Shown here: positions 1-64,000 of the stretch, piece after piece | Layout of the letters: the number at the start of each line of letters is the position of its first letter | How positions within the stretch are numbered: position 1 is the first letter of the stretch | The notes under the pieces: generated by a model | What the model was told of the DNA's origin: nothing | The model's input: the letters and a program-made list of their open reading frames with translations, nothing else | The model's database searches: none | IMG/VR virus record: IMGVR_UViG_3300026518_000006 | Span: 1-64,000 of that record | Length of the DNA stretch: 64,000 bases | Direction: 5' to 3' (one strand) | Position numbers and translations under genes: made by a program

Positions 1-114
1 CAATTATATTTAATATCACAAAGATTAAAACATTTTATGTTTTTAGAAAATATTGAGGTTCCTGATACAGAAATTATGAATTTGAGAGATAGATATTTAG
101 AGTATTTTATTTAA
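1..114 (+). CDS. 3' end of a hypothetical protein (5'-truncated) ending in the EYFI tag
   Basis: Frame open from base 1 to TAA 112-114; ends ...NLRDRYLEYFI*. Confidence 0.75.
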   Translation, partial: QLYLISQRLKHFMFLENIEVPDTEIMNLRDRYLEYFI

Positions 115-163
115 AGTTTAAAGATAATATAATATTAAAACAATATAATAAAAAGAGGGTTTT

Positions 164-358
164 ATGAATATAGATGTGAAACTAACATACAACGATTTAA
201 AGTTATTCCTGAGTGATAAAGATGTTGAAGAAATTGAAAATTTTCCTACACCGACAATACAACAGGCTAAACAAATGAAAAAACTTTGGGAAAGAACATA
301 CGGCTCTACTCTTCTTAGAGGTGAAGATAGGGAAAGTATTATAGGGGGATTATTATGA
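164..358 (+). CDS. hypothetical protein, possibly frameshifted away from the tag-bearing tail at 355-408
   Basis: 64 aa ORF with AGAGGG RBS downstream of TATAAT-like boxes. Confidence 0.65.
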   Translation: MNIDVKLTYNDLKLFLSDKDVEEIENFPTPTIQQAKQMKKLWERTYGSTLLRGEDRESIIGGLL

Positions 359-408
359 TGAAGCCATATTTAAAAGTCCTAAAAGAATACCCTGAACTGT
401 TTATATAA
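355..408 (+). CDS. 17-aa micro-ORF MMKPYLKVLKEYPELFI (tag-only peptide, or frameshifted tail of 164..358)
   Basis: Hand translation; ATGA overlap with upstream stop; AGGGGG RBS-like at 343-348. Confidence 0.5.
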   Translation: MMKPYLKVLKEYPELFI

Positions 409-423
409 GAAGGATAATAAAAA

Positions 424-714
424 ATGAAAAATATAGAAAACGCCCCGTTTAGTGTAGGTTTAACAGTATATCACATAAAAGAGTTTAAGATAACAGAGTT
501 TATTGTGTTTAAACAGAGCAATAATTTTTTTATGGATATATTGGGGAATAGATATTCTAAAAAGAAGTGTTTTTCTGAGAAAAAATACGCTGAGTTTGAA
601 GTATATAAAAATATTAAAAGATTGCTGAATGATAACAAACTTACATTTGAAATGATTGATTCAATCAGAGAAAAGTATAATGAGTACAATAAGACAACAA
701 AACAAATAACATAA
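424..714 (+). CDS. hypothetical protein
   Basis: 96 aa ORF, AAGGA RBS, within a tightly packed operon. Confidence 0.7.
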   Translation: MKNIENAPFSVGLTVYHIKEFKITEFIVFKQSNNFFMDILGNRYSKKKCFSEKKYAEFEVYKNIKRLLNDNKLTFEMIDSIREKYNEYNKTTKQIT

Positions 715-723
715 AGGATAACA

Positions 724-1125
724 ATGGATGATTTTATTAAATACAGAAATGCCCTGAATAATAACTATACAAATTATAATATCACTTACGACAAATATGA
801 GATTAAGTATTTACTTAGCCTTGGTAAAAAAGTTGAGATTATCGAAGTAAAAAAGTATGAATACTCAGACAAAAATACAGAAAAACTTATCGTTAATGGC
901 GTTATCCCTATTTATTTGGGTTGGAGAAAGACATTTAGAGGGGTTGATGATGGTGCAAAATATGGCGTGTATGTGGATAAAAATGATGTTTTAGCTGATA
1001 TTGTGGAGTATTATAAAATCAAGAAGTTGTTATTGAAGAAGTATAAAAAGAACTATGACAATACATTGAAATATATTAAAGATATAGAAGAGGTTATGAA
1101 AGGAAATGAGGAGTATATGATATGA
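724..1125 (+). CDS. hypothetical protein with C-terminal tag (EEYMI)
   Basis: 133 aa ORF with RBS; ATGA-coupled to next gene. Confidence 0.75.
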   Translation: MDDFIKYRNALNNNYTNYNITYDKYEIKYLLSLGKKVEIIEVKKYEYSDKNTEKLIVNGVIPIYLGWRKTFRGVDDGAKYGVYVDKNDVLADIVEYYKIKKLLLKKYKKNYDNTLKYIKDIEEVMKGNEEYMI

Positions 1126-1496
1126 TTATTCAGTCTAATAAAGAGATAAAAATATTTTACAACCATTTTGTTGCTGAAGAATTGAATGAAGATGGGTCGC
1201 CAAAATACCAACCACCAACACCTCCTCATAAGATTGACTCTGAAGTGGATAGTTTTGTCCTGAGTAAATCTTTCATTCCTAAAGAGTTGCACATTAAGAT
1301 GGTTCCTGATTATTCAGTTAATGGTGATATAGATAACAGAGAGTATTTTTATGAGCTACACTTAATAGATTATACTATTACCAGTAGAAATTTACAGTTT
1401 ATCAGAATGTTGCTCAAAGTTATAGCTGATTATAGAGCGGAAAAAATTGACTATGATTATAATATTATTGAAAATTACCCCCAAATGTTTGTGTAG
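1122..1496 (+). CDS. hypothetical protein with C-terminal tag (YPQMFV)
   Basis: 124 aa ORF coupled to upstream gene. Confidence 0.75.
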   Translation: MIIQSNKEIKIFYNHFVAEELNEDGSPKYQPPTPPHKIDSEVDSFVLSKSFIPKELHIKMVPDYSVNGDIDNREYFYELHLIDYTITSRNLQFIRMLLKVIADYRAEKIDYDYNIIENYPQMFV

Positions 1497-1504
1497 GGTG
1501 AACA

Positions 1505-1826
1505 ATGTCCGACTTAGAAAAAAATAAGCTTGTTGAGGGTGGTGTATATAGCGTAGATTTTAGTGACTATAGTTTTAGTAGTGAAATAAGCCAAAAAAAA
1601 GAAATCTGTAATTCACATAAGAAGTATCAAAGAAGATAGTTTTATATTTGTATTTGTTATAACAAATAATAATCAACTGAATCCTAATTTTAAGCGTCTG
1701 CAAGCTAAATCCAAAAATTTAAAAATGAGGTATTTAGGGATAAATACAAAAACCGACTCTAATATTAAAACATACCCATTAATACAACAAGAAATAATAA
1801 ACAATTATCCTGAAATTTTAATTTAG
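1505..1826 (+). pseudogene. frameshifted hypothetical gene with C-terminal tag (YPEILI)
   Basis: ATG 1505; A8 run 1593-1600; removing one A gives a continuous frame ending NNYPEILI* at 1826. Confidence 0.7.
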
Positions 1827-1877
1827 TTTTGCTTTATTCGACTACCCATCTATATTTAAAGCTATATTAAATATTAA

Positions 1878-2231
1878 TTGTGGTACACTTTTATAAAAGA
1901 GATAGGGGTGTTTATGATAAAAGAACTAATTCCAAACAAAATATACTATAGAGGTAATACAAAACCACCATTTTATACAGAAGAAATGGCTACTGTGATA
2001 AATGATGATGGAACTTTTGGGGATGCAACCCATCCCCGTATAAACGCTATTGAGATAGCTTTAAAGTATTGGTGTGAAACAAAAGAAGAAGCAATAGAAA
2101 ATATGATTTCTTATTACTTTACTTTGCGTAATTACAAAGAAGATTTTAATAATAAATCAGATGCGTATAGGGATTTTGTTAACGATATGAAAGAGTATCT
2201 TATTAAACAACACCCTGAGTATTTAGTATAA
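1878..2231 (+). CDS. hypothetical protein with C-terminal tag (HPEYLV); likely start 1914
   Basis: ORF track; AGGGG RBS before ATG 1914. Confidence 0.75.
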   Translation: MWYTFIKEIGVFMIKELIPNKIYYRGNTKPPFYTEEMATVINDDGTFGDATHPRINAIEIALKYWCETKEEAIENMISYYFTLRNYKEDFNNKSDAYRDFVNDMKEYLIKQHPEYLV

Positions 2232-2257
2232 AATATCATAAAAATTGAGAGGATAAA

Positions 2258-2611
2258 ATGATTGATTTAGAAAATTTTGGGTATAAATGCTTCAACACAC
2301 AAGAAGACCCGATAATAACAACTACAGAATACCAAAAAAGAATGGACATAATACCTAAATATAAAGATTTCCCAAAGTGTAACACTAACAACAAAATTAT
2401 CATTAATATAGTCCACGCAATAGCACATATAAATGGTGAAAATTTTGAATCATATTCTATGTCTATAGTTCAAGATAGTAATGATATTTGGTGTAATTTA
2501 AAGTTTTATTCATTAAATGAGAAAGATATTTTAAAATACGGTCTTGATGAGTTTGAGGATAGACTTATAGAACTTTGGAAACACAATTATTTTTTACAGT
2601 ATCAGATTTAA
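2258..2611 (+). CDS. hypothetical protein
   Basis: 117 aa ORF with GAGG RBS. Confidence 0.7.
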   Translation: MIDLENFGYKCFNTQEDPIITTTEYQKRMDIIPKYKDFPKCNTNNKIIINIVHAIAHINGENFESYSMSIVQDSNDIWCNLKFYSLNEKDILKYGLDEFEDRLIELWKHNYFLQYQI

Positions 2612-2620
2612 AGAGTAAAT

Positions 2621-2967
2621 ATGAAATTGACAATCAATAACATTTCTATAGTAGATATGCCTATAAAAATAAACAATATCAACGAGCTTAGGCTATTTGC
2701 ACAACTAATAGAAGTTGATTATGATGAATATTTTAAACTTTACAAAGAAGTGGAGATAGAAACATCAAATGTAAGCGATAGGCATTATATGTTTCCTATG
2801 TTGGTTATGGTCAAAAAGAGACATTTTCACGAGAGGTTATGTATGAATTACTTCACAACCCGTATTATCCAACCAAAAAAGAAATGGAATTGTACAACTC
2901 AAAACATTGGCATAAGTACATAGAATTAAAGTGTTTTATTAATAAAGAAATGGAGTACTTCATATGA
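2621..2967 (+). pseudogene. frameshifted hypothetical gene with C-terminal tag (MEYFI)
   Basis: 0-frame stops at 2923; -1 frame is open from 2783 and ends KEMEYFI* at 2967 with an ATGA overlap onto the next gene. Confidence 0.65.
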
Positions 2968-3275
2968 ATTTAATTTTATCCAATCAATTCTGTGAAGAAT
3001 ATAAAAACAAAAAAGAAATATTACATAAAGGTGATATTGTTATTTATAAAGATATAGATACAAAGAGATGGGAAAACTATATTGTAATAGGAAAAGTTGT
3101 ATATACAAGTGCAATTAAAAGCGATAAAGTTAGAATTTTGGCTATTAAGTCATTTGGAAATGATAACTTGAATATGATTTCGGATTATGGGTATGTTATA
3201 ACTAAAAAAATGATAATGTATAAGATAATAGATTTTGAGTTATTTCTTGAAAATAATTCAGAGCATTTTATATAG
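2964..3275 (+). CDS. hypothetical protein, paralogue family (FCEEYK...KGDxV), tag SEHFI
   Basis: N-terminus similar to 3285 and 3605 ORFs. Confidence 0.75.
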   Translation: MNLILSNQFCEEYKNKKEILHKGDIVIYKDIDTKRWENYIVIGKVVYTSAIKSDKVRILAIKSFGNDNLNMISDYGYVITKKMIMYKIIDFELFLENNSEHFI

Positions 3276-3284
3276 GTTGTTAAT

Positions 3285-3608
3285 ATGATTATATCAGATA
3301 AATTCTGTGAAGAATATAAATCACAACAAATTAAAAAAGGCGATTATGTGGTTTATAGGTATGAGGATGGTATAGCCCGATATTTAGATGAAGATTATCA
3401 CGAGTACCCTTTTTGTTTGATATATGGGGTAATTGTGTCGGTTTCTCCATTAAAAATAAAAGAGATATGTGTTGTGGGTGGCAAACTCCCTGATGGTCAA
3501 ACATTATGGTCTGATGAATTAGGGATAAGTTTAGATAACAGAAAGATAAAATATGTTATAATAGACAATATTTTGTTTGAACAAACTAATGCGGAGTATT
3601 TTGTATGA
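3285..3608 (+). CDS. hypothetical protein, paralogue family, tag AEYFV
   Basis: ISDKFCEEYK...KKGDYVVY. Confidence 0.75.
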   Translation: MIISDKFCEEYKSQQIKKGDYVVYRYEDGIARYLDEDYHEYPFCLIYGVIVSVSPLKIKEICVVGGKLPDGQTLWSDELGISLDNRKIKYVIIDNILFEQTNAEYFV

Positions 3609-3913
3609 TTAAGTTTAATAAATTTGGTGTAGAAAAATACAACAATCAAAGGCTAAACAAAAATGATTGGATTATTTATCCTGTATGTAATGGGGAATCA
3701 CCTTATTATTTTAATAATGATTGTTGTTTTATGGTGAGTAAAATCAAAAAAGTAAATGTAGATGCAGTAAAAGCTAAAGAATATGTGCCATTGGGTAGAC
3801 TACCTAAAAATCAAAAAAAGTTTAAAAAAACATTAGTGCATAAAAATGAAATTCTATTTATCATAGCTGATTATAAACTATTCATAAAAAATAACGCAGA
3901 GTATTTTGTATAA
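3605..3913 (+). CDS. hypothetical protein, paralogue family, tag AEYFV
   Basis: KFGVEKYN...KNDWIIY; ATGA coupling. Confidence 0.75.
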   Translation: MIKFNKFGVEKYNNQRLNKNDWIIYPVCNGESPYYFNNDCCFMVSKIKKVNVDAVKAKEYVPLGRLPKNQKKFKKTLVHKNEILFIIADYKLFIKNNAEYFV

Positions 3914-3943
3914 GGACTTAGTAAGGGTGACAAAAACACAGAA

Positions 3944-4288
3944 ATGAAGTGGCTTTTAACTATGGAGGGGGATAAACCCGCCATTTACAGGATTGTAGAT
4001 GAATTCGATGGCTCATATAAAATAGAAGAGAAAAAATACCAATATTACTCTTTCAAATATATAAAGAAACATAGACCAGTAAAACTCTTTAGAACCAAGG
4101 CTTTGGCTACAAAATATATGCGTAAAATAATACCTTTAATACCAAAGGCATTCGAAGAAGATGAAACTATTAAACAGAAAAAAACTGAAATCAAAAAACT
4201 TCAAAACGAATTAAGAGAATACAAGGAGCAAATTCGACACACATTAATTAAAAGAGCTGATAAAGTGTTTCCTGAGTATTTTATATGA
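3944..4288 (+). CDS. hypothetical protein with C-terminal tag (FPEYFI)
   Basis: 114 aa ORF. Confidence 0.75.
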   Translation: MKWLLTMEGDKPAIYRIVDEFDGSYKIEEKKYQYYSFKYIKKHRPVKLFRTKALATKYMRKIIPLIPKAFEEDETIKQKKTEIKKLQNELREYKEQIRHTLIKRADKVFPEYFI

Positions 4289-4596
4289 GAACTACAAAAT
4301 TAAAAACAAACACCACCTATTATGTTTGGCATTCAAAATACCCATTTTATAAAGAAGTGGTAATACTTGGTTTTAGTCACGATAACACAAGGTATTATAC
4401 AAAAAAGAAAGAAAAATATGCTATGGTCAGAAATGCTGAAATAACTTTCAAAGATACTAAAGAGCAGGCTATAGCCGATACAGTTAGGAGATATTTTTAT
4501 TATAAACACACAGAAACAGACAGAACTTATTTTCAAGACGAGTTTTTAGAAGAAGTAGAAAAATATACGGACAATTTGCTTGAGTTCTTTGTGTGA
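4285..4596 (+). CDS. hypothetical protein with C-terminal tag (LEFFV)
   Basis: 103 aa ORF with ATGA coupling. Confidence 0.75.
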   Translation: MRTTKLKTNTTYYVWHSKYPFYKEVVILGFSHDNTRYYTKKKEKYAMVRNAEITFKDTKEQAIADTVRRYFYYKHTETDRTYFQDEFLEEVEKYTDNLLEFFV

Positions 4597-4609
4597 ATAG
4601 GACAATTAA

Positions 4610-4899
4610 ATGAAACTGATGTTGATATTTCATCATAAAGATTGGTTCTCTAAACGATTTTTTAAAGATAGCGATGGTTGTTTTTGGGAAACAGAAACAT
4701 TAAGGAATGATTTTGAAATAGACAAAATGTTTTCATCACATTTAGAAAGTGAAGAGTTATATCCATCTATATGCCAAGAACTTCAAGGAGATTGTATTAT
4801 TATTGATAGTGATGATTTTAACCAAAAAATATATCAAGCTAAAATGTGGGGCATAAAAAAGTTGTAAATTCTGAGGAACATCCTCAATATTTCATATAA
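4610..4899 (+). pseudogene. frameshifted hypothetical gene with C-terminal tag (HPQYFI)
   Basis: 0-frame stops at 4867; one extra A in the A6 run 4855-4860 (ATA AAA AAG) reads on to VVNSEEHPQYFI* at 4899. Confidence 0.7.
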
Positions 4900-4910
4900 C
4901 TCTATTAAAT

Positions 4911-5020
4911 ATTTTACTTTTTAAAAAAGTAAAATCTTTAAAAGTACTCAAATAGCACTCAAAAACACTTGACTTCTTCTAAAGATTATTGTATAATAGG
5001 TATAAAAAGAGATAAAGGAT
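4911..5020 (+). promoter_or_regulatory. dispersed cassette: AT palindrome + sigma70 early promoter + RBS
   Basis: Palindrome 4911-4935; TTGACT 4969-74, 17 nt, TATAAT 4992-97; AAAGGA. Confidence 0.85.
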
Positions 5021-5024
5021 TGAA

Positions 5025-5234
5025 ATGAAGAAAGTAGCTGTTGTTTTTGATGGAAAAAGAGGATATATGTTCTACCGAATTAATGGTGGTTGTAATGATG
5101 GAAAATACAACCAAATGGGATATATCACCAATGAAAACGAGTTGAAAAGTCGAGATGCAGTGTTTTTTGAGAGTGTTGTAGACGCAGGTAATTATATCAC
5201 TGCAAAAAGACGAGAAGCCTATAATCTATGCTAA
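5025..5234 (+). CDS. hypothetical protein
   Basis: 69 aa ORF directly downstream of the promoter cassette. Confidence 0.7.
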   Translation: MKKVAVVFDGKRGYMFYRINGGCNDGKYNQMGYITNENELKSRDAVFFESVVDAGNYITAKRREAYNLC

Positions 5235-5888
5235 ACCCGCTATCCACATATATATTTCTTTTCGTTTTTCGTAACTATCTGTATATCTATTTATTTTCTT
5301 AGTAACACAGTCTATATGGTCGCATTCGTAACATTTATTTGTATACCAAAAGGCTAAAGCAGTTAATGTGGATACTTCTATAGTATTTATTTCAGCTTCC
5401 AATAATTCAGGAGTTAAGTGTTTTCCTAAAACTTTATTTATTACTTCAGTCATTTTTTCATAATTTTCACGACCTGTTAGTTGAAAATATCCACCCCCTC
5501 TAAATCGATACCCATCACCTGAGTTTATATCCCCATTTCCAATTCTATTTGCATATGCAATATTTCCTATGTTCACTTTGTTCGCTTTCTGTATATATTC
5601 TCTACCCCGCTTTATATAACCATCTCTTTCTGCCCATTTGGGGTTATTTCTATACCGTTTAAAGATTGATTTTAACGCAGACACAGAATAATTAAGATTT
5701 TCTCTTTTTGGTTTTAGGTCATAACCAGTTTCTGCTACTATTTGTGCAAGAAAGAAATTCTCTTGTACTTCAGTTTTAACACCAAATGCTTCTGCCTTTG
5801 AACTAAATACTTTATAAAAAGCATCTATATCTTCTTCAGAAGCCTTTTTAAAAATTTTTTTTAATTTATCTTTAGTTGTATGAATCAT
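5226..5888 (-). CDS. endolysin, glycoside hydrolase family 19 (chitinase-class lysozyme)
   Basis: FLAQIVAETG and GDGYRFRGGGYFQLTGRENY motifs. Confidence 0.9.
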   Translation of the reverse strand: MIHTTKDKLKKIFKKASEEDIDAFYKVFSSKAEAFGVKTEVQENFFLAQIVAETGYDLKPKRENLNYSVSALKSIFKRYRNNPKWAERDGYIKRGREYIQKANKVNIGNIAYANRIGNGDINSGDGYRFRGGGYFQLTGRENYEKMTEVINKVLGKHLTPELLEAEINTIEVSTLTALAFWYTNKCYECDHIDCVTKKINRYTDSYEKRKEIYMWIAGLA

Positions 5889-5905
5889 ATGTTTTCCTTA
5901 TAATA

Positions 5906-6208
5906 TTACTTTTTGTTGTTGTTCAAATAGTCTTTTAAGCTTTCAAGTCTATATATCAATATTCTTTGATTTGAAACTAAATCTTTTTCTAAATTTAGCA
6001 TTTCTCTTAACAATGATGCTATTTCTTTCTCATCTTTAGCACGGTTATAGTCAGAAGAAATTATATTTCTATTCATTTCTTGTATTTCTTGTTTATTTTT
6101 CATTAGCATATTTTGTTGATAATTTTCCATAAAAATAACAACAGCACTAGCTATCAGCATCATCAGACGCTCCAATCCTATATGTTCGTCTTTTTTCTTT
6201 TCTTCCAC
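5906..6208 (-). CDS. putative lysis accessory membrane protein (holin/spanin-like)
   Basis: One hydrophobic segment plus coiled coil; directly upstream of endolysin, behind a late promoter. Confidence 0.45.
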   Translation of the reverse strand: MEEKKKDEHIGLERLMMLIASAVVIFMENYQQNMLMKNKQEIQEMNRNIISSDYNRAKDEKEIASLLREMLNLEKDLVSNQRILIYRLESLKDYLNNNKK

Positions 6209-6234
6209 AAGAATTCCTTTCTTTCTAAGTAAGG

Positions 6235-6242
6235 TATTTATA
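6235..6242 (-). promoter_or_regulatory. T4-type late promoter TATAAATA
   Basis: Exact match upstream of the lysis genes. Confidence 0.65.
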
Positions 6243-6269
6243 ACAATAGTTATATCATCTAAAATATAC

Positions 6270-6734
6270 TCATTTCACACCTAATTCTTTTTCCCCCATA
6301 ACCTTCCAAATAATATTTCTCTCTTTACAAAACTTCTCTGCTTCTTTCCATTTAGCTTGATTTATAGGGTCACTCCATTGTTTTTGTGGCTTTACCTCTA
6401 TCAACATTTTTTTGCCGTCTTTCCACTTCACTAAAAAGTCAGGAAAATATCGGTGCTCTTGTCCATCTTTTGGGCTTATGTATGGGATAGAAAATGGTTC
6501 ACAAGTCCAATATTCAACATCTGTGTTTGTGTCGAGGTATTTCATAAGTTTAAGTTCCCAACCACTTCTATATTCAGGATATACCCCTTTATTCATATAG
6601 TTGTCAAAGGGTTGTTTATACTTATTTTCATTAATAGGTTTATAAAACCCTTTTTTAAATTTGCTTCTGCCTCCATCTTCTTGAACTTGTCGTCTTTTTC
6701 GTTTTCGTGAAAATCGTCTCCCTCTACTAATCAA
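6270..6734 (-). CDS. head completion nuclease, T4 gp4-like (TnsA endonuclease fold)
   Basis: YRSGWE..MKYLD, EPFSIPYISPKDG..HRYFPDF, IEVKP. Confidence 0.85.
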   Translation of the reverse strand: MISRGRRFSRKRKRRQVQEDGGRSKFKKGFYKPINENKYKQPFDNYMNKGVYPEYRSGWELKLMKYLDTNTDVEYWTCEPFSIPYISPKDGQEHRYFPDFLVKWKDGKKMLIEVKPQKQWSDPINQAKWKEAEKFCKERNIIWKVMGEKELGVK

Positions 6735-6808
6735 TGTCTTTCCTTAATAAGTATTTAAACTAAATTTCGCTATAGTGGTTTAATCCAAAATATTTATAAG
6801 GCTTTAAG

Positions 6809-7366
6809 ATGAGAAAAAACAAAATAAGAAAAATTAAAAAGCAACAACTAAAAACAAAAAGCAAAATTCTAAAAGAGAAACAAGAAACACTCAAAACCTA
6901 TAAGCTAAATTCAGAATATAAAGAGGAAACCCCCAACTTTAATTTTTATGATTATTTTTCAAAATATCTAATAAAAGAAATAAGTGATGATATTACTAAC
7001 AATACTGTCACTTATACTCCTCTGTCAGAAATTGAAAATATTGAAGTAAGTTTCACTTTTGACACTTCAGCATTTCTAAGCGTATACAATGATGATATTC
7101 TTGGTAGTCTTACTGATAGAGATAAAAAGAAAATGAAAGTTTCTGAAACATTGGATGAATATGATAAAGATATAGAACGGCTTCAAAAAATTAAGTACAG
7201 TCTTCCAAATAAATATGGAGGTAGGTCAAATAATAAAAAAAAATTTAGTGGCTATGAAGATAGAAGTAGAATAGCCAATGAAGAAATCAGATTAGATAAA
7301 AAAATCAAAAAATTAATAAAAGAAAAGGAAAATTTCTATAATGAGCACCTTGAATACTTCATATAA
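6809..7366 (+). CDS. hypothetical protein with C-terminal tag (HLEYFI)
   Basis: 185 aa basic/coiled-coil ORF. Confidence 0.75.
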   Translation: MRKNKIRKIKKQQLKTKSKILKEKQETLKTYKLNSEYKEETPNFNFYDYFSKYLIKEISDDITNNTVTYTPLSEIENIEVSFTFDTSAFLSVYNDDILGSLTDRDKKKMKVSETLDEYDKDIERLQKIKYSLPNKYGGRSNNKKKFSGYEDRSRIANEEIRLDKKIKKLIKEKENFYNEHLEYFI

Positions 7367-7604
7367 TTTTCCTTTGACTGTTGATGAAAGAGAAATGTTG
7401 TTAGAAAAAGCCAAAACAAATATATTGGTAATTAAATATGTTAAAAAAGACATAGAAAAACACAAAGAAAGAGAAAAGTTAATCAAGAATTATTTAGAAG
7501 AGAGAGCTTGGGGCAAAAAACTACAAGCTCTTGAGAATAAATTAAATGATTTTGAAAAAGAACTCCAAGAGGTAATTGATAAAGCTCCTGAGCTCTTTAT
7601 TTGA
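7341..7604 (+). CDS. hypothetical coiled-coil protein with C-terminal tag (APELFI)
   Basis: 87 aa ORF. Confidence 0.7.
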   Translation: MSTLNTSYNFPLTVDEREMLLEKAKTNILVIKYVKKDIEKHKEREKLIKNYLEERAWGKKLQALENKLNDFEKELQEVIDKAPELFI

Positions 7605-8127
7605 AATCTTTATCTGCATAGTGCCACTCAGGGAAACTTATAGACGCTGAAGCCAACCACATATCTTCAGGCATTTGAATTACTTTTTGTGAGACTCTTC
7701 GTATTGCATATCTTCTTAATATAGGGGTGCCCTCAAATCTTTTAATTAAAGGCTTCACATCTTCATACATTAAATCAGGCTTCTTTTCCAACATTTCCAA
7801 TACCAACGAAGCCAATAGTACCCGCTGTTTTTCAGGCATCCAATGAATATTAAGTCCTAAAAAGTGTTTTTTATTCTGTCTTGAAAGCCCTAAAGACACA
7901 ACCAAAGGGTTTTTATCAAACTTTTTATCTTTATGAATCGCATCATATTTGAATGTTATCAGACTCCCAGGTTTAAAATTCTTAGGTGTTTTCTTTGTGG
8001 TGTACTCTTTTTTGTTTTTAATAATACTTTTTTTGATTTTCTTTAAGGTTTTCTTTGTGGCTTTAAAAAAGTCTTTTGCTTTTTTATAAGCTTTTTTAAA
8101 TATGTTTTCATTTAGGCAGTCACTCAT
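7597..8127 (-). CDS. DNA end protector, T4 gp2-like
   Basis: PGSLITFKYDA..K..FDKNPLV...FLGLNIHW motif. Confidence 0.8.
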   Translation of the reverse strand: MSDCLNENIFKKAYKKAKDFFKATKKTLKKIKKSIIKNKKEYTTKKTPKNFKPGSLITFKYDAIHKDKKFDKNPLVVSLGLSRQNKKHFLGLNIHWMPEKQRVLLASLVLEMLEKKPDLMYEDVKPLIKRFEGTPILRRYAIRRVSQKVIQMPEDMWLASASISFPEWHYADKDFK

Positions 8128-8135
8128 AAATATCC

Positions 8136-8843
8136 TTATATTTTTAAAGGTGTTTTGGGATTTGTTGGTATAAATTTACCGTCTTTAAATCTTGGGGTCA
8201 TAGACCACTTCATTATTTTTTCTTGATTTCTTAGAATTTTATAGTTTATCTCAGCTTCAAGATGTCCTAATTTTTGCTTACCTTGCTTCTCCAACAACAC
8301 ATCACCAACAGGTATTCCATTTTTTATGTTTCTATCAAATGCCATAGCTAATCTGATACTTCCATTTATATATTTACCAAGAGGAAAAATAAGACCGTAT
8401 GGCTTTGAGAGAGAAAATAACTGCTCTTTATTGATATAATTAAATATTATCACATAATCTTGAGATAAAGCATAATCAAAGACGTCATTGTTGATATAGT
8501 CTCTAATGTTGCTTTGTTTATTCGTTATTCTATATAATTTAACTTCATCATTTTGTTTGACGGGCTTAACTTTTTGAACACACCAACGCCACTCATTACC
8601 ATTTATAGTGTCGTAATTCATCATAATTGGTTTTTGTCCACCATCTAATAACAAAAAGAAGTTATATGGAGATAATACATTTATGTACTCTGTGTATTCC
8701 ACTCCATTATTTTCAAGAGCATTCAGCGATTCATTATATTGAGAAATAGAATAGTAGTTGTCAATTGTAAATAAATCTGAACGCTTTGGTATAGCTTCAT
8801 TTATTGCTGTTTTTGGTTCTAAGTCTTGTCTTGTATTTTCCAT
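8136..8843 (-). CDS. hypothetical protein (late)
   Basis: 235 aa ORF; TATAAATA at 8848-8855 on the minus strand. Confidence 0.7.
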   Translation of the reverse strand: MENTRQDLEPKTAINEAIPKRSDLFTIDNYYSISQYNESLNALENNGVEYTEYINVLSPYNFFLLLDGGQKPIMMNYDTINGNEWRWCVQKVKPVKQNDEVKLYRITNKQSNIRDYINNDVFDYALSQDYVIIFNYINKEQLFSLSKPYGLIFPLGKYINGSIRLAMAFDRNIKNGIPVGDVLLEKQGKQKLGHLEAEINYKILRNQEKIMKWSMTPRFKDGKFIPTNPKTPLKI

Positions 8844-8924
8844 ACTCTATTTATATCTAATTACTATTAACCTAATATTAAGGTTATTTAAATACAATAC
8901 AAAATTAAGATAAAAGGAATTACT

Positions 8925-9830
8925 ATGAATGAGCCTATTGCTGTTGATATCGGATATAGTTCAACAAAAGTTTCATATAGAGGAAAACAGGTAAGATTTC
9001 CTACTGCAATCAGTTTTGCTACTGATATTGGTACTCAATTTGGGCAGGAGAATGTATATAAATTTGAGGGTGAAAAATATTATGTAGGACAAGAAGCTGT
9101 ATCAGAGGAGAGCTTTACTACTACTGACTACAAATTTCTGCGTAAATTTGCACCGCTACTAATCTTTCATATTTTGAAGAAATTTGACGAGCATAATCTT
9201 GATATGCCTATTGTTGTTAAAACAGGACTTGCCATCTCGGATTGGGATAAGCGAGATGACTTTAAACAAAGATTGTCAACTATTGAAGTTGATGGTAAAA
9301 AAATTGATTTACAGGTCACTGTGATACCTCAAGGAGCAGGGGCAATTATTGATTGGGTTAACAACGAAAATAATGGGGTTTACCCTGACAGAATTTCAGT
9401 TATAGATATCGGTCACAATACTATTAATTTTTTATCATATGTAAATGGAAGACCTGTAAAAAAAGACATTAGTGGCTACCCAGGACACGGCATATCATCT
9501 ATCATAAAGCCGTTTACAAATTATCTTGAAAATACATATAAAATGAATTTCAGCCAACAAGAAGCTATCCAAATATTCATAAAAAACAAGTTTATGTTTA
9601 ATGGTGAAGACCAAGAGAATGTTAGGGAAATGATTACTCAACTTAAAAAACAGTTTGTGTCTAAGCTTTTTAATAGTGTTTTGGTGAATGATAAGAAAAT
9701 TATCGGCATTAGTGATATTGTGCTTTTGGCAGGGGGTGGGGCTCTACTGCTTCAAGATGTAGACTTTCCCCCTCAATACAAAATTATACAAGAACCAGTG
9801 TTCGCTAATGTAAGAGGGTACGCAGTATGA
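8925..9830 (+). CDS. ParM/StbA-family actin-like ATPase
   Basis: IAVDIGYSSTK, PQGAGA, VIDIGHNT and LLAGGGA actin-fold motifs. Confidence 0.85.
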   Translation: MNEPIAVDIGYSSTKVSYRGKQVRFPTAISFATDIGTQFGQENVYKFEGEKYYVGQEAVSEESFTTTDYKFLRKFAPLLIFHILKKFDEHNLDMPIVVKTGLAISDWDKRDDFKQRLSTIEVDGKKIDLQVTVIPQGAGAIIDWVNNENNGVYPDRISVIDIGHNTINFLSYVNGRPVKKDISGYPGHGISSIIKPFTNYLENTYKMNFSQQEAIQIFIKNKFMFNGEDQENVREMITQLKKQFVSKLFNSVLVNDKKIIGISDIVLLAGGGALLLQDVDFPPQYKIIQEPVFANVRGYAV

Positions 9831-10423
9831 GTTCAGATAAAAAAACAATTGGTGGTAGTTTAGCAGGCGGAAGCGGTATTTTTGAACGCATTAAGGATGA
9901 TTTTTATGCGACTGACCCATCAAGTACAAGAAGTTTATTTGAAAATGCAGATATTAATGGGAATAGTTTTTATGAGCCTTGTATTGGACAGGGTCATATT
10001 GCTGAAGTAATCAAAGAGTATTTTCCTGATGCTGAAATTATTGGGAGTGATTTGGTTGATAGAGGCTATCCGAATACTATTGTTTGTGATTATCTTACAT
10101 CAAATCCAAAACAAGTAGATTGGGTTGTAACAAATCCGCCATACAAATTGGCAAAAGAGTTTGTTGATAAAGCATTATCCCATACTAACAAAGGTGTGGC
10201 TATGTTTTTAAAGATACAGTTTTTAGAGGGTATGGGCAGAAAAGAGTGGCTTCAAAATTCTCCTCTAAAATATGTGTATGTTTTTAGTAAAAGACAAAAC
10301 CCATTAAGAGACGGTCAATCTATCAATCCTAAAACCAACAAGCCTTGGGCAAGCACTATGTGCTTTGCTTGGTTTATATGGGAGCAGGGTTATACAGGAG
10401 AGCCAACTATTCGTTGGATTTAA
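9827..10423 (+). CDS. DNA adenine methyltransferase (NPPY)
   Basis: DFYAT, EPCIGQGHI SAM motif, VVTNPPY. Confidence 0.85.
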   Translation: MSSDKKTIGGSLAGGSGIFERIKDDFYATDPSSTRSLFENADINGNSFYEPCIGQGHIAEVIKEYFPDAEIIGSDLVDRGYPNTIVCDYLTSNPKQVDWVVTNPPYKLAKEFVDKALSHTNKGVAMFLKIQFLEGMGRKEWLQNSPLKYVYVFSKRQNPLRDGQSINPKTNKPWASTMCFAWFIWEQGYTGEPTIRWI

Positions 10424-10448
10424 AAATAACAAGTATAAAGGAAAAAAT

Positions 10449-10721
10449 ATGGCAAAAGCAGTACAAGTAAATTTTGATGACAACAGTCAAAGCATCCTAA
10501 AAGAAGTTGATGCTATCCATAGAGATAGTCTTATCAATATGGGGTTGGCATTAGTATCAAGAACAGAATACTATAAAACACTGACGGGAAAAATAAACGA
10601 TGATGTTTCTAAAGTGGCTTCACTTTCATCGTTAGATGAGCTTGAAAAAGAGCTTAATGAAGAGCCTGTGAAGCCAAAAACAGCCAATGCACCAACGAGC
10701 TCAGATTGGGATGATTTTTAA
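10449..10721 (+). CDS. small protein, candidate ParR-like adaptor, acidic tail SSDWDDF
   Basis: AAAGGA RBS and ATG 10449; N-terminal beta-helix-helix-like pattern; same operon as ParM-like gene. Confidence 0.45.
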   Translation: MAKAVQVNFDDNSQSILKEVDAIHRDSLINMGLALVSRTEYYKTLTGKINDDVSKVASLSSLDELEKELNEEPVKPKTANAPTSSDWDDF

Positions 10722-10794
10722 TATTTTGAGTTTTAACTTCTTTTAAAGATTATCCTGATATAATTAGGTATCTTAAAAGAGAAAAGGATTGAAA

Positions 10795-10962
10795 ATGCAA
10801 ATCAACTTTAAAGAGATGTTGAGATTGGTTCGGCTTCGTATGCTTCAAATTGATGATGCTTCTAAAGAGTATGAGACTTTCAACAAAGAGTGGCGTAACC
10901 TTAAAGATATTGAATCTTCTTTAGTTAAAATTATCAAAGAAGAGCACAAAAGAAATTTTTAA
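10795..10962 (+). CDS. 55-aa hypothetical protein
   Basis: Hand translation MQINFKEMLRL...KRNF; cassette-type RBS AAAAGGATTGAAA. Confidence 0.65.
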   Translation: MQINFKEMLRLVRLRMLQIDDASKEYETFNKEWRNLKDIESSLVKIIKEEHKRNF

Positions 10963-10980
10963 AAATTTTTAAAAAAGTAG

Positions 10981-11009
10981 TTGACTTTTGAAGAATATTT
11001 GGTTATAAT
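10981..11009 (+). promoter_or_regulatory. sigma70 early promoter
   Basis: TTGACT-17-TATAAT. Confidence 0.8.
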
Positions 11010-11131
11010 CGGGTATCTTGAAAGGGAAATACCCACAGAACTTGATATAAAAATAAAAAAAGGATTAGTATGGGGATTATAGCGATAGATGATGTAAGTT
11101 TAATAGTTGAAAAAAATAACAAAGAGCAGAG

Positions 11132-11998
11132 ATGAAAATTTTTGTTCCTCCTATAAAATCACAGGGTATTAAAACAAAGTTAGTTCCTTGGATTAAACAG
11201 ATTGTTCCAAAAAATTTTAATGGCACTTGGGTAGAACCTTTTATGGGAACAGGAGTAGTTGCTTTTAATATCAAACCTAAAAAAGCCATTCTCTGTGATA
11301 CAAACCCTCACCTAATAAATTTTTATAACTCTTTAAAAGATGAAACAATAACTCCTAATATCGTAAGAGCCTTTTTAGAAGAAGAAGGTGTTAAACTACA
11401 ACATATTGAAGATTATTATTATCAAGTTAGAGAAAGATTTAATGAAAAGCACAATCCATTAGATTTTTTATTTATAAATCGTGCAGGTTTTAATGGTATG
11501 ATTAGGTTTAATTCAAAAGGAAAACATAATGTCCCATTTTGTAAAAAGCCCGAGAGATTTTCCAAAGCATATATTACAAAAATAGTTAATCAAGTTGAGT
11601 ATGTCTATAAGCTTATAAAACAAAACGACTATACCTTTTTATGTCAAGATTTCCAAAAGACTATAAATGAAACAAATGGTAAAGAGATAATATATTGTGA
11701 CCCACCTTATATAGATAGACACACAGACTATTTTAATAGTTGGAATGAAGAAGATGAATATAAGTTATTTAATAGTTTAAAAGACTTTCAAGGTAAATTT
11801 ATATTATCCACTTGGCACAACAATAAATACAGAAAAAATCTCTATATTGATAAGTTATGGAGTGAATTTAATCTCTTTACAAGAAAGCATTTTTATCATC
11901 TTGGAGGAAATATAAACAATAGAAATAGTATGATTGAAGCGATAATTACCAATTATACTGTTGATATATTAGAAGAGAAAGAGATAAAACAATACTAA
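11132..11998 (+). CDS. dam: Dam-family DNA adenine methyltransferase
   Basis: [23 protein letters not shown]. Confidence 0.85.
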
Positions 11999-12115
11999 AA
12001 TTCCTTTTTAATACAAATATTTGAAGGTTTGCAATCAAAATAACATATGACACAAATCTTTTCTTTAGTTATATTTTATTTTCTAAAAAAAAAGTTCTAA
12101 AAATTTTTAAAACAC

Positions 12116-12144
12116 TTGACTTTTAAAGATTATTAGGTTATAAT
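12116..12144 (+). promoter_or_regulatory. sigma70 early promoter (cassette-type)
   Basis: TTGACT-17-TATAAT with AAAGATTATT spacer. Confidence 0.8.
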
Positions 12145-12174
12145 TAGGTATCTTAAAAGAGAAAAGGATTGAAA

Positions 12175-12504
12175 ATGGCAAGACTTACTATTCACACAAA
12201 GACAGGGCGTTTGACAAGAGATGCACAAAGAAAAATTACAGAAGCGGTTGAACTCGACAGAAAAATTGCAGAACTTAAAGCGCAAGCTGATGGCATCAAG
12301 GTGCAACTCAAAGAGGCTATCGAAGCTGAAGGTATCAATGGTATTGAAACAGAAAACTATAAAGTTATCTACAAAGCACCAACGGTAAGAAACGGTGTTG
12401 ATACAAAAAGAATGAAGACAGAAGCACCTGAGCTTTACAAAAAATATTTGAAGACTTCTAAGGTGGCTTCTTCCATCTCTATCAAAAATTTGGAGCAAGC
12501 GTAA
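12175..12504 (+). CDS. conserved phage coiled-coil protein
   Basis: Coiled coil plus VDTKRMKTEAPELYKKY motif recognised from small phage proteins. Confidence 0.6.
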   Translation: MARLTIHTKTGRLTRDAQRKITEAVELDRKIAELKAQADGIKVQLKEAIEAEGINGIETENYKVIYKAPTVRNGVDTKRMKTEAPELYKKYLKTSKVASSISIKNLEQA

Positions 12505-12511
12505 TCTCTCT

Positions 12512-12721
12512 ATGAGGCTCTTCGGTAAATGTATATGGCATAGGTGGCGGTACAAAATCGTTGCCTATGATTATACAGATATATGTGTATGGTCTAATGG
12601 GATTGAGAAGTACAGACAATGTGAGGATTGTGGGATAACTCAAATTAAAGTTTCTGTACTCAAGAATGACGATACAGACCCTATAATATTTTGGAAAAAT
12701 ACTTCTCATAAAGTCTTTTAA
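12512..12721 (+). CDS. small Cys/His protein
   Basis: CIWHRW...RQCEDCG. Confidence 0.6.
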   Translation: MRLFGKCIWHRWRYKIVAYDYTDICVWSNGIEKYRQCEDCGITQIKVSVLKNDDTDPIIFWKNTSHKVF

Positions 12722-12840
12722 AATTTTCTAAAATCTTTAAAAGTCCTCAAAAAGTCCTCAAAACACACAAAAAATCTCTAAAACTACTTGACTTCTATTA
12801 AAGATTATTATATAATTAGGTATAAAAAGAGATAAAGGAC
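12722..12840 (+). promoter_or_regulatory. dispersed promoter cassette (palindrome degenerate)
   Basis: CTCAAA repeats; TTGACT 12788-93, TATAAT 12811-16; AAAGGA. Confidence 0.8.
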
Positions 12841-12844
12841 TCAA

Positions 12845-13573
12845 ATGACATTTAAAGACCTCTATGGAGACAAATCAAATGAAGTCTATTATGGAGACCT
12901 TAATATCTCTGATAAAGGATTAACTTCATTAGAGGGTTGTTATAAAAAAGTTGAGGGCAATTTTGATTGTAGTTATAACAAAATAACTTCATTTAAGTAC
13001 TGTCCTGATATTAGTGGTGACTTTTATTGTAATAGAAACAACATAGCTGCATTTAAGTTTTGTCCTGATGTTGAGGGTGATTTTGATTGTAGTTATAACA
13101 AAATAACTTCCTTTAAGTACTGTCCTGATGTTAAGGGTGACTTTTATTGTAATGGAAACAACATAGCTTCATTTGAATACTGTCCTGATATTAGTGGTGA
13201 CTTTAATTGTAGTGATAATCAAATAACTTCATTTAAGTTTTGTCCTGATGTTGAGGGTGATTTTGATTGTTATAATAACAAAATAACTTCCTTTGAATAC
13301 TGTCCTGATATTAGTGGTGACTTTAATTGTAGTGATAATCAAATAACTTCATTTAAATACTGTCCTGATATTGAGGGTAATTTTTATTGTAGTAGAAACA
13401 AAATAACTTCCTTTAAGTTTTGTCCTGATATTAAGGGTAATTTTAATTGTAATCATAATCAAATAACCTCATTTGAAAACAAATACTATTACCCTAATGT
13501 AGAGTTAGACAAAGACATTAAACAAAAATATATTGAGTTCGGTAAAAAATATTTTCCTCAGTATTTTATTTGA
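12845..13573 (+). CDS. leucine-rich-repeat protein 1 (8 x 20-aa modules), tag PQYFI
   Basis: Repeat [KQN]I[TA]SF[KE][YF]CPD[IV]xG[DN]FxCxxN; 60-bp DNA repeats. Confidence 0.9.
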   Translation: MTFKDLYGDKSNEVYYGDLNISDKGLTSLEGCYKKVEGNFDCSYNKITSFKYCPDISGDFYCNRNNIAAFKFCPDVEGDFDCSYNKITSFKYCPDVKGDFYCNGNNIASFEYCPDISGDFNCSDNQITSFKFCPDVEGDFDCYNNKITSFEYCPDISGDFNCSDNQITSFKYCPDIEGNFYCSRNKITSFKFCPDIKGNFNCNHNQITSFENKYYYPNVELDKDIKQKYIEFGKKYFPQYFI

Positions 13574-13619
13574 GTACTTTAGTTGAATACTTTAGTTGAA
13601 TACTTTATTTAAGTACTTT
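13562..13619 (+). repeat. 13-bp tandem array (TACTTTAKTTRAR)
   Basis: 4-5 units overlapping the LRR stop codon. Confidence 0.85.
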
Positions 13620-13635
13620 CCCATACCTCTTCAAG

Positions 13636-13755
13636 AGATTTTACTTTTTAAAAAGTAAAATCTTTAAAAGTCCTCAAAAAATACTCAAAAATTTCTAAAA
13701 CTACTTGACTTCTACTAAAGATTATTGTATAATAGGGTATAAAAAGAGATAAAGG
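13636..13755 (+). promoter_or_regulatory. dispersed cassette: 28-bp perfect palindrome + early promoter + RBS
   Basis: AGATTTTACTTTTT/AAAAAGTAAAATCT 13636-63; TTGACT 13705-10; TATAAT 13728-33. Confidence 0.9.
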
Positions 13756-14253
13756 ATGTATATGGATTTAAAGAAATTAAAAGCTATTTTAGTTACCACT
13801 TTTTGGAAGCAGAACGCTTGGCACAAGCACGGTGTTTTAGTTCATAGTTTAAGAGTAACTTGGGAGCTTTTCAAAAAGGGTCACTATAAGATGTTAATGG
13901 CGGGTCTACTCCACGATATCGGAAAACCTTTGGTTGCTTTTCAAAAACCTGCTGATATTAAAAGAGGTGAATACAGCTTTACTGACCACGAAGAAGCAAG
14001 TTATAATGTTATCAAAAATTGGTGGTTTATAAGTGATTACACAAAAACTTTGGTTCGTTACCACTATCTAATTCGTGATATGGATTTAGGTTTAAAAAAG
14101 GGTAATGGTAGATATGAGTTGAAAAAGCCTATTTGGGATAGCTTAGATGACAAAATGAAAGAAGATTTAAGACTGTTTCTTGAGTGTGATGACCTTGGAA
14201 AAGGAACTGACTTTGATGAAGTTATGGCTAAAAGAAAAGCTGAGAAGAAATAA
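13756..14253 (+). CDS. HD-domain phosphohydrolase (likely start 13762)
   Basis: H..GVLVHS, LLHDIGK, DHEE, final DD motif. Confidence 0.8.
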   Translation: MYMDLKKLKAILVTTFWKQNAWHKHGVLVHSLRVTWELFKKGHYKMLMAGLLHDIGKPLVAFQKPADIKRGEYSFTDHEEASYNVIKNWWFISDYTKTLVRYHYLIRDMDLGLKKGNGRYELKKPIWDSLDDKMKEDLRLFLECDDLGKGTDFDEVMAKRKAEKK

Positions 14254-14327
14254 AAAAAAAACTCCCTATTGGAAGTTGCTCTCTTTTAAAGATTATGTCA
14301 TAATAGTGCATATTTAAAGGAGAGATT

Positions 14328-14585
14328 ATGAATTACAAACTACAAAAGAAAGCTTTCAACAAAACATTAAAACTCACTCACGAAAACCTTGAAAAGAAGA
14401 TGTGGGATTACTATATGAGTCTTCCTAAAGAAGACCGAAGCAAACTTGGCAAACTCCTCGCACACCCTACCTGTAGTAGTACTCTTAAACGGTGGTATAA
14501 TTTTTGGGGCGATAAGATTGAAATGCTTGATATTCACAGAGAGTACTTTGAGTTTGTTCTTGAAAAACTCAAGACTTATAAATAA
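14328..14585 (+). CDS. hypothetical protein
   Basis: 85 aa; AAGGAG RBS; TTGCTC-17-CATAAT promoter at 14276-14304. Confidence 0.7.
   Translation: MNYKLQKKAFNKTLKLTHENLEKKMWDYYMSLPKEDRSKLGKLLAHPTCSSTLKRWYNFWGDKIEMLDIHREYFEFVLEKLKTYK
14577..14584 (+). promoter_or_regulatory. T4-type late promoter TATAAATA
   Basis: Exact match upstream of the 14604-18207 gene run. Confidence 0.7.
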
Positions 14586-14603
14586 AATAAAACAAGGACT
14601 ATT

Positions 14604-15047
14604 ATGTTTAAAGAAATCTTCGAGGAGAGTATTACCTCCAAAGGAAACAATGAGGCAAGAACTCCAAAAGAGCTTCCACAAGAGTATAAAAATATGGTAA
14701 GATATATACCATCAGGAGCACAGATAATTGCTGAACTTGATGAAAAAAGTCTTAAACTTAAAATAATTACTTCTCTTTCAACTCCTACTGCATATACAGA
14801 TTTTGTAAGAAATCACGATAAAGATTTAAAAAGAAACACTGAAAAATTTGTCAAAGATGTAGAGGCAGTCATTAATCTTAAAAAGGCAATTCACGGAGCT
14901 TACATATTCATTTCGGGTGGCGATGGGTACATTGACTATACTCAATCACTTGAACTTATAGTTAATAGTAAAACAGAAGGTAAAAAATTAGCACTTCTAT
15001 ATGAAGCACTATCATTTTACATTGGTAGAAAAGCCCCGATGAGATAA
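14604..15047 (+). CDS. putative internal head protein (MFKEIFEE N-terminus)
   Basis: Late promoter plus capsid-targeting-like N-terminus. Confidence 0.55.
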   Translation: MFKEIFEESITSKGNNEARTPKELPQEYKNMVRYIPSGAQIIAELDEKSLKLKIITSLSTPTAYTDFVRNHDKDLKRNTEKFVKDVEAVINLKKAIHGAYIFISGGDGYIDYTQSLELIVNSKTEGKKLALLYEALSFYIGRKAPMR

Positions 15048-15056
15048 GGATTTGAT

Positions 15057-15779
15057 ATGGCTGTAGATACATTTAGAATGAAGAGTACTATTGAAGATAT
15101 TATTAAAGATACTCTAAAAGAAAACCCAAAGGCTACAATGGCATATATACTCAACAACCTACACTATGAAATAGGTAGAGGTAAATATGACTCTGTAGCA
15201 GAAAAAGAAATTAAAAAAATGCCACTAAAAGATAGAGATGAATGGTTTAAGCGTTTAATTGAGCCGTTTAAAGTACCAAAAGGAAAACTTACTGAAAGTT
15301 TTTTAGATATGATTTTACAAGAATCTAAAACAATTTCAGAAGCACTAAACGAAGAAAATTTTTGCCAAACATTAGAAAAAGAATTCCGACAATATTTTCC
15401 AAATGGTTATTTTTATTGTGAGCGTGGACAAAGTTTAGGGTTGGAATACTTTACAATTGCCTTTGGGATGGTAAAAAATGAAAAAGATTTACCGCACAAC
15501 ATAAGACAAAATGACCCAATGTATCATAAAATTTTGGTTTATATCAATGGAGATGATGACCTTGAAATTAATGTTTTACAGGGTGGTTTATATGTTAAAC
15601 CTGAAGTTGGCTCTTGGAAAGCGATGGATTTAATAAAAACAGGGTTTAGAAATGTGAAAAAAACCACATTTAAAAACACAGAGAAAAAATTTAAAACATT
15701 CTTCAAAAAACTCCACACTATTGTAAAAGATAATCAGCATAAGTTGGCTTCAGATATCCCAACAAAATATTATATATAA
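15057..15779 (+). CDS. hypothetical protein, putative virion protein
   Basis: 240 aa; internal LTE/LQE/LNE gp21-type cleavage-like motifs. Confidence 0.6.
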   Translation: MAVDTFRMKSTIEDIIKDTLKENPKATMAYILNNLHYEIGRGKYDSVAEKEIKKMPLKDRDEWFKRLIEPFKVPKGKLTESFLDMILQESKTISEALNEENFCQTLEKEFRQYFPNGYFYCERGQSLGLEYFTIAFGMVKNEKDLPHNIRQNDPMYHKILVYINGDDDLEINVLQGGLYVKPEVGSWKAMDLIKTGFRNVKKTTFKNTEKKFKTFFKKLHTIVKDNQHKLASDIPTKYYI

Positions 15780-15801
15780 CAAAAGAATAAAAGGAAATAT
15801 T

Positions 15802-17952
15802 ATGCAACTATCAAATTTTAAATCATTTAAACAAGATATCAATGAAGTCTTAATTACATTTGGAAATAAAGCCTACCCAAAATTCGGAAACATTGTTATC
15901 TTAGCAGGCGGAGCAGGTTGTTACCCAAAAGGAACAGAATATTTTAACGGTACTTCTTGGGTACCAATCGAAGATTATGATGGGGGTAAAATTTTACAGT
16001 ATAACCCAACAGACGGTAAAGCAACACTAACTAAACCAACCGACTATATTGTTCTTCCTACTGACCAATTTTATCGTATTAAAAACAGAAGAGTTGACTT
16101 TGTTACATCTGAGACACACAAACATATACTTATCAACGAGAAAACAAACAAAAAAGAGGTTTTAACAACTAAAGATATTTATGCTAAACACAATACACTA
16201 TCAAGAGGAAATAAAGCTAAACTAATCACTTCTTTTGATTATAGTGGCGATGGAATAGATTTAGATGATAATGAGATTAAATTGAGAATAGCTGTAATTG
16301 CAGATGGTCACATTCTACCTGTAAAAAAAGGACATAAAGTAAGAATATCTTTTAATAAAGATAGAAAGATTGAATATTTTAAAGAACTTCTTATTAACTC
16401 AAAGAAAGATTATAAAGAATACAAAGAAATTATTAACGGTGTAGAATTTACGAGATTTGAATTTTATCATACAACAAATGAAAAAGAGTTCCAAGATTAT
16501 TGGTATAATGCTTCTAAAAAACAACTCAAACTTATTACAGAAGAGATTCTAAAATGGGATGGCTCTATATCAAATAGAGCGGGTAGAAAAGAAGCAAAGA
16601 GATTTAGTTCAAACTCTAAAAAGAGCATAGATTTCGTTCAATTTGCATTCCATAGTATTGGAAAAACAGCTACACTATCAGTTGATAATCGTGTCGATAA
16701 AAATATCAATTACTCTTTGGTTATAAATCATAGCGATGGTTTGGGTATTTCTAAGAATGATAGAGCTGTTTCCACTACCAAAATCGAAAAGGTTAAAGCT
16801 TCAGATGAGATGTATTGTTTTACTGTAGATAGTGGTTTTTTTGTAGTCAGACAAAAGGGTAGAGTATATGTTTCAGGCAATTCAGGCAAAGGTTATGTTC
16901 AAGACAAACTAATGGGAATAGAGGGGAAAGCACTAGATGTAGATTTCTTAAAAAAGATGGCTCTAAAAGCACCTGAACTACAAAAAAAGGTAAAAGAGAA
17001 ATTTGGAAAAGACCTCAGCGAATTCAACTTAAAGCGTCCTCAAGATGTGAAAGATTTGCACGAGATTATTAAAAAGATGGGTCTTTCAGATGCAAAGAAA
17101 GAAAACCTCTATACTTCTATTTTAGCAGGAAATCCCGAAAGAAAACCAAACTTAATCTTTGATGTTACCTTAGATAGTTTTAGTAAATTTGAAGAGATAA
17201 CAAAAAAAGCCGATGAATTAGGGTATAAAAAAGAAAATATTCATATTGTGTGGGTGGTAAATGATATTAAAGTAGCAATGGAACAGAACAGAGGGCGTGA
17301 CCGTATTGTACCTGAAGACATTTTGATTAGCACTCACAAAGGGGCTTCTCTAACAATGGATAAAATACTTTCGCAATCTAAAAAAATCACAAAATATATG
17401 AATGGAGTGATAGTTCTTGCTTTCAATAAAAAAGGTGAAGATAGTGTTGTTAGAAAGTCTAAATTGCCGAATATTGCAGATTTACAAAAAAAGCTTAAAA
17501 AAGCTGAGGATAAAGGTGATTTTGACGCTATGCACAGTATCGAAAAAGAAATCGAAGATTTCAAAGCTGAATACGGTAATAAAGGTATCAGACAAGGTTC
17601 AGGTGGTTTCTATGTAGTAGAAGCCAATTATGTGGTTGTAAAGGAAAAAGGAAAGCCTATTGATGAAAAGAAACTTGGACGAAAACTTCTTGTAAAAATT
17701 AAAGACTATACCCCAAATGAGAAAGATTTTCCTACCCCTAAAAAAGAAAGTCACGAAGCCGATGTAACTGATGTGATTGTAGAAAAAAACTCATTAGAAG
17801 CAATCCGTGAGCTTACTGATGAACTATCTCAACTAGGTAAAATACTCACCACAGAGTACAAAAAACAAAGAGAAAATCTTAAACACAATGTAGAAGATGT
17901 GGAAAAGAAGATGTTGGTTTTAACCAAAAAACTACAAAAAGAGCTTTCGTAG
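15802..17952 (+). CDS. zeta-toxin/AAA_33-like P-loop NTPase/kinase with an intein (about 395 aa after splicing)
   Basis: Splicing restores Walker A GGAG|SGKG; NLIFDVT; AMEQNRGRDRIVP. Confidence 0.75.
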   Translation: MQLSNFKSFKQDINEVLITFGNKAYPKFGNIVILAGGAGCYPKGTEYFNGTSWVPIEDYDGGKILQYNPTDGKATLTKPTDYIVLPTDQFYRIKNRRVDFVTSETHKHILINEKTNKKEVLTTKDIYAKHNTLSRGNKAKLITSFDYSGDGIDLDDNEIKLRIAVIADGHILPVKKGHKVRISFNKDRKIEYFKELLINSKKDYKEYKEIINGVEFTRFEFYHTTNEKEFQDYWYNASKKQLKLITEEILKWDGSISNRAGRKEAKRFSSNSKKSIDFVQFAFHSIGKTATLSVDNRVDKNINYSLVINHSDGLGISKNDRAVSTTKIEKVKASDEMYCFTVDSGFFVVRQKGRVYVSGNSGKGYVQDKLMGIEGKALDVDFLKKMALKAPELQKKVKEKFGKDLSEFNLKRPQDVKDLHEIIKKMGLSDAKKENLYTSILAGNPERKPNLIFDVTLDSFSKFEEITKKADELGYKKENIHIVWVVNDIKVAMEQNRGRDRIVPEDILISTHKGASLTMDKILSQSKKITKYMNGVIVLAFNKKGEDSVVRKSKLPNIADLQKKLKKAEDKGDFDAMHSIEKEIEDFKAEYGNKGIRQGSGGFYVVEANYVVVKEKGKPIDEKKLGRKLLVKIKDYTPNEKDFPTPKKESHEADVTDVIVEKNSLEAIRELTDELSQLGKILTTEYKKQRENLKHNVEDVEKKMLVLTKKLQKELS
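15919..16881 (+). mobile_element. intein (321 aa) with LAGLIDADG homing endonuclease
   Basis: Starts Cys (CYPKGTE); ends YCFTV...VSGN followed by Ser; IAVIADGH and ILKWDGS blocks. Confidence 0.9.
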
Positions 17953-17979
17953 CTCTTTTTTGGATAACAAAGGACTTAT

Positions 17980-18207
17980 ATGTTTAAAGAATTATTTGCT
18001 GAAGCCATCAAAAAATTAAGCGATGAATCAATGGACAAAATACTTAGAGGAAAAACAGTTCAAACATTTGATTACAATCAAAAAGCTATATATGCGCTTG
18101 GAAAAGTAACAGATGTATATATAGCAAAAGATAAAAAATTCTTTCATATAGAGCCGTCAGAAGAAACTGAAAAAATAATAAAAGACCTTCAACTTAAACA
18201 AAAATAA
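17980..18207 (+). CDS. putative internal head protein (MFKELFAE)
   Basis: 75 aa; capsid-targeting-like N-terminus. Confidence 0.55.
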   Translation: MFKELFAEAIKKLSDESMDKILRGKTVQTFDYNQKAIYALGKVTDVYIAKDKKFFHIEPSEETEKIIKDLQLKQK

Positions 18208-18274
18208 TCTTGTATTCAACTCCTTTTAATCTTTACTACAGTATACTACTGTATAACGATAAAAAGGATAAAGT

Positions 18275-18691
18275 ATGACATACAAAGACCTCATCAACAA
18301 AATTGAATCAAAAAATTACACACTCACTAAACTATCACAAAAAATTGAAAAAGAACACGCTATAGCTACGGCAATTAGACGAACACTAAAAACTCTCTTT
18401 TTAGAAGCTGTCGAAAAATCAGGCAAAAAATATATTGGTTTATATGAAATGGGGGAAATCTATATGGAACAACCATATAACTTTCGTATAGGAATGAGCC
18501 TTAGTGAGTTTAGAGATAACCTGAAATCTATTATATCAAAAGAAACATCTTTGGATATTTTTTATCACGAAAATATAGAAGGGCTTTACAATATGTCTGT
18601 TAGTTTGTATAAATTTAGGGCTTACCGTGATGTTCTTATTTCAAAACTTAATATATTAGATTACAATTATTTCAACGCTGAGGAGTTATAA
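18275..18691 (+). CDS. hypothetical protein
   Basis: 138 aa; AAAGGA RBS. Confidence 0.7.
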   Translation: MTYKDLINKIESKNYTLTKLSQKIEKEHAIATAIRRTLKTLFLEAVEKSGKKYIGLYEMGEIYMEQPYNFRIGMSLSEFRDNLKSIISKETSLDIFYHENIEGLYNMSVSLYKFRAYRDVLISKLNILDYNYFNAEEL

Positions 18692-19620
18692 TGTATTGCG
18701 TATATTGTGGGGACTATTTTTCTAATAACAAGTCTCTTGTAAACCATAGGAAAATTTGTAAATTGAACCCGAAAAGTGATACAGCAAAAGAAAGAGAAAC
18801 TAACAAAAAAGAAGAAGAATATCTCAATATTGTCAATAAAATAGAAAGCTTTAATGATATCATTAAAACTGTTGATGAGTATATGGCTGAGAGAGGGTAT
18901 GTAGTTCATTGGGAATCAATTCCATCTAATTTTAGTATAGATATAAATCACTACGAAAAAACTGTATCTAACAATAAAAAGACACAAAATGTTGGGTGGA
19001 AAGGTAATTGGAAAGGCAAAATCGAAAGAATACCTGATTTTAAAGGAGATAATTACAGAAGATGTAGTTTTTGGGATATAAATGGCGATATGTCGGGAAT
19101 ATACGATTTAAAATTCCTCCGTACAAACGGTGGTTCTTGGGGGAGTAGTTTTAGTGGAGAAGGTTATATTCTGCTAAATGATTTTCCTAAACTTATTAAA
19201 AAATATGAAAAACAGGCATCAAAAACTAAAATTAAGCAAGATTTGTCTGAAATAACAATTAGATTGGACAAACTTTATCAAAATAGAGAAAATGAGTACA
19301 TAAAAAATGACGAACTCAAAATAAAAGCTCACGAGATACAACAAAAAATGAGAAAAAATTTGGAAAATTTATCCACAGTTATAAGAAAAAGAGAGACTAC
19401 ACTTAGAAATAAGTTCAGAAATGAAACAACAATCCCATTGCCATCAATAGAGGATGATTTTCAAAATCTTAGTGGATATATGGAGCTAAAAAATAAATTT
19501 GCTTCAAATGAAAAAGTGGCTCTTGATGATGATGTAATCAAAGACGCTATCAAAGACCTTGAAGGTGTATATGCTGAATACAAGGCATTTACAAACGAAT
19601 ATTCAGAATTTTTTATATAG
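18691..19620 (+). CDS. hypothetical protein with N-terminal C2H2-like zinc finger, tag SEFFI
   Basis: CVYCG...L.NHRKIC; paralogue of 21723..22383. Confidence 0.75.
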   Translation: MYCVYCGDYFSNNKSLVNHRKICKLNPKSDTAKERETNKKEEEYLNIVNKIESFNDIIKTVDEYMAERGYVVHWESIPSNFSIDINHYEKTVSNNKKTQNVGWKGNWKGKIERIPDFKGDNYRRCSFWDINGDMSGIYDLKFLRTNGGSWGSSFSGEGYILLNDFPKLIKKYEKQASKTKIKQDLSEITIRLDKLYQNRENEYIKNDELKIKAHEIQQKMRKNLENLSTVIRKRETTLRNKFRNETTIPLPSIEDDFQNLSGYMELKNKFASNEKVALDDDVIKDAIKDLEGVYAEYKAFTNEYSEFFI

Positions 19621-19629
19621 GAGTTACAT

Positions 19630-19919
19630 ATGGAAATTGTAAAGCCAAGCTATAATTACGGAGATGTTGTTTACCCCCCCCCCAAAAAAAAGATATCTCT
19701 TGAGAAAATAAAAAGAGTGTATATCACTAAAGATTATGTACAACACACAGAGTACCATTTTAAGGGTGGTAAGTCTGCACCTGATTATAATGTTTTTGGT
19801 GATGTTAATGACATCAAAAAATGTTACTTCAGCTGATTGATGAAAAAATGGAAAACATAAAACTCTGTATAAAAACAGAACTTGAAATGGATTTGCCTAA
19901 TATAAAGGAATATTTTTGA
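19630..19919 (+). pseudogene. frameshifted hypothetical gene containing a C10A8 tract
   Basis: 0-frame stops at 19836; one extra A in A6 19816-21 reads to ...PNIKEYF* at 19919, overlapping the next start. Confidence 0.5.
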
Positions 19920-20137
19920 TTTATTTAATTAAGATATCGGAAGGATATAAAATAGTTGAGGGAAAATGCAATACTAACACTGTATGGTATGATGTTTTTG
20001 GGTCAAATAGACACTACTTTTACACTTATATTGAAGATTGAGAAAAGAAAGAGTTCAGCACATTTGATATAGTGGACAAAACAACATCAAAAAGTATAGA
20101 TTTTGCAAAGAAAAAATGGGCTGAGTATTTAATATAA
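19916..20137 (+). pseudogene. small gene with in-frame TGA (20039-41), tag WAEYLI
   Basis: TTG start after AAGGA; the same frame continues past TGA to KKKWAEYLI*. Confidence 0.6.
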
Positions 20138-20159
20138 GAATTTGTTTTAAAGGATATTT

Positions 20160-20270
20160 ATGGGTCAAGATTGGATGTTATTGGTTTTTATTGTGGGTTA
20201 TGCGATTTTTATTTTTGGTATGAGTTGGCTATGTAATCATATGAATTGGTGTAAAGATATATTGGAGTGA
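20160..20270 (+). CDS. 36-aa single-pass membrane protein
   Basis: AAGGA RBS; MGQDWMLLVFIVGYAIFIFGMSWL... Confidence 0.55.
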   Translation: MGQDWMLLVFIVGYAIFIFGMSWLCNHMNWCKDILE

Positions 20271-20272
20271 AA

Positions 20273-21001
20273 ATGACATTTAAAGACCTCTATGGAGACA
20301 AATCAAATGAAGTCTATTATGGAGACCTTAATATCTCTGATAAAGGATTAACTTCATTAGAGGGTTGTTATAAAAAAGTTGAGGGCAATTTTTATTGTAG
20401 TAGAAACAAAATAACTTCATTTGAGTATTGTCCTGATATTAAGGATAACTTTTATTGTAATGGAAACAAAATAACCTCATTTAAGTTTTGTCCTGATGTT
20501 GAGGGCAATTTTTATTGTAGTAGAAACAAAATAACTTCATTTGAGTATTGTCCTGATATTAAGGGTGATTTTTATTGTAGTGGAAATCAAATAACTTCCT
20601 TTGAGTATTGTCCTGATATTAAGGGTGATTTTTATTGTAGGGGAAACAAAATAACTTCCTTTGAGTATTGTCCTGATGTTAAGGGTAGCTTTAATTGTAG
20701 AGATAATCAAATAACTTCCTTTGAGTATTGTCCTGATATTAAGGGTGATTTTTATTGTAGGGGAAACAAAATAACTTCATTTAAATACTGTCCTGATATT
20801 AAGGGTAACTTTTATTGTAGTGGAAATCAAATAACTTCCTTTGAGTATTGTCCTGATATTAGTGGTGACTTTAGTTGTCGTAATAACAAAATAACTTCCT
20901 TTGAAAACGAGTATTACTATCCTAATGTAGAGTTAGACAAAGACATTAAACAAAAATATATTGAGTTCGGTAAAGAACACTTTCCTCAGTACTTTATTTG
21001 A
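20273..21001 (+). CDS. leucine-rich-repeat protein 2 (8 x 20-aa modules), tag PQYFI
   Basis: Caps essentially identical to 12845 copy; different module order. Confidence 0.9.
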   Translation: MTFKDLYGDKSNEVYYGDLNISDKGLTSLEGCYKKVEGNFYCSRNKITSFEYCPDIKDNFYCNGNKITSFKFCPDVEGNFYCSRNKITSFEYCPDIKGDFYCSGNQITSFEYCPDIKGDFYCRGNKITSFEYCPDVKGSFNCRDNQITSFEYCPDIKGDFYCRGNKITSFKYCPDIKGNFYCSGNQITSFEYCPDISGDFSCRNNKITSFENEYYYPNVELDKDIKQKYIEFGKEHFPQYFI

Positions 21002-21060
21002 GTACTTTAGTTGAATACTTTATTTAAGTACTTTATCTGAGTACTTTATTTTAGTACTTT
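20990..21060 (+). repeat. 13-bp tandem array (TACTTTAKYTRAR)
   Basis: About 6 units overlapping the LRR stop codon. Confidence 0.85.
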
Positions 21061-21076
21061 CTCATACCTCTTCAAG

Positions 21077-21197
21077 AGATTTTACTTTTTAAAAGTAAAA
21101 TCTTTAAAAGTACTCAAATAGCACTCAAATAGCACTCAAAAACACTTGACTTCTTATAAAGATTATTGTATAATTGGTATAAAAAGAGAAAAGGATT
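21077..21197 (+). promoter_or_regulatory. dispersed cassette: palindrome + 11-bp CTCAAATAGCA repeats + early promoter
   Basis: Palindrome 21077-103; TTGACT 21146-51; TATAAT 21169-74. Confidence 0.9.
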
Positions 21198-21200
21198 TAA

Positions 21201-21716
21201 ATGAAAACAAGAGTTGTAAAAAATAAAAATGGAAAATATATAGTTCAATTTAAACGAGAGATTTTCGGTATTTCTATGTTTTGGTGGACTACATCGGGCT
21301 ATCTTGAGTGTAGTGGAGGGGGCAACTGTTGGAATGAGCCCTATATATTCAAAACAGAAAATGAAGCTGTTGAATTTATGATTAAAATGGTTTTGGAGCG
21401 AGAAACAAAAGACAAATTGGCTGAAGAAGCGGGTGTTGTTGCTGAAGCAACAAGCGAAGAAGTAAGAGAAAAATTTCCGCAATTTTTATATAGAAATATG
21501 ATAAGAGTAAAGAAAGATAAAAATAATTTGTATATTATTGAGAGAAGAGTTGGGTTTCACGCCATAAAGATGTGGTGGCGTGCGGTGTCTTATTATAGAG
21601 GACTACCGTATGTTTTCGCTTCTGAAGAGGAGGCTGTAAAATACTTTGTAAAAAATCTTGCCACTGAGTATGATAAACAAATATTAAGTAAAATATACCC
21701 TGAATATATTATCTAA
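21201..21716 (+). CDS. two paralogous small proteins fused in frame, tag YPEYII
   Basis: Internal repeat; first half ends EKFPQFLY; second ATG at 21498. Confidence 0.7.
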   Translation: MKTRVVKNKNGKYIVQFKREIFGISMFWWTTSGYLECSGGGNCWNEPYIFKTENEAVEFMIKMVLERETKDKLAEEAGVVAEATSEEVREKFPQFLYRNMIRVKKDKNNLYIIERRVGFHAIKMWWRAVSYYRGLPYVFASEEEAVKYFVKNLATEYDKQILSKIYPEYII

Positions 21717-21722
21717 TTCAAA

Positions 21723-22383
21723 ATGAAAGGACAGAAAAATAAAAAACACCAAAGCTAAAACAAAAACTACAGAACAACAAAGATATATGGAAGTTATCTC
21801 AAAAGTGAGAACAGTAAATGATATACCTCAAGTAGTTAATGAGATTCTTAAACCATACGGTCTGTATGTAGAATTTAAATCGTTTCCTAATAGTTGGTAT
21901 GATTCGGCATATTCAAGCCCACACCCAACACCACTATATAAAAATGAAGATAAAATCTACCAAGGTTGGAAAGGTCAATGGAAGGGTAGTGTTAAGCGTT
22001 TAGATGGAAAAATAACAACACTATTAGTTTTCACAACCTGTATTCTCTTTTTAGAGATGGTAAGAGTTTTCCTGCACTCACTTTTTTAAGAACTGGAACA
22101 GGCAATTGTGGTGTCGATTTTAACATTTCAGGGCATATATTAGTGGATGATTTCCCTTATTTACACAGAGCTTATTTTAAGAAAAGGTATGACTTAACTT
22201 ACAATAAAACTTTTCAACAACAGTTAAAGCAAATAGAAAAAGAAATGTCTGTAGAAGAAACTAAATTTGTTAATTCCAACAAAGACTATATCTCCTGATA
22301 TTGAACAAATCCTAAAAGAACTTAAGGAAAAGTCTGATAAATCAAAAGAGTTTGCGGATAAACATTTAGAGTACTTTATTTAA
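21723..22383 (+). pseudogene. degraded paralogue of 18691..19620, tag HLEYFI
   Basis: GWKGQWKG motif; frame breaks near 21741-46, 22008-12 and about 22290; ends DKHLEYFI* at 22383. Confidence 0.7.
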
Positions 22384-22410
22384 AATATATTTAAGACATT
22401 CATAAGAAGA

Positions 22411-23937
22411 TTGAGGTATAATTATATAAAAAACGGGCTTCTTGTGGATAAAATAATCTTTCTATGTATACACTATTTCACCCATAAAGGTTTCAAATTT
22501 TTGGAGTTTAATGGGAGTAGTGTCAAAGTGGAACTCGATGGTGATGAATATTTTTGGTACCCGTCAACACCATATAAAATGCGCCATAAACAAAAGTGGA
22601 AAGAGGTTGATGGTTTCAATGATATTACCAAACTCAAACAACACAAATTAAATTGGAAAATAAAGTGTAATAAAGAGTTAGAAGAGCTACTGACAAGAGA
22701 TTGTAAATTCACATATCAAATTCAGGTAGACACACAAAACTTAGATAGCCATTCTAAAGATGTGACTGATTTTCTAAACAACTACCAAATATTAAAAATC
22801 AGTTCGCCTATGGCTACACGAAAATCGAATATTATAGGCGAAGTTGTTTCTCAAGCACACAAAAACAATCAAAGAGTATTATTCATCACAAACAGAGTTT
22901 CATTGTCTGTGGATATTGCTGACAAATATGGTATTCCACACTATCAAAGAAACGACTACATCACAGGAAATTCACTAGTAGTACAGTTCGATTCTTTGTA
23001 TAAGTTCGTTAGTGAATTGGAAATGTTCGACATTATTATTTTAGATGAAGTGACATCACTACTTTTATATATGACCTCAACTTTTAAGGGCAAAGAAGAA
23101 AAGTACATAAAAAATATATTCGCTTTTATGAGCTTACGCTTAAAAAAGTTTGTGATAGCGGACAGTTTTATTATTGACTTTCCGTTTAAAGGCAGAACAC
23201 TAGGAATATATAACAACTTTAGAGAAAAGTTGAATGTTAAAGAGTATTTGGATAAAAATATGTTTATATCCAAAATCATTCAAAAATCAATGGACTCTTT
23301 GATATCAGTTTCATCAAATGAAAAAGGGTTTTTGGTCAAAACCAAAAAACTCTTAGAAGATAGAGGTAAAAAAGTAATATTGCTTACCGCTGATACTGAT
23401 GAGAAAGAAAGAGATAAAATTTACTCAATGTTCAATAATCAAAAAATAAATTGCGATGCTATTTTGTATAGCCCAACTCTAACCGTAGGTGTATCAATAT
23501 TTACTGATATAGAGCATCATTTCCACTATGATACAAGCGGGACGGTATCAGTTATTGATAGTATTCAAATGACTAGAAGAACCCGTGAAGCGAAATCTAT
23601 CCATATATTCATAAGAGGAAAGTCATCATTTAAAGATACAAACTTAAAGAATATCAAACGAAACTTAAAATCATTCCAAATAATTGATGAGTGGGGGAAC
23701 TCTGAAAAACTAACATACACAGGCGAAAAGTTGGCTGAATTAAAACAGATAAGAAATATACTCGACAACACCCACAAATATGCTTTTAAGTCGTTACTTG
23801 GCTATCAGTTTGAAGTGGTGGAGATTGTGGATAAACCTGAAAAGAGAGAAATTAAACTAACTCCTTTTGAGATAGAATTGATAGACAGAACAAAAGAGAA
23901 AATAGACAAAAATATTAAAATGAGAAGAAATCAATAA
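22411..23937 (+). CDS. SF2 helicase, origin-binding-protein (UL9)-like
   Basis: SPMATRKS (Walker A variant), ITNRVSL, ILDEVTS, YSPTLTVGVS, QM..RTR. Confidence 0.7.
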   Translation: MRYNYIKNGLLVDKIIFLCIHYFTHKGFKFLEFNGSSVKVELDGDEYFWYPSTPYKMRHKQKWKEVDGFNDITKLKQHKLNWKIKCNKELEELLTRDCKFTYQIQVDTQNLDSHSKDVTDFLNNYQILKISSPMATRKSNIIGEVVSQAHKNNQRVLFITNRVSLSVDIADKYGIPHYQRNDYITGNSLVVQFDSLYKFVSELEMFDIIILDEVTSLLLYMTSTFKGKEEKYIKNIFAFMSLRLKKFVIADSFIIDFPFKGRTLGIYNNFREKLNVKEYLDKNMFISKIIQKSMDSLISVSSNEKGFLVKTKKLLEDRGKKVILLTADTDEKERDKIYSMFNNQKINCDAILYSPTLTVGVSIFTDIEHHFHYDTSGTVSVIDSIQMTRRTREAKSIHIFIRGKSSFKDTNLKNIKRNLKSFQIIDEWGNSEKLTYTGEKLAELKQIRNILDNTHKYAFKSLLGYQFEVVEIVDKPEKREIKLTPFEIELIDRTKEKIDKNIKMRRNQ

Positions 23938-23976
23938 TTTTGTAAGTGTATTTTAATAAAACTTGCACTATAATCT

Positions 23977-24723
23977 TTGTATAAAAACTACAAAGGATTA
24001 AAAATGATTAGAAAAGAAATTCTAAAAGAAGATGGAAATTACCAAGTCATTAAGATTTGGATGAGTGGAGAGACATACTATCGTGTTCAAGAGAATAGGT
24101 ATGGCACAGAGTGGGATTGGGAAGACTTTGGGCTTGAGGAGGATGCAATAAAAAGTTTTGATGAAATCATCGCTAAAAAAGCATCAGAAAATGAAGAAGA
24201 GGGGTCGGCACTTTCATCAAGTACTGAATCGCCCGAAAGCCCCAACAGCACGGGCGTTGAAGCCGATGGGGACTTAGAAAAAAGTACTACTTTTTCTAAA
24301 AAAATCGAAGTACTTGACCTTAACAAAATTGAAAACCGATACAACCCAAACGGTAATTCAGATTATGTATATACAGATACTCAAGAAATTATAAATCCTG
24401 AAAGCATCAAACTAACAGTAGATGACATCATCAACAATTCAAAAATAACCTATTCATACATACAAGGTGCTACTGATGATTGGGGGTTTGATGAAGGAGA
24501 GTTGTTAGATGTATTTTTTATTCAAGTTGATTATGATGACAACTCACATTTTTCAATCTTTATGGACTTCTACAAACAAGTCAATCCAAACGAAAATGTA
24601 TCGTTCTTTGATGATGTAGATGAGCCTATGGAGTGTTTCTACTACTATCCTAATAATAGTGAAAACACACAGAAACTGATTGGATTTTTATCCAAAATTA
24701 ACGCTAAACAAACAAAATGGTAG
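23977..24723 (+). CDS. acidic hypothetical protein (likely start 24004)
   Basis: D/E-rich with S/E-rich linker; AAAGGA RBS. Confidence 0.7.
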   Translation: MYKNYKGLKMIRKEILKEDGNYQVIKIWMSGETYYRVQENRYGTEWDWEDFGLEEDAIKSFDEIIAKKASENEEEGSALSSSTESPESPNSTGVEADGDLEKSTTFSKKIEVLDLNKIENRYNPNGNSDYVYTDTQEIINPESIKLTVDDIINNSKITYSYIQGATDDWGFDEGELLDVFFIQVDYDDNSHFSIFMDFYKQVNPNENVSFFDDVDEPMECFYYYPNNSENTQKLIGFLSKINAKQTKW

Positions 24724-24998
24724 GGTTAAAAATGAAAAATATCAAAAAAATCACAACATTATGTGTACTAATTGCTATTGGGGTATTTATCAGTGGTTGT
24801 ACAAACAGAACAGATGCCGAAAGAGCTTTGAAAGCCGAAGGCTTTAAAGATATAAAAATCACAGGATATGATTGGTTTAGTTGTAGTGAAGATGATTTTT
24901 ATCATACAGGTTTTGAAGCTACCAATCACAACGGTCTGAGAGTAAAAGGCACCGTTTGTTCGGGTCTTTTGTTTAAGAATGCGACAATTCGATATTAG
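24717..24998 (+). CDS. putative lipoprotein
   Basis: Signal peptide with lipobox FISGC; TGYDWFSCSEDD motif. Confidence 0.7.
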   Translation: MVGLKMKNIKKITTLCVLIAIGVFISGCTNRTDAERALKAEGFKDIKITGYDWFSCSEDDFYHTGFEATNHNGLRVKGTVCSGLLFKNATIRY

Positions 24999-25006
24999 GT
25001 GTTGAT

Positions 25007-25360
25007 ATGTTATTGACACCAAATGAATTGAAGGACTTTGAAAACTTCTATCTCCAAGAGAACGAAGTAGTTTTTGACAATTATTATAATAAGATATATT
25101 ATGATATTTTTAAACTAACTTTTGTAAAAAAATATACTATTTTTGGTATTTTTAATCGCACAAATAAGATTGAAAAAGAATATAAATTTAAAAGGAAGGT
25201 GACTCCAAGCAAAGAAGAAGGGTATATTGTAACCTCTATGTCTCCTGAAGCTGTTGAATTGAAAGACCAACTCAAACAAATAGTCTCCGATAAATGGCAC
25301 TGTATTTCTGATGAGAATTACGAGTTTTTTGTAAAAAAATTTCCTGAGAGGTTCGTGTGA
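25007..25360 (+). CDS. hypothetical protein with C-terminal tag (FPERFV)
   Basis: 117 aa ORF. Confidence 0.75.
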   Translation: MLLTPNELKDFENFYLQENEVVFDNYYNKIYYDIFKLTFVKKYTIFGIFNRTNKIEKEYKFKRKVTPSKEEGYIVTSMSPEAVELKDQLKQIVSDKWHCISDENYEFFVKKFPERFV

Positions 25361-25692
25361 TGTGGGCGAATTTAAAATATAGAGATGTTTTTTATTTTAA
25401 AAGGAATAAGTTTGATGGTGAATCCACCTCATATATTGCTTTAGTACTAAATACATCAAAGCAGAAAAAATCAATAACAATTTCTATAATTTTGGAAGAT
25501 AACCAAATTAAAAATACATATAACCATCCTGAAACACTATCATTAGGAGATTTATATATGGACACAAACATTGAATTTTTAAAATTAATAGGGGCACTGA
25601 AAAATCAAGATGTAAAACATTTCAAAGAGTACCCTATTAAAAAATGGATTAATGAAGTATTTTCAAAAGAGTACCCCGAATACTTAGTGTAA
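25357..25692 (+). CDS. hypothetical protein with C-terminal tag (YPEYLV)
   Basis: 111 aa; GTGA coupling. Confidence 0.75.
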   Translation: MMWANLKYRDVFYFKRNKFDGESTSYIALVLNTSKQKKSITISIILEDNQIKNTYNHPETLSLGDLYMDTNIEFLKLIGALKNQDVKHFKEYPIKKWINEVFSKEYPEYLV

Positions 25693-25701
25693 CTTAGTAG
25701 C

Positions 25702-26427
25702 TTAGGCGTTTCTTTTATTTCCTATCGCATCACCATAAGCAAGAGATAGTGGAAGTAAAATTTCAATAGGTAAATCTATCACTAAACAATTTACTTTCAT
25801 TTCAGGGTTGTCAAGAATAGCACTCAAATATCTGTGATGACCATCAATAATAAAGTTATCAATAGAAACAATAAAAACGGTTTCTTTAGATGTCAAAAAT
25901 CTTTCACTCTCAGTCTCTCCATCTCTTGCAATATTTTCAATAGACTTATCAAAATAAATCTGTTCTTGAATAGGCATTAAATCACCTGCTCTTATTTTCT
26001 CCATATGAACACGAACTTTATCATCACTTTTAGAGCCGTCATATTTTCCAAGACCTGCTTTTAACCATTGTTCGGCTTCTTTTCCTGTCAATCCTTCAGG
26101 AAATGGGTTTTTATCATCAGTAAAAGGTGCATAGGGTTGTCTTATATCTAAATGCCCTTTTTTTAGTCGTTGTTGAAACAATTTTACATCTTTAAATGTG
26201 ATTACGGGCATATCTTTTCTTTTCGTATGTCCTACACCTGCTTGGGCTTGTGCATAAAGGTAATTTTTATCAAAATTAGGAATTTCTAAATCAAGATATC
26301 TACCATATTCTTTCATTCTTTCTTCAGCATATTTTCTTGCTTTTTCGACAGATGTCTTTCTCAACTCAAGCTTTCCTGCTTTAGCTCCGCCTTTACCGCC
26401 CTCTAAAAGATAAGCTCTAAAATTCAT
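25702..26427 (-). CDS. ParB/sulfiredoxin-like domain protein, putative virion cargo
   Basis: FIIDGHHRY; MNFRAYLLE N-terminus; TATAAATA at 26448-55. Confidence 0.7.
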   Translation of the reverse strand: MNFRAYLLEGGKGGAKAGKLELRKTSVEKARKYAEERMKEYGRYLDLEIPNFDKNYLYAQAQAGVGHTKRKDMPVITFKDVKLFQQRLKKGHLDIRQPYAPFTDDKNPFPEGLTGKEAEQWLKAGLGKYDGSKSDDKVRVHMEKIRAGDLMPIQEQIYFDKSIENIARDGETESERFLTSKETVFIVSIDNFIIDGHHRYLSAILDNPEMKVNCLVIDLPIEILLPLSLAYGDAIGNKRNA

Positions 26428-26512
26428 ATCTACACCTATTTTTTCATTATTTATATTTAATTATATTATAAGTATCTTACGCTATAATTAAAATAAAATT
26501 TTAAGGTTAATA

Positions 26513-27379
26513 ATGAAAACTTATACTATTGATTTTATATCAGATATACACCTTGATTTTTGGCTTAAAGAAAAACAAGCCAACAAAAAACTAGAGAATA
26601 TTACTGAAAACTTCATTAAGACTGTGTTAAAACCTAAAGGTGATTATATACTTGTGATAGCGGGGGATTTGGGTCATTACTATACTCAAGATACAGAACT
26701 ATTAAGACAATTGAATAAGATATACAAACATATAATCATAGTAACAGGAAATCACGACCTTTATTTGGTTTCAACCAATCAGAAAAAGAAGTACCGTATG
26801 CACTCATACGCAAGAGTTGAAGAAATGAAGGCTTTCTGTGAAAAAGAGGGAATACACTACTTAGATGGTAATGTTGTGGATATTGATGGGTTAAAAATTG
26901 GTGGGACTGGTATGTGGTATGATTTAGACGGTTCACCTAAATTGGAGAAGTGGAATAAAGTAATGAATGACAGCAACCTTATTATGGAGGGTAGTGAACC
27001 TATTAAATATCAATATGGCTATGGGTCTTATGTAAAACAATCACAATGGGACACACAAGCACATTATATAAAAGAGGTTGATAAATTGGCGCAATTGATT
27101 TTTAAAGATGTTGATGTGCTAGTTACCCATATATTACCTGTCCTTATGCCTGAAGAAATTATGGTACCTCAATATAGAGGCGATGAAAACAATATCTTCT
27201 ATATGAGTGATAATATGGATATAGTGGAAGAAATTAATCCTGAAGTTGTTATTTTTGGTCACACTCACGAAACTTATGACTTTGATTTAAATGGTATTTG
27301 GTTTGTATGTAATCCATTGGGCTACCAATCTGAAAGAACAGGTAATGAAATCCGACAAATACAAATCACAAAATCCTAA
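26513..27379 (+). CDS. calcineurin-like metallophosphoesterase
   Basis: SDIHLD, AGDLG, GNHD, THILP, FGHTH. Confidence 0.9.
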   Translation: MKTYTIDFISDIHLDFWLKEKQANKKLENITENFIKTVLKPKGDYILVIAGDLGHYYTQDTELLRQLNKIYKHIIIVTGNHDLYLVSTNQKKKYRMHSYARVEEMKAFCEKEGIHYLDGNVVDIDGLKIGGTGMWYDLDGSPKLEKWNKVMNDSNLIMEGSEPIKYQYGYGSYVKQSQWDTQAHYIKEVDKLAQLIFKDVDVLVTHILPVLMPEEIMVPQYRGDENNIFYMSDNMDIVEEINPEVVIFGHTHETYDFDLNGIWFVCNPLGYQSERTGNEIRQIQITKS

Positions 27380-27471
27380 ACAAATCTGTACTAAAGTATA
27401 GGTTTTGTTTATATTTAAGAAATTCTTAAAATTGATTGTCTATAATCAGTAAACAAAACAGAAGGAAATAA

Positions 27472-28299
27472 ATGAAGTTATTTAAAACAAACAAAAATAA
27501 AAAAGAACATAAAAAACACCAAAATGAAGTTGTAGCCACACCAATTAGTATGCCTAATATTATGGGTTCTGATAATATCATTGAAAGTGACACACATACA
27601 TTAATAAGTGTGGAACAGCCCGCTGAAATGTTGCCTTTAATGGGCGAAGACGGCTCTATTCTACAAGGAATTTACCAAGAACAGCCTCAATTTACGCTTT
27701 ATAAGTTGTATTTGTCTGATTTTGAAGATGAAAGCAGACACGGGCTTCACAAAATAATCAGTAAACTACAAGAAGCAAATCCTGAAGATGTATTGGAGCT
27801 CCACATTGCAGGACACGGGGGATATATTTCCGAAGGTCTTGCTTTTTACAATCTGATTAGTTCTTTGTTTAGAGGGAGAACATCAGCCTATTTGACATAT
27901 GGGTATAGTATGAATGCTTTAGCCTTTTTATTCGCTGATGAAAGAATTGTTTATGAACACAGTGAAATTATGTTCCATACATATTCAGCAGGCTTTGGAG
28001 GAAAGCGTGATGATATTCTTTCTCAAATAGCACATACAGATAAGCATCTTCAAAAGTTCTTCAAAAAGATTTTGAGCCCATATTTTTCAGAAGAAGAAAT
28101 ACAGTCTATGGGGTCAAACAAAGACTTTTGGCTTAACTCACACGAGATGTTAGTTCGTGGTATTGCCACAGGAATAATCATTGATGGAGAGTATCTTAGT
28201 AGAGATGACTATTTTAAAAAATATAAGAAAAATGGAAAATTGAGAAAAAAATGGCTTAAAGAAAATAAGGAAAATAAAGATGGGCAAAGTACTGTATGA
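27472..28299 (+). CDS. ClpP-like serine protease
   Basis: IAGHGG, YSMNA (catalytic Ser), SEIMFHT (catalytic His), DFWL. Confidence 0.75.
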   Translation: MKLFKTNKNKKEHKKHQNEVVATPISMPNIMGSDNIIESDTHTLISVEQPAEMLPLMGEDGSILQGIYQEQPQFTLYKLYLSDFEDESRHGLHKIISKLQEANPEDVLELHIAGHGGYISEGLAFYNLISSLFRGRTSAYLTYGYSMNALAFLFADERIVYEHSEIMFHTYSAGFGGKRDDILSQIAHTDKHLQKFFKKILSPYFSEEEIQSMGSNKDFWLNSHEMLVRGIATGIIIDGEYLSRDDYFKKYKKNGKLRKKWLKENKENKDGQSTV

Positions 28300-28495
28300 T
28301 TTAAATACAAATAGTGGAAATAGTGGTGGTATTGTTAGTACAACAATACCATTAACTACAACATCAGATACAGTAGCATTTCAATCTGATACAGGTGTTA
28401 GAATAGACATTGTACAACTACAAAAAAAAGTAGAAGAACTTGAAGAAATGGTCAACCTCCTTATATTAGAAGTTATGCCTGAAAGAGTAGTTTAA
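28280..28495 (+). CDS. small protein with tag-like end (MPERVV)
   Basis: 71 aa; AAGGA RBS. Confidence 0.65.
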   Translation: MGKVLYDLNTNSGNSGGIVSTTIPLTTTSDTVAFQSDTGVRIDIVQLQKKVEELEEMVNLLILEVMPERVV

Positions 28496-28559
28496 AAATT
28501 AAACTTCTTTTTATTTTTATTTTAGTATAGTATTGAATTAAAAATAAAAGAGGTGAATT

Positions 28560-29249
28560 ATGATTCTGCACATACCACATTCAAGTGGCAATTTATTTGG
28601 TTTTGACAGACCACAAAAAGATTTGATACTCCTCACAGATTGGTATACTGATGAGCTATTTTTCCACGAAAATTCAGATAGGTTAGTGTTCGATACTTCA
28701 AGACTGTTATGTGATGTTGAGAGGTTTCCCGATGATAAAGAACCATTATTTAAAGATGGGTTTGGTATATGTTATACAAAAACAATAGACGGAAATAATA
28801 TCTCTTTTGATGAAAGTCATAAAAACATAATGCTCACAGCATATTATGAACATCACAAAAACTTAAATATACTCACCCAAAAGCAATTAACAATGAAGTC
28901 ATTTGTTGTAGTGGTTGATTGTCATAGCTTTGACCCAAAACTTTTTGGTGATGATGTGGATTTTTGTATAGGGGTTAATGATGATAAACACCCTGAATTA
29001 CTTGATAATGTGGTTAAGTTTATAGAGAACAACAAGTACTCTGTAAAAGTAAATGAGCCGTTTCAAGGGGCTATAGTTCCAACAAATCATACAGATAACA
29101 TTGATGTAACATCTATTATGATAGAAATTAACAAAAGATTATATCTTGAAGAAAACTCAAACAACAAAAACAAAGACTTTGAGAAAATTCAGTCCTTTAT
29201 AAATAAGATATTAAATATTATTTCGGAGTACGAAATATCTAAGGACTAG
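28560..29249 (+). CDS. N-formylglutamate amidohydrolase family protein
   Basis: LHIPHSS, TDWYTDELF, SRLLCDVERF, VDCHSF, IMIEIN. Confidence 0.85.
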   Translation: MILHIPHSSGNLFGFDRPQKDLILLTDWYTDELFFHENSDRLVFDTSRLLCDVERFPDDKEPLFKDGFGICYTKTIDGNNISFDESHKNIMLTAYYEHHKNLNILTQKQLTMKSFVVVVDCHSFDPKLFGDDVDFCIGVNDDKHPELLDNVVKFIENNKYSVKVNEPFQGAIVPTNHTDNIDVTSIMIEINKRLYLEENSNNKNKDFEKIQSFINKILNIISEYEISKD

Positions 29250-29251
29250 AG

Positions 29252-29833
29252 ATGGGATATTTTACAGATGTTTTTGAAACATTTAAAGAGCTTGGAAAGC
29301 TTTCGCCTGAAGAATTAAAAAAAGGGCAAAAGCTTGACAAAACCAAAGACAACTTATTTAAGCGGGTTACGGGTAGAGTTTTTTACAAAGTCATATCAAA
29401 AATTAAACAAAACGACTTAGCAAGAGGAGATAAAGCAAAAGGCTTAGACACACTTACTGTATACTCTCCATCAGATTATCAAAAAATGGATTGTTTTTTA
29501 GGGATAAACAACAGCTCAGGGTACTGCATCAAAGATGGAAATGAGCTTGTATCAGTTTTTAGCTCTCAGAAATCAAGTGGAGACGCTATTGTTAAAAGTG
29601 CTATAAAAAATGGTGCTACTCATCTTGATTGTTTTGCTAAACTCATTAATGGAGAAGTGAGTGGCGATTTATATTCGCTGTACTCAAGAAATGGTTTCAA
29701 AATAGACAAAGACCTAAATGTTGGTAAATATGGTGAACCATATGCCATCAGAAAAGGAATATCACACTTTGTTAATGATAAAGGTGAAGTGGAGATGGAC
29801 AACGAAAATGTTGTCGTTTTTATGAAGCTGTAA
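29252..29833 (+). CDS. putative GNAT-like protein, candidate virion cargo
   Basis: ELVSVFS..SGDAIVKSAI..GATHLDCF..LYSLYSRNGF; TATAAATA at 29198-205. Confidence 0.45.
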   Translation: MGYFTDVFETFKELGKLSPEELKKGQKLDKTKDNLFKRVTGRVFYKVISKIKQNDLARGDKAKGLDTLTVYSPSDYQKMDCFLGINNSSGYCIKDGNELVSVFSSQKSSGDAIVKSAIKNGATHLDCFAKLINGEVSGDLYSLYSRNGFKIDKDLNVGKYGEPYAIRKGISHFVNDKGEVEMDNENVVVFMKL

Positions 29834-29895
29834 AAAATTAAACCTCATTTTATATTATTGTGATATAATATCAAATTAATATAAAAGAGGTTGAA

Positions 29896-32800
29896 ATGGC
29901 TAAAGTTTACGAACATATTTTTAAATACGGAAAGTATGGAAAAAACATCTGTATAAGAGAATACGATACTGATACTAAACAAGTAACTTTCAATACAAAC
30001 ATTGCTACAAACGAATTTATCCCAACATTATACTCTCCTAAACCAAAAAGCGGTTTTAAAAAATCTTCTATGGTTACATTTGAAGATGATTCGCCTTTAT
30101 GGGAAAAAAATTTTGAAAAAATGGGCGACCTCACAAAAATAATAAACCCTGAAAAAAGAACCGATGAAGAAAAGGAATTATTGGAGATTCAAGAAGAAGT
30201 TGGTCTTACTGAAGCACAAGAAGAGCGTCTTAATTTTTTAAGAAAAATGAGAAGTGAAGCCAACAAAAAAGTACAAGATGAATATTACGGAAACCCCGAC
30301 AGAGTTCAACAGGTAATTAGAGAGAAATATCCTGATGCAGTTAAATATGACCACGATTTTCACACTATCTTTATCGATATAGAGACTCGTTCAGGAGTAA
30401 ACTCAAATAGATTCCCTGAAGCTGAACACGCTCTTGAAGAAGTGACAGTAATTCAAATGTATTGTACTAAGAGAAAACAGTTCTACATTTTTGGTACAAA
30501 GGATTGGACTGGTACTTATAATAGTCGTTTTGGAAATATAAATTATGTCAAATTTAGAAACGAGAAAGACTTACTCAGAGGATTTGTAGAGTTTATATCA
30601 AATGATTATCCCGCTTCTCTGTTTGGATTTAACGCACAGGCTTTTGATTACCCTTATTTGGTTAATAGAATTGCAAACAACTATAAGGACATCGACTATA
30701 AAAAACTTTCTCCTGTAGGTGAGGTTACTCTTAATGTAAAGAAAAAGACATTTGATGACCGTGAATTTTTAGGGGTTGACATTAATGGTATTTTCTTATT
30801 AGACCAAAGAGACTTGGTTTTAAAATATGCCTTTTTGTCATTGGCTAACTATGGTCTTCAAGATGTAGCTTTTGCTTATGGACTAAAAGGAAAGTCATCT
30901 CAAGAAAGTTATGAATATCAAAGTTTTGACGGCAACTATACAGGAGAAGGGTGGGTAAAACTAATATCCGATATAGACCGTGTTCCTGATGACGAAAAGA
31001 TGGTATGGAAGCTACAAGACGCTAAACAAAAATGTATGCGAACAGCTCCTGAAAAATGGACACCTGAGCTACAAAAACGATTAGAACAAGCGGTTTATAA
31101 TACTTTTATGGACTATTCTATTCGTGATGTTGAGCTTATGTTAGAGATTGAAGAACAGAGTAAACTTATAGGTATCGCTAAATGGATTGCTTATACTTGT
31201 GGTGTCAATATTACCGATGTTATGGGAACATATAAGCAATGGCACTCATATACTTTTAATGACGCTATAAAGGATGGCAGAGTACTTCCATTAACTCAAA
31301 AAAATGGCGATGATGAAGCTGTATATAAAGCAGGGTTTGTAACAGCATTTCCTGGAATTTACAAGTATGTTTTATCGGTTGACTTCGCATCACTATTTCC
31401 TAATGTATTCCAAGCTGTTAATATCGGGGCTGATACAATTATACCTGAAGATAAAATGCCTAAAGATTTGTTAGAAATCAGAGAAAAGTATTTTCACTTC
31501 TTTACTAATGAAAACTTTTATGATACAGCTCAGAGAAAAACCGAAAGTGATGCCCACCACGAAGAGAGAATTAAAGGTAAAAAAGACGGGAAGCTAATAG
31601 CTAAATATGGTTCTGATGGGTGTAATGACCTACAAGAAGAGCGTGATTATTATGTTTGGTTGTTAAATCAAGATTTCAGTGAAACACTAAGAAAACATAA
31701 TGTTTCTGTTTCACCTAATGGCTACTTCTATTCTCATCATAAACAAAGCTATACTTCAAGAGCTATGGAAAACGGCATTAAAAAGAGATATGAAGCCAAA
31801 TACAAAGGTATCAAATTAGCGGGTGTTGTAGAAGATATTAAGAAGGTGCAAGCACAGAGAAAAGAAGGCAAACATCCTGAGTTATTTACAGATGTAAGTG
31901 ATGAAAAACTTCAATCTATTTTGGAGACGACTATCAAGGAAATGGAATATGAAGATAGTCTTTCGTTGGCATTGAAGATTTTTATTAACAGTAACTATGG
32001 CTCACAAGCTATGTCTATGAACGCTTTTAGTAATGGTAGATTAACGGGTGCTTCAGTAACAATTACCGCAAGATTGTTAATACAAACTGTAGCCAATGCA
32101 CTTTCTAATGAGATTAGACGATTTTTGGGTGAAGAGCCGACTTTTGATTTGGGTGAGATAGTACAAATGGACACCGATAGTGCTTATTTGTGTTTGGATA
32201 GACTTATTGAGGCGAAGCTACCTAATGCGACAGAAGCTCAAATATTACAGTTTATTCAAAATCTCTTCAAAAGTAAATTGGCACCTGTAATTCAAAACAC
32301 CATCAACGACATTGGTAAGCGTCTGAATTTTATGAAGCCTGAAGTTTTAAAAATGGACCAAGAAATTGTATCAAATAGCTTCGTATCATTAGCGTTGAAG
32401 CGTTATTTTGCGAGAGTGATTATGAGTGATGGAAATGTATTGGCTACACCAAAGATAAAAATGACAGGTATTTCATTAGTCAGTAGAAGTACTCCTGATG
32501 AAGTGAAGCTTATTCTAAAGCCCACTTTGGATTACTTTCTGAACAACGACCAAGCAGGGCTGAATAAATATTTGAATGACCATTTTCAAGACTTTAAAAA
32601 TATTGACCCAAGCAGACTTTCAAGACCTCAATCTGTAGCAAGCCTTGACTACAAACCTTATTACGATAAACGAGAAGTAAAAGATTGGAAGATTGCTAAT
32701 AAATTTGCAAGACCAATGAGAGATAAAAAGAAAAGTATCGCTGAAGGTAGAAAGGTAATGAAACTACAAACAGCACCACTGAATTCAAAAGCTTCTATTG

Positions 32801-33096
32801 TTCACAACCATTTAGTATTGGAAGCAGGATTAGAAGGGAAATATGAGCTTATCAGAAATGCTGATAAAATACGAATAGTTTACTTAAAGACACCAAACCC
32901 TGTAACAAATAATATCGATGCTATTGCTTATAAAGATAGTCAAGCGTTGAAAGATTTGGGTGTGTTACCGTATGTGGATTTCCAAACAATTTGGGATAAA
33001 GAACTTATTAAAAAAGTAGATATTATTGCTGAGAAAGTAGGTTGGAAGATTGGAGTAAGAACAGCAACTACTGAAAGAGCGGATGAGCCTTGGTAG
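29896..33096 (+). CDS. DNA polymerase family B (T4 gp43-like)
   Basis: Exo DIET / FN...FDYPY / YSIRD; Pol DFASLFP, KIFINSNYG, DTDS. Confidence 0.95.
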   Translation: MAKVYEHIFKYGKYGKNICIREYDTDTKQVTFNTNIATNEFIPTLYSPKPKSGFKKSSMVTFEDDSPLWEKNFEKMGDLTKIINPEKRTDEEKELLEIQEEVGLTEAQEERLNFLRKMRSEANKKVQDEYYGNPDRVQQVIREKYPDAVKYDHDFHTIFIDIETRSGVNSNRFPEAEHALEEVTVIQMYCTKRKQFYIFGTKDWTGTYNSRFGNINYVKFRNEKDLLRGFVEFISNDYPASLFGFNAQAFDYPYLVNRIANNYKDIDYKKLSPVGEVTLNVKKKTFDDREFLGVDINGIFLLDQRDLVLKYAFLSLANYGLQDVAFAYGLKGKSSQESYEYQSFDGNYTGEGWVKLISDIDRVPDDEKMVWKLQDAKQKCMRTAPEKWTPELQKRLEQAVYNTFMDYSIRDVELMLEIEEQSKLIGIAKWIAYTCGVNITDVMGTYKQWHSYTFNDAIKDGRVLPLTQKNGDDEAVYKAGFVTAFPGIYKYVLSVDFASLFPNVFQAVNIGADTIIPEDKMPKDLLEIREKYFHFFTNENFYDTAQRKTESDAHHEERIKGKKDGKLIAKYGSDGCNDLQEERDYYVWLLNQDFSETLRKHNVSVSPNGYFYSHHKQSYTSRAMENGIKKRYEAKYKGIKLAGVVEDIKKVQAQRKEGKHPELFTDVSDEKLQSILETTIKEMEYEDSLSLALKIFINSNYGSQAMSMNAFSNGRLTGASVTITARLLIQTVANALSNEIRRFLGEEPTFDLGEIVQMDTDSAYLCLDRLIEAKLPNATEAQILQFIQNLFKSKLAPVIQNTINDIGKRLNFMKPEVLKMDQEIVSNSFVSLALKRYFARVIMSDGNVLATPKIKMTGISLVSRSTPDEVKLILKPTLDYFLNNDQAGLNKYLNDHFQDFKNIDPSRLSRPQSVASLDYKPYYDKREVKDWKIANKFARPMRDKKKSIAEGRKVMKLQTAPLNSKASIVHNHLVLEAGLEGKYELIRNADKIRIVYLKTPNPVTNNIDAIAYKDSQALKDLGVLPYVDFQTIWDKELIKKVDIIAEKVGWKIGVRTATTERADEPW

Positions 33097-33173
33097 TGGA
33101 ATAGGTGTTTATAATATTTAAATTTAAGGTTTAAATGTTATATTGTTAAAATATAAATACTAAAAGGATTTTT

Positions 33174-33845
33174 ATGACATTAGGTAAAATTTTACAAGAG
33201 AGGTATGAGATTGATAGCTATGGTACTATTGACGAAAGTGGCGCAGGTATTTCCCGTGTATTAAAAACACTTGAAGATGGTAATGATTTCTTAATTATCA
33301 CTGCTTCAAGGGGTAAATTCTCAAAGAAAGAGAACGCTAAAAGAAACAGCCAACTCATTAAAAGTATTAGAGATGAACTTGGTGTCAAAAGTGGTGCATA
33401 TAAGCTTGTTGGGCATTGGAAAGAGTGTAACCATAAACTTGAAGATGGTCAAAAGATTTCGGATTGCAAAGGAGCTATTAAAGATGAGCTTGAAGAAAGT
33501 TGGTTAATCCCAAAACCAAAAAATATCGCACCTGAAGAGTTCTTAGATATCGCTAAAAAAGTCGCTAAAAAATATGACCAAGATGCTTTTGTCATCCGTC
33601 TTGATGGAAAACTTACACTAAATGGTAAAGATGGTACGGTATGGGAAGACTTAGGCAAAGCAGATAAAAAGTCTATTTCAACAGGTTTCAGTCGTATTAT
33701 CGATGTTCAAGGTTACTCAGAATTAAAGAAGCAACGAAATAAAGGTAGAAATATCAACATCATCTTTGAAGATATAGCTTTGGTTGTGCCGAAAGACAAC
33801 AACAATTCTAAGAGGCTGTTTGCTTCCGCAAACATCTTGTACTGA
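33174..33845 (+). CDS. DUF3293-like protein, candidate virion cargo (MTLGKILQE)
   Basis: ITASR..ENAKRN..L, EES, KYDQDAF; TATAAATA at 33152-59. Confidence 0.55.
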   Translation: MTLGKILQERYEIDSYGTIDESGAGISRVLKTLEDGNDFLIITASRGKFSKKENAKRNSQLIKSIRDELGVKSGAYKLVGHWKECNHKLEDGQKISDCKGAIKDELEESWLIPKPKNIAPEEFLDIAKKVAKKYDQDAFVIRLDGKLTLNGKDGTVWEDLGKADKKSISTGFSRIIDVQGYSELKKQRNKGRNINIIFEDIALVVPKDNNNSKRLFASANILY

Positions 33846-33965
33846 CATTTTCTCAAGAGTATAAGTTTGGAAAGCTTTTTAAAACTAAAAATAAAGGCAC
33901 TAATTAGTTATCACTGAGAACGCAAATTAACAATAGGGTTATATTTAATTTATGCTCTCTTTGAA

Positions 33966-34035
33966 AGATTTTACTTTTTCAAAAAGTAAAATCTTCAAAA
34001 CAACTCAACATACTTTGTTTTTAAAGTTTTTATGG
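33966..34035 (+). promoter_or_regulatory. dispersed cassette: palindrome + degenerate promoter
   Basis: AGATTTTACTTTTT-C-AAAAAGTAAAATCT 33966-94. Confidence 0.75.
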
Positions 34036-34075
34036 TATAGTAATATTATCAAATACAAGAAAGGATTATTCTAAA

Positions 34076-34306
34076 ATGGAGTTCGAAACAAAATTTAGTG
34101 TAGGCGATTCTGTTTTTTACTTCAGAAGTTCTCTTTTGGAATACGAGATAGAAGAGATTTATTATCGCTATAGAGACGATGAGGAGTCTTTTCACTACAC
34201 AATAAAAAACAAAGAAAATGGCGAAACAATAAGATATGTAGGAGAAAATAATCTGTTTATATCAAAAGCACAAGCCGTAGCAAAGTATCTAAAGGAATTT
34301 AAATGA
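34076..34306 (+). CDS. small SH3/KOW-like phage protein
   Basis: KFSVGDSVFY...; similar to 34303 and 19630. Confidence 0.65.
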   Translation: MEFETKFSVGDSVFYFRSSLLEYEIEEIYYRYRDDEESFHYTIKNKENGETIRYVGENNLFISKAQAVAKYLKEFK

Positions 34307-34551
34307 AAATGACATTTAAATATAATAAAGGCGATATTGTTTATATTATTGGTAATGGTGATTTAAATAAAGCTTCTATAGAAGGCGTTACTCTTTTGGC
34401 TAACAAAGAAGGTATTTTTTACCAATACTATATAAAAACATCATACGATGACGCAGTAAAGAAAAGAGAAGATGAAATATTCGATACAAAGCTTGATTGC
34501 GTAAAAGCGTTCTTGGGTGTAGAAGGTGATTTTGATGAGGCGATGATATAA
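34303..34551 (+). CDS. small SH3/KOW-like phage protein
   Basis: KYNKGDIVY... Confidence 0.65.
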   Translation: MKMTFKYNKGDIVYIIGNGDLNKASIEGVTLLANKEGIFYQYYIKTSYDDAVKKREDEIFDTKLDCVKAFLGVEGDFDEAMI

Positions 34552-34593
34552 ATGGATAAAACAAAACCTATTAAATAAATTAAAGGGTGAACA

Positions 34594-34905
34594 ATGGGTA
34601 TAAAATTATTTTCAAGTGGTAGAAGTGATTGTGGTGTTGTATATCCGACAGACCCAAATCCAAGTGTTTTTAAAATTGTTTCAATTCAAGAGTTCAGCGA
34701 ATACACTTTAGTAGTGGTTGACTATCCAAATTGTACTAATTTTGAGGGCAGAAAAGTTTTAGTGATGGATATGAGTGCTAATGATATTATGAGTATGGAA
34801 AAATTAGACCCTCATTTTATAGAGGGGAATAATATTATAGCGAGATTTGTGCCGACCAAAAAAGGCATAAGATTAGCTAAAAAAATATGTAAAGGTTGTA
34901 AATGA
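34594..34905 (+). CDS. conserved phage hypothetical protein
   Basis: DPNPSVFKI...YPNCTNFEGRKVLV. Confidence 0.7.
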   Translation: MGIKLFSSGRSDCGVVYPTDPNPSVFKIVSIQEFSEYTLVVVDYPNCTNFEGRKVLVMDMSANDIMSMEKLDPHFIEGNNIIARFVPTKKGIRLAKKICKGCK

Positions 34906-35918
34906 TTAAATTATTTAATGGTGATGCTCTTGATGTAATGGATAAGCTGATAGAAAAGGGTATTAAGGTGGACGCTATCATTACTGACCCACCGTATGGT
35001 ACTACAGCCTGTTCTTGGGATTCAGTAATTCCTTTTGATGAAATGTGGAAAAGATTAAATATTATTATGAAATCTAACGGGACAATCGCTTTGTTCGGTT
35101 CTGAGCCTTTTAGTAGTGCTTTGAGGATGAGTAATATAGAAATGTTTAAGTATGATTGGATATGGGAAAAATCTCAAGGTGCAAATTTTGCATTAGTAAA
35201 ACATCAACCATATAAGGTGCACGAAATTATATCTGTATTTTATAATGACCTCAGTAAAACTACATACTCAACAAAAGCGTTTAAAGAATTGAGAAGATAT
35301 TTCAAAGACCTATTAAATTATATCGGATTACCAAAGTCAAAGATAGTAAATGATGTCGGGGGAAGAGCTGACCATTGTTTTAGAAGCGATAGCTCACAGT
35401 GGTGTATTCCATCAGAAGAAACATATAATATACTGATTAACAAATACAATATAGACAAATATAAAGGATTTAAAACATATTCGGAATTAAATTTGATATA
35501 CGAAGATGAATTAAAATCATTTAAAAAAACCTACAATTATATTACTACAGATGGAAAGAAATATATATCAGGCAAAGGGCATAGTGGGGAAACAACTGGT
35601 AATTTTAAAAAAACACAAACAATAAATAACGGGAAGAGATTTCCAAGAAGTATTCAAAAATTTGCACAAAACAAAACCATTTCCTTTCACCCAACCCAAA
35701 AGCCTGTTGAATTGATGGAATATTTGATACGAACATATACAAATGAGGGAGAATTAGTTTTAGATTTCACTATGGGTTCAGGGACAACTTTAGTCGCCTG
35801 TAAACAGCTAAATAGAAATGGTATAGGTATTGAGTTAAATGAGGACTATTTTAAAATAGCACAACAAAGAGTAGACGAAGCCGTAGAGGGTTCATCTTTA
35901 AATAAGGATGTGGAATGA
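34902..35918 (+). CDS. site-specific DNA methyltransferase (N4C/N6A, beta class) with internal insertion
   Basis: ITDPPY; HPTQKP; VLDFTMGSGTT. Confidence 0.9.
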   Translation: MIKLFNGDALDVMDKLIEKGIKVDAIITDPPYGTTACSWDSVIPFDEMWKRLNIIMKSNGTIALFGSEPFSSALRMSNIEMFKYDWIWEKSQGANFALVKHQPYKVHEIISVFYNDLSKTTYSTKAFKELRRYFKDLLNYIGLPKSKIVNDVGGRADHCFRSDSSQWCIPSEETYNILINKYNIDKYKGFKTYSELNLIYEDELKSFKKTYNYITTDGKKYISGKGHSGETTGNFKKTQTINNGKRFPRSIQKFAQNKTISFHPTQKPVELMEYLIRTYTNEGELVLDFTMGSGTTLVACKQLNRNGIGIELNEDYFKIAQQRVDEAVEGSSLNKDVE

Positions 35919-36145
35919 GTGAGCCGAAAAAAAGAGATTTTTTAGGACAAGAGATTAATGTTGGCGATTTTGCTTGTTGTTCGAGTGCTTCAGCCTCAAC
36001 AGGAATGTATATAGGAAAAGTGATAAAAATCACAGACCACAAGGTACAACTAACAGCTTTAGACGGCAAAAAACATATGAAATCTTTTGATAAAGTTTTT
36101 ATAGTAACTAAACAAATTGAGGAAATTCCTGAGATGTTGATTTAG
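35915..36145 (+). CDS. small protein with tag (IPEMLI)
   Basis: DFLGQEINVGD; 76 aa. Confidence 0.7.
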   Translation: MSEPKKRDFLGQEINVGDFACCSSASASTGMYIGKVIKITDHKVQLTALDGKKHMKSFDKVFIVTKQIEEIPEMLI

Positions 36146-36150
36146 TTATC

Positions 36151-36852
36151 TTAGATGCCTTTTGTGGTTTTTATTTTTTTATTTAGTTTTTTAGCTAATG
36201 ATACTAATACACCACCTATAAAATGATGTGATGTTGCTCCTGCCCAAGGGAAACTTAAACCTAAAGCACCTCCTGTAATTAGCAACATCAACATCTTCAA
36301 TCCCTCTTCGCCTGCAAATAAATCACTCAAAGAATAGTTGCCCGATAATGCTTCTATTACATCATCAAAATTCATATCATAGGTTATATCTCCTGTAAAA
36401 CTCATATTAAGCCAAATAAAGATTAAAATGCCACTCACCGCAACACCACCTAATGCTTTTATTTTTGGGTTATTCTGAAGCCATTTGTCGAGTGCTCTCA
36501 ATTTATCTTCACTCCATTTCCCTACATTTGAATCAGCTATATATTTTGGAATTAGCCCTATAATGGTTTGGTATGCTTTGAAACCTCTCTTAACAATATC
36601 ATATAGTCGTTTAAAAGACCAATGAATAGTAGTGAAAAATTTATACACTCTACTATCTCTAAAGAAATTTACAGCTTCTTTAAATGACATACCAACTTTA
36701 TCAGAAATTTCTTTAATGAAGTCAATCTTTTTCTTTACTGTAGATGGAATGGATATTTCGTTTAGTTTGTGAAAATCTTCTGTATATAATAAAAACTGAT
36801 TATACTGATACTGATAATTATACTCTTTGATATTTATTGCTTTTGAGTTCAT
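36151..36852 (-). CDS. late membrane protein
   Basis: Hydrophobic C-terminal segments; TATAAATA at 36870-77. Confidence 0.65.
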   Translation of the reverse strand: MNSKAINIKEYNYQYQYNQFLLYTEDFHKLNEISIPSTVKKKIDFIKEISDKVGMSFKEAVNFFRDSRVYKFFTTIHWSFKRLYDIVKRGFKAYQTIIGLIPKYIADSNVGKWSEDKLRALDKWLQNNPKIKALGGVAVSGILIFIWLNMSFTGDITYDMNFDDVIEALSGNYSLSDLFAGEEGLKMLMLLITGGALGLSFPWAGATSHHFIGGVLVSLAKKLNKKIKTTKGI

Positions 36853-36908
36853 ATAATAATCCTTTGTTGTATTTATAAAGGTTTGTATCGAGGCGTGAAT
36901 AGCTCTTT

Positions 36909-37016
36909 GAGATATTTTGCTTTTTTAAAAAGTAAAATATCTCAAAGTACTCAAAACTCTTGACTTCTTTCAAAGATTATTATATAATAGGGTACAAAAA
37001 GAGATAAAGGACTCAA
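36909..37016 (+). promoter_or_regulatory. dispersed cassette: palindrome + early promoter + RBS
   Basis: Palindrome 36909-43; TTGACT 36960-65; TATAAT 36983-88; leader nearly identical to 12788-12844. Confidence 0.9.
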
Positions 37017-37865
37017 ATGACATTCAAAGACCTCTATGGAGACAAATCAAATGAAGTCTATTATGGAAACCTTGATATCTCTGATAAAGGATTAACTTCA
37101 TTGGAAGGTTGTTATAAAAGAGTTGAGGGCGATTTTAATTGTAGTTATAACCAAATAACTTCATTCAAGTATTGTCCTGATATTAGTGGTGACTTTTATT
37201 GTGGTTATAATCAGATAACCTCATTTGAGTTTTGTCCTGATGTTGAGGGCAATTTTTATTGTAGTAGAAACAAAATAACTTCATTTGAGTTTTGCCCTGA
37301 TGTTAAGGGCGATTTTGATTGTAGGGGAAACAAAATAACTTCATTTAAATACTGTCCTGATGTTGAGGGTAATTTTTATTGTAGTTATAACAAAATAACT
37401 TCATTTAAGTTTTGTCCTGATATTAAGGGGAATTTTTATTGCAGTTATAATCAGATAACTTCATTCAAATGCTGTCCTGATATTAGTGGTGACTTTTATT
37501 GTGGTTATAATCAAATAACTTCATTTGAGTTTTGTCATGATATTAACGGTGTCTTTAATTGTAATGGTAATCAAATAGCTTCATTTAAATACTGTCCTGA
37601 TATTAAGGGGGATTTTTATTGTTATAATAACAAAATAGATTCCTTTAAGTATTGTCCTGATGTTAAAGGTGATATTAATTGTAGTGATAATCAAATAGCT
37701 TCATTTAAATACTGTCCTGATATTAAGGGTAATTTTAATTGTAATCATAATCAAATAACCTCATTTGAAAACAAATACTATTACCCTAATGTAGAGTTAG
37801 ACGAAGACATCAAAAAACGCTATGTTGAGTTCGGTAAAAAACACTTTCCTCAGTATTTCATATAG
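37017..37865 (+). CDS. leucine-rich-repeat protein 3 (10 x 20-aa modules), tag PQYFI
   Basis: 282 aa = 45 + 10x20 + 37. Confidence 0.9.
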   Translation: MTFKDLYGDKSNEVYYGNLDISDKGLTSLEGCYKRVEGDFNCSYNQITSFKYCPDISGDFYCGYNQITSFEFCPDVEGNFYCSRNKITSFEFCPDVKGDFDCRGNKITSFKYCPDVEGNFYCSYNKITSFKFCPDIKGNFYCSYNQITSFKCCPDISGDFYCGYNQITSFEFCHDINGVFNCNGNQIASFKYCPDIKGDFYCYNNKIDSFKYCPDVKGDINCSDNQIASFKYCPDIKGNFNCNHNQITSFENKYYYPNVELDEDIKKRYVEFGKKHFPQYFI

Positions 37866-37874
37866 CTCTTCAAG

Positions 37875-37998
37875 AGATTTTACTTTTTCAAAAAGTAAAA
37901 TATTCAAAAGTCCTCAAAAAAATACTCAAAAATCTCTAAAACTACTTGACTTCTATTAAAGATTATTGTATAATTAGGTATCTTAAAAATAAAGGCTT
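37875..37998 (+). promoter_or_regulatory. dispersed cassette: palindrome + early promoter
   Basis: Palindrome 37875-903; TTGACT 37946-51; TATAAT 37969-74. Confidence 0.9.
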
Positions 37999-38001
37999 TC
38001 T

Positions 38002-38304
38002 ATGGATATTGAAAACAAACTCCTGAACTACATCGATGCTCTCAATGAACTTAATGAAATTCAAGAGTGTGATTATGTTTTTAAGCTGACTATCAACAAA
38101 TCTTATGCTAGAATCTCAAAGGTAGACAATTATGGAAAAGGTCAAGAAAGTGCTTACGCTTTTGTAACTCTGACCAATAAGAAGTTTCCTGTGGGTAGTA
38201 TTTTGAAACCCGCTAGTTGGAAAACCCCTGCCCTGAACTTTGTGAGAGGTAGTATTATGGGAACTCATAAAGAGTACAATCTTAAAAGTGTTTTTGGGTT
38301 ATAA
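38002..38304 (+). CDS. conserved T4-like phage hypothetical protein
   Basis: SAYAFV...GSILKPASWKTPA...RGSI motif. Confidence 0.7.
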   Translation: MDIENKLLNYIDALNELNEIQECDYVFKLTINKSYARISKVDNYGKGQESAYAFVTLTNKKFPVGSILKPASWKTPALNFVRGSIMGTHKEYNLKSVFGL

Positions 38305-38340
38305 TATAAATAAACAAACCAATATTAATAAGGATAAATT

Positions 38341-38745
38341 ATGAGTTTTAGAGAAGTTTTTGTATGTGAGTCAACAAATGTGAATATATCGCGTTTTAAA
38401 AATAGTGATGAATATTATATGGATGTTAATACAACATCATTAGAAAAAATGTTAAAAGACAAATTGTTTAATAAAGTTATATCTATATTATTTAAAACAA
38501 AAAATTTTTATTCAGATATAAATGATGAGTATTTAAGAATTGATGACGGTATTGTTGTTGATGGAAAAAAAATAACAAATATATACTTTAAAAACAAAAA
38601 TGTAAAAAACGAAGTGGTTAATATTTTAATTCATCAGAATCTTGAATACGGTATTAGAAAAATATATGGGGATATTTCTATGACAAAAATAAAAAATACA
38701 AAAGAATATAAACAAAATGCAAACCTTGTAGATAAAATAAAATAA
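38341..38745 (+). CDS. putative internal head protein (MSFREVFVCE)
   Basis: TATAAATA at 38305-12. Confidence 0.55.
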   Translation: MSFREVFVCESTNVNISRFKNSDEYYMDVNTTSLEKMLKDKLFNKVISILFKTKNFYSDINDEYLRIDDGIVVDGKKITNIYFKNKNVKNEVVNILIHQNLEYGIRKIYGDISMTKIKNTKEYKQNANLVDKIK

Positions 38746-38858
38746 AATACTGAGCACATTAAAAAGTTTATGTTAAAAAATAACATAAGTAGAAGTAGAA
38801 GTAGAAGTAGAAATATAAATAATGTTGTTGTAACAAATAATATTAATAAGGATAAATT

Positions 38859-39101
38859 ATGTTTAGAGAAATGTTTATTGAGAGTAATCTTAAAGATATT
38901 CAAGAGGGAAAAGGTGTCGATAACTTAATTCGCATTATGGATGGTTGGTTAAAACAAGGATGGAGCTTAAAAGATATATATGATGAGGTATTGAAATTTT
39001 TAGGCAAAGAGGACGGAGACTTAATTTTCTACAAATTTGTGCACACTCACAAAAACAACAAAAAGTTTATGAAGGAATTTAACAGAACCATATTTAATTA
39101 A
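38859..39101 (+). CDS. putative internal head protein (MFREMFIE)
   Basis: TATAAATA at 38814-21. Confidence 0.55.
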   Translation: MFREMFIESNLKDIQEGKGVDNLIRIMDGWLKQGWSLKDIYDEVLKFLGKEDGDLIFYKFVHTHKNNKKFMKEFNRTIFN

Positions 39102-39147
39102 AGCTACATTTAAGTATAGCCATATATACTCACAAAAAAGGGTATAT

Positions 39148-39609
39148 ATGGCTTCTCACAAAACAGGCAATTACAACTTCAATCAAGATTTACAAATAGC
39201 CCAAAAAACAGAGAAAGAAATCTCTGAACTCTTAGAGCAACACAATTTCAAAACTATCAAATTTAATAATGATAATCAATACGATTTACTTGTTGAGAAA
39301 AACAACATAAAATATAAAATCGAAATCAAAGAAGATTTTCAATGTGGAACCACAGGCAATGTGGCTGTTGAGTATCAAAGCAGAGGAAAACTAAGTGGAA
39401 TATTTACTTCCAAAAGTGATATATACATTTACAAAATGCACCTCAATCCCACTCAATATTTTATAATGACAAAACAAAATTTATTAAAAATAATTAAAGA
39501 AAAGAAATACTTTAAAATAGTTAATGGTGGTGATTACGGAAGCAATACAATGATGTATTTATTTAAGGTGAAAGAATTGGCTGATATATCAGTAGTTATA
39601 AATAAATAA
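39148..39609 (+). CDS. PD-(D/E)xK nuclease-like protein
   Basis: YDLLV...IEIKED..TTGNVAVE. Confidence 0.7.
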   Translation: MASHKTGNYNFNQDLQIAQKTEKEISELLEQHNFKTIKFNNDNQYDLLVEKNNIKYKIEIKEDFQCGTTGNVAVEYQSRGKLSGIFTSKSDIYIYKMHLNPTQYFIMTKQNLLKIIKEKKYFKIVNGGDYGSNTMMYLFKVKELADISVVINK

Positions 39610-39664
39610 AAAATTAATCTTATTATATTTAAGGATAAATTAAGAATTTGTAGGTTATAATACG

Positions 39665-39865
39665 ACTATCAAGGGTTTTAGAAAAGTGGCAAAGTTGCAA
39701 TATAGCCCGTAAGGGCACTTTGTCCCCCTTGTGGATTGTGTTGGTTTCTTCCATTCCCCGCACAATTCTTTTTCAATCCTTTTGTTTGTGCGTTCCCTTT
39801 CTTTCGCACATTCTTGGTTAATACCTCTCTTTTGATGTGGGTGTGTTTACCAGTGCACACCCATT
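39665..39865 (+). ncRNA. candidate structured non-coding RNA
   Basis: TATAAT 39656-61; nested stems CAAAGT/ACTTTG around GCCC-GTAA-GGGC; GGGTGTG/CACACCC; GC-rich; no convincing ORF. Confidence 0.4.
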
Positions 39866-39976
39866 ATCTGAAAAGATAAAAGGTAAATTATAAATAATAA
39901 CAATATTATTCAGCATCTCTACGGAGTGCTGATAGTGTTGTTAAACACAAAAGATTAAATACTCAAGGAGATAGTG

Positions 39977-40099
39977 ATGTATGCAGGTGCTATATATGAC
40001 AACATTGTTGCAAACAATACCACCATAGATAATACTATACAGAATTATATCCAAACTCAAGATATCCAAACGGATATTGAAAACGAGTATATCTTCTAA
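39977..40099 (+). CDS. 40-aa hypothetical peptide
   Basis: AAGGAG RBS; MYAGAIYD...ENEYIF; TATAAATA at 39889-96. Confidence 0.45.
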   Translation: MYAGAIYDNIVANNTTIDNTIQNYIQTQDIQTDIENEYIF

Positions 40100-40108
40100 G
40101 TGACCTAT

Positions 40109-40138
40109 TTCAAAGGTCGCTTAAAAGTGACCTTTGAA
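40109..40138 (+). terminator. strong hairpin upstream of tRNA-Asn
   Basis: TTCAAAGGTCGC-TTAAAA-GTGACCTTTGAA. Confidence 0.5.
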
Positions 40139-40176
40139 TGGGCTCCCCCTCACTTCAAATCTCACTTTTAAACTAT

Positions 40177-40252
40177 TCCGCAGTAGTCAAATGGTAAGGA
40201 CGGCAAGCTGTTAACTTGTGCGATATTGGAGCGTAACCAATCTACGGAGCCA
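40177..40252 (+). tRNA. tRNA-Asn (GTT), atypical T-loop
   Basis: Anticodon arm GCAAG-CTGTTAA-CTTGT; T-loop AGCGTAA; CCA end. Confidence 0.85.
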
Positions 40253-40313
40253 TTAAATTATAACTGTTAATTAAAATATCTATTTCTTATAAATAATCCA
40301 AAAGGCTTAACAG

Positions 40314-41003
40314 TTGGATTATTTAAGAATGTATAATATTATTATAGAAAATAGGTTGTCAAATCCTTACCAAGGATATGTAGAAAAGCACCATATTAAA
40401 CCAAAGAGTTTAGGTGGGGATAATTCTAAATCAAATTTGGTGTCATTGACAGCAAGAGAGCATTTCATATGTCATTTTTTATTAACTAAAATATACAAAA
40501 AAGGAAGTAATGAGTGGTATAAAATGACTCGTGCTTTTATGATGATGAAAATGTCATCATTAAACCAAAATAGATATTTTAATTCACACTTATATGAAAC
40601 CAAAAGAGAAGACTTTAGTTTGGTTATGAGTACCAATCAAAAAGGTAAAGGCAACTCTCAATATGGTACTATGTGGATTTACAACTTAGAGCTTGATGAA
40701 GTTCTAAAAATTAAAAAAGAAGACTTTCCTAAATACAAAGATTTGGGTTGGCTGAGAGGTCGTAAAAACAAAAGTGAAGTCAAAAAAACTCTCATTAAAA
40801 AAGAGGATAAACAAAAAGCTTCACAAGCAAAAAAAGAAGAAAAGAAATTGTTATATAGTGAGTATTATTCTATATACAAAGAAGTTGGTTTTGAAAAATT
40901 TGTTGAGATAACAAAATATGATAAATCTAAACAAAATTTAGTACAAATGTTTTCAAAATGGGTTCAAGAATTTGTTCCTCAAAATGGAAAACGAAGATGT
41001 TAG
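40314..41003 (+). CDS. free-standing HNH homing endonuclease (Mob-like)
   Basis: EKHHIKPKSLGGDN..NLV.LTAREHFICH; NSQYGTMWI; TATAAATA at 40288-95. Confidence 0.9.
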   Translation: MDYLRMYNIIIENRLSNPYQGYVEKHHIKPKSLGGDNSKSNLVSLTAREHFICHFLLTKIYKKGSNEWYKMTRAFMMMKMSSLNQNRYFNSHLYETKREDFSLVMSTNQKGKGNSQYGTMWIYNLELDEVLKIKKEDFPKYKDLGWLRGRKNKSEVKKTLIKKEDKQKASQAKKEEKKLLYSEYYSIYKEVGFEKFVEITKYDKSKQNLVQMFSKWVQEFVPQNGKRRC

Positions 41004-41077
41004 GCTCCATCATCTAATGGTTAGGATGTTGGCTTTTCAAGCCAGTCATATGGGTTCAAATCCCGTTGGAGTCACCA
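41003..41077 (+). tRNA. tRNA-Glu (TTC)
   Basis: Cloverleaf GGCTCCA/TGGAGTC; CCA end. Confidence 0.9.
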
Positions 41078-41082
41078 TTTAT

Positions 41083-41157
41083 AGCGGGGTGTAGCAGTGG
41101 TAGCTTGCAAGGCTCATACCCTTGATGTCGGTGGTTCAAATCCACCCCCCGAAACCA
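41083..41157 (+). tRNA. tRNA-Met (CAT), initiator-like with unpaired acceptor top
   Basis: CAAGG-CTCATAC-CCTTG; mismatches at 1:72 and 2:71. Confidence 0.8.
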
Positions 41158-41250
41158 CACTGAATGAAGCGTGTAGCTATAGGAATTTGTGGGAGATAAA
41201 AGTATTATCATTACACCACATTGAACGAATACGCCTGTTCGGTATTTTTT

Positions 41251-41335
41251 GAGGAGTTGGGTGAACGGTTAAACCATCAGACTGTAAATCTGACGCTTTT
41301 TAGCATTCTTGGTTCAAATCCAAGGCTCCTCACCA
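41251..41335 (+). tRNA. tRNA-Tyr (GTA)
   Basis: Long variable arm; TCAGA-CTGTAAA-TCTGA. Confidence 0.9.
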
Positions 41336-41343
41336 TTATTTTT

Positions 41344-41420
41344 GGAGCTGTAGTTCAGTTGGTTAGAACGCTTGCCTGTCACGCAAGAGGTCGTGGGTTC
41401 GAGTCCCATCAGCTTCGCCA
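41344..41420 (+). tRNA. tRNA-Asp (GTC)
   Basis: Canonical cloverleaf; CCA end. Confidence 0.95.
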
Positions 41421-41486
41421 TAAAAGATATATTTGGGTGGTTCCTTAAAAATAAAGTGGAGTGATGGGCAACACCCATCACATTAT

Positions 41487-41564
41487 TGTGGACTAACTCA
41501 ATTTGGTTAGAGTGCTCGACTGATAATCGGGTGGTTACAGGTTCAAGTCCTGTGTCCACAACCA
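41487..41564 (+). tRNA. tRNA-Ile (GAT)
   Basis: TGTGGAC/GTCCACA; CTGATAA loop. Confidence 0.9.
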
Positions 41565-41577
41565 ATAAGGAATTATT

Positions 41578-41781
41578 ATGAATGAAAGGCATATATTGAA
41601 GCGTATGGTTAATAAAAACCAAATACCTTTAAAAGAATGTTATTCGTTATTGATTAACAATCCAATAAAGAGTAAGTTAACAAGACAGTCTGAATATTTG
41701 CACGACAATTTCTATAAAGATGAGATTTCTAATCTTTGTCACATATATTTAAAGCCTGAATTAAGCAAATATAGACTATAA
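41578..41781 (+). CDS. hypothetical protein within the tRNA cluster
   Basis: 67 aa; AAGGA RBS. Confidence 0.55.
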   Translation: MNERHILKRMVNKNQIPLKECYSLLINNPIKSKLTRQSEYLHDNFYKDEISNLCHIYLKPELSKYRL

Positions 41782-41805
41782 TAACATATATTAAAATTAT
41801 TAGTT

Positions 41806-41881
41806 GCTACATTAGCTCAATTGGTAGAGCACCTGATTTGTAATCAGGAGGTTACAAGTTCGATTCTTGTATGTAGCTCCA
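41806..41881 (+). tRNA. tRNA-Thr (TGT)
   Basis: Canonical cloverleaf; CCA end. Confidence 0.95.
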
Positions 41882-41889
41882 TATTTTAA

Positions 41890-41934
41890 TGGGCTGTAGT
41901 GTAATTGGTAACGCAAACTGGTTTTGCTACAGTT
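41890..41934 (+). pseudogene. 5' half of a tRNA, probably Gln (TTG)
   Basis: Acceptor 5' strand, D-arm and anticodon-like arm present; no T-arm or 3' strand. Confidence 0.6.
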
Positions 41935-41984
41935 ATTTCAAAATTTAATATATTTACGATATAATTAAATAAAAAAGAAATAAA

Positions 41985-42464
41985 ATGAAAGTCAATTGTG
42001 CTACCTGTAATAAAGAAATAAATAGAAAACCAAGTTATGTTAAAAAACATAAACCATATTGTTCACAAAAGTGTCGTAAACAATCAATGTTAAAAGGCAA
42101 TATGATAAAATGTGAAACTTGTGGCAAAGAAGTATGGAAAACACCAACAGATATTAAAAAAGCAAAAAATGGAAAATTATTTTGCAGTCATTCTTGTTCA
42201 GCAAAATATTCAAATAAACAAAGGGGGAGAAATAGATATAACCATAGGGAAATAGCATTTTCAAATTTCGAACACAAATGTGATATATGTGGATATAACA
42301 AAATTATAGATATATTACAAGTACATCACATAAATAGAAACAGAAGAGATAATTCTATTAAAAATTTGCAAATATTATGTCCAAATTGTCATAATGAAAT
42401 TCATTATAAAGATAATGATGGATTGTTTTGGAATAATAAAAAAAAAACAAAGATTGTCCCATAG
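41985..42464 (+). CDS. HNH endonuclease with N-terminal zinc fingers
   Basis: CxxC...CSxxC twice; CDICG..VHHINRNRRDN..NLQILCPNCH. Confidence 0.9.
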   Translation: MKVNCATCNKEINRKPSYVKKHKPYCSQKCRKQSMLKGNMIKCETCGKEVWKTPTDIKKAKNGKLFCSHSCSAKYSNKQRGRNRYNHREIAFSNFEHKCDICGYNKIIDILQVHHINRNRRDNSIKNLQILCPNCHNEIHYKDNDGLFWNNKKKTKIVP

Positions 42465-42530
42465 TATAATTGGCATTACGCCTGATTTTGGCTCAGGAGA
42501 TTTCAGGTTCGAATCCTGATGGGACATCCA
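42455..42530 (+). tRNA. tRNA-Gln (TTG), overlapping the HNH stop codon
   Basis: TGTCCCA/TGGGACA; CCTGA-TTTTGGC-TCAGG. Confidence 0.9.
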
Positions 42531-42569
42531 TTATATAAAATACCTATAAGCATTATCAGTGGTAGGCAT

Positions 42570-42601
42570 TATCGAAGGTTCGAGTCCTACTTGTGGAGCC
42601 A
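42570..42601 (+). pseudogene. 3' fragment of a tRNA
   Basis: AGGTTCGAGTCCT...TGTGGAGCCA; no 5' half. Confidence 0.55.
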
Positions 42602-42690
42602 TTTATAATATGAGGTGTGCCATCATTGGAAAGATGACTGCCCTATATTCGCTTTACCACGCTGAACGAATACGCTTATTCGGTAAATAA

Positions 42691-42776
42691 GGGCAGTTGC
42701 TCCGAATGGAAAAGGAAAGCGGCTCATAACCGCTCGCAATGTGCTTTGAGAGGTTCGATTCCTCCACTGCCCACCA
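42691..42776 (+). tRNA. tRNA with CAT anticodon and long variable arm (86 nt)
   Basis: GGGCAGT/ACTGCCC; AGCGG-CTCATAA-CCGCT; 14-nt variable region. Confidence 0.8.
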
Positions 42777-42778
42777 TA

Positions 42779-42816
42779 CTCATAACCTATAGGTTCGAGT
42801 CCTATCACATCCACCA
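42779..42816 (+). pseudogene. 3' fragment of a CAT tRNA
   Basis: CTCATAA loop remnant, T-arm ATAGG-TTCGAGT-CCTAT, CACATCC-ACCA. Confidence 0.55.
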
Positions 42817-42914
42817 ACCTTCATATTAACCCCAACTTTTTTTTAATATTAATATAAGAAAATAAATGTATAATCATTTAATTTCTAAGTTAATTTCTAA
42901 ATAAGGGTTGTGTA

Positions 42915-43697
42915 GTGTCAAATAAAATAGAACTAGATAAGTATTATACACCAAAAGATACAGCTTTGTATTGTACAAACAAAACAAAAGAGATTGTACC
43001 TGATATTTCTGAGTTTATAGAGCCTAGTGCAGGAAATGGAAGTTTTAGTTCCCAAATTGTTAACTGTATAGCCTATGATATAGCTCCTGAAGCTGATGGT
43101 ATAATTAAACAAGACTTTTTAGAACTTGATATTGAATATAAACCAAAAAGATGTGTTATAGGCAATCCACCTTTTGGAAGCAGATTAAATTTAGCTCAAA
43201 AATTCTTCAAAAAATCTATCGAAATTGCAGATTATATAGCTTTCATTTTACCTATTAGTCAGCTCCAAAATACAAACTCTTTGTATGAGTTTGATTTAAT
43301 ACATAGTGAAGATTTGGGTAAAATTCACTACTCTGATAGAAATTTGCACTGCTGTTTTAATATATATAAAAGACCCAAAAACGGGCTTAATAAAAAGAAA
43401 CCAAATAAACTTAAAACAGTCGAAATAGTACGACAAGATAGCAAAAAATATCCCGATTTTAAGGCGGATATTGTGATGTGCTATTGGGGGAACGGTAGTG
43501 CAGGTAAAATATTGAAAGAGAACGAAACTTACAGTGCAATGTATAAAATAAAGGTCGCTGATGAGTTCAAAGATGATGTGAAAAGAGTTTTAAGTGAAGT
43601 AGATTGGTTCAAAGAATTGAACTGTATAGCTATGTTGAAAATTCAACAGTTTCATATTATTAATGTGCTTAAAAAACATATCCCGAATATTTACTAA
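42915..43697 (+). CDS. DNA adenine methyltransferase (NPPF)
   Basis: DKYYTP, IEPSAGNGSF, VIGNPPFG. Confidence 0.85.
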   Translation: MSNKIELDKYYTPKDTALYCTNKTKEIVPDISEFIEPSAGNGSFSSQIVNCIAYDIAPEADGIIKQDFLELDIEYKPKRCVIGNPPFGSRLNLAQKFFKKSIEIADYIAFILPISQLQNTNSLYEFDLIHSEDLGKIHYSDRNLHCCFNIYKRPKNGLNKKKPNKLKTVEIVRQDSKKYPDFKADIVMCYWGNGSAGKILKENETYSAMYKIKVADEFKDDVKRVLSEVDWFKELNCIAMLKIQQFHIINVLKKHIPNIY

Positions 43698-43708
43698 AAA
43701 GATTTCAT

Positions 43709-44233
43709 ATGAGTCATACAGAAAAACCTGAAATACCGTTAAAATATTGTCAAATGTGTGAGCAATATTTACCAAGAGAGGCTTTTAGAAGGTATAGTTG
43801 GACAAAAGCAAAATATTGTAAAAAATGCAGAGAGCACCACCAAATTATATTGAATTATAAAAATAAACAAAGAAAAGAAGAACAAGATAGACAAAAAAAA
43901 GAAGCTGATTTATATTATAAACGAGAGAAAAGTTCAAAATTTTCTATATTAACAGAAATAGAAAAATTAGCTCTACATTATAATCAGATTGAATCATTAA
44001 AACGCTTAGACAATAATAAATTTTATACTAAAGATGAGCTTAGTAAATTAATATTCCCTTTCAACATCCAACCAAAAAAAATAAATAATATGCTTTATTT
44101 TCTACAAAAAATAGGGTATTTAAGATATAGAAAGATTAACACAAAAATAGTTCAATACAACATTATAATGTACAACAATAAAGATGAACCTGATTTAAGC
44201 TTTTGGTCATTAGTTAAAAGAGAGTTATTATAA
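43709..44233 (+). CDS. putative zinc-binding DNA-binding protein
   Basis: KYCQMCEQY...YCKKCR; C-terminal wHTH-like pattern. Confidence 0.55.
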   Translation: MSHTEKPEIPLKYCQMCEQYLPREAFRRYSWTKAKYCKKCREHHQIILNYKNKQRKEEQDRQKKEADLYYKREKSSKFSILTEIEKLALHYNQIESLKRLDNNKFYTKDELSKLIFPFNIQPKKINNMLYFLQKIGYLRYRKINTKIVQYNIIMYNNKDEPDLSFWSLVKRELL

Positions 44234-44253
44234 CAAATATTATAGGAGATATT

Positions 44254-44436
44254 ATGAAACAACCAACAATAAACGACATTCACAGTTACACTATATTCGC
44301 CAATATTGACAAACGAAATGGTAAAATAGAAGGACACCAAATGTATCTTACTCAACTTCAAATGGAGGCTATTGAGCAGATTATTTTAAGTGATAAGATA
44401 AAAGTGGATGAAAACCCAAGTTATGAGGTTGAATAA
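44254..44436 (+). CDS. hypothetical protein
   Basis: 60 aa; AGGAG RBS. Confidence 0.6.
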   Translation: MKQPTINDIHSYTIFANIDKRNGKIEGHQMYLTQLQMEAIEQIILSDKIKVDENPSYEVE

Positions 44437-45446
44437 TGAAAGACCTTTTTGATAATTCTACTTTATCAATTAATAAGAAGTATTGGAAAGATTTATCTAA
44501 ATCTGAATTGGAACAATTTAGAGATGAGATTTTTAATTGGTATAGAGTAAAAGGTTTCCCATATTTTGATACATCCAAATCGTTTAGAGACAAAGAGTAT
44601 AAAAAACTTCACAACTATGACTTCAAAAAAACCATCAATAAAGAAGATAAAGTAATCACTCAGACTATGCACGGACTAAGTTTAGCTTGGTCTTATATGC
44701 CACACAGTTGGGATATAAGATGTAATAAACAAAAAACACCTCTTGAAGCTTTTAATGATGATGAAATTTTTATGAAAGTAATTGAAAAGCGTTTGAGATT
44801 TGGGGACAACATCTCTGATAATGGCATTAGAAAAATGCTCAAAATTTTTACAGGTGTCCAGTCAGTTTCTAATTTCAGACCAACAGCTTCAGCTTCTATC
44901 TACTCTCTATTTTGTAATGAAGGGGACACAGTTTGGGATATGTCGTGTGGATTTGGTGGTAGACTATTAGGGGCGGATTTAGCTAAAGTAAAATATATAG
45001 GAACAGAACCATCTACAAAAACATTCAATGGACTTAAAGAGATTATAAGAGATTATAATATAAATGCCACAATACTAAACATAGGTAGTGAAGATTTTAT
45101 TCCTGAAGACGGCACTTTAGATTTTTGTTTTACCTCACCACCTTATTTTGATACAGAAGAGTACAGTAACGAAGATACACAGAGCTATATCAAATATCCC
45201 ACAAAAGAGGAATGGATAAACGGATTTCTTAAGCAGACATTTGAAAATTGCTATAAGGGTTTAAAAGATGGAAAGTTTATGGTAATTAATATAGCCAATG
45301 TCAAGTCCTTTAAGAATATTGAAGAGGAAACCCAAAGAGTTGCTTTAGAAGTTGGTTTTACTTTGGATTGCACTTGGAAATTAGCATTGTCTAAATTGGG
45401 CGGAAAAGACTTCAAGTATGAACCTCTATTTGTTTTTAAGAAATAA
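44436..45446 (+). CDS. DNA methyltransferase (SPPY, N4C/N6A type)
   Basis: WDMSCGFGGRLLG; FTSPPYFDTE. Confidence 0.85.
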   Translation: MKDLFDNSTLSINKKYWKDLSKSELEQFRDEIFNWYRVKGFPYFDTSKSFRDKEYKKLHNYDFKKTINKEDKVITQTMHGLSLAWSYMPHSWDIRCNKQKTPLEAFNDDEIFMKVIEKRLRFGDNISDNGIRKMLKIFTGVQSVSNFRPTASASIYSLFCNEGDTVWDMSCGFGGRLLGADLAKVKYIGTEPSTKTFNGLKEIIRDYNINATILNIGSEDFIPEDGTLDFCFTSPPYFDTEEYSNEDTQSYIKYPTKEEWINGFLKQTFENCYKGLKDGKFMVINIANVKSFKNIEEETQRVALEVGFTLDCTWKLALSKLGGKDFKYEPLFVFKK

Positions 45447-45514
45447 TCTTTAATAGAACCAAAAGCTTTGTTTTGGTATACTATCTTATAAATAAAGAAA
45501 AACAAAGGCATATT

Positions 45515-45829
45515 ATGGAATTTAGAAAAGTTTTTGAAAACTCAGAAATCAAAGTTGGTCAATGGGACGACTCAAACAAAAAGTTGAGAATTTATAGAAA
45601 AGACAAAAATAAGTTCTTTTTGGTTGATGATAGTGATGGCACAAGTGACGAATTAAATGGTCTTATTACTTGGGTAAAAACCCAAAAAGAAGCAGAAAAA
45701 GCCCAAAAACTTGTTAAATACCCAAAAAAGTTTTATGACTATATGAAAAAAGTAGATAAAAAAATATTTGATTATATGTCTATTTCTGAAATAGACGAAT
45801 GGATAGCCTCCCTACAAGGGGAAAGATAA
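45515..45829 (+). CDS. putative internal head protein (MEFRKVFE)
   Basis: TATAAATA at 45487-94; ATG 45515 after RBS. Confidence 0.55.
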   Translation: MEFRKVFENSEIKVGQWDDSNKKLRIYRKDKNKFFLVDDSDGTSDELNGLITWVKTQKEAEKAQKLVKYPKKFYDYMKKVDKKIFDYMSISEIDEWIASLQGER

Positions 45830-45830
45830 T

Positions 45831-46415
45831 ATGACACTTACACAAATCAACGAAAATGCTCAAGAGATAGCAAACACAATCGGCAAACAAATAGGTGGTC
45901 TGAATAAAGTAAAGGCTATGACAGGAGCTAAAGATTTTGTTGCTTTGGGCAACGGATTGGCATTCAAATACCCAAGAGGTAAATATGTGAAAATCACACT
46001 CAATGGGAAAGACTCAATCGGGAAATTTCCTACGAAAATCAAAAAGAAAGACCGTGATATATGGTTGAACTCAGGGGAACACGATGGTGAAACTGAAGAT
46101 GACAAAGTTAATGCTAAATTTGAAACAGTCAAAGCCAAAGATTTAACACCTGTTCAAGCACAAATCTATCTGAGTAAAGCGATTGTGAACTTCGAGAAAT
46201 TTGGTGTTACTGAGGACGGCAATTTCTTAACTCAAAAGACACTTATTGTTGATAGTAACAATATGATTATTGATGGTCATCACAGATGGGCAACAGCAAT
46301 GATTGCAGACCCCAACATCAAGATGAAAGTCCTAAAAGTGGATTTGAAGTTGAGCAAACTTCTAAAGGTCTCTAAGAGCTTTGGGGTTGCTATGGGCAAT
46401 AAGCAGAACAAATAG
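45831..46415 (+). CDS. chimeric protein: truncated small phage domain fused to a ParB/Srx-like domain
   Basis: C-terminal part aligns with 25702..26427 (W...G..DG...DDKV; IIDGHHRW). Confidence 0.7.
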   Translation: MTLTQINENAQEIANTIGKQIGGLNKVKAMTGAKDFVALGNGLAFKYPRGKYVKITLNGKDSIGKFPTKIKKKDRDIWLNSGEHDGETEDDKVNAKFETVKAKDLTPVQAQIYLSKAIVNFEKFGVTEDGNFLTQKTLIVDSNNMIIDGHHRWATAMIADPNIKMKVLKVDLKLSKLLKVSKSFGVAMGNKQNK

Positions 46416-46457
46416 TACGAATGATATAAATACAATAATAAATACAAGGACACAAAA

Positions 46458-46952
46458 ATGACATTGGGCAAACTATTAAATGAAGCTACAAGTGAGGATT
46501 TAACAGAAACCAAATCAAAAAAGCTCTTAGGTGACTTACAAGTAGCTTGGAATAAGTACAAGTTCAACCTTGATACTAAGCCCTCTGAAGCGGTGAAGTG
46601 GCAAGAGAAAGCATATAAGCTTTGGAAACAAGTTCAAAAAATGGATATAAATGCTCGTAATAGTGCAGGTAAGCTTTGGAAAGATGTTATTGATGCTGAT
46701 ATAAGTGTCGGTGGTAGAACTCCTAAGATGGTCAAAATATCTGAGAAGTCAATTAACTACAAAATTGATAAGAAAAATCCAAATACCGCTTACTTTAAAC
46801 ATAAGGGTGAGTCATTTGAGATGGCTAAATACAAGGACGGTAGCATTGGCATTTTCATAGATGTTGCAAACCACAGAACACATTTATTTGATGTTGATGC
46901 CGAGAATTTTGATGAAGCGATAGACCAATTCATATATAGATATAAAGGATAA
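46458..46952 (+). CDS. putative internal head protein (MTLGKLLNE)
   Basis: TATAAATA at 46425-32. Confidence 0.55.
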   Translation: MTLGKLLNEATSEDLTETKSKKLLGDLQVAWNKYKFNLDTKPSEAVKWQEKAYKLWKQVQKMDINARNSAGKLWKDVIDADISVGGRTPKMVKISEKSINYKIDKKNPNTAYFKHKGESFEMAKYKDGSIGIFIDVANHRTHLFDVDAENFDEAIDQFIYRYKG

Positions 46953-46956
46953 TAAA

Positions 46957-47382
46957 ATGACATTAAGTGAAATTTTCAATGAAGCTAGAACAAAAAGTGT
47001 TAGTAAAGCTCTGATTAAAAAAACTCTGCCTACAGGATGGGGGGAAGTTGAAGTAAGACAACACAAAGATAGAGCGGGCAATCTGCTTGGAACAGATTTT
47101 AAAGCATATAAAGATATCGCATATGATGTCTTCGGTTCCGAAGAAGAGATGGCAGATATGCTTGATGGTAATTCAAGATTATCAAAAAGATATAAAGAAA
47201 AATATGGCGTTAGTAACTACGAAGAGTACCTTACTTATATTGCAAAAGAGAGAGCTAAAGAACAAGATGAGCTGTCCAAAACTGTTAAAAAACTACAAAC
47301 TTTAGATGGTGTGACATCTGTAGAGAGCGGTTTGGGTGATAAATCAGCATATATAGTAGTTTTTACAAAACCAAGTAAATAA
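46957..47382 (+). CDS. putative internal head protein (MTLSEIFNE)
   Basis: Capsid-targeting-like N-terminus; late operon. Confidence 0.55.
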   Translation: MTLSEIFNEARTKSVSKALIKKTLPTGWGEVEVRQHKDRAGNLLGTDFKAYKDIAYDVFGSEEEMADMLDGNSRLSKRYKEKYGVSNYEEYLTYIAKERAKEQDELSKTVKKLQTLDGVTSVESGLGDKSAYIVVFTKPSK

Positions 47383-47394
47383 AAAGGAATACAA

Positions 47395-48144
47395 ATGTCA
47401 TTAGGTAAAATTTTAAATGAAAATACAGAGGCAAGAGAAGCTATTTCCTCATTATTCTTGGAAGCGGGTAAATTTTTTGACCCATCAGAGTTTGATAAAG
47501 AATTCGTCAAAATTTTTAAACCTATATATGACAAATATGAGAAAAAAGATTTCTTTGGTCATAAAGCACTCTGCAAGATTTATATAGACAACTATAATAA
47601 TGCGACAATGGAGCAAAAGGCAAAATTGCCTGCACAAGGCATTAATACTGCTGAAGAATTTGCAAAAGCAAAACTTGACTTAGAGAAGATGAAGGCATAT
47701 AGAAATTGGTATGACCTATATAATGCTATTAAGTCTAAAAATATTGATGTTATTCTTTCTAAAGCAGGGTCAAAAAGAAACGAAATTTCAAGAGAGCTTT
47801 TTGGTGTACTAACAGGCATCAAAGGTGTAAAATCTATGAGTGATAAAGCTTTTAGACCTCTTGTTCAAAAGTGGGTCTCCACAAATGAAAATTATATTCC
47901 TGAAAGTATTTTAATAGAGGGTGAAATGTCTGAATAATATGCTGAAACAATCTCAAAAAGATTAGGACTAAGAAGTAAATTTGTTCTTGATTTTATGAAA
48001 AAAAATGATATTGACGGGTATAAACTACTAACTATTATGACAGGTAGAAAGCCTAAAATGCAACCTCTTGATGTAGCAACAGCATTAATGGGAACTCCCA
48101 ACAATACATACTATAAAAAGTTGATGAAGCTTTTAGGAAAATAA
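47395..48144 (+). pseudogene. putative internal head protein (MSLGKILNE) with in-frame TAA at 47935-37
   Basis: Same frame continues 68 sense codons past the TAA to stop at 48144. Confidence 0.6.
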
Positions 48145-48221
48145 AAATTAATCGGCAATTTAAGGTTATTTTAAGAGATAATCAGCTATAATTGCATTAA
48201 TAAAAATATAAAGGACAGCGT

Positions 48222-48348
48222 ATGAAATCTATGAAGATTCAAGACGCATCCACTAAAGAAGATGGTGATTTATAGTCGCTAATCTTGGGTGCGTCTTTAA
48301 ATAAACACAAGACGCACCCACCTCCAAATACAATCCAAAGGTGGGTGT
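48222..48348 (+). promoter_or_regulatory. leader with 17-codon micro-ORF and alternative hairpins, upstream of tRNA-Lys
   Basis: ORF 48222-75 with AAAGGA; repeats AAGACGCA[T/C]CCA x2 and their complement. Confidence 0.45.
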
Positions 48349-48356
48349 TATCAAAA

Positions 48357-48433
48357 GGGTGTGTAGCTCAGTTGGTAGTAGCACTCGACTTTTAATCGAG
48401 GGGTCACAGGCTCAAACCCTGTCACACCCACCA
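48357..48433 (+). tRNA. tRNA-Lys (TTT), atypical T-loop CTCAAAC
   Basis: GGGTGTG/CACACCC; CTCGA-CTTTTAA-TCGAG. Confidence 0.9.
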
Positions 48434-48436
48434 TTT

Positions 48437-48509
48437 GGCATATGTCTTTGGAGAACACCTGAACCTCATAAGTTTAGGAAATAAGGGTCAGAACCTTGAT
48501 ATGCCACCA
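48437..48509 (+). tRNA. non-canonical tRNA-like RNA with CAT anticodon
   Basis: GGCATAT/ATATGCC-ACCA; mini D-arm; 7-bp anticodon stem; T-loop GTCAGAA. Confidence 0.6.
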
Positions 48510-48563
48510 TCCTAACTAAACTCTCATAATATTACTCCACAATTTACACTCATTAAATCACAT

Positions 48564-48592
48564 TTGACTTTTTATTAAGATTATTGTATAAT
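48564..48592 (+). promoter_or_regulatory. sigma70 early promoter (cassette-type)
   Basis: TTGACT-17-TATAAT with AAGATTATTG spacer. Confidence 0.8.
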
Positions 48593-48623
48593 CTTAATAT
48601 AAACAAAAAAAGAGGGGCAAAAA

Positions 48624-48913
48624 ATGGGTCTATATGTAAATCCACCATATGATAAAAGGCAATGGCTTATTGACAACTCAGAAACAAAACCACTAAAACA
48701 GAGCGATTTCTTGCTTGATAGTGTTGCTAATGATGAATTTCTTGTAGTTCTTGTCGATAATGGTCTTTTTAATGCAGGAGGGTAGTGTACTCTGAAAGAG
48801 AGTATGTTGATTTTACATCTCCTTCGGATTCAAGACCGAAAGAGTTTTTTATTGTCAAAAAAGAAAAATTAAAACCATACTGTCAAGAGTGGGAATTATA
48901 TGTGGATGAATAG
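48624..48913 (+). pseudogene. frameshifted conserved phage protein
   Basis: MGLYVNP...LVVLVDNGLFNAGG*; one extra G at 48780-82 continues VVYSERE...DSRPKEFFIV to 48913. Confidence 0.65.
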
Positions 48914-48946
48914 AACCTATTAACCCTATTAAAAACACTTGGGTAT

Positions 48947-49207
48947 TTGCAAATGAAAAAGAAATTGAACTTTAAAAATGGCGACATCTTGTTTGTTGTA
49001 AAAAAAGGATTTGGTGCATATATATGTGCAGTGAAAGGTATATTTCAGTCACTATCTGATACATCTATAACATATAAATGTTCTGTAATATATTCAAAAA
49101 ACAAAAATAATAGTAATGAGGTGATGGTTAATCCTGAAGATATAAAAGCCTATTTAGGTGATGATATTGATGAGGCTGTTGAACAATATGCCGAATATTT
49201 TATATAA
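48947..49207 (+). CDS. small protein with C-terminal tag (YAEYFI)
   Basis: NFKNGDILFV; likely start 48953. Confidence 0.7.
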   Translation: MQMKKKLNFKNGDILFVVKKGFGAYICAVKGIFQSLSDTSITYKCSVIYSKNKNNSNEVMVNPEDIKAYLGDDIDEAVEQYAEYFI

Positions 49208-49226
49208 CCCCTTTCGGGGCTATATA
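49201..49226. terminator. bidirectional terminator hairpin between convergent genes
   Basis: TATATAACCCC-TTTC-GGGGCTATATA (GAAA loop on minus strand). Confidence 0.7.
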
Positions 49227-49230
49227 GTGG

Positions 49231-51252
49231 TTAAGCACCAATAACAGAGCTGAATGAGCGAGTTCCCACATTGTTAAATGTAAGGATAATAAACTCAGTA
49301 GCATAATTAGGTTTAATATAGATATCCACACGAAGTTCATTACGAGCGATTACTTCAGGTGTGTTGTTTGTTTCATCACATACAACCAAGAAATCTTGAA
49401 TACCACGCCCTGCTTTAACACTTGAAAGGTATGGGTTAAACATAGCCAATACAGCATTACGAGTGAACGGGTCATTAAACTCAAATAGTGTGCTACGAGA
49501 AGCTTTAGCCATAGCTCTTTCGATTGTGTTGAAAAGACCTCTAACATTAATTCTATCAAAAGAAGAAGCATAGTTTAGGAGTGTTTTTTGACCCCATACC
49601 AAGTTACCTTCTCCTGGAAATGAAACAATAGGGTTAATGCTGTTTCTATATAACGCATCTCTTTGAGCTAAATTAGGCGAAAACGCAATTTTGTCAATGT
49701 TACGAATTACTCCTCTACGAAGCCCTGCTGAAGCCCACCAAGAGGCGTTATTTGAGTTTGTATTAGAACGAAGTCCTGCCATATCTCCTGCAACATTAAT
49801 CCAACGGAATTTTTTAGCATAGTTGTCATAAATTCTAAAGTAATTGCCAAAGAAAGAACTAAACATTGTGCGAAGTGGAGCATCAGAACTATTCATATAT
49901 TGAAGTAAATTATCTACAGCTACTGCTGATTTTTTACCAACAACATCTTCATATCTTGCCCCAAGGAATGCAATACAGTCAGCACGGGTATTAGCAAGTT
50001 CTCCTGCTCCTACACCATTATCATATTCATTTCCAATAACAACATCAATTTCATATACTTCTTTATCTTCTACTTCAAAATAAGCATCTTTAATATCTCC
50101 AACAGACACAAGTGGTGATTCCCCACCAAAAGTAGAAAGATTTCCAAGACCATCTATTCCTTGAGCGGTTCTATAAATGTATGAGTTTATATATGTCTCA
50201 TAAGTCTTGTTGTCATTAGGGTCTTCATACTCTTCAGTAACCGTAGTTTTTCCAATTGAATCATTTACAGCTACATATACTAGTTTTGAATTATGATTGA
50301 TTAAATTCTCAATATATTTAGATTTGTTATTAGCGTCTACAGCATCTTTATCAAATGAACATATATAGGTTTCTAATGCAGTGCCTTTACGAATAACAAC
50401 ACCGATTTCTTCACCTACAGGTGGGTATTCAAAAAGACTAAGAAGAGAAACACCTTCGAATGCTTGTGCTAAAGAAGCACCTCCATTGGCTCCTGCCTCT
50501 CTAGGAATGTAAGGGTAGAAGTCATAAGGGTTACATATAGCAATATCAATGTCATTTAAAACTTCGCCCGCTGTTTGAGCTGTAAATGTAAGTTTGACAT
50601 CATAATTGAAGTCAAATGTAGCTTCTTTTGTTTCATAATCACTCAGATTTTTAATTAACTGATGATTTTGAGCAAAAGGCGGCACAATTCTATCAAGAGC
50701 ATCTGTGTCTTTATAGTTTCTATAAGCATCAATACTTGCATTTAAGTGACTTTGGAAAATTACTATACTTGTGTCCACAGGGATGTTATCTGTAAGTGGT
50801 TCACCCAAATAAACCAAATATTCATCTGTAGTCTGATTAAACTCAAGGTTTGTTACACTATAAGTATTGGCATCGAAACCAACAAAACCAATTTTTAACC
50901 CTTTGTGAATGCCGTCAATACTTTGAAGTTTGATTAGTGTGGTTCCACTTGAGTATGTCTCATATGTTTTGTGTTTTGAAATCAGTGGATTTCCCTCTGT
51001 GAAAGCACGAGAAACTACAAGTTGATTACTGTAGTCGAAGAACTTATAGCACTGAAACCATTCGTTATAATTTTTGTTTGTTGGTTGTCCAAAGTAAAAT
51101 TCCAATTCATCTTTATTTGTGATAATAAAAGGTTGCTCAATAGGACCTTTTGTAAAATTACCCGCAAAGAAAGCCACAGAATTTGAAACAGTTGGTACAA
51201 TTGCTGAATTGTCTACCTCTTTTACATAGACACCTGCTGATAAATAAGCCAT
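49231..51252 (-). CDS. tail sheath protein (T4 gp18-like)
   Basis: SAGVYVKEVD; WWASAG..RG; NPIVSFPGEG..VWGQKTL; DRINVRGLF. Confidence 0.95.
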   Translation of the reverse strand: MAYLSAGVYVKEVDNSAIVPTVSNSVAFFAGNFTKGPIEQPFIITNKDELEFYFGQPTNKNYNEWFQCYKFFDYSNQLVVSRAFTEGNPLISKHKTYETYSSGTTLIKLQSIDGIHKGLKIGFVGFDANTYSVTNLEFNQTTDEYLVYLGEPLTDNIPVDTSIVIFQSHLNASIDAYRNYKDTDALDRIVPPFAQNHQLIKNLSDYETKEATFDFNYDVKLTFTAQTAGEVLNDIDIAICNPYDFYPYIPREAGANGGASLAQAFEGVSLLSLFEYPPVGEEIGVVIRKGTALETYICSFDKDAVDANNKSKYIENLINHNSKLVYVAVNDSIGKTTVTEEYEDPNDNKTYETYINSYIYRTAQGIDGLGNLSTFGGESPLVSVGDIKDAYFEVEDKEVYEIDVVIGNEYDNGVGAGELANTRADCIAFLGARYEDVVGKKSAVAVDNLLQYMNSSDAPLRTMFSSFFGNYFRIYDNYAKKFRWINVAGDMAGLRSNTNSNNASWWASAGLRRGVIRNIDKIAFSPNLAQRDALYRNSINPIVSFPGEGNLVWGQKTLLNYASSFDRINVRGLFNTIERAMAKASRSTLFEFNDPFTRNAVLAMFNPYLSSVKAGRGIQDFLVVCDETNNTPEVIARNELRVDIYIKPNYATEFIILTFNNVGTRSFSSVIGA

Positions 51253-51374
51253 TTTAATTTCCTTGTTTTTGTAATCAATAGTGAAAGTGTAATTTTCCGT
51301 ACCTTTTCTTTGGTCACAAGCTCTTCACTCATAACAGCACTTCAAAGCCTTGCACTATTCATCTATTGTTAAAC

Positions 51375-51382
51375 TATTTATA
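51375..51382 (-). promoter_or_regulatory. T4-type late promoter for the sheath gene
   Basis: TATAAATA on minus strand. Confidence 0.65.
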
Positions 51383-51400
51383 AAGATTGTATTTTGGAGA

Positions 51401-51422
51401 AAGGGCTTCAAAAGCCCTTTTA
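51401..51422. terminator. hairpin terminator after tail tube gene
   Basis: AAAGGGCTT-CA-AAAGCCCTTT. Confidence 0.6.
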
Positions 51423-51439
51423 AAAAGGAGCATCAGGGT

Positions 51440-52015
51440 TTAGAGAGCATTATCGTTTTTTGTTGCTTTAGGTATAGTATAGTCTGAAAATTCTTTTGTA
51501 CCTGTTACCCAATCACTATACGCAAATACAACATTAAACTCAGCAGGTGTATCAGCACTATCATCACCATATGAAATATCACCTATTGTTTGAGGGAAAC
51601 AGTTGTGCATAGTATATTGCGCTGTTACATTTCCCGCACTATCGAGCTGTTCTACTCTTAGGTCTGTAAAAATGGCTCTTGGGTTTCCTGAGTGTTTGTT
51701 CTTTTGAAAGTTATCACAAGCATCTGCCCATTTAATCAAATCATATCTAAGACTATGGTCTTCTGTAAGGTAAAAATCTACAGACCAAGCATTGTCAAAA
51801 GATGTATCTCCAGGAATTATAAGCTTGCGCCCTTGATTCCATAACTCTATTTGACCGATTTCCTTTTGTGGTGCCACAGCGGTTTTAGCCAATACATCCA
51901 CATCACCCAATGAAGTATTCCCTGCTACTGATGGTGGGAATGAGAATGTTACACGATATTTATTTGCACGAGCTGTAGCCCCCAATACTGATGAAAGTTC
52001 TCTAATAGTTGACAT
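51440..52015 (-). CDS. tail tube protein (T4 gp19-like)
   Basis: ARANKYRV; GRKL.IPGD..F..WSVDF; FP..IGDISY; TATAAATA at 52042-49. Confidence 0.9.
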   Translation of the reverse strand: MSTIRELSSVLGATARANKYRVTFSFPPSVAGNTSLGDVDVLAKTAVAPQKEIGQIELWNQGRKLIIPGDTSFDNAWSVDFYLTEDHSLRYDLIKWADACDNFQKNKHSGNPRAIFTDLRVEQLDSAGNVTAQYTMHNCFPQTIGDISYGDDSADTPAEFNVVFAYSDWVTGTKEFSDYTIPKATKNDNAL

Positions 52016-52051
52016 TATTGTTTCCTTTTAATTTATTATCTTATTTATATA

Positions 52052-52735
52052 TTAAAATAAATTACCAAGTTCATTACCTATTAATTCTTGGGCAAATGTA
52101 GTTCCTGCACTTCCATCAACTTCAACATCTGTATAAGCAAAAGTAACTGTTGTAGTCGAAACTTCTCCATTTGAGTCTTTGTATTCAATGGCACTAACAT
52201 CAGTTGGAAAAGCACCTATGAGTTTTACATAAGTTGTTCCCTCTCCATTCCAATTCAACTGCTCTATTTTCAAGTCTCTTTGATATACAGGCTGTATTCC
52301 TGTCATTAGAGATAGAGGGTTCTCAACAATACCCTTAACAGCATCAATTGTACCCTTAACAGCTCTGACAGCTGAATTTAAACTTATTCCACCAATACTC
52401 AAACCCCCCAAAAGACCTGCACTATTCATATTTGTATCGTGGACTTGGTTCATCCAATCAATAAAATAGTTTCTTGTTTTCATATCTTCTGTATTAAAGA
52501 AAGTCATTTCCCAAGCACCATTGAAGGACATTTCACCTCTTAAATATGTCTTTCGCCCTCTCACTATCACTTCTGTTGGGATTAATGTTTTTCCAGGAAG
52601 TGTGGTGGATTGCACAAGAACATCTAATTCTCCACCCAAGTCGTCATCCATAGGCACATATACTCTGTATTTGTTGTCTCTTGCTCCCGCACCTATAATG
52701 GTCTTTAATTCACTAATTGTTCCCATTATTACCAA
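52052..52735 (-). CDS. tail tube-fold paralogue
   Basis: GARDNKY; LPGK; GRKTYLRGE; AFPTDVSAIEY. Confidence 0.75.
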   Translation of the reverse strand: MVIMGTISELKTIIGAGARDNKYRVYVPMDDDLGGELDVLVQSTTLPGKTLIPTEVIVRGRKTYLRGEMSFNGAWEMTFFNTEDMKTRNYFIDWMNQVHDTNMNSAGLLGGLSIGGISLNSAVRAVKGTIDAVKGIVENPLSLMTGIQPVYQRDLKIEQLNWNGEGTTYVKLIGAFPTDVSAIEYKDSNGEVSTTTVTFAYTDVEVDGSAGTTFAQELIGNELGNLF

Positions 52736-53472
52736 CCATTTCCGAATATATCAACTGCTTTAACAAGACCTTTCCCAATACCACCTGTAACAGAGTTTAT
52801 TGCGCCTTGTATTTGACCTGTTACAAAGTTTTTAGCACCATTAACAATGTTATTTACTCCTCCTAATAAACTGTCCAATAAATCTATCCCTGTTTTGTTT
52901 ATAGCAAATGTAATAAAAGAAAATGTAACTGTAAGTTCTTGAGTCGAAGAAGGGCTATCTGTACTATATTGTATTTCACCAACACTGCTTGGATAAACAC
53001 CATAAAATGTGTATGTAGCCATTTCCTCATCTTCTTCCCAATTCATAGCCGAAAAGGTAAGAGTAGTATACATACCATCTATAGTTCCCGCTACCCCCAT
53101 ATCAAAAATACTACTACCACCACTGAAAGCTCCACCAGTGGATATATCTTCTCTTAAATCCATTCTAACCAACCACTCATCAAAAATAGATTTCATTCTG
53201 TGAGCGTCATCTAATATAAGTGTCATTGTGATTTGATTTATATTAGTGGTGGGTCCTGGAATTGGGGCGGTTCTACCTCTATACTTATAGTCTAATACTT
53301 CCACTTTTCTTTCAGGAATACTAAATCCTTTACAAAGAATATCCAAAGTTCTATCAGGGGGTAATGCCATACTCATAATACTTGTAGGAACACTGAGTTT
53401 TAATCTGTAACGAGTAGGTCTTGATAAATCACCACCTGCTGAATACAAGAGTGTGTTTACACGAGTAGCCAT
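52729..53472 (-). CDS. tail tube-fold paralogue
   Basis: SRPTRY; CKGFSIPE; GRTAPIPG; VYPSSVGEIQY. Confidence 0.75.
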   Translation of the reverse strand: MATRVNTLLYSAGGDLSRPTRYRLKLSVPTSIMSMALPPDRTLDILCKGFSIPERKVEVLDYKYRGRTAPIPGPTTNINQITMTLILDDAHRMKSIFDEWLVRMDLREDISTGGAFSGGSSIFDMGVAGTIDGMYTTLTFSAMNWEEDEEMATYTFYGVYPSSVGEIQYSTDSPSSTQELTVTFSFITFAINKTGIDLLDSLLGGVNNIVNGAKNFVTGQIQGAINSVTGGIGKGLVKAVDIFGNGW

Positions 53473-53493
53473 TATAATCCTTTAACTTTGTTT

Positions 53494-53507
53494 TATTTAT
53501 ATAAATA
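53494..53507. promoter_or_regulatory. overlapping divergent late promoters
   Basis: TATAAATA at 53494-501 (-) and 53500-07 (+). Confidence 0.65.
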
Positions 53508-53524
53508 AGTAAAAAAGGAAGTAT

Positions 53525-54175
53525 ATGAGTGTAATTTCAACACTAAAAAATGCAAGTGCTTCTAATTGGACAAAAACAAATGAGTTCAGTTTTATGTATA
53601 TACAAAACCCAAATTTTAATCAGTTTACTTTAAAAGATTTTGTTTATATCCAAGGGTTAAGTGAAATTGAAATATTTGAAAAAAACACCATTTCTGTAGA
53701 TGTCCCCCAATTAACAGCGGGTGAATTAGATACTGTTCTTGGGGGTCAGAGAAGACCAAATATTCGTATGCAAGAATTATTCAGATTTCAGGCTAAATTT
53801 AGAGATGAAGATGGGCTTTCATTAAGACAATATTTTGAATCGCTATGGATTGCTACTCAGTATGAATATTTTGACGATATTAAAGGTATGGTGGTTATTC
53901 TTGATGTTGATGGAAATGTTGTTTTTGCTAGTTATGATGTTATTATAAACTCTGTTTCTCCTGTTCAGTTTGATAACAATAGTAGCCAAATTGTGGAATT
54001 TGATGTTCAATTTCTTTCACCAACATATTCTGATGGAGTTGTCACGAATTTTGGTAAAATGAAATATGGTGATAGTTTTTTCCAAATAGGGAATGGTAGT
54101 AGTAGTGAAACCACAGTTACCGAAGAAAACGGAAATACAGATTTAACCGATGATGAAGCTCTTGGGTTATTTTAA
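53525..54175 (+). CDS. tube-fold baseplate protein (gp54-like)
   Basis: Position plus ISVDVPQL and SVSPVQFD...VEFDVQF pattern. Confidence 0.5.
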   Translation: MSVISTLKNASASNWTKTNEFSFMYIQNPNFNQFTLKDFVYIQGLSEIEIFEKNTISVDVPQLTAGELDTVLGGQRRPNIRMQELFRFQAKFRDEDGLSLRQYFESLWIATQYEYFDDIKGMVVILDVDGNVVFASYDVIINSVSPVQFDNNSSQIVEFDVQFLSPTYSDGVVTNFGKMKYGDSFFQIGNGSSSETTVTEENGNTDLTDDEALGLF

Positions 54176-54231
54176 GATTTCTTTAAAAATAAGATAGTAT
54201 TATAATATAAATTAAATCAAGGAAAATAATT

Positions 54232-54891
54232 TTGAATGTAGTTTTGGGAGATAACAAAGAGGTTGAGATTAGACCTTGGAAAGCTAAAGATAAAAAAGCT
54301 TTTATTAAATTACTTGAAGATAAAGGTGAAAATGTCACGGGTGAAGATATTACAAATGTTTTAGTTAGAAGTTGTATGAGCGACCCTGAAATTTTTTTAA
54401 ATCCTGATGAAGCACAGTATTTGATTATGAAAATCAAAGAGATAAGTATTGGTAATAATATCTCTTTTGATATGGAGTGTGACAATCCCGACTGTGGCAA
54501 AAACTTTGATGTAAATATAACATTTGATGATATAACTCATTATCAACCATCAAAATTTCCACACCAAGGTAAGATTATCAGTTGGAGAGAAATACCGTCA
54601 CAAAAGATATTTGATGATGTTATAAAATCTACTGATGAAGCTTATGTGGATGTTGAAATGTTGTTACATATGGATAGTATTAATGGGCAACCAATAGCAA
54701 GTTTTCAGGAAGCTTTAGAAATAGTAGACGATATGGAATTAAAACAGACGGAGGAGATAGAGCAGGAATATTCCGAGGTAGTCGCCTTTCTTGAATTAGG
54801 CACAAAAATCAAATGTCCTCATTGTGGGTATGAAGATGACTACCAATTTGATATTATTCCCCACTTTTTTGATGAGTTGCTTCCTAACTAA
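54232..54891 (+). CDS. baseplate hub subunit (gp26-like)
   Basis: VEIRPWKAKDKK; IKEISIG; CDNPDCG; KCPHCG. Confidence 0.75.
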   Translation: MNVVLGDNKEVEIRPWKAKDKKAFIKLLEDKGENVTGEDITNVLVRSCMSDPEIFLNPDEAQYLIMKIKEISIGNNISFDMECDNPDCGKNFDVNITFDDITHYQPSKFPHQGKIISWREIPSQKIFDDVIKSTDEAYVDVEMLLHMDSINGQPIASFQEALEIVDDMELKQTEEIEQEYSEVVAFLELGTKIKCPHCGYEDDYQFDIIPHFFDELLPN

Positions 54892-54899
54892 GGAAGATT

Positions 54900-55586
54900 A
54901 TGGAATTTAAATTAAATAGAACTCTTCAAGAATATAAAGACCTCTTAACTTATGAGGTCAGCCCCTACAATTCTTTTCAAGAAAAAACAGCCCTCATAAA
55001 ACAATCTGATGGCGAAAAAAATCCAATTAGAATAGCCAAAATTTTAGGACTAAACCCATCAAACAGATTTGAAGCAATCGCTATGATTTTTAAAGCAAGA
55101 GAAAACTCAGTAGATGACCTTATTGAGTTTAACTATAAATGTAAAGAATGTGGGTTTTTAGATTTAAAATCTATAAGTATTTCGGATATGTTCTTTAAAG
55201 ATGATATTGATGAATCATTGCCTATAGGAATATTTGAAACACTTGATGAGATAATAAGTGAAGAAGATATAAATAACCTAAGCATTAAAGAGTTTAATGA
55301 GCTTGAAAAAAAGCTTTTTAAAAACAATCTTGCTATCTTTGACCCATCAATTGTATTGACTTGTTCAAAGTGCAAGAATAGAGAGAAAACAGTTTTTGAC
55401 ATCAGTTCTGTTGTTTCAAAAACTACATTGAAAAACATATATGAACAATATTTGGATTTGACATATTTTAGTAATATGACCAAGTATGATGTTGACAATA
55501 TGTACCCATTTGAGCGTGAAGTGTTTTTAGGACTTATTCAAAAGAAAGAAGATGAAAAGGCACAGGCACAAGCACAACAACGATAA
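54900..55586 (+). CDS. baseplate hub assembly protein (gp26/gp51-like)
   Basis: KARENSV, CKECG, CSKC; C-terminal VDNMYPFEREVFL. Confidence 0.65.
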   Translation: MEFKLNRTLQEYKDLLTYEVSPYNSFQEKTALIKQSDGEKNPIRIAKILGLNPSNRFEAIAMIFKARENSVDDLIEFNYKCKECGFLDLKSISISDMFFKDDIDESLPIGIFETLDEIISEEDINNLSIKEFNELEKKLFKNNLAIFDPSIVLTCSKCKNREKTVFDISSVVSKTTLKNIYEQYLDLTYFSNMTKYDVDNMYPFEREVFLGLIQKKEDEKAQAQAQQR

Positions 55587-55597
55587 AAGGAAATATT

Positions 55598-57922
55598 ATG
55601 GCAAGTGGTCACGGTGCTAATCGTAAATACAAACCGAGAAATTATAGTTACGAAGCGGTTGATAATCCTGTCGTTGATGCTTGGTATTTTTGGACTGATA
55701 GAAAAGAATGGAACAAAAGAAGAAGAGAAACTAACAGAAAATTAAAGCAGGGTAAACAGGACAGTTTTGCAAAAGGTTGGAATTCTATCAGTGAGTATGG
55801 ATTAAAAGCTACGCCTTGGGTTGCTCCAACAACAGCGTTAGACCCTACAAACAATGCTTCAATGGGCGAAAGAGCATTAGATTTAGCACTTACATTACCT
55901 ATGCTTAAACCATTAAAAACTTTGAAAGTAGGAAAAAGTGCGGTAAAAAATATAAGCAACTATAGTATGAAAGTTGCCGAAAAAACTTCACCTGCTGTAA
56001 AGGCAATCAAAAACTCAAAATATACAAATCAAGCCGTAAAGAAAATAAAAGAAGTTGCTAATACAGGTGCGAATAAAACTACTGAAAAAATACTGCAAGC
56101 TAAAGGTTTTAGCAAACAGGCTACTCAAAAATATGGAAAAAAACTATCTGAATTTATATCAAAAAAGGCAGGTAGTTATAAAAAAGCAAAAGAAATTAAG
56201 AAACTAGAAAAAGGTGCAAAACAATTAAAAAAAGGTAAAAAATCCTCACTTATAGGGAAGACGACAAAATATGGTATTTTGGGTGGAATAGGCTATGGAT
56301 TATATAGTGGCATCAGCGGGTTGTTTAATGGTGCTGTTGATGTTTTAGGAGGAAAAAGTGGTACTTTTGGATATCCACAAGGCGCAAGTGGTGCAGGTGG
56401 GAATGGTGGCTTCGGTGGTTTTGGAAGTTCAGGCAATTCAGCCAACTTTGGTATGGGGGCTGTTGGAGGGTATGTAGGTAGCAGATATGGTTTTAAACAA
56501 AATATGCGCTTTACCGATAAAAAACCTCTCACTGCTTTAAAAACAAATGCCTTAGAAGTTGGAAATCAAGCTAAATTGATTGGTAGTTGTTGTACTAATG
56601 ACCCACAAGAAAAGATAAAAATTCACGCTTTTAGAGATAAAGTTGAACATAGCTTAGAAATAATTGCTAAATCTGAAAAATCTGAGGCTGAATCATTAAA
56701 AAAAGCTACAAAGAAGAAGCAAAATGACCCACGATTTAAAAGACTGACAAGTAGTGTAATGGGAGCGGTTAAGTCCTTAGAAAAACAAATATCTTTAAAA
56801 AATATGGCAAAAGCAGTAGGTATAGGTATTATGGGGCTTTTAGGGGGTTGGGGTGTTCTTTGGCTTGTAGGTTTTGTTAAGCGAATGGGAGGGTGGTTTG
56901 GTCTGAAAAAGTGGCTCACAGACAGCATTATGTCTAAAGTTGAAAGTATGATGGATGCCTTAAAACAATGGTGGGAAGATAATGTTATCCCTATTGTTTG
57001 GTTAGTACTTGAGCAATTAGCAGTTGTTATGGAAAGTTTAGGGATAGATACCACTACTATCAGAACAGCACAAAAAAACTTAAATAACCCAACAGCTTCA
57101 GGTGGTGGCGGTGGTAGCCAACCATCTACGGTTCAACCCACACAAACCCCATCAGGTGTTACGCCCGCACCGAAACCATCGGGTGGTGGAAGTGGTGGAA
57201 GTGGAAAGTCACCATCAAAAACACCTATGATAAAGGTACCAACAGGAAATAGTGCCCCAATATCGGGCAAAATAGGAAGAGTCACAAGCGGGTATGGAGA
57301 AAGAAATATACACGGTAAGAAAGAATTCCATCACGGCATAGATTTATCCGCACCTATTGGTACACCTGTTCAATCAATAGATTACGGTATTGTTGTAGTA
57401 GCCGACACAAATCCAGGAGGAAGAGAGGGCAAATATGTGTCAATTTACAACCCAAGAACAAAGAAGAGAGTATCTTATATGCACCTTTCAAAGATATCGC
57501 CTGCTGTCCTAAAAGCATATAAAAACAAAACTGTTATTAAAGCAGGAGAAGTAATAGGTTGGAGTGGCGCAACAGGAACAAGAGTGACAGGACCACACAT
57601 TCATATTCAGGTTAAAAGCGGAAAAACAGGCGGTAAATTTATGAACCCACAGGCGTATGTAGATGAAGTTGCACCGTATAATACTGAACACCCAAATGAA
57701 GCATACTCTCAAGCTCACCCAGGAAGTAGCCCAATTCAGGCTAATAAAGCACCTAAAAAAATAAATCCCGCTCCAACAGGACAACATAGTGCGTTTATAT
57801 CTAAAGAAGAATTTGAGCTGTATAAAAAAAGTCAAGATGGTATAAATAAACATATAATGAATGTTGCTGTTACAGCAGGAACACAAGAAACAAAAAGTTT
57901 AAAACATACATTTACAGCGTAA
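55598..57922 (+). CDS. tape-measure/hub-like protein with C-terminal M23 peptidase
   Basis: Lys/Ala helical region, Gly-rich region, TM segments; HHGIDLSAP..TPV and TGPHIH. Confidence 0.75.
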   Translation: MASGHGANRKYKPRNYSYEAVDNPVVDAWYFWTDRKEWNKRRRETNRKLKQGKQDSFAKGWNSISEYGLKATPWVAPTTALDPTNNASMGERALDLALTLPMLKPLKTLKVGKSAVKNISNYSMKVAEKTSPAVKAIKNSKYTNQAVKKIKEVANTGANKTTEKILQAKGFSKQATQKYGKKLSEFISKKAGSYKKAKEIKKLEKGAKQLKKGKKSSLIGKTTKYGILGGIGYGLYSGISGLFNGAVDVLGGKSGTFGYPQGASGAGGNGGFGGFGSSGNSANFGMGAVGGYVGSRYGFKQNMRFTDKKPLTALKTNALEVGNQAKLIGSCCTNDPQEKIKIHAFRDKVEHSLEIIAKSEKSEAESLKKATKKKQNDPRFKRLTSSVMGAVKSLEKQISLKNMAKAVGIGIMGLLGGWGVLWLVGFVKRMGGWFGLKKWLTDSIMSKVESMMDALKQWWEDNVIPIVWLVLEQLAVVMESLGIDTTTIRTAQKNLNNPTASGGGGGSQPSTVQPTQTPSGVTPAPKPSGGGSGGSGKSPSKTPMIKVPTGNSAPISGKIGRVTSGYGERNIHGKKEFHHGIDLSAPIGTPVQSIDYGIVVVADTNPGGREGKYVSIYNPRTKKRVSYMHLSKISPAVLKAYKNKTVIKAGEVIGWSGATGTRVTGPHIHIQVKSGKTGGKFMNPQAYVDEVAPYNTEHPNEAYSQAHPGSSPIQANKAPKKINPAPTGQHSAFISKEEFELYKKSQDGINKHIMNVAVTAGTQETKSLKHTFTA

Positions 57923-57931
57923 GGATAAATA

Positions 57932-58921
57932 ATGGCTACCAATACAGGAACACAAACGAAAACTTCTCAAAATCAATCAGCTATTGGCTACCAAGAAGAA
58001 TCGACTATGTTTAAATTTCCTTTCGATTTGAGTGAAGTTAGATATATGCAATTCAATTTTTTTGATGGAGTGAGTGGCGAGGATATCACTAATAAAATAT
58101 CTAATATAACAGCCAAAGCGATTTCTAAAAGTGAAAATACAAAAGAAGGTTATAAAGCTTTTGTTAAAAAGGCAAAAGATACATACAAAGAATATGGGTT
58201 AAAAGAGGGAGGTTTTATGGAGTTCTTAGACAAAACCCAAGAGAAAATAGATGACCCAACTAAACAGGAAGACTTAGAGTTGCCCGATGATGTGACTTCT
58301 AGAAGTGCTCTTGATAATGCAACTTTTGTAAACGCTATTTTTATGCCTTTGGTGAACAATTTGAGAGAAAGTATAAACCAAGGATATAACGCTGAAAATG
58401 GTGCACTTGCGTCTATGATGGGAGAATTAGAATCAAACAGCAAAATATCAGCTGTATCAAACTCATTATCTAACGCAGGTAAATTATTTGGAGCTAGAGT
58501 ATGGCAAAAAAACCCCGATTTTATTCAACAATATACAGGGTCAGCACTAAGAAGTTTTGTATTATCTTGGCAACTAACTCCAAATTCAAAAGATGAAGCA
58601 AAAGTTTTATTTGAAATTATTCGAATTTTTAAAAGAATGTCGTCTCCTATTAAGGCAGGTGGAGGTGTTTTTATAAAACCACCGTTATTTTGTAATATTC
58701 ATATAAACAACGAACATCTTCAGGACAGTATAAGAATGGATGAGATGGTTATTTCACAAATAAATGTTAATTATAGTGAGACAGGATATATGGAAACTTT
58801 CAAAGACGGAGTTCCAAAAGCAATTATGCTTGAAATGACTGTTAATGAAAGAAGAATGAAAACTGAAGAAGATTGGTCAACAGAATATGATTCTAGCAAC
58901 AGATTTTCTCAAAACTATTAA
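57932..58921 (+). CDS. baseplate tail-tube cap (gp48-like)
   Basis: NP...QYTGSALRSFVLSWQL.P.S..EA; INVNYS...FKDG.PK...LE..E. Confidence 0.8.
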   Translation: MATNTGTQTKTSQNQSAIGYQEESTMFKFPFDLSEVRYMQFNFFDGVSGEDITNKISNITAKAISKSENTKEGYKAFVKKAKDTYKEYGLKEGGFMEFLDKTQEKIDDPTKQEDLELPDDVTSRSALDNATFVNAIFMPLVNNLRESINQGYNAENGALASMMGELESNSKISAVSNSLSNAGKLFGARVWQKNPDFIQQYTGSALRSFVLSWQLTPNSKDEAKVLFEIIRIFKRMSSPIKAGGGVFIKPPLFCNIHINNEHLQDSIRMDEMVISQINVNYSETGYMETFKDGVPKAIMLEMTVNERRMKTEEDWSTEYDSSNRFSQNY

Positions 58922-58933
58922 TAAGAGGTTATA

Positions 58934-59434
58934 ATGTATAATAAATGCTACTTATATGAAGAAAAAGTTTCTGAAGATAGCTACAAACTTAGAGACTACA
59001 CGTCATATTATTATGGTGGTATCACAAAAGAATTTGACAGAAATCCTGATTGGTTTTTTTATTTAGATGTTGATGACAACTTAAAAATTGAACAAATAGC
59101 TTATAAAGTATACGGCTCTGAAAACTATGCTGATGTGATTTTGGCTTGCAACCAAGAAGTGTTTTTATGGTCAATGCCGTACTCAACAGATATACTCCAA
59201 GAACAAAAAGAAGCTCTTGAAAAAATATTTTCCACAGAACTTGGTATTGGTGTTGGTGACGCTAGATTTGAAGATTTCCAAATATTTTTGGATTACATTG
59301 ATGAGGATGTAGAAAGAAGAAATACCAAAAAACGAAAGTTTAGATTGCCTAAAAAAGATAGTATAGACGATGTTATGAATTTAATAAGCAGTTATAGAAA
59401 AGGCAATAAAATAACACAATATGAGGAAGAATAA
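58934..59434 (+). CDS. baseplate wedge subunit (gp53-like)
   Basis: EQIAYKVYGSENY.DVIL..N (LysM-like). Confidence 0.75.
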   Translation: MYNKCYLYEEKVSEDSYKLRDYTSYYYGGITKEFDRNPDWFFYLDVDDNLKIEQIAYKVYGSENYADVILACNQEVFLWSMPYSTDILQEQKEALEKIFSTELGIGVGDARFEDFQIFLDYIDEDVERRNTKKRKFRLPKKDSIDDVMNLISSYRKGNKITQYEEE

Positions 59435-60606
59435 TGCCTGATTTAAGTGCGCACGATGTTTCTCCAACACTATCAGAGAGTGCTAAAATAAAAAACCTTT
59501 CTGTTATTATTAATGGGAAAGAGCTACGACCAAACAATATAGATGATTTAGAGATTGTTTTTGGGGTAGGTGGTAAAACAGGACATATAACTTTTCTTGA
59601 TGTTGATAACCTTAACGAGTTGGGCGCACTTATCCAAGGAGATATAATAATTTCTTATACTGATAGTTTGGGTGCATCATACAAAGAAGTATTTGCAATA
59701 GTGCAATCAAAAAATGCAAGAAATAAGTCAAGTGGAATTACAATCCAATTACAATTTGAGTCTTATATCACATACACATTAAAACAAACTTATCTTTCAT
59801 TGGGATTTAAAAACAAAACAATCGGTGAAGTTTTTGATGAGATTATGAAGAAGTTGGAATTACCTGTTGATATAGTAGAAAAAGAAGATTCTCACAAATT
59901 TGAGGGAATAGTTATACCGAAATCTATAAGTCTTTATGATTGGATGAATACAAAGATGAGCCTGATGAATATGGTTCTAATAGATACAAAAAAAGAAACA
60001 TCAATTGTATCAAAAGATTTGCTTGATTTCTCTAAACTCGATGAGCCTCAAGAAAGAGATTTCATACAAGGATTTAAAGGAGACAGACCTTTTCATAGTA
60101 TTCTTGAATTTAATGGTGATATTTCTAGCCGACAAAAACTTAATCAGGCACCTCCCACTCAAATAGAATATATTAAAGACAATGTATTGTCTTTGGTTAC
60201 TGAGGTAGTATCTTTGGAAACAGCATATGCCAGTCAAAAATTAAATGGGGGAGCAGGTGTAAAGGGTGCTAATATTGTAAATACATCCGCTTTCATTGGT
60301 CAAAAAACAGGTTCTCCTTTAGGGATAAATAAGAGACAAGGGCTTGATTATGATTATAGAGATGCCATAAATGAGAGTCAAGATGTATATATGATAGTAC
60401 AAGGAACAAATTTTGATAGATTATATACTAAAGTAAAGGTTAGTCTACACAGAACTGTTGATATTAAGGGTGGAGGTAAAGATGAAACTTTTAGTGGAAT
60501 ATTTGTTGTGACGAGATTTGTGGATAAAATAACAAGCGGTATATTTTATCAGAAACTAGTACTCCAAAGAAGTGACTTCGGAGAAGGAGACCCTAATGTT
60601 AAATAA
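59434..60606 (+). CDS. baseplate hub protein (gp27-like)
   Basis: Position between gp53 and gp5; size; SGIFVVT...KLVL end. Confidence 0.6.
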   Translation: MPDLSAHDVSPTLSESAKIKNLSVIINGKELRPNNIDDLEIVFGVGGKTGHITFLDVDNLNELGALIQGDIIISYTDSLGASYKEVFAIVQSKNARNKSSGITIQLQFESYITYTLKQTYLSLGFKNKTIGEVFDEIMKKLELPVDIVEKEDSHKFEGIVIPKSISLYDWMNTKMSLMNMVLIDTKKETSIVSKDLLDFSKLDEPQERDFIQGFKGDRPFHSILEFNGDISSRQKLNQAPPTQIEYIKDNVLSLVTEVVSLETAYASQKLNGGAGVKGANIVNTSAFIGQKTGSPLGINKRQGLDYDYRDAINESQDVYMIVQGTNFDRLYTKVKVSLHRTVDIKGGGKDETFSGIFVVTRFVDKITSGIFYQKLVLQRSDFGEGDPNVK

Positions 60607-61450
60607 TATTTACCGATGTGTGGTAGAAGACAATAAAGACCCTAAATTTTTAGGTAGAGTTCGCATTAGAGTTGTCGGTGTACACGACAAAAGAGCAGAT
60701 TTAGTTCCAACAGATTGTTTGCCTTGGAGCGAAACGCTAAATCCTATTGATGGAGGAGGCGGTGGTGGTGTTGGTTCAAGCACCAATATTATCCAAGGTG
60801 TGTGGGGGTATTGTGTGCCTATGAACGAAGCACTTACTGAATTCCTCTTTATAGGTACTATGAATGGCAAAATGAACGAAATCCCAAAAGAAACAGATGA
60901 TGACGGCAATCCGATGGGGTTTAGAGACCCTGATGGAAACTTCCCACCAAAAGCAGGAGAAAGTACAAACAAATTAGCAAGAGGAGAGGCAAAAGAGGGA
61001 GTTACACAGGACAGAATTGAAGTAGAAGTTAATAAAACAAAATTTAAAGAGCCTGACGATACTGCACAAAACGCAAAATACCCAAATAATAAAGTTTATG
61101 AAGATTTGGCAGGAAATATTTTTGAAATAGATGGTACAAAAGGTAATGAAAGATTCAGATTACAACACTCTTCAGGTGCAAGAATTGAAATCAACAAAGA
61201 CGGAATAATAACTATTTCATCAAAATCTGATATGTTTATTAAGGGAAGTTTAATTGTGGATGGCACAATAAACATCAATGGAAATATTACTACCAATAGT
61301 GATATTCTTGCGGTAGGCAATGTTACAAGTAAATCTAATATATATTCTGAAGGAGATGTATTTGGCGATTCAAAAGGCACAAATATAAGTCTTGTTAACC
61401 ATAAACACACAGGAAATGATGGAGCCCCAACTTCTCCACCGCTTCCTTAG
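60596..61450 (+). CDS. baseplate spike (gp5-like OB fold with HxH tip)
   Basis: VVEDNKDP..LGRVRIRV.G.H; LPW; YP.NKV; SLVNHKHTG. Confidence 0.85.
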   Translation: MLNNIYRCVVEDNKDPKFLGRVRIRVVGVHDKRADLVPTDCLPWSETLNPIDGGGGGGVGSSTNIIQGVWGYCVPMNEALTEFLFIGTMNGKMNEIPKETDDDGNPMGFRDPDGNFPPKAGESTNKLARGEAKEGVTQDRIEVEVNKTKFKEPDDTAQNAKYPNNKVYEDLAGNIFEIDGTKGNERFRLQHSSGARIEINKDGIITISSKSDMFIKGSLIVDGTININGNITTNSDILAVGNVTSKSNIYSEGDVFGDSKGTNISLVNHKHTGNDGAPTSPPLP

Positions 61451-61782
61451 CAGTATAAAGTATTTATCGGTTTAGACATACTCTGACCCTCATAAATACT
61501 TTAAATGGTTTTAAACGGCATTTACGCCTTATTCTTTATGTATTTTAACAATTCCTCTGAAGCTTCTATTATACTACCCCAATAAAAAATGGTGTCAACA
61601 AGTTTGTTTTTATTATTAAGATACTTTCCTTCTATTAAAACACTTGCTTTTCCATCTACTTCATTTATACAATATTTTATCATTATTTCTCCCAACAAAT
61701 CTTTTATATTTGGTATAATACATTTATATTTTTAAACTATTATAAAATCACTTATAAATAAGAAAAATAAGGAGATTAATTT

Positions 61783-62193
61783 ATGTCATATTATACTGAT
61801 ATAGTTCCGAAAACCAATGAAGAAGATGTTGTAGGATATAAACTAATCCACGATATAGACGCTGTTAAAAATTCACTAATAAACCTTTTTACAATAAGAA
61901 AAGGCGAAGTTCCAGGAAAACCTTGGTTGGGTAGCCCTTTAACCCCATACCTATTCGACAATATTGGTTTTTTTGAAGAAAAAGCAATACAAACCGCTTT
62001 TAAAAATACAGTAGCATTATACGAACCTAGAGTTGATATTCAGTCACTTAGAGTGGTGGCATCGCCTGAATACAATAGAATAACTGTTACTATAAAGTTT
62101 TATGTATTAATAAATAACACAAAGACTTTTGAAAACCTTAGATTTTCATTAGCCCATAACGAAATGACAAGTATCGTCACAAGACACGCATAA
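61783..62193 (+). CDS. baseplate wedge subunit (gp25-like)
   Basis: AVKNSL.NL...KGE.P..P.LGS; YEPRV; TATAAATA at 61753-60. Confidence 0.85.
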   Translation: MSYYTDIVPKTNEEDVVGYKLIHDIDAVKNSLINLFTIRKGEVPGKPWLGSPLTPYLFDNIGFFEEKAIQTAFKNTVALYEPRVDIQSLRVVASPEYNRITVTIKFYVLINNTKTFENLRFSLAHNEMTSIVTRHA

Positions 62194-62203
62194 AGGAAAA
62201 CAA

Positions 62204-64000
62204 GTGAGCACAAACGAAAATATCGTAAAAGAAACTATACCTTTTACACAAAATGAGCTTGAACTAGAAGTTAAAAGACTACTACTTTCAAAAGGGCTAA
62301 CAGACATATTATATCCAGGTTCCACCGTAAGTCAATTGTCTGATGTAATGACCTACTTAGTCCACGCATTAAACACCAACACCGCTATAAACCTACAAGA
62401 AGTCATTTTACCTTTAGCTTCTAAAAGAATGAATGTACTTTTTGGTGCAAGACAACTTGGTTATGAGGCTGTACAAAAAACATCATACAGATATAAATTA
62501 AAAGTCCAAATTCGTGAGCAATTGGATGAAAATGGAGACCCTTTATTGGGTGACTTTAGAGTCCAAATTCCAAAATATACTGAGTTTACATCAAACGGAA
62601 ATACCTATTATTATCTTGGGGAAGACATTGATGTTGTAACTAACAATCAAGAAAGATTTGGTATAGAAATTGAGCTTGAAGTTAAAGAGGGAAAATTAAT
62701 CAGATATGATGATAATGAACTCCTAAGATTTAGAGCTTTTAATGTTGTTGATAAAAACGGAGATATAGTAACTAAGCAGAATTATCTTATTCCTTTTAGA
62801 GATATTGAAGAAAACGGATTGGAAGTATTTCTAACTTATGTTGATAAGTATGGTACAACAGTAGAGAAAGAGTTGTGGACTAAATCTGACCAATTCTTAA
62901 TCGATAGTTCATTTGACTACCAAAAAAGAAAATATATAAGATTGGAGAACTTTTTCTTACAATTCCCTATCATATTCTTTGAGATTGGGGGTTATGGAAA
63001 TCCCATTAGACTCAACACTTTGATAGAGGTAAATGCCCTGATATCAAAAGGTGCTGATGGAAAAGCAGGAGATGTATTCGAAGTTGTAGACCCACTTTTA
63101 AAAGAGCAGATATCGGTATCTCCTGGGGTTATTGTGCACTATGGTAGTAATGAGGAGCATATAGAAAGTATTAAAGAAAATGCCCCTATATTCCATAATA
63201 CTGCCAACCGTGCAGTGACAGCACTAGATTATGTTGCGTTAAGTCAAAGACACGAAGCTGTAAAATTAGCTTCTGTTTGGGGAGGGGAAGATGAAGTATC
63301 TAACCGTTTTGCCAATGTGTTGTTTAGTTTTACTCCTGAAAGAACTCAAAGAGTATTTTTGTCTACTGACCCAAATAAAGACTATAATTTACCTGATGAA
63401 AACTATGCCTTAAATGTTCAATATGATTTACAATACCTGCCAAGAAGACCAAAAATTCCTGACATCCAAGACCCAAATGCGTTTGGTGTGCCACCAAAAC
63501 CAACCAACCCTGATTGGATTCCACTACCATCTAACTATATGGAAAAACCTGACACTTGGGTTACAGGATTAACAGCAGAACCAACACCAGTAGTAAACCC
63601 CGGAGCAGGTCCTCAGTTCACTTGGATTCCTGAAAGAGACGCTTATAACCACGACAGTGCTTATCCAAACCCATTTCCTAATGGTTTGACTTTCCCTACA
63701 GATTGGGTTGAGAATCCTAATATTGATGAGCTTTATTTGTCTGACCCGACTAATCCTGATTGGGCTACACCTGAAGAAAAGGCTGTAATTAAAAATCAGA
63801 AGCAAAGTCAAGCATACGAAATTTACAAAGCACTTTCATTTGAAGTTGATGAGTTCGGAAATCCACTTTCTACTTGGACACAAGAACTAGAGGATAAAGA
63901 TAAAGAATGGTTTGCTAATGGTGGTGCTCCAATATACAGAGATTATATAAGAAGACAAGATGCCATTGATTATATCCAATGGAGAAGAGATACAACTATA
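62204..64000 (+). CDS. baseplate wedge subunit (gp6-like), 3'-truncated
   Basis: GTG 62204; PGSTVSQL.D..TY..H; ARQLGY; NRAVTALDY; VWGGE; N-terminus and 63181-64000 translated by hand, frame consistent to the window end. Confidence 0.85.
   Translation, partial: MSTNENIVKETIPFTQNELELEVKRLLLSKGLTDILYPGSTVSQLSDVMTYLVHALNTNTAINLQEVILPLASKRMNVLFGARQLGYEAVQKTSYRYKLKVQIREQLDENGDPLLGDFRVQIPKYTEFTSNGNTYYYLGEDIDVVTNNQERFGIEIELEVKEGKLIRYDDNELLRFRAFNVVDKNGDIVTKQNYLIPFRDIEENGLEVFLTYVDKYGTTVEKELWTKSDQFLIDSSFDYQKRKYIRLENFFLQFPIIFFEIGGYGNPIRLNTLIEVNALISKGADGKAGDVFEVVDPLLKEQISVSPGVIVHYGSNEEHIESIKENAPIFHNTANRAVTALDYVALSQRHEAVKLASVWGGEDEVSNRFANVLFSFTPERTQRVFLSTDPNKDYNLPDENYALNVQYDLQYLPRRPKIPDIQDPNAFGVPPKPTNPDWIPLPSNYMEKPDTWVTGLTAEPTPVVNPGAGPQFTWIPERDAYNHDSAYPNPFPNGLTFPTDWVENPNIDELYLSDPTNPDWATPEEKAVIKNQKQSQAYEIYKALSFEVDEFGNPLSTWTQELEDKDKEWFANGGAPIYRDYIRRQDAIDYIQWRRDTTI

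What the first reader, a model, noticed from the sequence alone, without database searches (positions are those of the whole stretch)
1..49207. A shared C-terminal peptide tag on more than 20 unrelated early phage proteins
Seen in sequence: 21 intact plus-strand ORFs end in a near-identical terminus, [PAL SE]-[EQ]-[YFHLMR]-[FLMIV]-[IV]-stop, usually after an amphipathic helix. They are 1..114 LEYFI, 724 EEYMI, 1122 PQMFV, 1878 PEYLV, 2964 SEHFI, 3285 and 3605 AEYFV, 3944 PEYFI, 4285 LEFFV, 6809 LEYFI, 7341 PELFI, 12845, 20273 and 37017 PQYFI, 18691 SEFFI, 21201 PEYII, 25007 PERFV, 25357 PEYLV, 28280 PERVV, 35915 PEMLI and 48947 AEYFI. About six broken genes regain the tag when repaired. Codons vary synonymously (GAG/GAA, TAT/TAC, TTT/TTC, ATA/ATT/GTG/GTA, all three stops), so selection acts on the peptide, not a DNA site. 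No core, structural or late gene carries it. Established analogies: C-terminal docking tails such as the T4 sliding-clamp motif on gp43/gp55/gp33, SSB tails, PDZ ligands and ssrA-type degrons. Inference: this is a plug-in system in which diverse N-terminal domains are routed by one constant tail to a shared hub (protease, clamp, RNA polymerase or export machine).
Basis: partly seen in the sequence, partly recalled or inferred. Interest (0 to 1): 0.88.

Follow-up and report, generated by a model that had tools for sequence, protein, structure and literature searches.

The report
Shared C-terminal tail on early phage proteins
About a quarter of the small early genes of this uncultured T4-like phage, and 84 of about 357 ORFs in a distantly related cultured Vibrio phage, encode otherwise unrelated proteins that all end in the same peptide (...Pro-Glu-x-Phe-Ile-stop). 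It looks like an undescribed plug-in docking or degradation tag whose partner is still unknown.

Summary
In window 1-49300, 21 of 77 non-overlapping plus-strand ORFs end in [EQ]-x-hydrophobic-[ILV]-stop, against 0.6 expected (p 6e-27). No minus-strand ORF has the strict motif.

The tail is a roughly 14-residue module. It is an amphipathic helix (hydrophobic at -13 and -10, basic at -9, aromatic or His at -6) followed by Pro(-5), Glu(-4), x, Phe/Leu(-2), Ile/Val(-1).

Selection acts on the peptide. It persists in Vibrio phage SRILMA (polymerase 27% identical), where 84 of 357 ORFs carry it (3 expected, p 2.5e-92). It also occurs in many uncultured relatives and in 91 of 147 newly retrieved remote homologues of one tagged family (Pfam DUF7205).

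The carriers fall into about 79 BLAST-unrelated groups and at least two predicted folds (SH3/Tudor-like barrel, LRR). Bacterial-type LRR homologues lack the tail, so it is an appended module. Carriers are non-late ORFan genes. T4 and a Campylobacter phage lack the tail.

The function is inferred. The best guess is a shared docking or degradation tag for an AAA+ protease system, since the clade encodes ClpP-family proteases. No partner was shown. No description was found in the searched literature.

The parts
1..114 (+). 3' end of a tagged ORF cut by the window start; ends LEYFI
724..1125 (+). tagged ORF, 133 aa, ends EEYMI
   Evidence: no Pfam or PHROG hit
1122..1496 (+). tagged ORF, 124 aa, ends PQMFV
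1878..2231 (+). tagged ORF, 117 aa, ends PEYLV
2964..3275 (+). tagged ORF, 103 aa, ends SEHFI; small beta-barrel family A (DUF7205-like)
3285..3608 (+). tagged ORF, 107 aa, ends AEYFV; family A paralogue
3605..3913 (+). tagged ORF, 102 aa, ends AEYFV; family A paralogue
3944..4288 (+). tagged ORF, 114 aa, ends PEYFI
4285..4596 (+). tagged ORF, 103 aa, ends LEFFV
6809..7366 (+). tagged ORF, 185 aa, ends LEYFI
7341..7604 (+). tagged ORF, 87 aa, ends PELFI; the next gene is on the opposite strand
12845..13573 (+). tagged leucine-rich-repeat protein, 242 aa, ends PQYFI; directly behind early promoter cassette 12788
18691..19620 (+). tagged ORF, 309 aa, ends SEFFI; orthologue in Vibrio phage SRILMA (23% identity) ends HPEIFI
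20267..21001 (+). tagged LRR paralogue, 244 aa, ends PQYFI
21201..21716 (+). tagged ORF, 171 aa, ends PEYII; directly behind early promoter cassette 21146
25007..25360 (+). tagged ORF, 117 aa, ends PERFV
25357..25692 (+). tagged ORF, 111 aa, ends PEYLV; the next gene is on the opposite strand
28280..28495 (+). tagged ORF, 71 aa, ends PERVV; overlaps the end of the ClpP-like gene
35915..36145 (+). tagged ORF, 76 aa, ends PEMLI; Pfam DUF7205 member. The model is an SH3/Tudor-like barrel with a low-confidence tail
37017..37865 (+). tagged LRR protein, 282 aa, ends PQYFI. The model has a C-terminal cap helix at 263-276, then the tail; behind early promoter cassette 36960
48947..49207 (+). tagged ORF, 86 aa, ends AEYFI; last plus-strand gene before the convergent tail-sheath gene, so no downstream gene to couple to
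331..408 (+). tail-ending fragment (YPELFI) out of frame with ORF 164-358
1590..1826 (+). tail-ending fragment (YPEILI), 78 codons stop to stop, first ATG late
2782..2967 (+). tail-ending fragment (EMEYFI) out of frame with ORF 2621-2923
4843..4899 (+). tail-ending fragment (HPQYFI) out of frame with ORF 4610-4867
20042..20137 (+). tail-ending fragment (WAEYLI)
22255..22383 (+). tail-ending fragment (HLEYFI) behind a stop-riddled stretch that follows ORF 21787-22089
27472..28299 (+). divergent ClpP-family protease, no late promoter; candidate but unproven partner
12788..12816 (+). one of nine near-identical consensus sigma-70 promoter cassettes (TTGACT, 17 nt, extended -10); the others start at 4969, 10981, 12116, 13705, 21146, 36960, 37946 and 48564

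Best explanation
The tail is a portable C-terminal docking peptide. It is a short amphipathic helix followed by Pro-Glu-x-Phe/Leu-Ile/Val and the free carboxylate. It has been grafted onto, or retained by, dozens of otherwise unrelated non-late accessory proteins, and it is selected at the protein level.

Shown: its existence, its enrichment, its modularity, its restriction to non-late ORFan genes, and its conservation across distant phages.

Inferred: all carriers use the tail to engage one common, catalytic partner. My committed guess is an AAA+ unfoldase/protease system, either host ClpXP, ClpAP, Lon or FtsH, or the phage's own ClpP-family protease. The tail would then act as a shared degradation or delivery tag. 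The whole early accessory proteome could be handled together, for example cleared when the infection moves on.
For: Enrichment: 21 of 77 ORFs against 0.6 expected in the window. In Vibrio phage SRILMA, 84 of 357 against 3.0 expected (p 2.5e-92), and 74 of 83 PE-x-hydrophobic-[ILV] pentapeptides in that proteome lie at the very C-terminus.

Peptide-level selection: third codon positions vary. The tail is kept in 34 SRILMA genes with no nearby downstream start, and in window genes followed by an opposite-strand gene.

Conservation: an orthologue pair at 23% identity keeps the tail. Of 147 newly retrieved remote DUF7205 homologues, 91 keep it.

Modularity: with the last 10 residues trimmed, the 84 SRILMA carriers fall into 79 BLASTP clusters, and no PHROG is shared by more than 3 of them. 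There are two different predicted folds. Only the 2 closest of 120 LRR homologues have the tail.

Accessibility: the tail has low pLDDT and is not docked in the DUF7205 model.

Timing: 0 of 84 tagged against 27 of 273 untagged SRILMA genes have TATAAATA within 80 nt upstream (p 7e-4). There are consensus early promoters in front of tagged window genes.

Protease context: the window has a ClpP-family gene. SRILMA has a true ClpP, an S49 peptidase embedded in a tagged array, and a classical-AAA unfoldase-like ATPase. In relatives that ATPase ends in the ClpP-docking-like tripeptide [IL]-G-[LF] and sits next to ClpP.

A catalytic hub suits 80-plus different clients better than a stoichiometric one (inference).
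Against: No binding or turnover was tested.

The tail does not resemble known ClpX (LAA), SspB-XB or Lon degrons.

ClpP and the AAA ATPase are also present in relatives with few or no tails (L059/L086: 0 tails in 43 and 35 ORFs).

The AAA ATPase was not found on the window's contig.

The window ClpP-like protein is only 27% identical over 88 residues to the SRILMA ClpP.

In the LRR model the helix and tail are confidently ordered (pLDDT 83-94), which is also compatible with a cis-acting cap.
Confidence: 0.35

Rival explanations
1. Adaptor library. The variable N-terminal domains (LRR, Tudor-like barrel and others) each bind a different host protein. The constant tail tethers them to a protease or other effector enzyme. 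The targets, not the carriers, are then destroyed or modified. This would resemble SspB tethering to ClpX, or poxvirus ankyrin/F-box proteins.
For: The architecture is a variable binding-type domain plus a constant tail. LRR and Tudor/SH3-like folds are typical protein-binding modules. The repertoire is large, fast-evolving and arranged in tandem arrays. Phage-encoded protease parts are present.
Against: No target or partner is known. Most carriers have no recognisable binding domain. The weak co-occurrence with ClpP and the AAA ATPase is the same as for the degron model.
Confidence: 0.15
2. Docking tail for a replication or transcription hub (phage or host sliding clamp, RNA polymerase, SSB), as with the T4 gp45-binding tails of gp43, gp33 and gp55.
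For: The pattern of an acidic residue followed by hydrophobic residues at a free C-terminus is the general style of clamp- and SSB-type docking tails (established knowledge). The genes are interleaved with replication genes.
Against: The polymerases and several other replication proteins of this clade end in a different tail, acidic residues then Trp. Glu, not the Gln of bacterial clamp motifs, is invariant. Eighty-four different stoichiometric binders would saturate such a hub (inference). The sigma-factor homologue is untagged.
Confidence: 0.12
3. Cis-acting element. The helix plus hydrophobic hook caps the hydrophobic core of small, fast-evolving domains, or recruits a chaperonin. It would stabilise or fold them rather than route them.
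For: The residues at -13, -10, -6 and -2 fall on one helical face. The helix and tail are confidently ordered as the LRR C-cap in the model. SRILMA encodes GroEL and GroES.
Against: The tail is not packed in the DUF7205 model. Near-invariant Pro-Glu across unrelated folds is not expected for a generic cap (inference). GroEL also occurs in tail-less relatives (L065, L075).
Confidence: 0.12
4. Capsid-targeting or export signal. The tail loads the proteins into the prohead for injection (a C-terminal counterpart of the T4 internal-protein targeting sequence), or sends them out of the cell through a type-1-like exporter.
For: The T4 IPIII targeting peptide MKTYQEFIAE contains YQEFI, a weak likeness to [YHF]PE-x-FI. 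T4 internal proteins are likewise unrelated proteins sharing one terminal peptide (established knowledge). Type-1 secretion signals are C-terminal and uncleaved (established knowledge).
Against: Tagged genes lack late promoters, whereas head genes have them. The T4 signal is N-terminal. Eighty-four cargo species is implausibly many. The SRILMA gene annotated 'ABC transporter' has no detectable relative of solved structure.
Confidence: 0.06
5. By-product of a nucleotide signal. The conserved gene end would really be the ribosome-binding site and start region of the next, translationally coupled gene, or a recombination cassette.
For: GAG, ATA and TGA are over-used in tails. GAG lies 9-12 nt before an overlapping ATG. 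In SRILMA, 25 of 31 ATGA overlaps involve a tagged gene.
Against: The biases concentrate in genes with a start within 12 nt. The peptide is equally intact in 34 SRILMA genes without one (mostly GAA and TAA), in 59 tagged genes without an ATGA overlap, and in window genes followed by opposite-strand genes. T4 has 11 ATGA overlaps and no tail. Other third positions vary freely.
Confidence: 0.03

Closest known systems
T4 capsid targeting sequence of internal proteins (IPI, IPII, IPIII)
   Same: A short terminal peptide shared by otherwise unrelated, hypervariable accessory proteins of a T4-type phage. There is weak letter similarity (YQEFI in MKTYQEFIAE).
   Different: The T4 peptide is N-terminal, is cleaved by the prohead protease, sits on a handful of head-packaged proteins, and is tied to head assembly. 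Here the peptide is C-terminal, on dozens of genes, with non-late expression.
ssrA tag and other C-terminal degrons; the SspB C-terminal ClpX-binding tail
   Same: A short C-terminal peptide with a hydrophobic end and free carboxylate that hands diverse proteins to one AAA+ machine. It has a two-part look, with an upstream recognition stretch plus terminal residues.
   Different: The sequence is unlike LAA or LRVVK. Here the tail is genetically encoded on each gene rather than added by tmRNA. No degradation has been shown.
Clamp-binding and SSB-type docking tails (T4 gp43/gp33/gp55 to gp45; bacterial QL[SD]LF; SSB and T7 gp2.5/gp4 acidic tails)
   Same: Many proteins plug into one hub through a C-terminal acidic-plus-hydrophobic peptide.
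   Different: Those tails sit on replication and transcription proteins. In this clade such proteins carry a separate acidic-Trp tail, and the PE-x-FI tail is confined to ORFan accessory proteins.
Poxvirus ankyrin-repeat/PRANC (F-box-like) and similar viral adaptor families
   Same: A large viral multigene family with a variable N-terminal binding domain (repeat proteins included) and a constant C-terminal hub-binding element.
   Different: PRANC is a folded domain of about 30-40 residues that binds Skp1 in eukaryotic hosts. Here the element is a peptide of about 14 residues in a bacterial virus, on unrelated folds. This is an analogy only.
Pfam DUF7205 (PF23835)
   Same: Window gene 35915-36145 and its relatives are listed under this family. 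Most members end in the tail.
   Different: DUF7205 describes one carrier family of unknown function. It does not capture that the same tail recurs on about 80 unrelated families.

Membership tests
ClpX-type C-terminal degron (ssrA-like, C-motif 1) | Last residues non-polar, ending Leu-Ala-Ala or similar, with a free carboxylate | tested here: not met
   Tails end [FL]-[IV] preceded by invariant Glu and Pro
ClpX-type C-terminal degron (ssrA-like, C-motif 1) | Tail exposed and unstructured | tested here: inconclusive
   Low pLDDT in the DUF7205 model but pLDDT 83-94 in the LRR model
ClpX-type C-terminal degron (ssrA-like, C-motif 1) | Tail confers protease-dependent instability | not testable with these tools
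   Needs reporter half-life assays
Bacterial beta-clamp or T4 gp45 binding motif | Gln at the first motif position (QL[SD]LF), or a match to the tails of the phage's own polymerase or sigma factor | tested here: not met
   Glu is 92-100% and Gln 0-8%. Polymerases end in acidic residues plus Trp
T4 capsid targeting sequence | N-terminal position, removed by the prohead protease | tested here: not met
   The motif is at the extreme C-terminus: 74 of 83 proteome-wide occurrences
T4 capsid targeting sequence | Expression compatible with head assembly (late promoter) | tested here: not met
   0 of 84 tagged against 27 of 273 untagged genes have TATAAATA upstream; none in the window
Type 1 secretion C-terminal signal | Linked ABC exporter, membrane-fusion protein and outer-membrane factor; often Gly-rich repeats upstream of the signal | not tested
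   Only noted that the SRILMA 'ABC transporter' annotation has no relative of solved structure
Pfam DUF7205 (PF23835) | Match to the family model | tested here: inconclusive
   The precomputed hit is listed for the window protein P0010 and its relatives. The local Pfam copy returned no hit. The family A profile unites 2964, 3285, 3605 and 35915
Leucine-rich repeat (Pfam LRR_4) for 12845, 20267 and 37017 | LRR_4 model match and solenoid fold | tested here: met
   LRR_4 scores 27.9-41.7 bits against a cut-off of 27; AlphaFold model pLDDT 93.9. The tail is not part of the family

The most novel reading that the evidence does not exclude
The tagged genes are a phage-encoded library of targeting adaptors. 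Each variable domain seizes a different host protein, such as a defence or housekeeping factor. The common tail plugs it into one protease or modifying machine. This would be a bacterial-virus counterpart of viral hijacking of ubiquitin ligases, using up to a quarter of the genome.
Probability: 0.12. Interest if true: 0.95.

Novelty: new variant of a known kind. Interest (0 to 1): 0.82.

Why it matters
Most early genes of T4-type and jumbo phages are ORFans with no handle for study. A single 14-residue tail shared by about 80 of them in a cultured, tractable Vibrio phage gives one experimental handle for all of them. Peptide pull-downs, reporter fusions and tail deletions could reveal a central node of host takeover.

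If the partner is a protease or unfoldase, this would be the first virus-wide encoded degradation or delivery tag in phages. It could also serve as a portable tag for synthetic biology.

It also shows that phage proteomes can use short linear motifs on a scale usually associated with eukaryotic viruses.

Tried and rejected
- **Chance or AT-rich composition:** rejected.
- **One diverged paralogue family detectable by sequence:** not supported. There are 79 BLASTP clusters after trimming, no common PHROG or Pfam family, and two different predicted folds. Extreme divergence from one ancestor cannot be fully excluded for the roughly 100-residue members.
- **By-product of ATGA overlap or an embedded ribosome-binding site:** rejected as the main cause.
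- **T4 MotA-box middle promoters:** no enrichment.
- **A strict sigma-70 promoter scan in SRILMA:** found nothing.
- **Tail in T4 (first 50 kb) and Campylobacter phage CP30A (41 kb):** absent.
- **Co-occurrence of the tail with ClpP, the AAA ATPase, MoxR or GroEL across fetched loci:** no clean correlation.
- **Word-based homologue search for 18691-19620:** only itself.
- **Pfam, PHROG and PDB searches of larger carriers:** nothing significant.
- **Literature searches:** motif strings, Va1-like phages, phage ClpP, DUF7205 and shared C-terminal motifs all returned nothing relevant.

Full report
**What the window is.** The window is the first 64 kb of a 235,593-bp uncultured viral contig, IMGVR_UViG_3300026518_000006, with 31.7% G+C. 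It encodes T4-type functions: a family B DNA polymerase, helicase, tail sheath, baseplate parts and several DNA methyltransferases. Its closest cultured relatives are the roughly 195-kb Vibrio phages Va1, SRILMA, TDDLMA, pv27, phiTY18 and phiKT1024 (tail sheath 42-43% identical). Campylobacter phages come next. T4-type late promoters (TATAAATA) precede the structural genes and the minus-strand genes.

**Checking the observation.**
- In a six-frame scan, 24 plus-strand and 0 minus-strand ORFs of at least 40 codons end in [EQ]x[FLMIV][IV].
- Among 77 non-overlapping plus-strand ORFs in 1-49300, 21 carry the tail against about 0.6 expected (p 6e-27). Of 17 P[EQ]x-hydrophobic-[ILV] pentapeptides anywhere in those proteins, 12 are at the extreme C-terminus.
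- Six further tail-ending fragments lie out of frame with, or behind stops from, an upstream ORF. They may be pseudogenes or assembly frameshifts. I did not read through them.

**Anatomy of the tail.** Fifty non-redundant tails from the window and relatives, and separately the 84 tails of SRILMA, give the same logo.
- Position -13: hydrophobic.
- Position -10: hydrophobic (87%).
- Position -9: Lys or Arg.
- Position -6: His, Tyr, Phe or Asn.
- Position -5: Pro (72-88%).
- Position -4: Glu (92-100%, otherwise Gln).
- Position -3: variable.
- Position -2: Phe or Leu.
- Position -1: Ile or Val, then stop.

On a helical wheel, positions -13, -10, -6 and -2 share one face and Glu -4 lies opposite. 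The unit is therefore an amphipathic helix of about 14 residues with a proline kink and a hydrophobic free end, not just five residues.

**Peptide or DNA?** Third codon positions carry little information, and all three stop codons are used. There are real codon biases.
- GAG is over-used for the Glu: window 13 of 20 against 34% (p 0.004); SRILMA 46% against 21% (p 2e-7).
- In SRILMA, ATA is over-used for the final Ile (68% against 22%).
- In SRILMA, TGA is over-used as the stop (42% against 22%).

These biases concentrate in the 50 SRILMA genes whose successor starts within 12 nt, 26 of them by ATGA overlap. There, GAG lies where a Shine-Dalgarno element would be, and ATA-TGA creates the next ATG. 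GAG is used in 28 of 50 near genes against 11 of 34 far genes (p 0.045). The peptide is equally intact in three other settings:
- the 34 'far' genes, mostly GAA and TAA;
- the 59 tagged genes without an ATGA overlap;
- window genes followed by an opposite-strand gene or a terminator (7604, 25692, 36145, 49207).

T4 has 11 ATGA overlaps in 50 kb and no tail. Selection is therefore on the peptide, with downstream translation signals written into its synonymous positions.

**Conservation elsewhere.** This is the key result.
- In the annotated genome of Vibrio phage SRILMA (polymerase 27% identical to the window's), 84 of about 357 ORFs end in the tail. That is 3.0 expected, p 2.5e-92. Of 83 PE-x-hydrophobic-[ILV] pentapeptides in the proteome, 74 are C-terminal. 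Carriers have a median length of 106 residues and lie in tandem arrays.
- Tails also occur in uncultured contigs of the SRILMA-like clade, in a more distant contig (L013), and in a Logan contig (L112).
- They are absent from 41 kb of Campylobacter phage CP30A and from 50 kb of T4.
- Distribution within the SRILMA-like clade is patchy. L059/L086 (polymerase 69% identical to SRILMA) has none in 43 and 35 ORFs.
- The 309-residue window protein 18691-19620 and its SRILMA orthologue share 23% identity and both keep the tail.

**Are the carriers related?** In the window only three small paralogue groups exist. With the last 10 residues removed, the 84 SRILMA carriers form 79 BLASTP clusters. No PHROG is shared by more than three, and most have none. 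Pfam finds nothing apart from LRR_4 in the three LRR genes.

One carrier family (window 2964, 3285, 3605, 35915 and relatives) is a small beta-barrel. AlphaFold2 gives an SH3/Tudor-like fold (pLDDT about 89 in the barrel). Confidence falls to 68 and then 51 over the last 13 residues, and the last three residues are below 50. This family corresponds to Pfam DUF7205. A full HMMER search of 1.84 billion representatives found 354 members. Of the 147 newly retrieved sequences among the best 150 hits, 91 end in the strict tail, and the tail-less ones match only the barrel.

The LRR carrier models confidently (pLDDT 93.9), with a cap helix at 263-276 followed by the tail. Of its 120 best homologues in a 5.8-billion-protein collection, only the two closest have the tail. 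The tail is thus an appended module found on at least two different predicted folds.

**Timing.**
- No tagged window gene has a late promoter directly upstream.
- In SRILMA, 0 of 84 tagged against 27 of 273 untagged genes have TATAAATA within 80 nt upstream (p 7e-4).
- The window carries nine near-identical consensus sigma-70 promoter cassettes. Three sit directly in front of tagged genes 12845, 21201 and 37017.

By analogy with T4, the carriers are early or middle accessory genes. That step is an inference.

**Mechanism.** What is shown is a modular, peptide-level, lineage-conserved C-terminal motif restricted to non-late ORFan proteins. What it binds is not shown. I favour a common catalytic partner, because 80-plus different clients would swamp a stoichiometric hub. 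Among catalytic partners I favour an AAA+ protease system, for these reasons:
- The window has a ClpP-family gene at 27472-28299 (Pfam 1.5e-11), immediately followed by a tagged gene.
- SRILMA has a bona fide ClpP (1.7e-47) and an S49 peptidase embedded in a tagged array.
- SRILMA also has a classical-AAA ATPase whose nearest solved relatives are VAT, proteasomal Rpt subunits, Cdc48 and FtsH.
- In about 25 relatives this ATPase ends in K-[IL]-G-[LF]-stop, the tripeptide with which ClpX and ClpA dock on ClpP. In L041/L103 it is adjacent to ClpP.

The support is only circumstantial. These genes also occur in tail-poor relatives. The ATPase was not found on the window's contig. The tail resembles no known degron. 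Confidence is therefore 0.35.

**Rivals.** They are, with my confidence in each:
- an adaptor library (0.15);
- a replication or transcription hub (0.12), weakened because the polymerases here end in a distinct acidic-Trp tail;
- a cis-acting cap or chaperonin tag (0.12);
- capsid targeting or export (0.06), weakened by non-late expression despite a faint likeness to the T4 IPIII targeting peptide;
- a nucleotide-signal by-product (0.03).

**Comparison with what is known.** The nearest precedent in phage biology is the T4 capsid targeting sequence. That is a shared terminal peptide on unrelated hypervariable proteins, but it is N-terminal, cleaved and confined to a few packaged proteins. Functionally similar designs are C-terminal degrons and adaptor tails, clamp and SSB docking tails, and the variable-domain-plus-constant-C-terminus families of large eukaryotic viruses. 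None of the membership tests I could run was met for these. Seven literature searches found no description of the tail, of DUF7205, or of this feature in Va1-like phages. That library lacks most subscription journals.

**Verdict.** This is a real, highly significant and apparently undescribed feature. I rate it a new variant of a known kind (shared terminal targeting or docking peptides), with interest 0.82.

Noticed in passing
L001:5485-6669 (SRILMA); L041:70-1812; L059:8369-9556; L086-L111: A conserved phage AAA ATPase has VAT, Rpt, Cdc48 and FtsH as its nearest solved relatives. In about 25 contigs it ends in K-[IL]-G-[LF]-stop, the tripeptide that ClpX and ClpA use to dock on ClpP. In L041/L103 it lies directly upstream of a ClpP gene. 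It looks like a phage-encoded unfoldase-ClpP protease that docks by a C-terminal tail, as proteasomal ATPases do.
   Followed up: partly
window 29896-33096; L059, L013, L043, L112; SRILMA L001:9711-10727: DNA polymerases and some other proteins of this clade end in acidic residues followed by Trp (for example ...DEPW, ...LDDW, ...DLDEW). This is a second, separate C-terminal tail, reminiscent of the acidic aromatic tails of T7 gp2.5 and gp4 and of SSB.
   Followed up: partly
window 4969, 10981, 12116, 12788, 13705, 21146, 36960, 37946, 48564 (+): There are nine near-identical promoter cassettes. Each has TTGACT, a 17-nt spacer and an extended -10 TGTATAAT, followed by a conserved leader with a ribosome-binding site. 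They are likely strong early promoters, possibly mobile cassettes like those described in T4-type hyperplastic regions.
   Followed up: partly
window 13574-13625 and 21002-21065: Immediately after two LRR genes, the last 13 nt of the gene (the tail-coding end plus stop) are repeated three to five times in tandem. A hairpin terminator and the promoter cassette follow.
   Followed up: no
window 24717-24998; SRILMA L081:28428-28685 (-): A small protein of 85-93 residues has a signal peptide and a lipobox (..SGC..). It is 40% identical between the two phages, which is more conserved than their polymerases (27%). It may be a phage lipoprotein, for example for superinfection exclusion.
   Followed up: no
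SRILMA L081:9362-9946, L081:36995-37906, L081:13593-14702, L082:39348-40928, L082:49268-49573: The Vibrio phage encodes a true ClpP, an S49 peptidase, a MoxR-like ATPase (next to a tagged 379-residue protein), GroEL and GroES. These are in addition to the prohead protease beside the major head protein.
   Followed up: partly
window 8925-10423, 11132-11998, 34902-35918, 42915-43697, 44436-45446; 40314-41003, 41985-42464: There is an unusual density of DNA methyltransferase genes, one behind a ParB-like gene, together with homing and HNH endonuclease genes.
   Followed up: no
window 15802-17952: A 716-residue protein has a PhoH-like ATPase N-terminal part and a weak LAGLIDADG hit at residues 253-312. 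It may be an intein-containing or fused gene.
   Followed up: no
tails in window and SRILMA: Synonymous positions of the tail are used for the next gene's translation signals. GAG serves as a Shine-Dalgarno-like element and ATA-TGA creates the overlapping ATG. This is a tidy case of dual coding.
   Followed up: yes
L059:5579-6013, L043:6575-6979, L009:4544-4969, L112:407-811: Orthologous proteins in tail-poor relatives end in ..P-[DI]-[ND]-F-[KL]-K/G/E/D. This looks like a tail extended by one or two residues, and may be a decayed or variant form.
   Followed up: no

What the first reader, a model, noticed from the sequence alone, without database searches (positions are those of the whole stretch)
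8925..10721. ParM-like actin plus candidate ParR in a T4-like phage, split by a methyltransferase
Seen: a complete ParM/StbA-type ATPase, an NPPY methyltransferase overlapping its stop, then a 90-aa protein with a beta-helix-helix-like N-terminus and an acidic tail. Established: ParM-ParR-parC segregates low-copy plasmids, and some large phages use cytoskeletal filaments (PhuZ) to position DNA. Inference: the phage may persist as an episome or carrier state, or position its replication factory. No clear parC iteron array is visible, only an AACCT-N7-AGGTT inverted repeat at 8867-8885.
Basis: partly seen in the sequence, partly recalled or inferred. Interest (0 to 1): 0.6.

Follow-up and report, generated by a model that had tools for sequence, protein, structure and literature searches.

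The report
Phage actin-like filament and adaptor pair
A large T4-like phage carries a ParM-type actin gene and a conserved small partner gene, with a DNA methylase inserted between them. The pair most likely organises phage DNA during lytic infection rather than maintaining a plasmid.

Summary

- **Actin-like protein (8925-9830):** a complete ParM-type actin-like ATPase with ALP_N and MreB-like_C domains. All nucleotide-binding motifs are invariant, and its nearest structures are Ta0583, pCBH ParM and pSK41 ParM.
- **Partner (10449-10721):** belongs to an unannotated family of about 72 clusters among 1.84 billion representatives. The family has a conserved N-terminal domain, a variable linker and a C-terminal W-D-x-F tip.
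- **Linkage:** at every locus with readable flanks, a family member lies zero to two genes downstream of the actin gene. This holds in unrelated phage backbones, including the lytic phages YerA41 and Carin-5.
- **Methyltransferase (9827-10423):** lineage-specific cargo in a variable slot. Relatives carry Tad2-like, crAss001_48, dUTPase or nothing there.
- **Host genome:** a distant T4-like myovirus of 235.6 kb with no integrase or resolvase found. In YerA41 both homologues are middle-phase transcripts.

I therefore favour a ParMR-like module acting in lytic DNA replication or positioning, not episome maintenance.

Three points are unproven. The partner's ribbon-helix-helix fold has only weak leads. 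Its binding to the actin protein is untested. No centromere was found: the window's inverted repeat is near chance and not conserved, although one relative has 8-bp iterons upstream.

The parts
8925..9830 (+). Actin-like ATPase of the ParM/Alp type (301 aa)
   Evidence: Pfam ALP_N 2.4e-17 and MreB-like_C 6.8e-10, both over cut-off; phrog_691 6.4e-37. Best PDB sequence match is pCBH ParM at 1.2e-8. The AF2 model has pLDDT 90. Foldseek top matches are Ta0583, pCBH ParM, pSK41 ParM, CorM and R1 ParM, all ahead of MreB. Invariant across 42 homologues: D8, G10, K15 (phosphate 1); Q136, G137; D161, G163, T166 (phosphate 2); G270-272 (adenosine).
9827..10423 (+). NPPY DNA methyltransferase (198 aa), cargo inserted between the actin gene and its partner
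   Evidence: phrog_799 4.2e-61. Motif order: IGQG near residue 53, then NPPY at 103. ATGA overlap with the actin gene's stop. Absent from this position in all related loci, which carry other genes or none.
10449..10721 (+). Conserved 90-aa partner, the candidate adaptor. N-terminal domain = residues 1-47 (10449-10589); conserved VASLSSLDELE; variable linker; C-terminal WDDF (10707-10718).
   Evidence: No Pfam, PHROG, NCBIfam or PDB match. 22 word-search homologues. 72 clusters in the exhaustive profile search, all 63-159 aa. Invariant D10, L17, V20, D21, H24, R25, S27-N30 and F90. 55 of 71 members end in an aromatic-x-x-aromatic tip and most of the rest end in W. Lies downstream of the actin gene in every locus. 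Language-model neighbours are all ribbon-helix-helix-clan families, as weak leads.
8868..8886 (.). Inverted repeat TAACCT-N7-AGGTTA in the 81-bp spacer upstream of the actin gene; possible operator, weak
   Evidence: Unique in the genome but expected by chance in an AT-rich spacer. The arms are not conserved in four relatives with the same gene arrangement. Only an AT-rich core (AAwwTTAAG) and a -10-like hexamer (TACAAT, 8893-8898) are conserved.

Best explanation
The actin-like gene (8925-9830) and the 90-aa gene (10449-10721) form a two-gene module of the ParM-plus-adaptor kind, carried by a virulent-type T4-like jumbo phage. The proposed mechanism has three inferred steps. First, the actin-like protein binds ATP and polymerises into filaments. 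Second, the partner binds phage DNA as a dimer through its conserved N-terminal domain, which is probably a ribbon-helix-helix. Third, the partner's flexible acidic linker presents the C-terminal W-D-x-F tip to the actin-like protein, as the C-terminus of ParR does to ParM. Filaments would then hold, separate or move replicating phage genomes during the middle phase of lytic infection. This resembles AlpC/AlpA of prophage CGP3 and is functionally analogous to PhuZ. The methyltransferase is unrelated cargo, probably anti-restriction, that landed in a variable slot between the two genes and is translationally coupled to the actin gene. Shown here: the identity and intact motifs of the actin-like protein; the existence, architecture and strict synteny of the partner family; the variability of the slot; the T4-like, integrase-free backbone; and middle-phase transcription of both homologues in YerA41. 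Inferred: polymerisation, DNA binding, the tail-to-actin contact, and the biological role.
For: **Actin-like identity and intact catalytic motifs:**

**Partner linkage:** family members (A1 profile, E from 1e-42 to 1e-10) lie zero to two genes downstream of the actin gene in the following loci.
- The window
- L004, L005
- L006
- L008/L009
- L012
- L013
- L014
- L021
- L023, L024
- L025
- YerA41
- Carin-5

Actin identity across them goes down to 45%, and the backbones are as different as T4-like PolB phages and T-hypermodified PolA phages.

**More distant cases:** jumbo contigs L010 and L011 have a look-alike in the same place, with a similar core and an FTSW or FDDW tip.

**Plasmid relatives:** the nearest are ParM/StbA genes of Campylobacterota plasmids (30-32% identity, E 4e-30). 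Each is followed by an 86-97-aa gene of the same build: a VQVTVTG strand, a SKSKAIEQAI helix, a K/E-rich linker and a terminal W.

**Architecture:** conserved N-terminal domain, variable linker and conserved aromatic tip.

**Fold leads:** language-model neighbours of two different members are all ribbon-helix-helix-clan families, including ParG, CcdA, RHH_1, RHH_3 and CopG.

**Centromere-like site in a relative:** L008/L009 has 6.5 copies of an 8-bp iteron (TTAACCAT/TTAGCCAT) directly upstream of a TATAAT and the actin gene.

**Context:** replication and nucleotide-metabolism genes flank the module.
- gp44-like clamp loader, Hsp20 and primase.
- Topoisomerase II, exonuclease and helicases.
- Ribonucleotide reductase.

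**Expression:** YerA41 Table S2 lists g140 (305 aa) and g142 (95 aa) as middle-phase and not virion-associated (PMC7354516).

**Precedent:** AlpC/AlpA (PMC4446434).
Against: The partner's fold is not established.
- The AF2 monomer model is poor (pLDDT 63) and shows one long helix (residues 11-38) instead of strand-helix-helix.
- No Pfam, PHROG, NCBIfam or PDB match exists, even with a 71-sequence profile.
- Only 1 of 71 members touches RHH_1, at E 0.068.
- The profile comparison with the plasmid partners is not significant (E 0.003, probability 11%).

No centromere-like array lies in or near the operon in this window. The inverted repeat is near chance and its arms are not conserved.

Nothing in this family has been tested experimentally. 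The cyanobacterial CorMR system shows that ParMR-type pairs can be repurposed away from DNA.

The record is only 86% complete, so the absence of lysogeny genes is not proof.
Confidence: 0.55

Rival explanations
1. Cytoskeletal repurposing without a centromere. The actin-like filaments, nucleated or regulated by the partner, act on the host cell or on virion assembly rather than on DNA. They might affect cell shape or division, anchor at the membrane, or scaffold an assembly zone. The partner's N-terminal domain would then be a protein-binding or regulatory module.
For: No centromere was found in the window. The partner's DNA-binding fold is unproven. CorMR is a documented ParMR pair that controls cell shape instead of segregating DNA (structural match to CorM).
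Against: The language-model neighbours are DNA-binding ribbon-helix-helix families. One relative has iterons directly upstream of the actin gene. The module sits in replication modules, not morphogenesis modules.
Confidence: 0.2
2. True plasmid-type partition. The phage can persist as a low-copy episome (pseudolysogeny, carrier state or plasmid prophage), and the module segregates it at host division, as ParMRC does for plasmid R1.
For: The nearest non-phage relatives are plasmid ParM/StbA genes with a downstream small gene. PHROG names the family 'partition protein'. ParM-like genes are known in plasmid prophages of Bacillus (titles only).
Against: The backbone is T4-like with a gp23 capsid and a gp43-type polymerase. 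No integrase or resolvase was found. YerA41 and Carin-5 are described as lytic, and both genes are transcribed in the middle phase of a lytic cycle. No parC was found.
Confidence: 0.12
3. The two genes are neighbours but not partners. The 90-aa protein would be a small transcription regulator, or a replication accessory factor whose acidic aromatic tip mimics the C-terminal tip of single-strand-binding proteins. The actin-like protein would act alone or with host factors.
For: The tip (acidic residues ending in F) resembles in style the C-terminal tips of SSB-type proteins, which is my recollection and was not tested. The complex prediction gave no support (no verdict, so not evidence either way).
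Against: Synteny is strict in all loci, across unrelated backbones and changing neighbours, despite frequent insertions between the two genes. The exhaustive search found the family only as small proteins. Every member whose context was read sits next to an actin-like gene.
Confidence: 0.1

Closest known systems
ParMRC type II plasmid partition (R1, pSK41, pCBH of Clostridium botulinum)
   Same: A ParM-type actin fold with intact nucleotide motifs. A small adaptor gene lies downstream in the same transcription direction. The adaptor has an N-terminal domain, a flexible region and a C-terminal motif. Closest solved structures are pCBH ParM, pSK41 ParM and R1 ParM.
   Different: It sits on a T4-like virulent-type phage, not a plasmid. 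The adaptor has no detectable sequence relation to ParR. No parC iterons occur in this window. A foreign gene lies between the two genes. Identity to solved ParMs is only about 16-21%.
AlpC/AlpA of Corynebacterium glutamicum prophage CGP3 (PMC4446434)
   Same: A phage-borne actin-like protein closer to ParM than to MreB, with a co-transcribed small adaptor. In CGP3 the adaptor binds DNA repeats and the filament, and both are needed for efficient phage DNA replication. This is the best functional analogue.
   Different: CGP3 is a temperate prophage of an actinobacterium. Its gene order is adaptor then actin, and its alpS repeats lie in the operon's promoter.
ParM/StbA plus small downstream gene on Campylobacterota plasmids (pCIG1485E, pHRV44, C. 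upsaliensis plasmid 2)
   Same: The nearest non-phage relatives of the actin-like protein (30-32% identity, E 4e-30). The downstream 86-97-aa proteins share the strand-helix-helix-like N-terminus, a K/E-rich linker and a terminal tryptophan.
   Different: The partner families are not significantly related by profile comparison. The plasmid genes overlap directly, with no insert.
PhuZ tubulin spindle of nucleus-forming jumbo phages
   Same: A phage-encoded cytoskeletal filament used during lytic infection to position replicating DNA.
   Different: PhuZ has a tubulin fold, no small DNA adaptor of this kind, and is associated with a phage nucleus. Here the fold is actin and the phage is T4-like.
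CorMR of Anabaena (bioRxiv 10.1101/2025.06.27.661541; PDB 9rmi)
   Same: A ParMR-derived pair outside plasmids. CorM is among the top structural matches.
   Different: It is chromosomal and controls cell shape. It serves as a warning that ParMR-like pairs need not move DNA.

Membership tests
ParM/Alp actin-like ATPases (Pfam ALP_N PF17989 + MreB-like_C PF21522) | Both domain models matched above the curated cut-off | tested here: met
   64 bits against 26.3, and 40 bits against 27.8.
ParM/Alp actin-like ATPases (Pfam ALP_N PF17989 + MreB-like_C PF21522) | Actin fold with phosphate 1, connect 1, phosphate 2 and adenosine motifs intact | tested here: met
   D8, G10, K15, Q136, G137, D161, G163, T166 and G270-272 are invariant in 42 homologues. 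The AF2 model has pLDDT 90 and matches ParM-type structures at E 1e-17 to 1e-13.
ParM/Alp actin-like ATPases (Pfam ALP_N PF17989 + MreB-like_C PF21522) | ATP-dependent polymerisation into filaments | not testable with these tools
   Needs a sedimentation, light-scattering or EM assay.
ParMRC type II partition system | Adaptor gene co-directional with and adjacent to the ATPase gene | tested here: met
   The partner lies zero to two genes downstream in all loci read. In the window it is separated by one inserted methyltransferase gene.
ParMRC type II partition system | Adaptor is a ribbon-helix-helix dimer (ParR fold) | tested here: inconclusive
   The AF2 monomer is poor and shows a single helix. 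There is no Pfam or PDB match. Only weak language-model and Atlas leads point to ribbon-helix-helix families.
ParMRC type II partition system | Adaptor C-terminus binds the ATPase | tested here: inconclusive
   The family has a conserved aromatic tip. The complex prediction returned 'no answer'.
ParMRC type II partition system | Centromere (parC) of several iterons next to the operon, overlapping its promoter | tested here: not met
   The window has only one 6-bp inverted repeat, at chance level and not conserved. One relative (L008/L009) does have 6.5 copies of an 8-bp iteron upstream.
ParMRC type II partition system | Carried by a low-copy replicon that is inherited through host division | tested here: not met
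   The genome is T4-like with gp23, gp2-like and gp43-type genes. No integrase or resolvase was found in an 86%-complete record. Cultured relatives are lytic.
AlpAC of prophage CGP3 | Sequence homology of the adaptor to AlpA, and of the ATPase to AlpC | not tested
The comparison is functional only.
AlpAC of prophage CGP3 | Repeat array (alpS) in the operon's promoter, bound by the adaptor | tested here: not met
   No repeat array lies upstream of 8925.
N6-adenine/N4-cytosine DNA methyltransferases (NPPY type), for the 9827-10423 gene | SAM-binding motif I and catalytic motif IV (NPPY); match to a methyltransferase family | tested here: met
   phrog_799 4.2e-61. IGQG lies near residue 53 and NPPY at 103. 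The Pfam match is only marginal (EcoRI_methylase at 0.008). Target sequence and base were not determined.

The most novel reading that the evidence does not exclude
A previously unrecognised, phage-specific actin system may exist. It would pair a ParM-type filament with a new adaptor family that has a W-D-x-F tip. It appears to have spread as a mobile two-gene module among virulent T4-like, jumbo and T-hypermodified phages. It would organise replicating phage DNA during lytic growth, as an actin counterpart of the PhuZ spindle in phages without a nucleus. In addition, the short gap between the two genes acts as a recurrent landing site for counter-defence and nucleotide-metabolism cargo: methyltransferase, Tad2-like, crAss001_48-like, dUTPase and dNMP kinase.
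Probability: 0.35. Interest if true: 0.7.

Novelty: new variant of a known kind. Interest (0 to 1): 0.5.

Why it matters
Phage-encoded cytoskeletons are known mainly from tubulin (PhuZ) in nucleus-forming jumbo phages, and from a single actin case in a temperate prophage (AlpAC). If this module works as proposed, actin-based positioning of DNA would also be a feature of ordinary lytic T4-like and T-hypermodified phages.

Two carriers, YerA41 and Carin-5, are in culture, so the question can be tested directly. The partner family is a new, compact candidate for a filament adaptor with a very simple recognition tip.

The variable slot between the two genes may be a useful place to look for new counter-defence genes.

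Tried and rejected
- **Complex prediction.** I ran the actin-like protein against partner residues 48-90. It returned 'no answer' (score 0.01; controls not run). This is not evidence either way.
- **AF2 monomer of the partner.** The model is low confidence (pLDDT 63), so I did not use it for fold searches.
- **Sequence and profile searches for the partner.**
  - Pfam, PHROGs, NCBIfam and PDB found nothing with the single sequence, the 23-sequence profile or the 71-sequence profile.
  - The profile comparison with the plasmid partners was not significant.
- **DNA search.** A megablast of 8000-12000 against phage records found nothing.
- **The inverted repeat as a centromere or operator.** Rejected as evidence because it is at chance level and its arms are not conserved in L012, L023, L024 and L025.
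- **Shared half-site.** The TAACC core common to the window's repeat and the L008 iterons is too short to weigh.
- **Genome-wide iteron arrays.** I considered the arrays of the AAAGT[AC]CTC motif as dispersed centromeres. They belong to paralogous LRR-like gene cassettes and nothing links them to the module.
- **Phylogeny.** A formal tree against AlfA, Alp7A and AlpC was not built, because no reference sequences were available from a tool. I used structural and profile rankings instead.
Full report
**The genome.** The window is the first 64 kb of a single 235,593-bp IMG/VR virus record. The record is linear and 86% complete by CheckV, with about 30% G+C. It is a distant T4-like myovirus, on the following evidence:
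- a gp23-family major capsid protein (PF07068, 2.7e-84) and vertex paralogues;
- a gp2-like DNA end protector at 7597-8127 on the minus strand;
- a gp43-type family B polymerase, 25-30% identical to those of Campylobacter T4-like phages;
- a tail sheath and a baseplate protein;
- a T4-type late promoter TATAAATA in front of the minus-strand gene 8136-8843.

No integrase or resolvase was found.

**The observation.**
- 8925-9830 encodes a 301-aa protein. It passes Pfam ALP_N and MreB-like_C and matches phrog_691.
- 9827-10423 starts with an ATGA overlap on the preceding stop. It encodes a 198-aa NPPY methyltransferase (phrog_799, 4e-61).
- 10449-10721 encodes a 90-aa protein with an acidic second half ending in DWDDF. 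It matches nothing in any family library.
- The inverted repeat TAACCT-N7-AGGTTA lies at 8868-8886.

**The actin-like protein.**
- *Motifs:* across 42 homologues of 48-83% identity, the nucleotide-binding residues of the actin fold are invariant. These are D8, G10 and K15; Q136 and G137; D161, G163 and T166; and G270-272.
- *Structure:* the AF2 model is confident (pLDDT 90). Its best structural matches are the ParM-like archaeal actin Ta0583, pCBH ParM, pSK41 ParM, CorM and R1 ParM, and MreB ranks lower. By sequence, the best solved relative is pCBH ParM.
- *Plasmid relatives:* the nearest are ParM/StbA proteins of Campylobacterota plasmids (30-32% identity, E 4e-30).
- *Phage relatives:* the nearest are YerA41 gp104 and Carin-5 gp218 (45-47%). 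Campylobacter (CP220 group), Vibrio and Rhizobium phages have weaker relatives (21-26%), annotated variously as 'partition protein', 'MreB-like ATPase' or 'DnaK-like chaperone'.

**The partner.**
- *Family size:* the 90-aa protein has 22 word-search homologues. An exhaustive profile search of 1.84 billion representatives found only 72 clusters, all 63-159 aa.
- *Architecture:* the family has a conserved N-terminal domain (residues 1-47). Nearly invariant positions are D10, L17, V20, D21, H24, R25, S27, L28, I29 and N30. A short conserved acidic segment follows, then a linker of variable length and composition, then a C-terminal tip.
- *The tip:* 55 of 71 members end in an aromatic-x-x-aromatic motif, mostly W-D-x-F. 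Most of the rest end in W.

**Synteny is the main evidence that the partner works with the actin-like protein.** A family member lies downstream of the actin gene in every locus whose flanks I could read:
- directly adjacent in L004, L005, L008/L009, L021 and L024;
- after one gene in the window, L012, L013, L014, L023, L025, YerA41 and Carin-5;
- after two genes in L006.

The carriers include T4-like phages with a clamp loader and primase next to the module. They also include the unrelated T-hypermodified phages YerA41 and Carin-5, where it sits between topoisomerase II, an exonuclease and helicases. A further contig has ribonucleotide reductase next door. Two jumbo contigs with 49-50% identical actin genes have, in the same place, proteins with a similar core and an FTSW or FDDW tip. 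Those two are below significance against the profile.

**The methyltransferase is an insert.** The gene between the actin gene and its partner differs from locus to locus:

| Locus | Gene(s) in the slot |
|---|---|
| Window | NPPY methyltransferase |
| L012 | Tad2-like (PF11195, 1e-24) |
| L014, L025, L026 | crAss001_48/'Sequestin' family (PF21825) |
| YerA41, Carin-5 | dUTPase |
| L010 | dNMP kinase |
| L006, L013, L023 | unknown genes |
| L004, L005, L008, L021, L024 | none |

L023 and L024 encode the identical actin protein but differ by a 94-aa gene in the slot, so turnover there is recent. 'Split by a methyltransferase' is therefore correct. The methyltransferase is cargo, not part of the mechanism.

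**What the partner is.**
- Folding it alone gave a poor model with one long helix.
- Profile searches of Pfam and the PDB found nothing.
- For two different members, the nearest named clusters in the language-model search are all ribbon-helix-helix families: RHH_1, RHH_3, RHH_6, CcdA, ParG, NikA-like, BrnA, FitA and CopG. All scores are below the level at which the tool calls them more than leads.
- The small proteins that follow the nearest plasmid ParM genes have the same build. With the 71-sequence profile, hhalign aligns them in the register I expected (residues 3-48 to 2-46), but only at E 0.003 and probability 11%.
- My reading of the sequence pattern (a short strand, a helix, an H-R-x-S turn, a helix) as a ribbon-helix-helix is an inference. 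I rate it at about 0.65.
- The complex prediction gave no verdict.

**Centromere.** No tandem or dispersed repeat array lies within about 2 kb of the operon.
- A perfect inverted repeat of 6 bp or more occurs in 66% of shuffles of the 81-bp spacer and in 40 of 56 similar spacers of this genome.
- Its arms are not conserved in four relatives that share the divergent gp2-like arrangement. Those relatives conserve only an AT-rich core and a -10-like hexamer about 30 nt before the start codon.
- The repeat's position, about 20-30 nt upstream of that hexamer, would suit an operator, but this is weak.
- By contrast, L008/L009 has 6.5 copies of an 8-bp unit immediately upstream of a TATAAT and the actin gene, seen in two independent samples. 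That is the parC-parM-parR arrangement.

**Function.**
- *Expression in a relative:* in YerA41, Supplementary Table S2 of PMC7354516 lists g140 (305 aa) and g142 (95 aa) as 'middle' and not particle-associated, alongside the neighbouring replication genes. These sizes and their order around the dUTPase g141 match gp104 and gp106 of the finished genome.
- *Lifestyle:* YerA41 and Carin-5 are described as lytic.
- *Precedent:* AlpC/AlpA is a ParM-like filament with a DNA-binding adaptor, and both are needed for efficient phage DNA replication.

Taken together, the best reading is a ParMR-like module that organises replicating phage DNA during lytic growth. Episome maintenance is not excluded but has nothing specific in its favour. 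CorMR warns that such pairs can lose the link to DNA.

**Novelty.** Actin-like genes in these phages are already annotated in databases (phrog_691 'partition protein'). None from a virulent phage appears to have been studied in the papers I could search, and the YerA41 and Carin-5 papers I searched do not mention it. Three things are new here:
- the partner family and its strict linkage to the actin gene;
- its tip motif;
- the variable cargo slot.

I rate this as a new variant of a known kind, of moderate interest.

Noticed in passing
window 9827-10423, and the equivalent slot in L012, L014, L025, L026, L023, L013, L006, L010, L001, L002: The gap between the actin-like gene and its partner holds different cargo in different phages: NPPY methyltransferase, Tad2-like (Thoeris anti-defence), crAss001_48/'Sequestin' family, dUTPase, dNMP kinase and unknowns. 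L023 and L024 have identical actin proteins but differ by one inserted gene. It looks like a hotspot for counter-defence and nucleotide-metabolism genes.
   Followed up: partly
window 12845-13573, 20273-21001, 37017-37865; genome 100661-101329 (-) and about 111200-111640 (-): A family of paralogous genes built from a 20-aa (60-bp) repeat (CPDIxGDFxCxxNxITSF, LRR-like). A fragment of a similar gene lies in L004 (3032-3244).
   Followed up: no
window 12739-12763, 13669, 37909, 13560-13619, 20988-21060; genome 100628-100674, 111127-111157, 80310, 91759, 101418, 134920, 187617, 191272, 217636: An intergenic motif AAAGT[AC]CTC occurs as 11-bp repeats upstream of genes and as 13-bp arrays (3.6-5.6 copies) downstream of the LRR-like genes. 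There are 15 exact 8-mer hits against about 4 expected. These are the only iteron-type arrays in the genome. They may be a promoter class or protein-binding arrays; their function is unknown.
   Followed up: partly
window 10740-10784, 10981-11029, 12116-12165; genome 229447-229475 and minus-strand copies near 111780 and 101358: A conserved sigma-70-like promoter (TTGACT, 17 nt, TATAAT) followed by GGTATCTTrAAAGrGAAA. It is probably the phage's early promoter with a conserved leader.
   Followed up: partly
window 8848-8855 (minus strand): A T4-type late promoter TATAAATA lies a few bases upstream of the start of the minus-strand gene 8136-8843 (phrog_12147), which precedes the gp2-like gene. 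It is conserved in L012, L023, L024 and L025.
   Followed up: partly
window 11132-11998, 34902-35918, 44436-45446: Further DNA methyltransferases besides the one in the finding: a Dam-family enzyme (TIGR00571, 4e-62), a phrog_67 enzyme, and a weaker third candidate. The phage appears to invest heavily in DNA methylation.
   Followed up: no
L024 1834-2025: In this metagenome contig the partner gene has an in-frame TAG where L023 has GAG, truncating it at residue 63. The downstream sequence still encodes the linker and the DWDDF tip. This is a recent nonsense mutation or an assembly error.
   Followed up: partly
window 41003-42776 and 48357-48433: Nine tRNA genes (Glu, Met x2, Tyr, Asp, Ile, Thr, Gln, Lys), eight of them in one cluster.
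   Followed up: no
window 29896-33096: The family B DNA polymerase is long (1066 aa) and matches phrog_262 in two stretches. This may indicate an insertion, possibly an intein. An intein signal was seen in an AAA gene of relative L013.
   Followed up: no

Follow-up and report, generated by a model that had tools for sequence, protein, structure and literature searches.

The DNA analysed here, a window of 64 kb, belongs to a 235.6-kb contig of a T4-like phage (a myovirus), and T4-like core genes were detected in it. Three genes encoding LRR proteins, designated A, B and C, are found in the window (Table 1), and beyond the window the contig carries three further paralogs, D, E and F, with 7, 5 and 6 repeat modules, so that six members are present in all. 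Genes A, B and C translate as intact ORFs, and all six paralogs are uninterrupted, complete ORFs. Their neighbourhood is made up of small early ORFs and replication genes. For gene B, an ATG start is found at 20273 and a GTG at 20267.

Table 1. Positions in the 64-kb window of the LRR genes, the predicted elements flanking them and the ClpP-family gene.
Feature	Position	Strand	Components or remarks
Upstream cassette, gene A	12739-12816	+	11-bp direct repeat AAAAGTCCTCA (x2.3) 12739-12763; sigma-70-type promoter TTGACT-17-TATAAT 12788-12816
LRR gene A (242 aa)	12845-13573	+	N-cap 12845-12976; modules x8 12977-13456; C-cap and stop 13457-13573
Downstream cassette, gene A	13560-13733	+	13-bp tandem repeat AGTACTTTAGTTG (x4.6) 13560-13619; A/T-rich hairpin ~13634-13665; consensus promoter 13705-13733
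LRR gene B (242 aa)	20273-21001	+	N-cap 20273-20404; modules x8 20405-20884; C-cap and stop 20885-21001
Downstream cassette, gene B	20988-21174	+	13-bp tandem repeat (x5.6) 20988-21060; hairpin ~21075-21105; 11-bp repeat 21112-21140; consensus promoter 21146-21174 (+)
ClpP-family serine protease gene	27472-28299	+	early/replication region; Pfam CLP_protease, E=1.5e-11
Sigma-70-type consensus promoter cassette	36959-36988	+	31 nt upstream of gene C
LRR gene C (282 aa)	37017-37865	+	N-cap 37017-37148; modules x10 37149-37748; C-cap and stop 37749-37865
Downstream cassette, gene C	37866-37974	+	hairpin ~37877-37901; 22-bp repeat 37897-37941; consensus promoter 37946-37974

A previous reading based on the sequence only (hereafter the sequence-only reading) had described 8, 8 and 10 copies of a 60-bp/20-aa module set between near-identical N- and C-caps at the three loci, and this description held. 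Exact 20-aa spacing of the anchor N-x-I-[TAD]-[SA]-F gave 8, 8 and 10 full modules in A, B and C, 26 in total; Tandem Repeats Finder delimited period-60 arrays at 12977-13474 (8.3 copies), 20382-20904 (8.7) and 37126-37766 (10.7); and the matches of an nhmmer module profile to the 64-kb window were confined to these three genes. In each of them a degenerate module lies within the N-cap before the array and a partial module in the C-cap after it. Cap boundaries were placed at 44 aa and 38 aa. Identity among the six paralogs amounts to 86-98% (protein) and 92-98% (DNA) for the N-cap and to 79-97% (protein) for the C-cap with its terminal FPQYFI; the products of A, B and C all have FPQYFI as their C-terminal end. 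Only these 38 residues follow the last module, no domain other than LRR was found by Pfam search, and no N-terminal hydrophobic segment or signal peptide was present in the sequences of proteins A-C. The family as a whole comprises six phage LRR proteins whose ends are constant and whose repeat units, 5 to 10 in number, have been reshuffled and evolve fast.

Assignment of the family to the LRR fold, as had been proposed, was supported by several approaches. Pfam LRR_4 scored above the gathering score in A, B and C. The module core reads F-x-C-x-x-N-x-I, which is of the LxxLxLxxNxL type, and the variable segment of the module is the P-containing T-S-F-x-x-C-P-D-[IV], which corresponds to the LxxLPxLPxx type. 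Profile searches matched SspH2 (2.8e-26), InlJ, YopM, SspH1 and IpaH, InlJ being the second-best PDB profile match. The AF2 model of the gene C protein (pLDDT 90.3, pTM 0.84) showed DSSP strand (E) at F-x in each module, and its top Foldseek matches were YopM, IpaH7.8 and SspH2, with an identity of only 11-19% in the structural alignments to bacterial LRRs. Fold matches were also obtained to LRR proteins from giant viruses and from entomopoxviruses. Combined, these results predict that the proteins are curved solenoids of the bacterial 20-residue class, with a parallel beta-sheet lining the concave side.

The distribution of variation along the module was assessed by entropy over the 44 modules of the six paralogs. 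Residues C6, N9, I11, F14, C17 and D19 were invariant (44/44), and entropy reached 1.5 bits at LRR position 5, 2.3 at position 7 and 2.45 at position 8, with lesser variation at positions 1, 3 and 10. Variation is thus focused, as had been noticed, on the x positions of the F-x-C-x-x-N strand/loop, and structure prediction placed these positions on the repeated beta-strand/loop of the AF2 model. Y, N, D, S, R, G and H occupy the variable sites. Positions 5, 7 and 8 are most likely solvent-exposed, judging from the strands assigned by DSSP, from the way invariant and variable residues alternate and from the analogy with solved LRRs. In solved IpaH and SspH complexes the equivalent strand/loop forms the concave face that binds the ligand. 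The pN/pS ratio was 1.78 at positions 5, 7 and 8 versus 0.18 at scaffold positions, both values being crude pairwise counts over recombining repeats, obtained without a recombination-aware codon model. By these counts the three positions carry an excess of non-synonymous change. Positive selection would bear on residues exposed in the beta-strand and in the ascending loop, mainly positions 5, 7 and 8 and to a lesser extent 1, 3 and 10.

Comparison of the paralogs indicates that the family is a recombination mosaic, because polymorphisms in both caps form mutually incompatible site patterns among paralogs and identical tracts occupy module positions that differ from one paralog to another. Between genes, such out-of-register identities extended over 70, 68 and 53 nt, and within genes over 121, 74 and 65 nt; simulated tract maxima were 43 ± 5 and 38 ± 5 nt, and the observed values were attained in 0 of 500 simulations. 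The sequence-only reading was therefore right in proposing a recombination-diversified family. Its further statement that identical sub-modules recur in different orders is correct for tracts shorter than a module, which are out of register, but not for whole modules, 42 of 44 being distinct and the only identities (B4=B6 and D3=D6) lying each within one gene. In a second assembly of the same phage the B and C arrays were base-for-base identical over the assembled extent and therefore gave no sign of rapid programmed shuffling. Paralog D showed a 180-nt (3-module) indel between two assemblies 99.8-99.9% identical, with 7 versus 4 modules and the junction inside a 121-nt exact repeat; this length difference could be an assembler collapse. 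Contigs of other assemblies end inside LRR arrays. Such contig breaks, and the D indel, are expected behaviour of short-read assemblers at 60-nt repeats.

The LRR genes are associated with a recurrent set of flanking elements. The promoter upstream of gene A had a consensus score of 11/12 in a promoter scan, and 11/12 consensus promoters, with a Shine-Dalgarno site, lie directly upstream of A, C, D and F, that is, four of the six paralogs; gene B lacks such a promoter immediately upstream. The 30-nt promoter cassette occurs seven times in the window, versus 0 expected, and five of the seven copies flank LRR genes. A hairpin and/or a promoter cassette follows every LRR gene (6/6), a conserved A/T-rich hairpin being present at five of the six, and paralogs D, E and F are flanked by the same hairpin-promoter cassettes. 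These cassettes, in which a stem-loop is followed by an early sigma-70-type promoter of predicted activity around non-core genes, are of the PeSL type. In T4-type phages, PeSL are stem-loop and early-promoter repeats that bracket non-core genes and are sites of homologous exchange (PMC2839356; PMC4122927). Composition is the same in both cases, and the TTGACT-17-TATAAT cassette sequence is specific to this phage. From their position, the cassettes may have a role in moving or duplicating LRR genes. LRR diversity would be inherited rather than programmed: unequal homologous recombination between 60-nt modules would duplicate or delete blocks of 2-3 modules, and gene conversion or crossing-over would operate among paralogs, probably aided by the PeSL-like cassettes; the selection on the variable positions described above would be the third contributor.

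Our preferred interpretation, to which we assign a probability of about 0.6, is that the six paralogs form a family of small cytoplasmic early LRR proteins whose diversity is inherited, and which together constitute a panel of binders with different specificities. Made early in infection, each protein would be a short solenoid composed of an N-cap, 5-10 LRR modules with a cysteine ladder and a helical C-cap. The panel would most likely engage variable proteins of the host (or of a competitor) soon after infection, acting as inhibitors or adaptors, and a C-terminal tag common to dozens of other early proteins would link the LRR proteins to one common partner. Gene structure, fold, copy number, the mosaic history, the sites of variation, the promoter cassettes and the reality of the tag follow from the present data, whereas early expression, cytoplasmic location, the engagement of host proteins and what the tag does are inferred. 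No tie of the LRR proteins to defence or counter-defence was found among PADLOC, PHROG or Pfam matches.

The tag has the consensus [FY]-P-[EQ]-[YF]-[FL]-[IV] at the C-terminus, FPQYFI in the LRR proteins. It was found on 16 of the 97 ORFs of the window (0.1 expected), where its codons vary synonymously; in the relative L004, it is present on 10 of 24 ORFs; and in Vibrio phage SRILMA, which has been cultured, 32 ORFs within the first 100 kb carry it, the LRR homologue among them. In the window phage no sheath, tube or baseplate protein carries it. Most tagged proteins are ORFans of about 100 aa. Conservation at the peptide level and recurrence in SRILMA corroborate the common tag that had been noted at the LRR loci and indicate that it is a real phage-wide peptide motif. 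LRR proteins bearing the tag were observed in this phage, L004, P0001 and SRILMA, four lineages or variants whose C-caps otherwise differ; among the best 120 LRR homologues, the other 118 lack the tag, which therefore behaves as a portable module. AF2 confidence over the tail bearing the tag was fairly high (about 82-93), so the tail may lie against the C-cap instead of extending freely.

A candidate partner of the tag is the ClpP-family protease encoded in the window, which has PHROG matches to protease families and 27% identity to SRILMA ClpP. The LRR proteins could then be interchangeable substrate adaptors, a role proposed in the sequence-only reading, the concave face capturing polymorphic host targets such as defence proteins and the tag delivering them to one machine used by all, which might be the phage ClpP-family protease together with a host unfoldase. 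SspB-type adaptors, which are bound to ClpX via a C-terminal peptide, provide a precedent, and the presence of a peptide-level tag on many otherwise unrelated early proteins, its coupling to LRRs in four lineages or variants and its portable-module behaviour are what such a function would predict. Both tag-using phages carry a ClpP-family protease in the early region, and SRILMA has in addition an S49 peptidase within an array of tagged ORFs; however, this link between tag and protease is one of co-occurrence alone, and ClpP-like genes are frequent among large phages. To our knowledge, the motif is unlike any known ClpX, ClpA or Lon recognition signal. Tagged ORFans of ~100 aa are more readily seen as substrates or hub ligands than as adaptors, and a tail packed on the C-cap would not favour delivery either. 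We regard this specific version, delivery of captured targets via the tag, as rather unlikely.

A location of the LRR proteins in the virion or at the cell surface, as accessory adhesins or decoration proteins whose diversity tracks host receptors, is much harder to reconcile with the data and appears very improbable. Variable binding faces would fit receptor recognition, one related viral locus (L007) encodes a 2195-aa LRR protein, and LRR or beta-helix domains have been proposed as host-recognition elements in the chimallivirus Goslar (PMC13742148). By contrast, the genes studied here lie amid small early ORFs and replication genes and have host-type consensus promoters; their products lack a signal peptide as well as any domain for attachment to fibre or baseplate; the two cysteines present in each module fit a reducing cytoplasm; and the tail is shared with many non-structural early proteins and with no sheath, tube or baseplate protein.

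The likeness to VLRs put forward in the sequence-only reading stands for the design (caps, variable module number, hypervariable positions) but not for the mechanism, the genes being complete and neither silent modules nor a deaminase having been found in the window. The nhmmer module profile detected no silent or orphan modules outside genes A-C in the 64-kb window, the remainder of the 235.6-kb contig having been searched with the N-cap only, and the families listed for 86 window ORFs at E ≤ 1e-4 included no reverse transcriptase, no dedicated recombinase and, with 25 of 26 families listed, no deaminase. Programmed shuffling at high frequency during infection, whether by donor-cassette copy-choice, a diversity-generating retroelement or site-specific shuffling, is hardly credible: invariant caps, variable module number and hypervariable concave positions are a similar layout, and the 3-module difference between two near-identical assemblies and the contigs ending inside arrays might be read as its products, but all six copies are complete genes, the window lacks the elements just listed, codons differ at all three positions (e.g., TAT, GGA, AGA and GAT at LRR position 8) rather than at adenines only, the B and C arrays are unchanged in the second assembly over its assembled extent, and both contig ends and D indel fit short-read assembly of 60-nt repeats. 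A diversity-generating retroelement target in particular was rejected, given the lack of a reverse transcriptase in the window and differences that are not adenine-specific.

The organization described here is not restricted to one phage. Five other phage contigs carry from 4 to about 20 LRR paralogs each, with caps invariant within each set, variable module numbers and, again, hypervariable positions 3, 5, 7, 8 and 10; judged from these sequences, the capped, multi-copy, variable-module LRR design recurs in other large phages. That large phages in general carry inherited binder libraries, multigene families of bare LRR proteins with concave faces under diversifying selection to engage variable targets in bacteria, defence proteins for example, and that in the present lineage the six-residue tag plugs the library into one common phage or host machine such as a ClpP-type protease, is a doubtful extrapolation; if true, bacterial viruses would possess an equivalent of the adaptor families known as poxvirus ankyrin/F-box and IpaH proteins.

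The known proteins closest in repeat type are YopM, IpaH, SspH1/2 and SlrP, with which the phage family has in common the 20-aa repeat and the consensus [L/F]-x-[V/C]-x-x-N-x-[L/I]-x-x-[L/F]-x-x-x-P. In the IpaH family, too, several paralogs combine an LRR recognition part that varies with a C-terminal part that is conserved. IpaH and SspH, however, bear an NEL E3-ligase domain, whereas the phage proteins have neither NEL nor any other catalytic domain. Unlike type III effectors, which act in the animal cell, the phage proteins presumably target the bacterial cell, lack a secretion signal and are encoded next to replication genes in a lytic-type phage. The phage family shares with InlJ a cysteine ladder with Cys in core position 6 of each repeat, all phage modules (44/44) having Cys at 6 and at 17; classification of the family as an internalin was rejected, since signal peptide and inter-repeat domain are both missing.

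In lamprey and hagfish, the germline VLR gene is incomplete, non-coding DNA separating its cap-coding ends, and somatic assembly, with a cytidine deaminase of the AID/APOBEC type, fills it from banks of silent partial LRR cassettes in its flanks. Both systems place invariant caps around a variable number of LRR modules and show diversity at x positions of the concave face, to which module recombination contributes. By contrast, the phage has six complete genes and, in the window, no silent cassettes or deaminase; its modules are of 20 residues instead of 24, without disulfide-bonded LRRNT/LRRCT caps; and its proteins would be intracellular, with variation that is evolutionary and not somatic. 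Plant NLR and receptor-like LRR clusters resemble the phage family in having tandem or dispersed paralogs whose number of repeats shifts by unequal crossing-over, and in undergoing gene conversion as well as positive selection at solvent-exposed xxLxLxx residues, but they encode host immune receptors with signalling domains, whereas the phage proteins are bare LRR domains of viral origin. Many repeat-binder paralogs per genome are also found in the LRR families of entomopoxviruses, mimivirus and marseillevirus and in poxvirus ankyrin proteins. Poxvirus ANK/PRANC proteins consist of a repeat domain that varies and, at the C-terminus, a short conserved motif through which they all dock on one cellular machine, which makes them, by analogy, the closest functional parallel to the LRR-plus-tag layout; the poxvirus motif, an F-box-like domain, binds Skp1 in a eukaryotic host, whereas the phage tag has six residues and would operate in a bacterial one.

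The LRR genes A, B and C were confirmed as intact ORFs with invariant caps and the module numbers anticipated from the sequence alone, on the evidence of translation, TRF, a module profile and Pfam, whose LRR_4 model scored above threshold. Each encodes a 44-aa N-cap containing a degenerate first repeat, a series of modules of exactly 20 aa, and a 38-aa C-cap ending in FPQYFI. TRF detected period-60 arrays at the three loci, with super-periods of 120 and 180 nt in A and B, and a DNA profile of the modules found no match in the window outside these genes; modules are identical at 48 of 60 bases on average. Three further intact paralogs, D, E and F, are encoded outside the window on the opposite strand of the same phage contig, with the same caps, tag and flanking cassettes. 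The family of six comprises 44 modules, 42 of them distinct; protein identity among paralogs is 86–98% for the N-caps and 79–97% for the C-caps. Six copies of an N-cap 29-mer are present on the contig and no others in the JGI metagenome or IMG/VR collections, and exact-sequence look-up of proteins A, B and C returned the source contig only.

This contig (also Ga0256829_1000023; 235,593 bp, viral, ca. 30% G+C) shares its coordinates with the window, which is its first 64 kb. It carries a T4-like gene set, including a family-B DNA polymerase, tail sheath, tube, gp5, gp25, baseplate and tail-cap homologues, and is a T4-like myovirus. Megablast of 10 kb around the LRR genes against 50,697 phage records gave no match, and therefore there is no close cultured relative in that set; the DNA polymerase shares only about 30% identity with those of Campylobacter phages. 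The TTGACT-17-TATAAT promoters and AAGGA ribosome-binding sites suggest that the host uses classical sigma-70 and Shine-Dalgarno signals. The window also includes an array of nine tRNA genes, an early-region gene for an actin-like protein, and methyltransferases that, together with a SAM-lyase-family protein, resemble a set of anti-restriction functions. Unusually for a replication module, a gene of the N-formylglutamate amidohydrolase family (FGase) is found nearby, about 650 nt 5' of the DNA polymerase gene, with one 193-aa ORF in between.

Features of the window and LRR paralogs elsewhere on the contig
Feature	Position	Strand	Remarks
LRR gene A	12845-13573	+	intact ORF, 8 modules
LRR gene B	20273-21001	+	intact ORF, 8 modules
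LRR gene C	37017-37865	+	intact ORF, 10 modules
LRR paralog D	L003:10001-10669 (contig ca. 100.7-101.3 kb)	-	intact, 7 modules
LRR paralog E	L022 revcomp 453-1001	opposite	intact, 5 modules
LRR paralog F	L024 revcomp 4321-4929	opposite	intact, 6 modules
Non-LRR tagged ORFs, first six of 13	1122-1496, 1914-2231, 3285-3608, 3605-3913, 3944-4288, 4285-4596	+	ends approximately [FY]-P-E-Y-F-[IV]-COOH
Non-LRR tagged ORFs, remainder	6809-7366, 18691-19620, 21201-21716, 25007-25360, 25360-25692, 35915-36145, 48953-49207	+	
Promoter cassette, 7 copies	4968-4997, 12787-12816, 13704-13733, 21145-21174, 36959-36988, 37945-37974, 48563-48592		30 nt, near-consensus sigma-70
13-bp tandem repeat AGTACTTTAGTTG	13560-13619, 20988-21060		4.6 and 5.6 copies; starts at stop codons of A and B
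11-bp direct repeat AAAAGTCCTCA	12739-12763		just 5' of promoter cassette
11-bp direct repeat ACTCAAATAGC	21112-21140		just 5' of promoter cassette
ClpP-family serine protease	27472-28299	+	Ser and His motifs apparently present
tRNA array	41003-42776 and 48357-48433		Glu, Met x2, Tyr, Asp, Ile, Thr, Gln, Lys
Actin-like (ALP/ParM-type) protein	8925-9830	+	
Three DNA methyltransferases and SAM-lyase-family protein	11132-11998, 33174-33845, 34902-35918, 44436-45446		methyltransferases: one Dam-like D12, two N6_N4
FGase	28560-29249	+	
Small HD-domain protein	13756-14253	+	directly 3' of LRR gene A

The fold of the repeats was assessed with an alignment-based AlphaFold2 model of protein C (pLDDT 90.3, pTM 0.84), in which F-x of each module forms a short strand, D-[IV] a second bridge and C-cap residues 263–276 a helix; an ESM Atlas entry for the same sequence has a pLDDT of 0.90. 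The best solved relatives by profile were SspH2 (2.8e-26), internalin J, YopM, SspH1 and several IpaH LRR domains, and the top Foldseek set agreed with these. This assigns the repeats to the bacterial 20-residue LRR class, with a cysteine ladder formed by the core positions 6 and 17, which are Cys in 44 of 44 modules. No NEL or other catalytic domain was found in the LRR proteins. The family also supplies small, naturally diversified cysteine-ladder LRR scaffolds.

Variation is concentrated at few positions of the module. Entropy over the 44 modules peaked at positions 8 (2.45 bits) and 7 (2.29), followed by position 1 (1.66) and by positions 3, 5 and 10 (ca. 1.5), and residues C6, N9, I11, F14, C17 and D19 never changed. 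The ratio of pairwise non-synonymous to synonymous differences was 1.78 (0.434/0.244) at positions 5, 7 and 8, and 0.18 (0.063/0.343) at scaffold positions. The residues used at the variable sites, Y, N, D, S, R, G and H, are typical of binding sites. In the modelled strand, position 5 is flanked by the invariant core residues F4 and C6, and positions 7 and 8 come next, ahead of the Asn ladder. In solved LRR complexes the equivalent positions contact the ligand, on the concave face and the ascending flank, where positions 5, 7 and 8 would lie by analogy. Of the proposal that the variable residues occupy the binding face, the entropy peak at positions 7 and 8 and the modelled strand at F-x are in support, the placement on the face itself being predicted from the model and from analogy.

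The mosaic character of the genes, also proposed from the sequence alone, was corroborated. Parsimony-informative sites of the N-cap support at least five mutually incompatible groupings of the six paralogs, and those of the C-cap support six; among the four copies first analyzed, the N-cap grouped AB|CD and the C-cap AC|BD. Such incompatible splits require recombination or gene conversion among paralogs. Out-of-register identity was found between genes, where module 2.8 of B equals module 3.8 of F over 70 nt, module 4.2 of D equals module 3.2 of F over 68 nt, and module 2.8 of C equals module 1.8 of F over 53 nt, and identical tracts also occur within D (121 nt, shift 180), B (74 nt, shift 120) and A (65 nt, shift 120). 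When modules were simulated by independent sampling of codon columns (500 runs), maximal tracts reached 43 ± 5 and 38 ± 5 nt, and the observed values were attained in none of the 500 runs. The nearest neighbour of a module resided in the same gene at 14.2 versus 6.8 expected, an approximately two-fold excess that fits local duplication.

Module order was compared with that in independent assemblies, several contigs of which (L037, L038, L040, L043) begin within or just past the arrays and give partial information on it. ENA assembly ERZ27262636 holds the same phage, with a 74-kb contig 99.8–99.9% identical to the D region. Gene D has four modules in that assembly versus seven here, as a consequence of a clean 180-nt indel whose junction falls within a 121-nt exact repeat. 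Unequal homologous recombination would be expected to produce such an indel; collapse by the assembler is also possible, although the repeat is shorter than the assembly k of 141. Two contigs of ERZ27262636 open inside the B and C arrays (L040:1-340 and L043:1-634), and the assembled array parts of 340 and 634 nt, with 5 kb of flank, were 100% identical to the window. Other assemblies, whose contigs were retrieved by neighbour-protein look-ups, break at gene A. Since 60-nt repeats break short-read assemblies, copy and module counts from such data are to be taken with caution. Module order is accordingly not visibly fluid, B and C agreeing wherever assembled and at most one locus, D, differing.

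The LRR proteins share with other ORFs a tag formed by their last six residues, [FYW/h]-P-[EQ]-[YFM..]-[FLYI]-[IV]-COOH. It is present on 16 of 97 non-overlapping ORFs of the window versus 0.1 expected, and in its strict form on 10 versus 0.015 expected, so that the common tag noticed at first stands. Every tagged ORF lies on the + strand and, with few exceptions, they are small ORFans of the early region; core proteins such as the polymerase, helicase and sheath do not have the tag. A DNA-level site over the gene ends was rejected because codons and stops vary synonymously and 3' sequences differ, and the constraint therefore acts on the peptide. A clamp-binding (PIP-like) motif was also considered; the C-terminus of the DNA polymerase does not carry the tag. 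In a relative (L004, 68% identical) 10 of 24 ORFs are tagged, the LRR protein among them, and in the cultured Vibrio phage VB_VaC_SRILMA (PP083314.1) the tag is found, unexpectedly, on 6 of 101 ORFs in the first 50 kb and on 26 of 96 between 50 and 100 kb. The SRILMA LRR homologue, encoded at 3330-3965, ends in KPEMLI, its repeats being 40% identical and its C-cap unrelated. Only two of the 120 best LRR homologues have the tag, both from this lineage, and so the tag is a portable element added to the LRR domain in a lineage-specific manner. PHROG, PADLOC and Pfam gave no informative family for tagged ORFs or for the neighbours of the LRR genes, and no literature on the tag strings was found.

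The sequence-only reading took the LRR proteins for variable substrate adaptors tied to the common tag. In favour of this, a ClpP-family protease gene is present in the early region of both phages that use the tag: here it lies amid replication genes and not in a head module, and SRILMA has a bona fide ClpP (33261-33845) adjoining an Alc homologue, as well as an S49 peptidase (60894-61805) within a run of tagged ORFs. Tag and protease are, however, linked by co-occurrence, and adaptor function, a reasonable specific version of a binder role, is doubtful. Dozens of early ORFans carry the tag, in two or more distant phage lineages, and, SRILMA being cultured, the docking question is directly testable.

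The best-supported reading is that the LRR genes form a family that is inherited, recombines and is under positive selection, and that they encode early, cytoplasmic binder proteins; the binding targets and the meaning of the tag are inferred. Literature searches for phage LRR gene families and for the sample accessions returned nothing relevant, the few phage papers with LRRs dealing with single tail-associated proteins, and the term LRR is absent from a review of jumbo-phage conflict systems (PMC7824862). Residence of the present proteins in the virion, or a role as adhesin, is unlikely.

All six LRR copies are complete genes flanked by cassettes. An 11/12-consensus promoter lies about 31 nt upstream of A, C, D and F. 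Downstream, all six genes have a further promoter copy and five of them a conserved A/T-rich hairpin. The promoter cassette was found seven times in the window versus none expected by chance, with five copies flanking LRR genes, and more copies lie beside D, E and F. The 13-bp tandem repeat, which is absent after gene C, and the 11-bp direct repeats are possible regulator-binding sites. Behind its own copy of the promoter cassette, the small HD-domain protein weakly matches PADLOC Cas3-HD models. The hairpin-promoter repeats fit the description of the PeSL cassettes of T4-type phages, which mediate modular exchange (PMC2839356; PMC4122927), and would provide a simple route for duplication and dispersal of the LRR unit. 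Differences among the variable codons affect all three positions, in contrast to DGR targets. Programmed assembly of the kind seen in VLRs, to which the genes had been likened, is very unlikely, given complete, cassette-bracketed genes, no silent modules in the window and no reverse transcriptase, deaminase or PDZ/TPR domain among 86 window ORFs.

Homologues of the LRR proteins numbered 654 at E ≤ 1e-3, nearly all unnamed and mostly on viral contigs; domains fused to distant ones (DUF5661, DUF4893 and other weak matches) offered no functional lead. Other large phages harbor 4 (L005), 8 (L008), 4 (L010) and 12 tandem (L016) LRR paralogs, and a 597-kb phage (L015) has about 20 in 20 kb. Each set has its own invariant termini and variable module numbers, with the highest entropy also at positions 3, 5, 7, 8 and 10. 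In view of these expansions, fixed caps with variable LRR modules in many copies are a recurrent feature of large phages and not a peculiarity of this genome. Recognition between host and parasite classically shows itself in families of LRR paralogs under diversifying selection, examples being plant R genes, VLRs and IpaH effectors. Its presence on the viral side of the conflict between phage and bacterium would suggest a class of phage proteins for host manipulation or counter-defence, none of which is described in the literature found. Structurally similar LRR gene families are those of giant viruses and entomopoxviruses.
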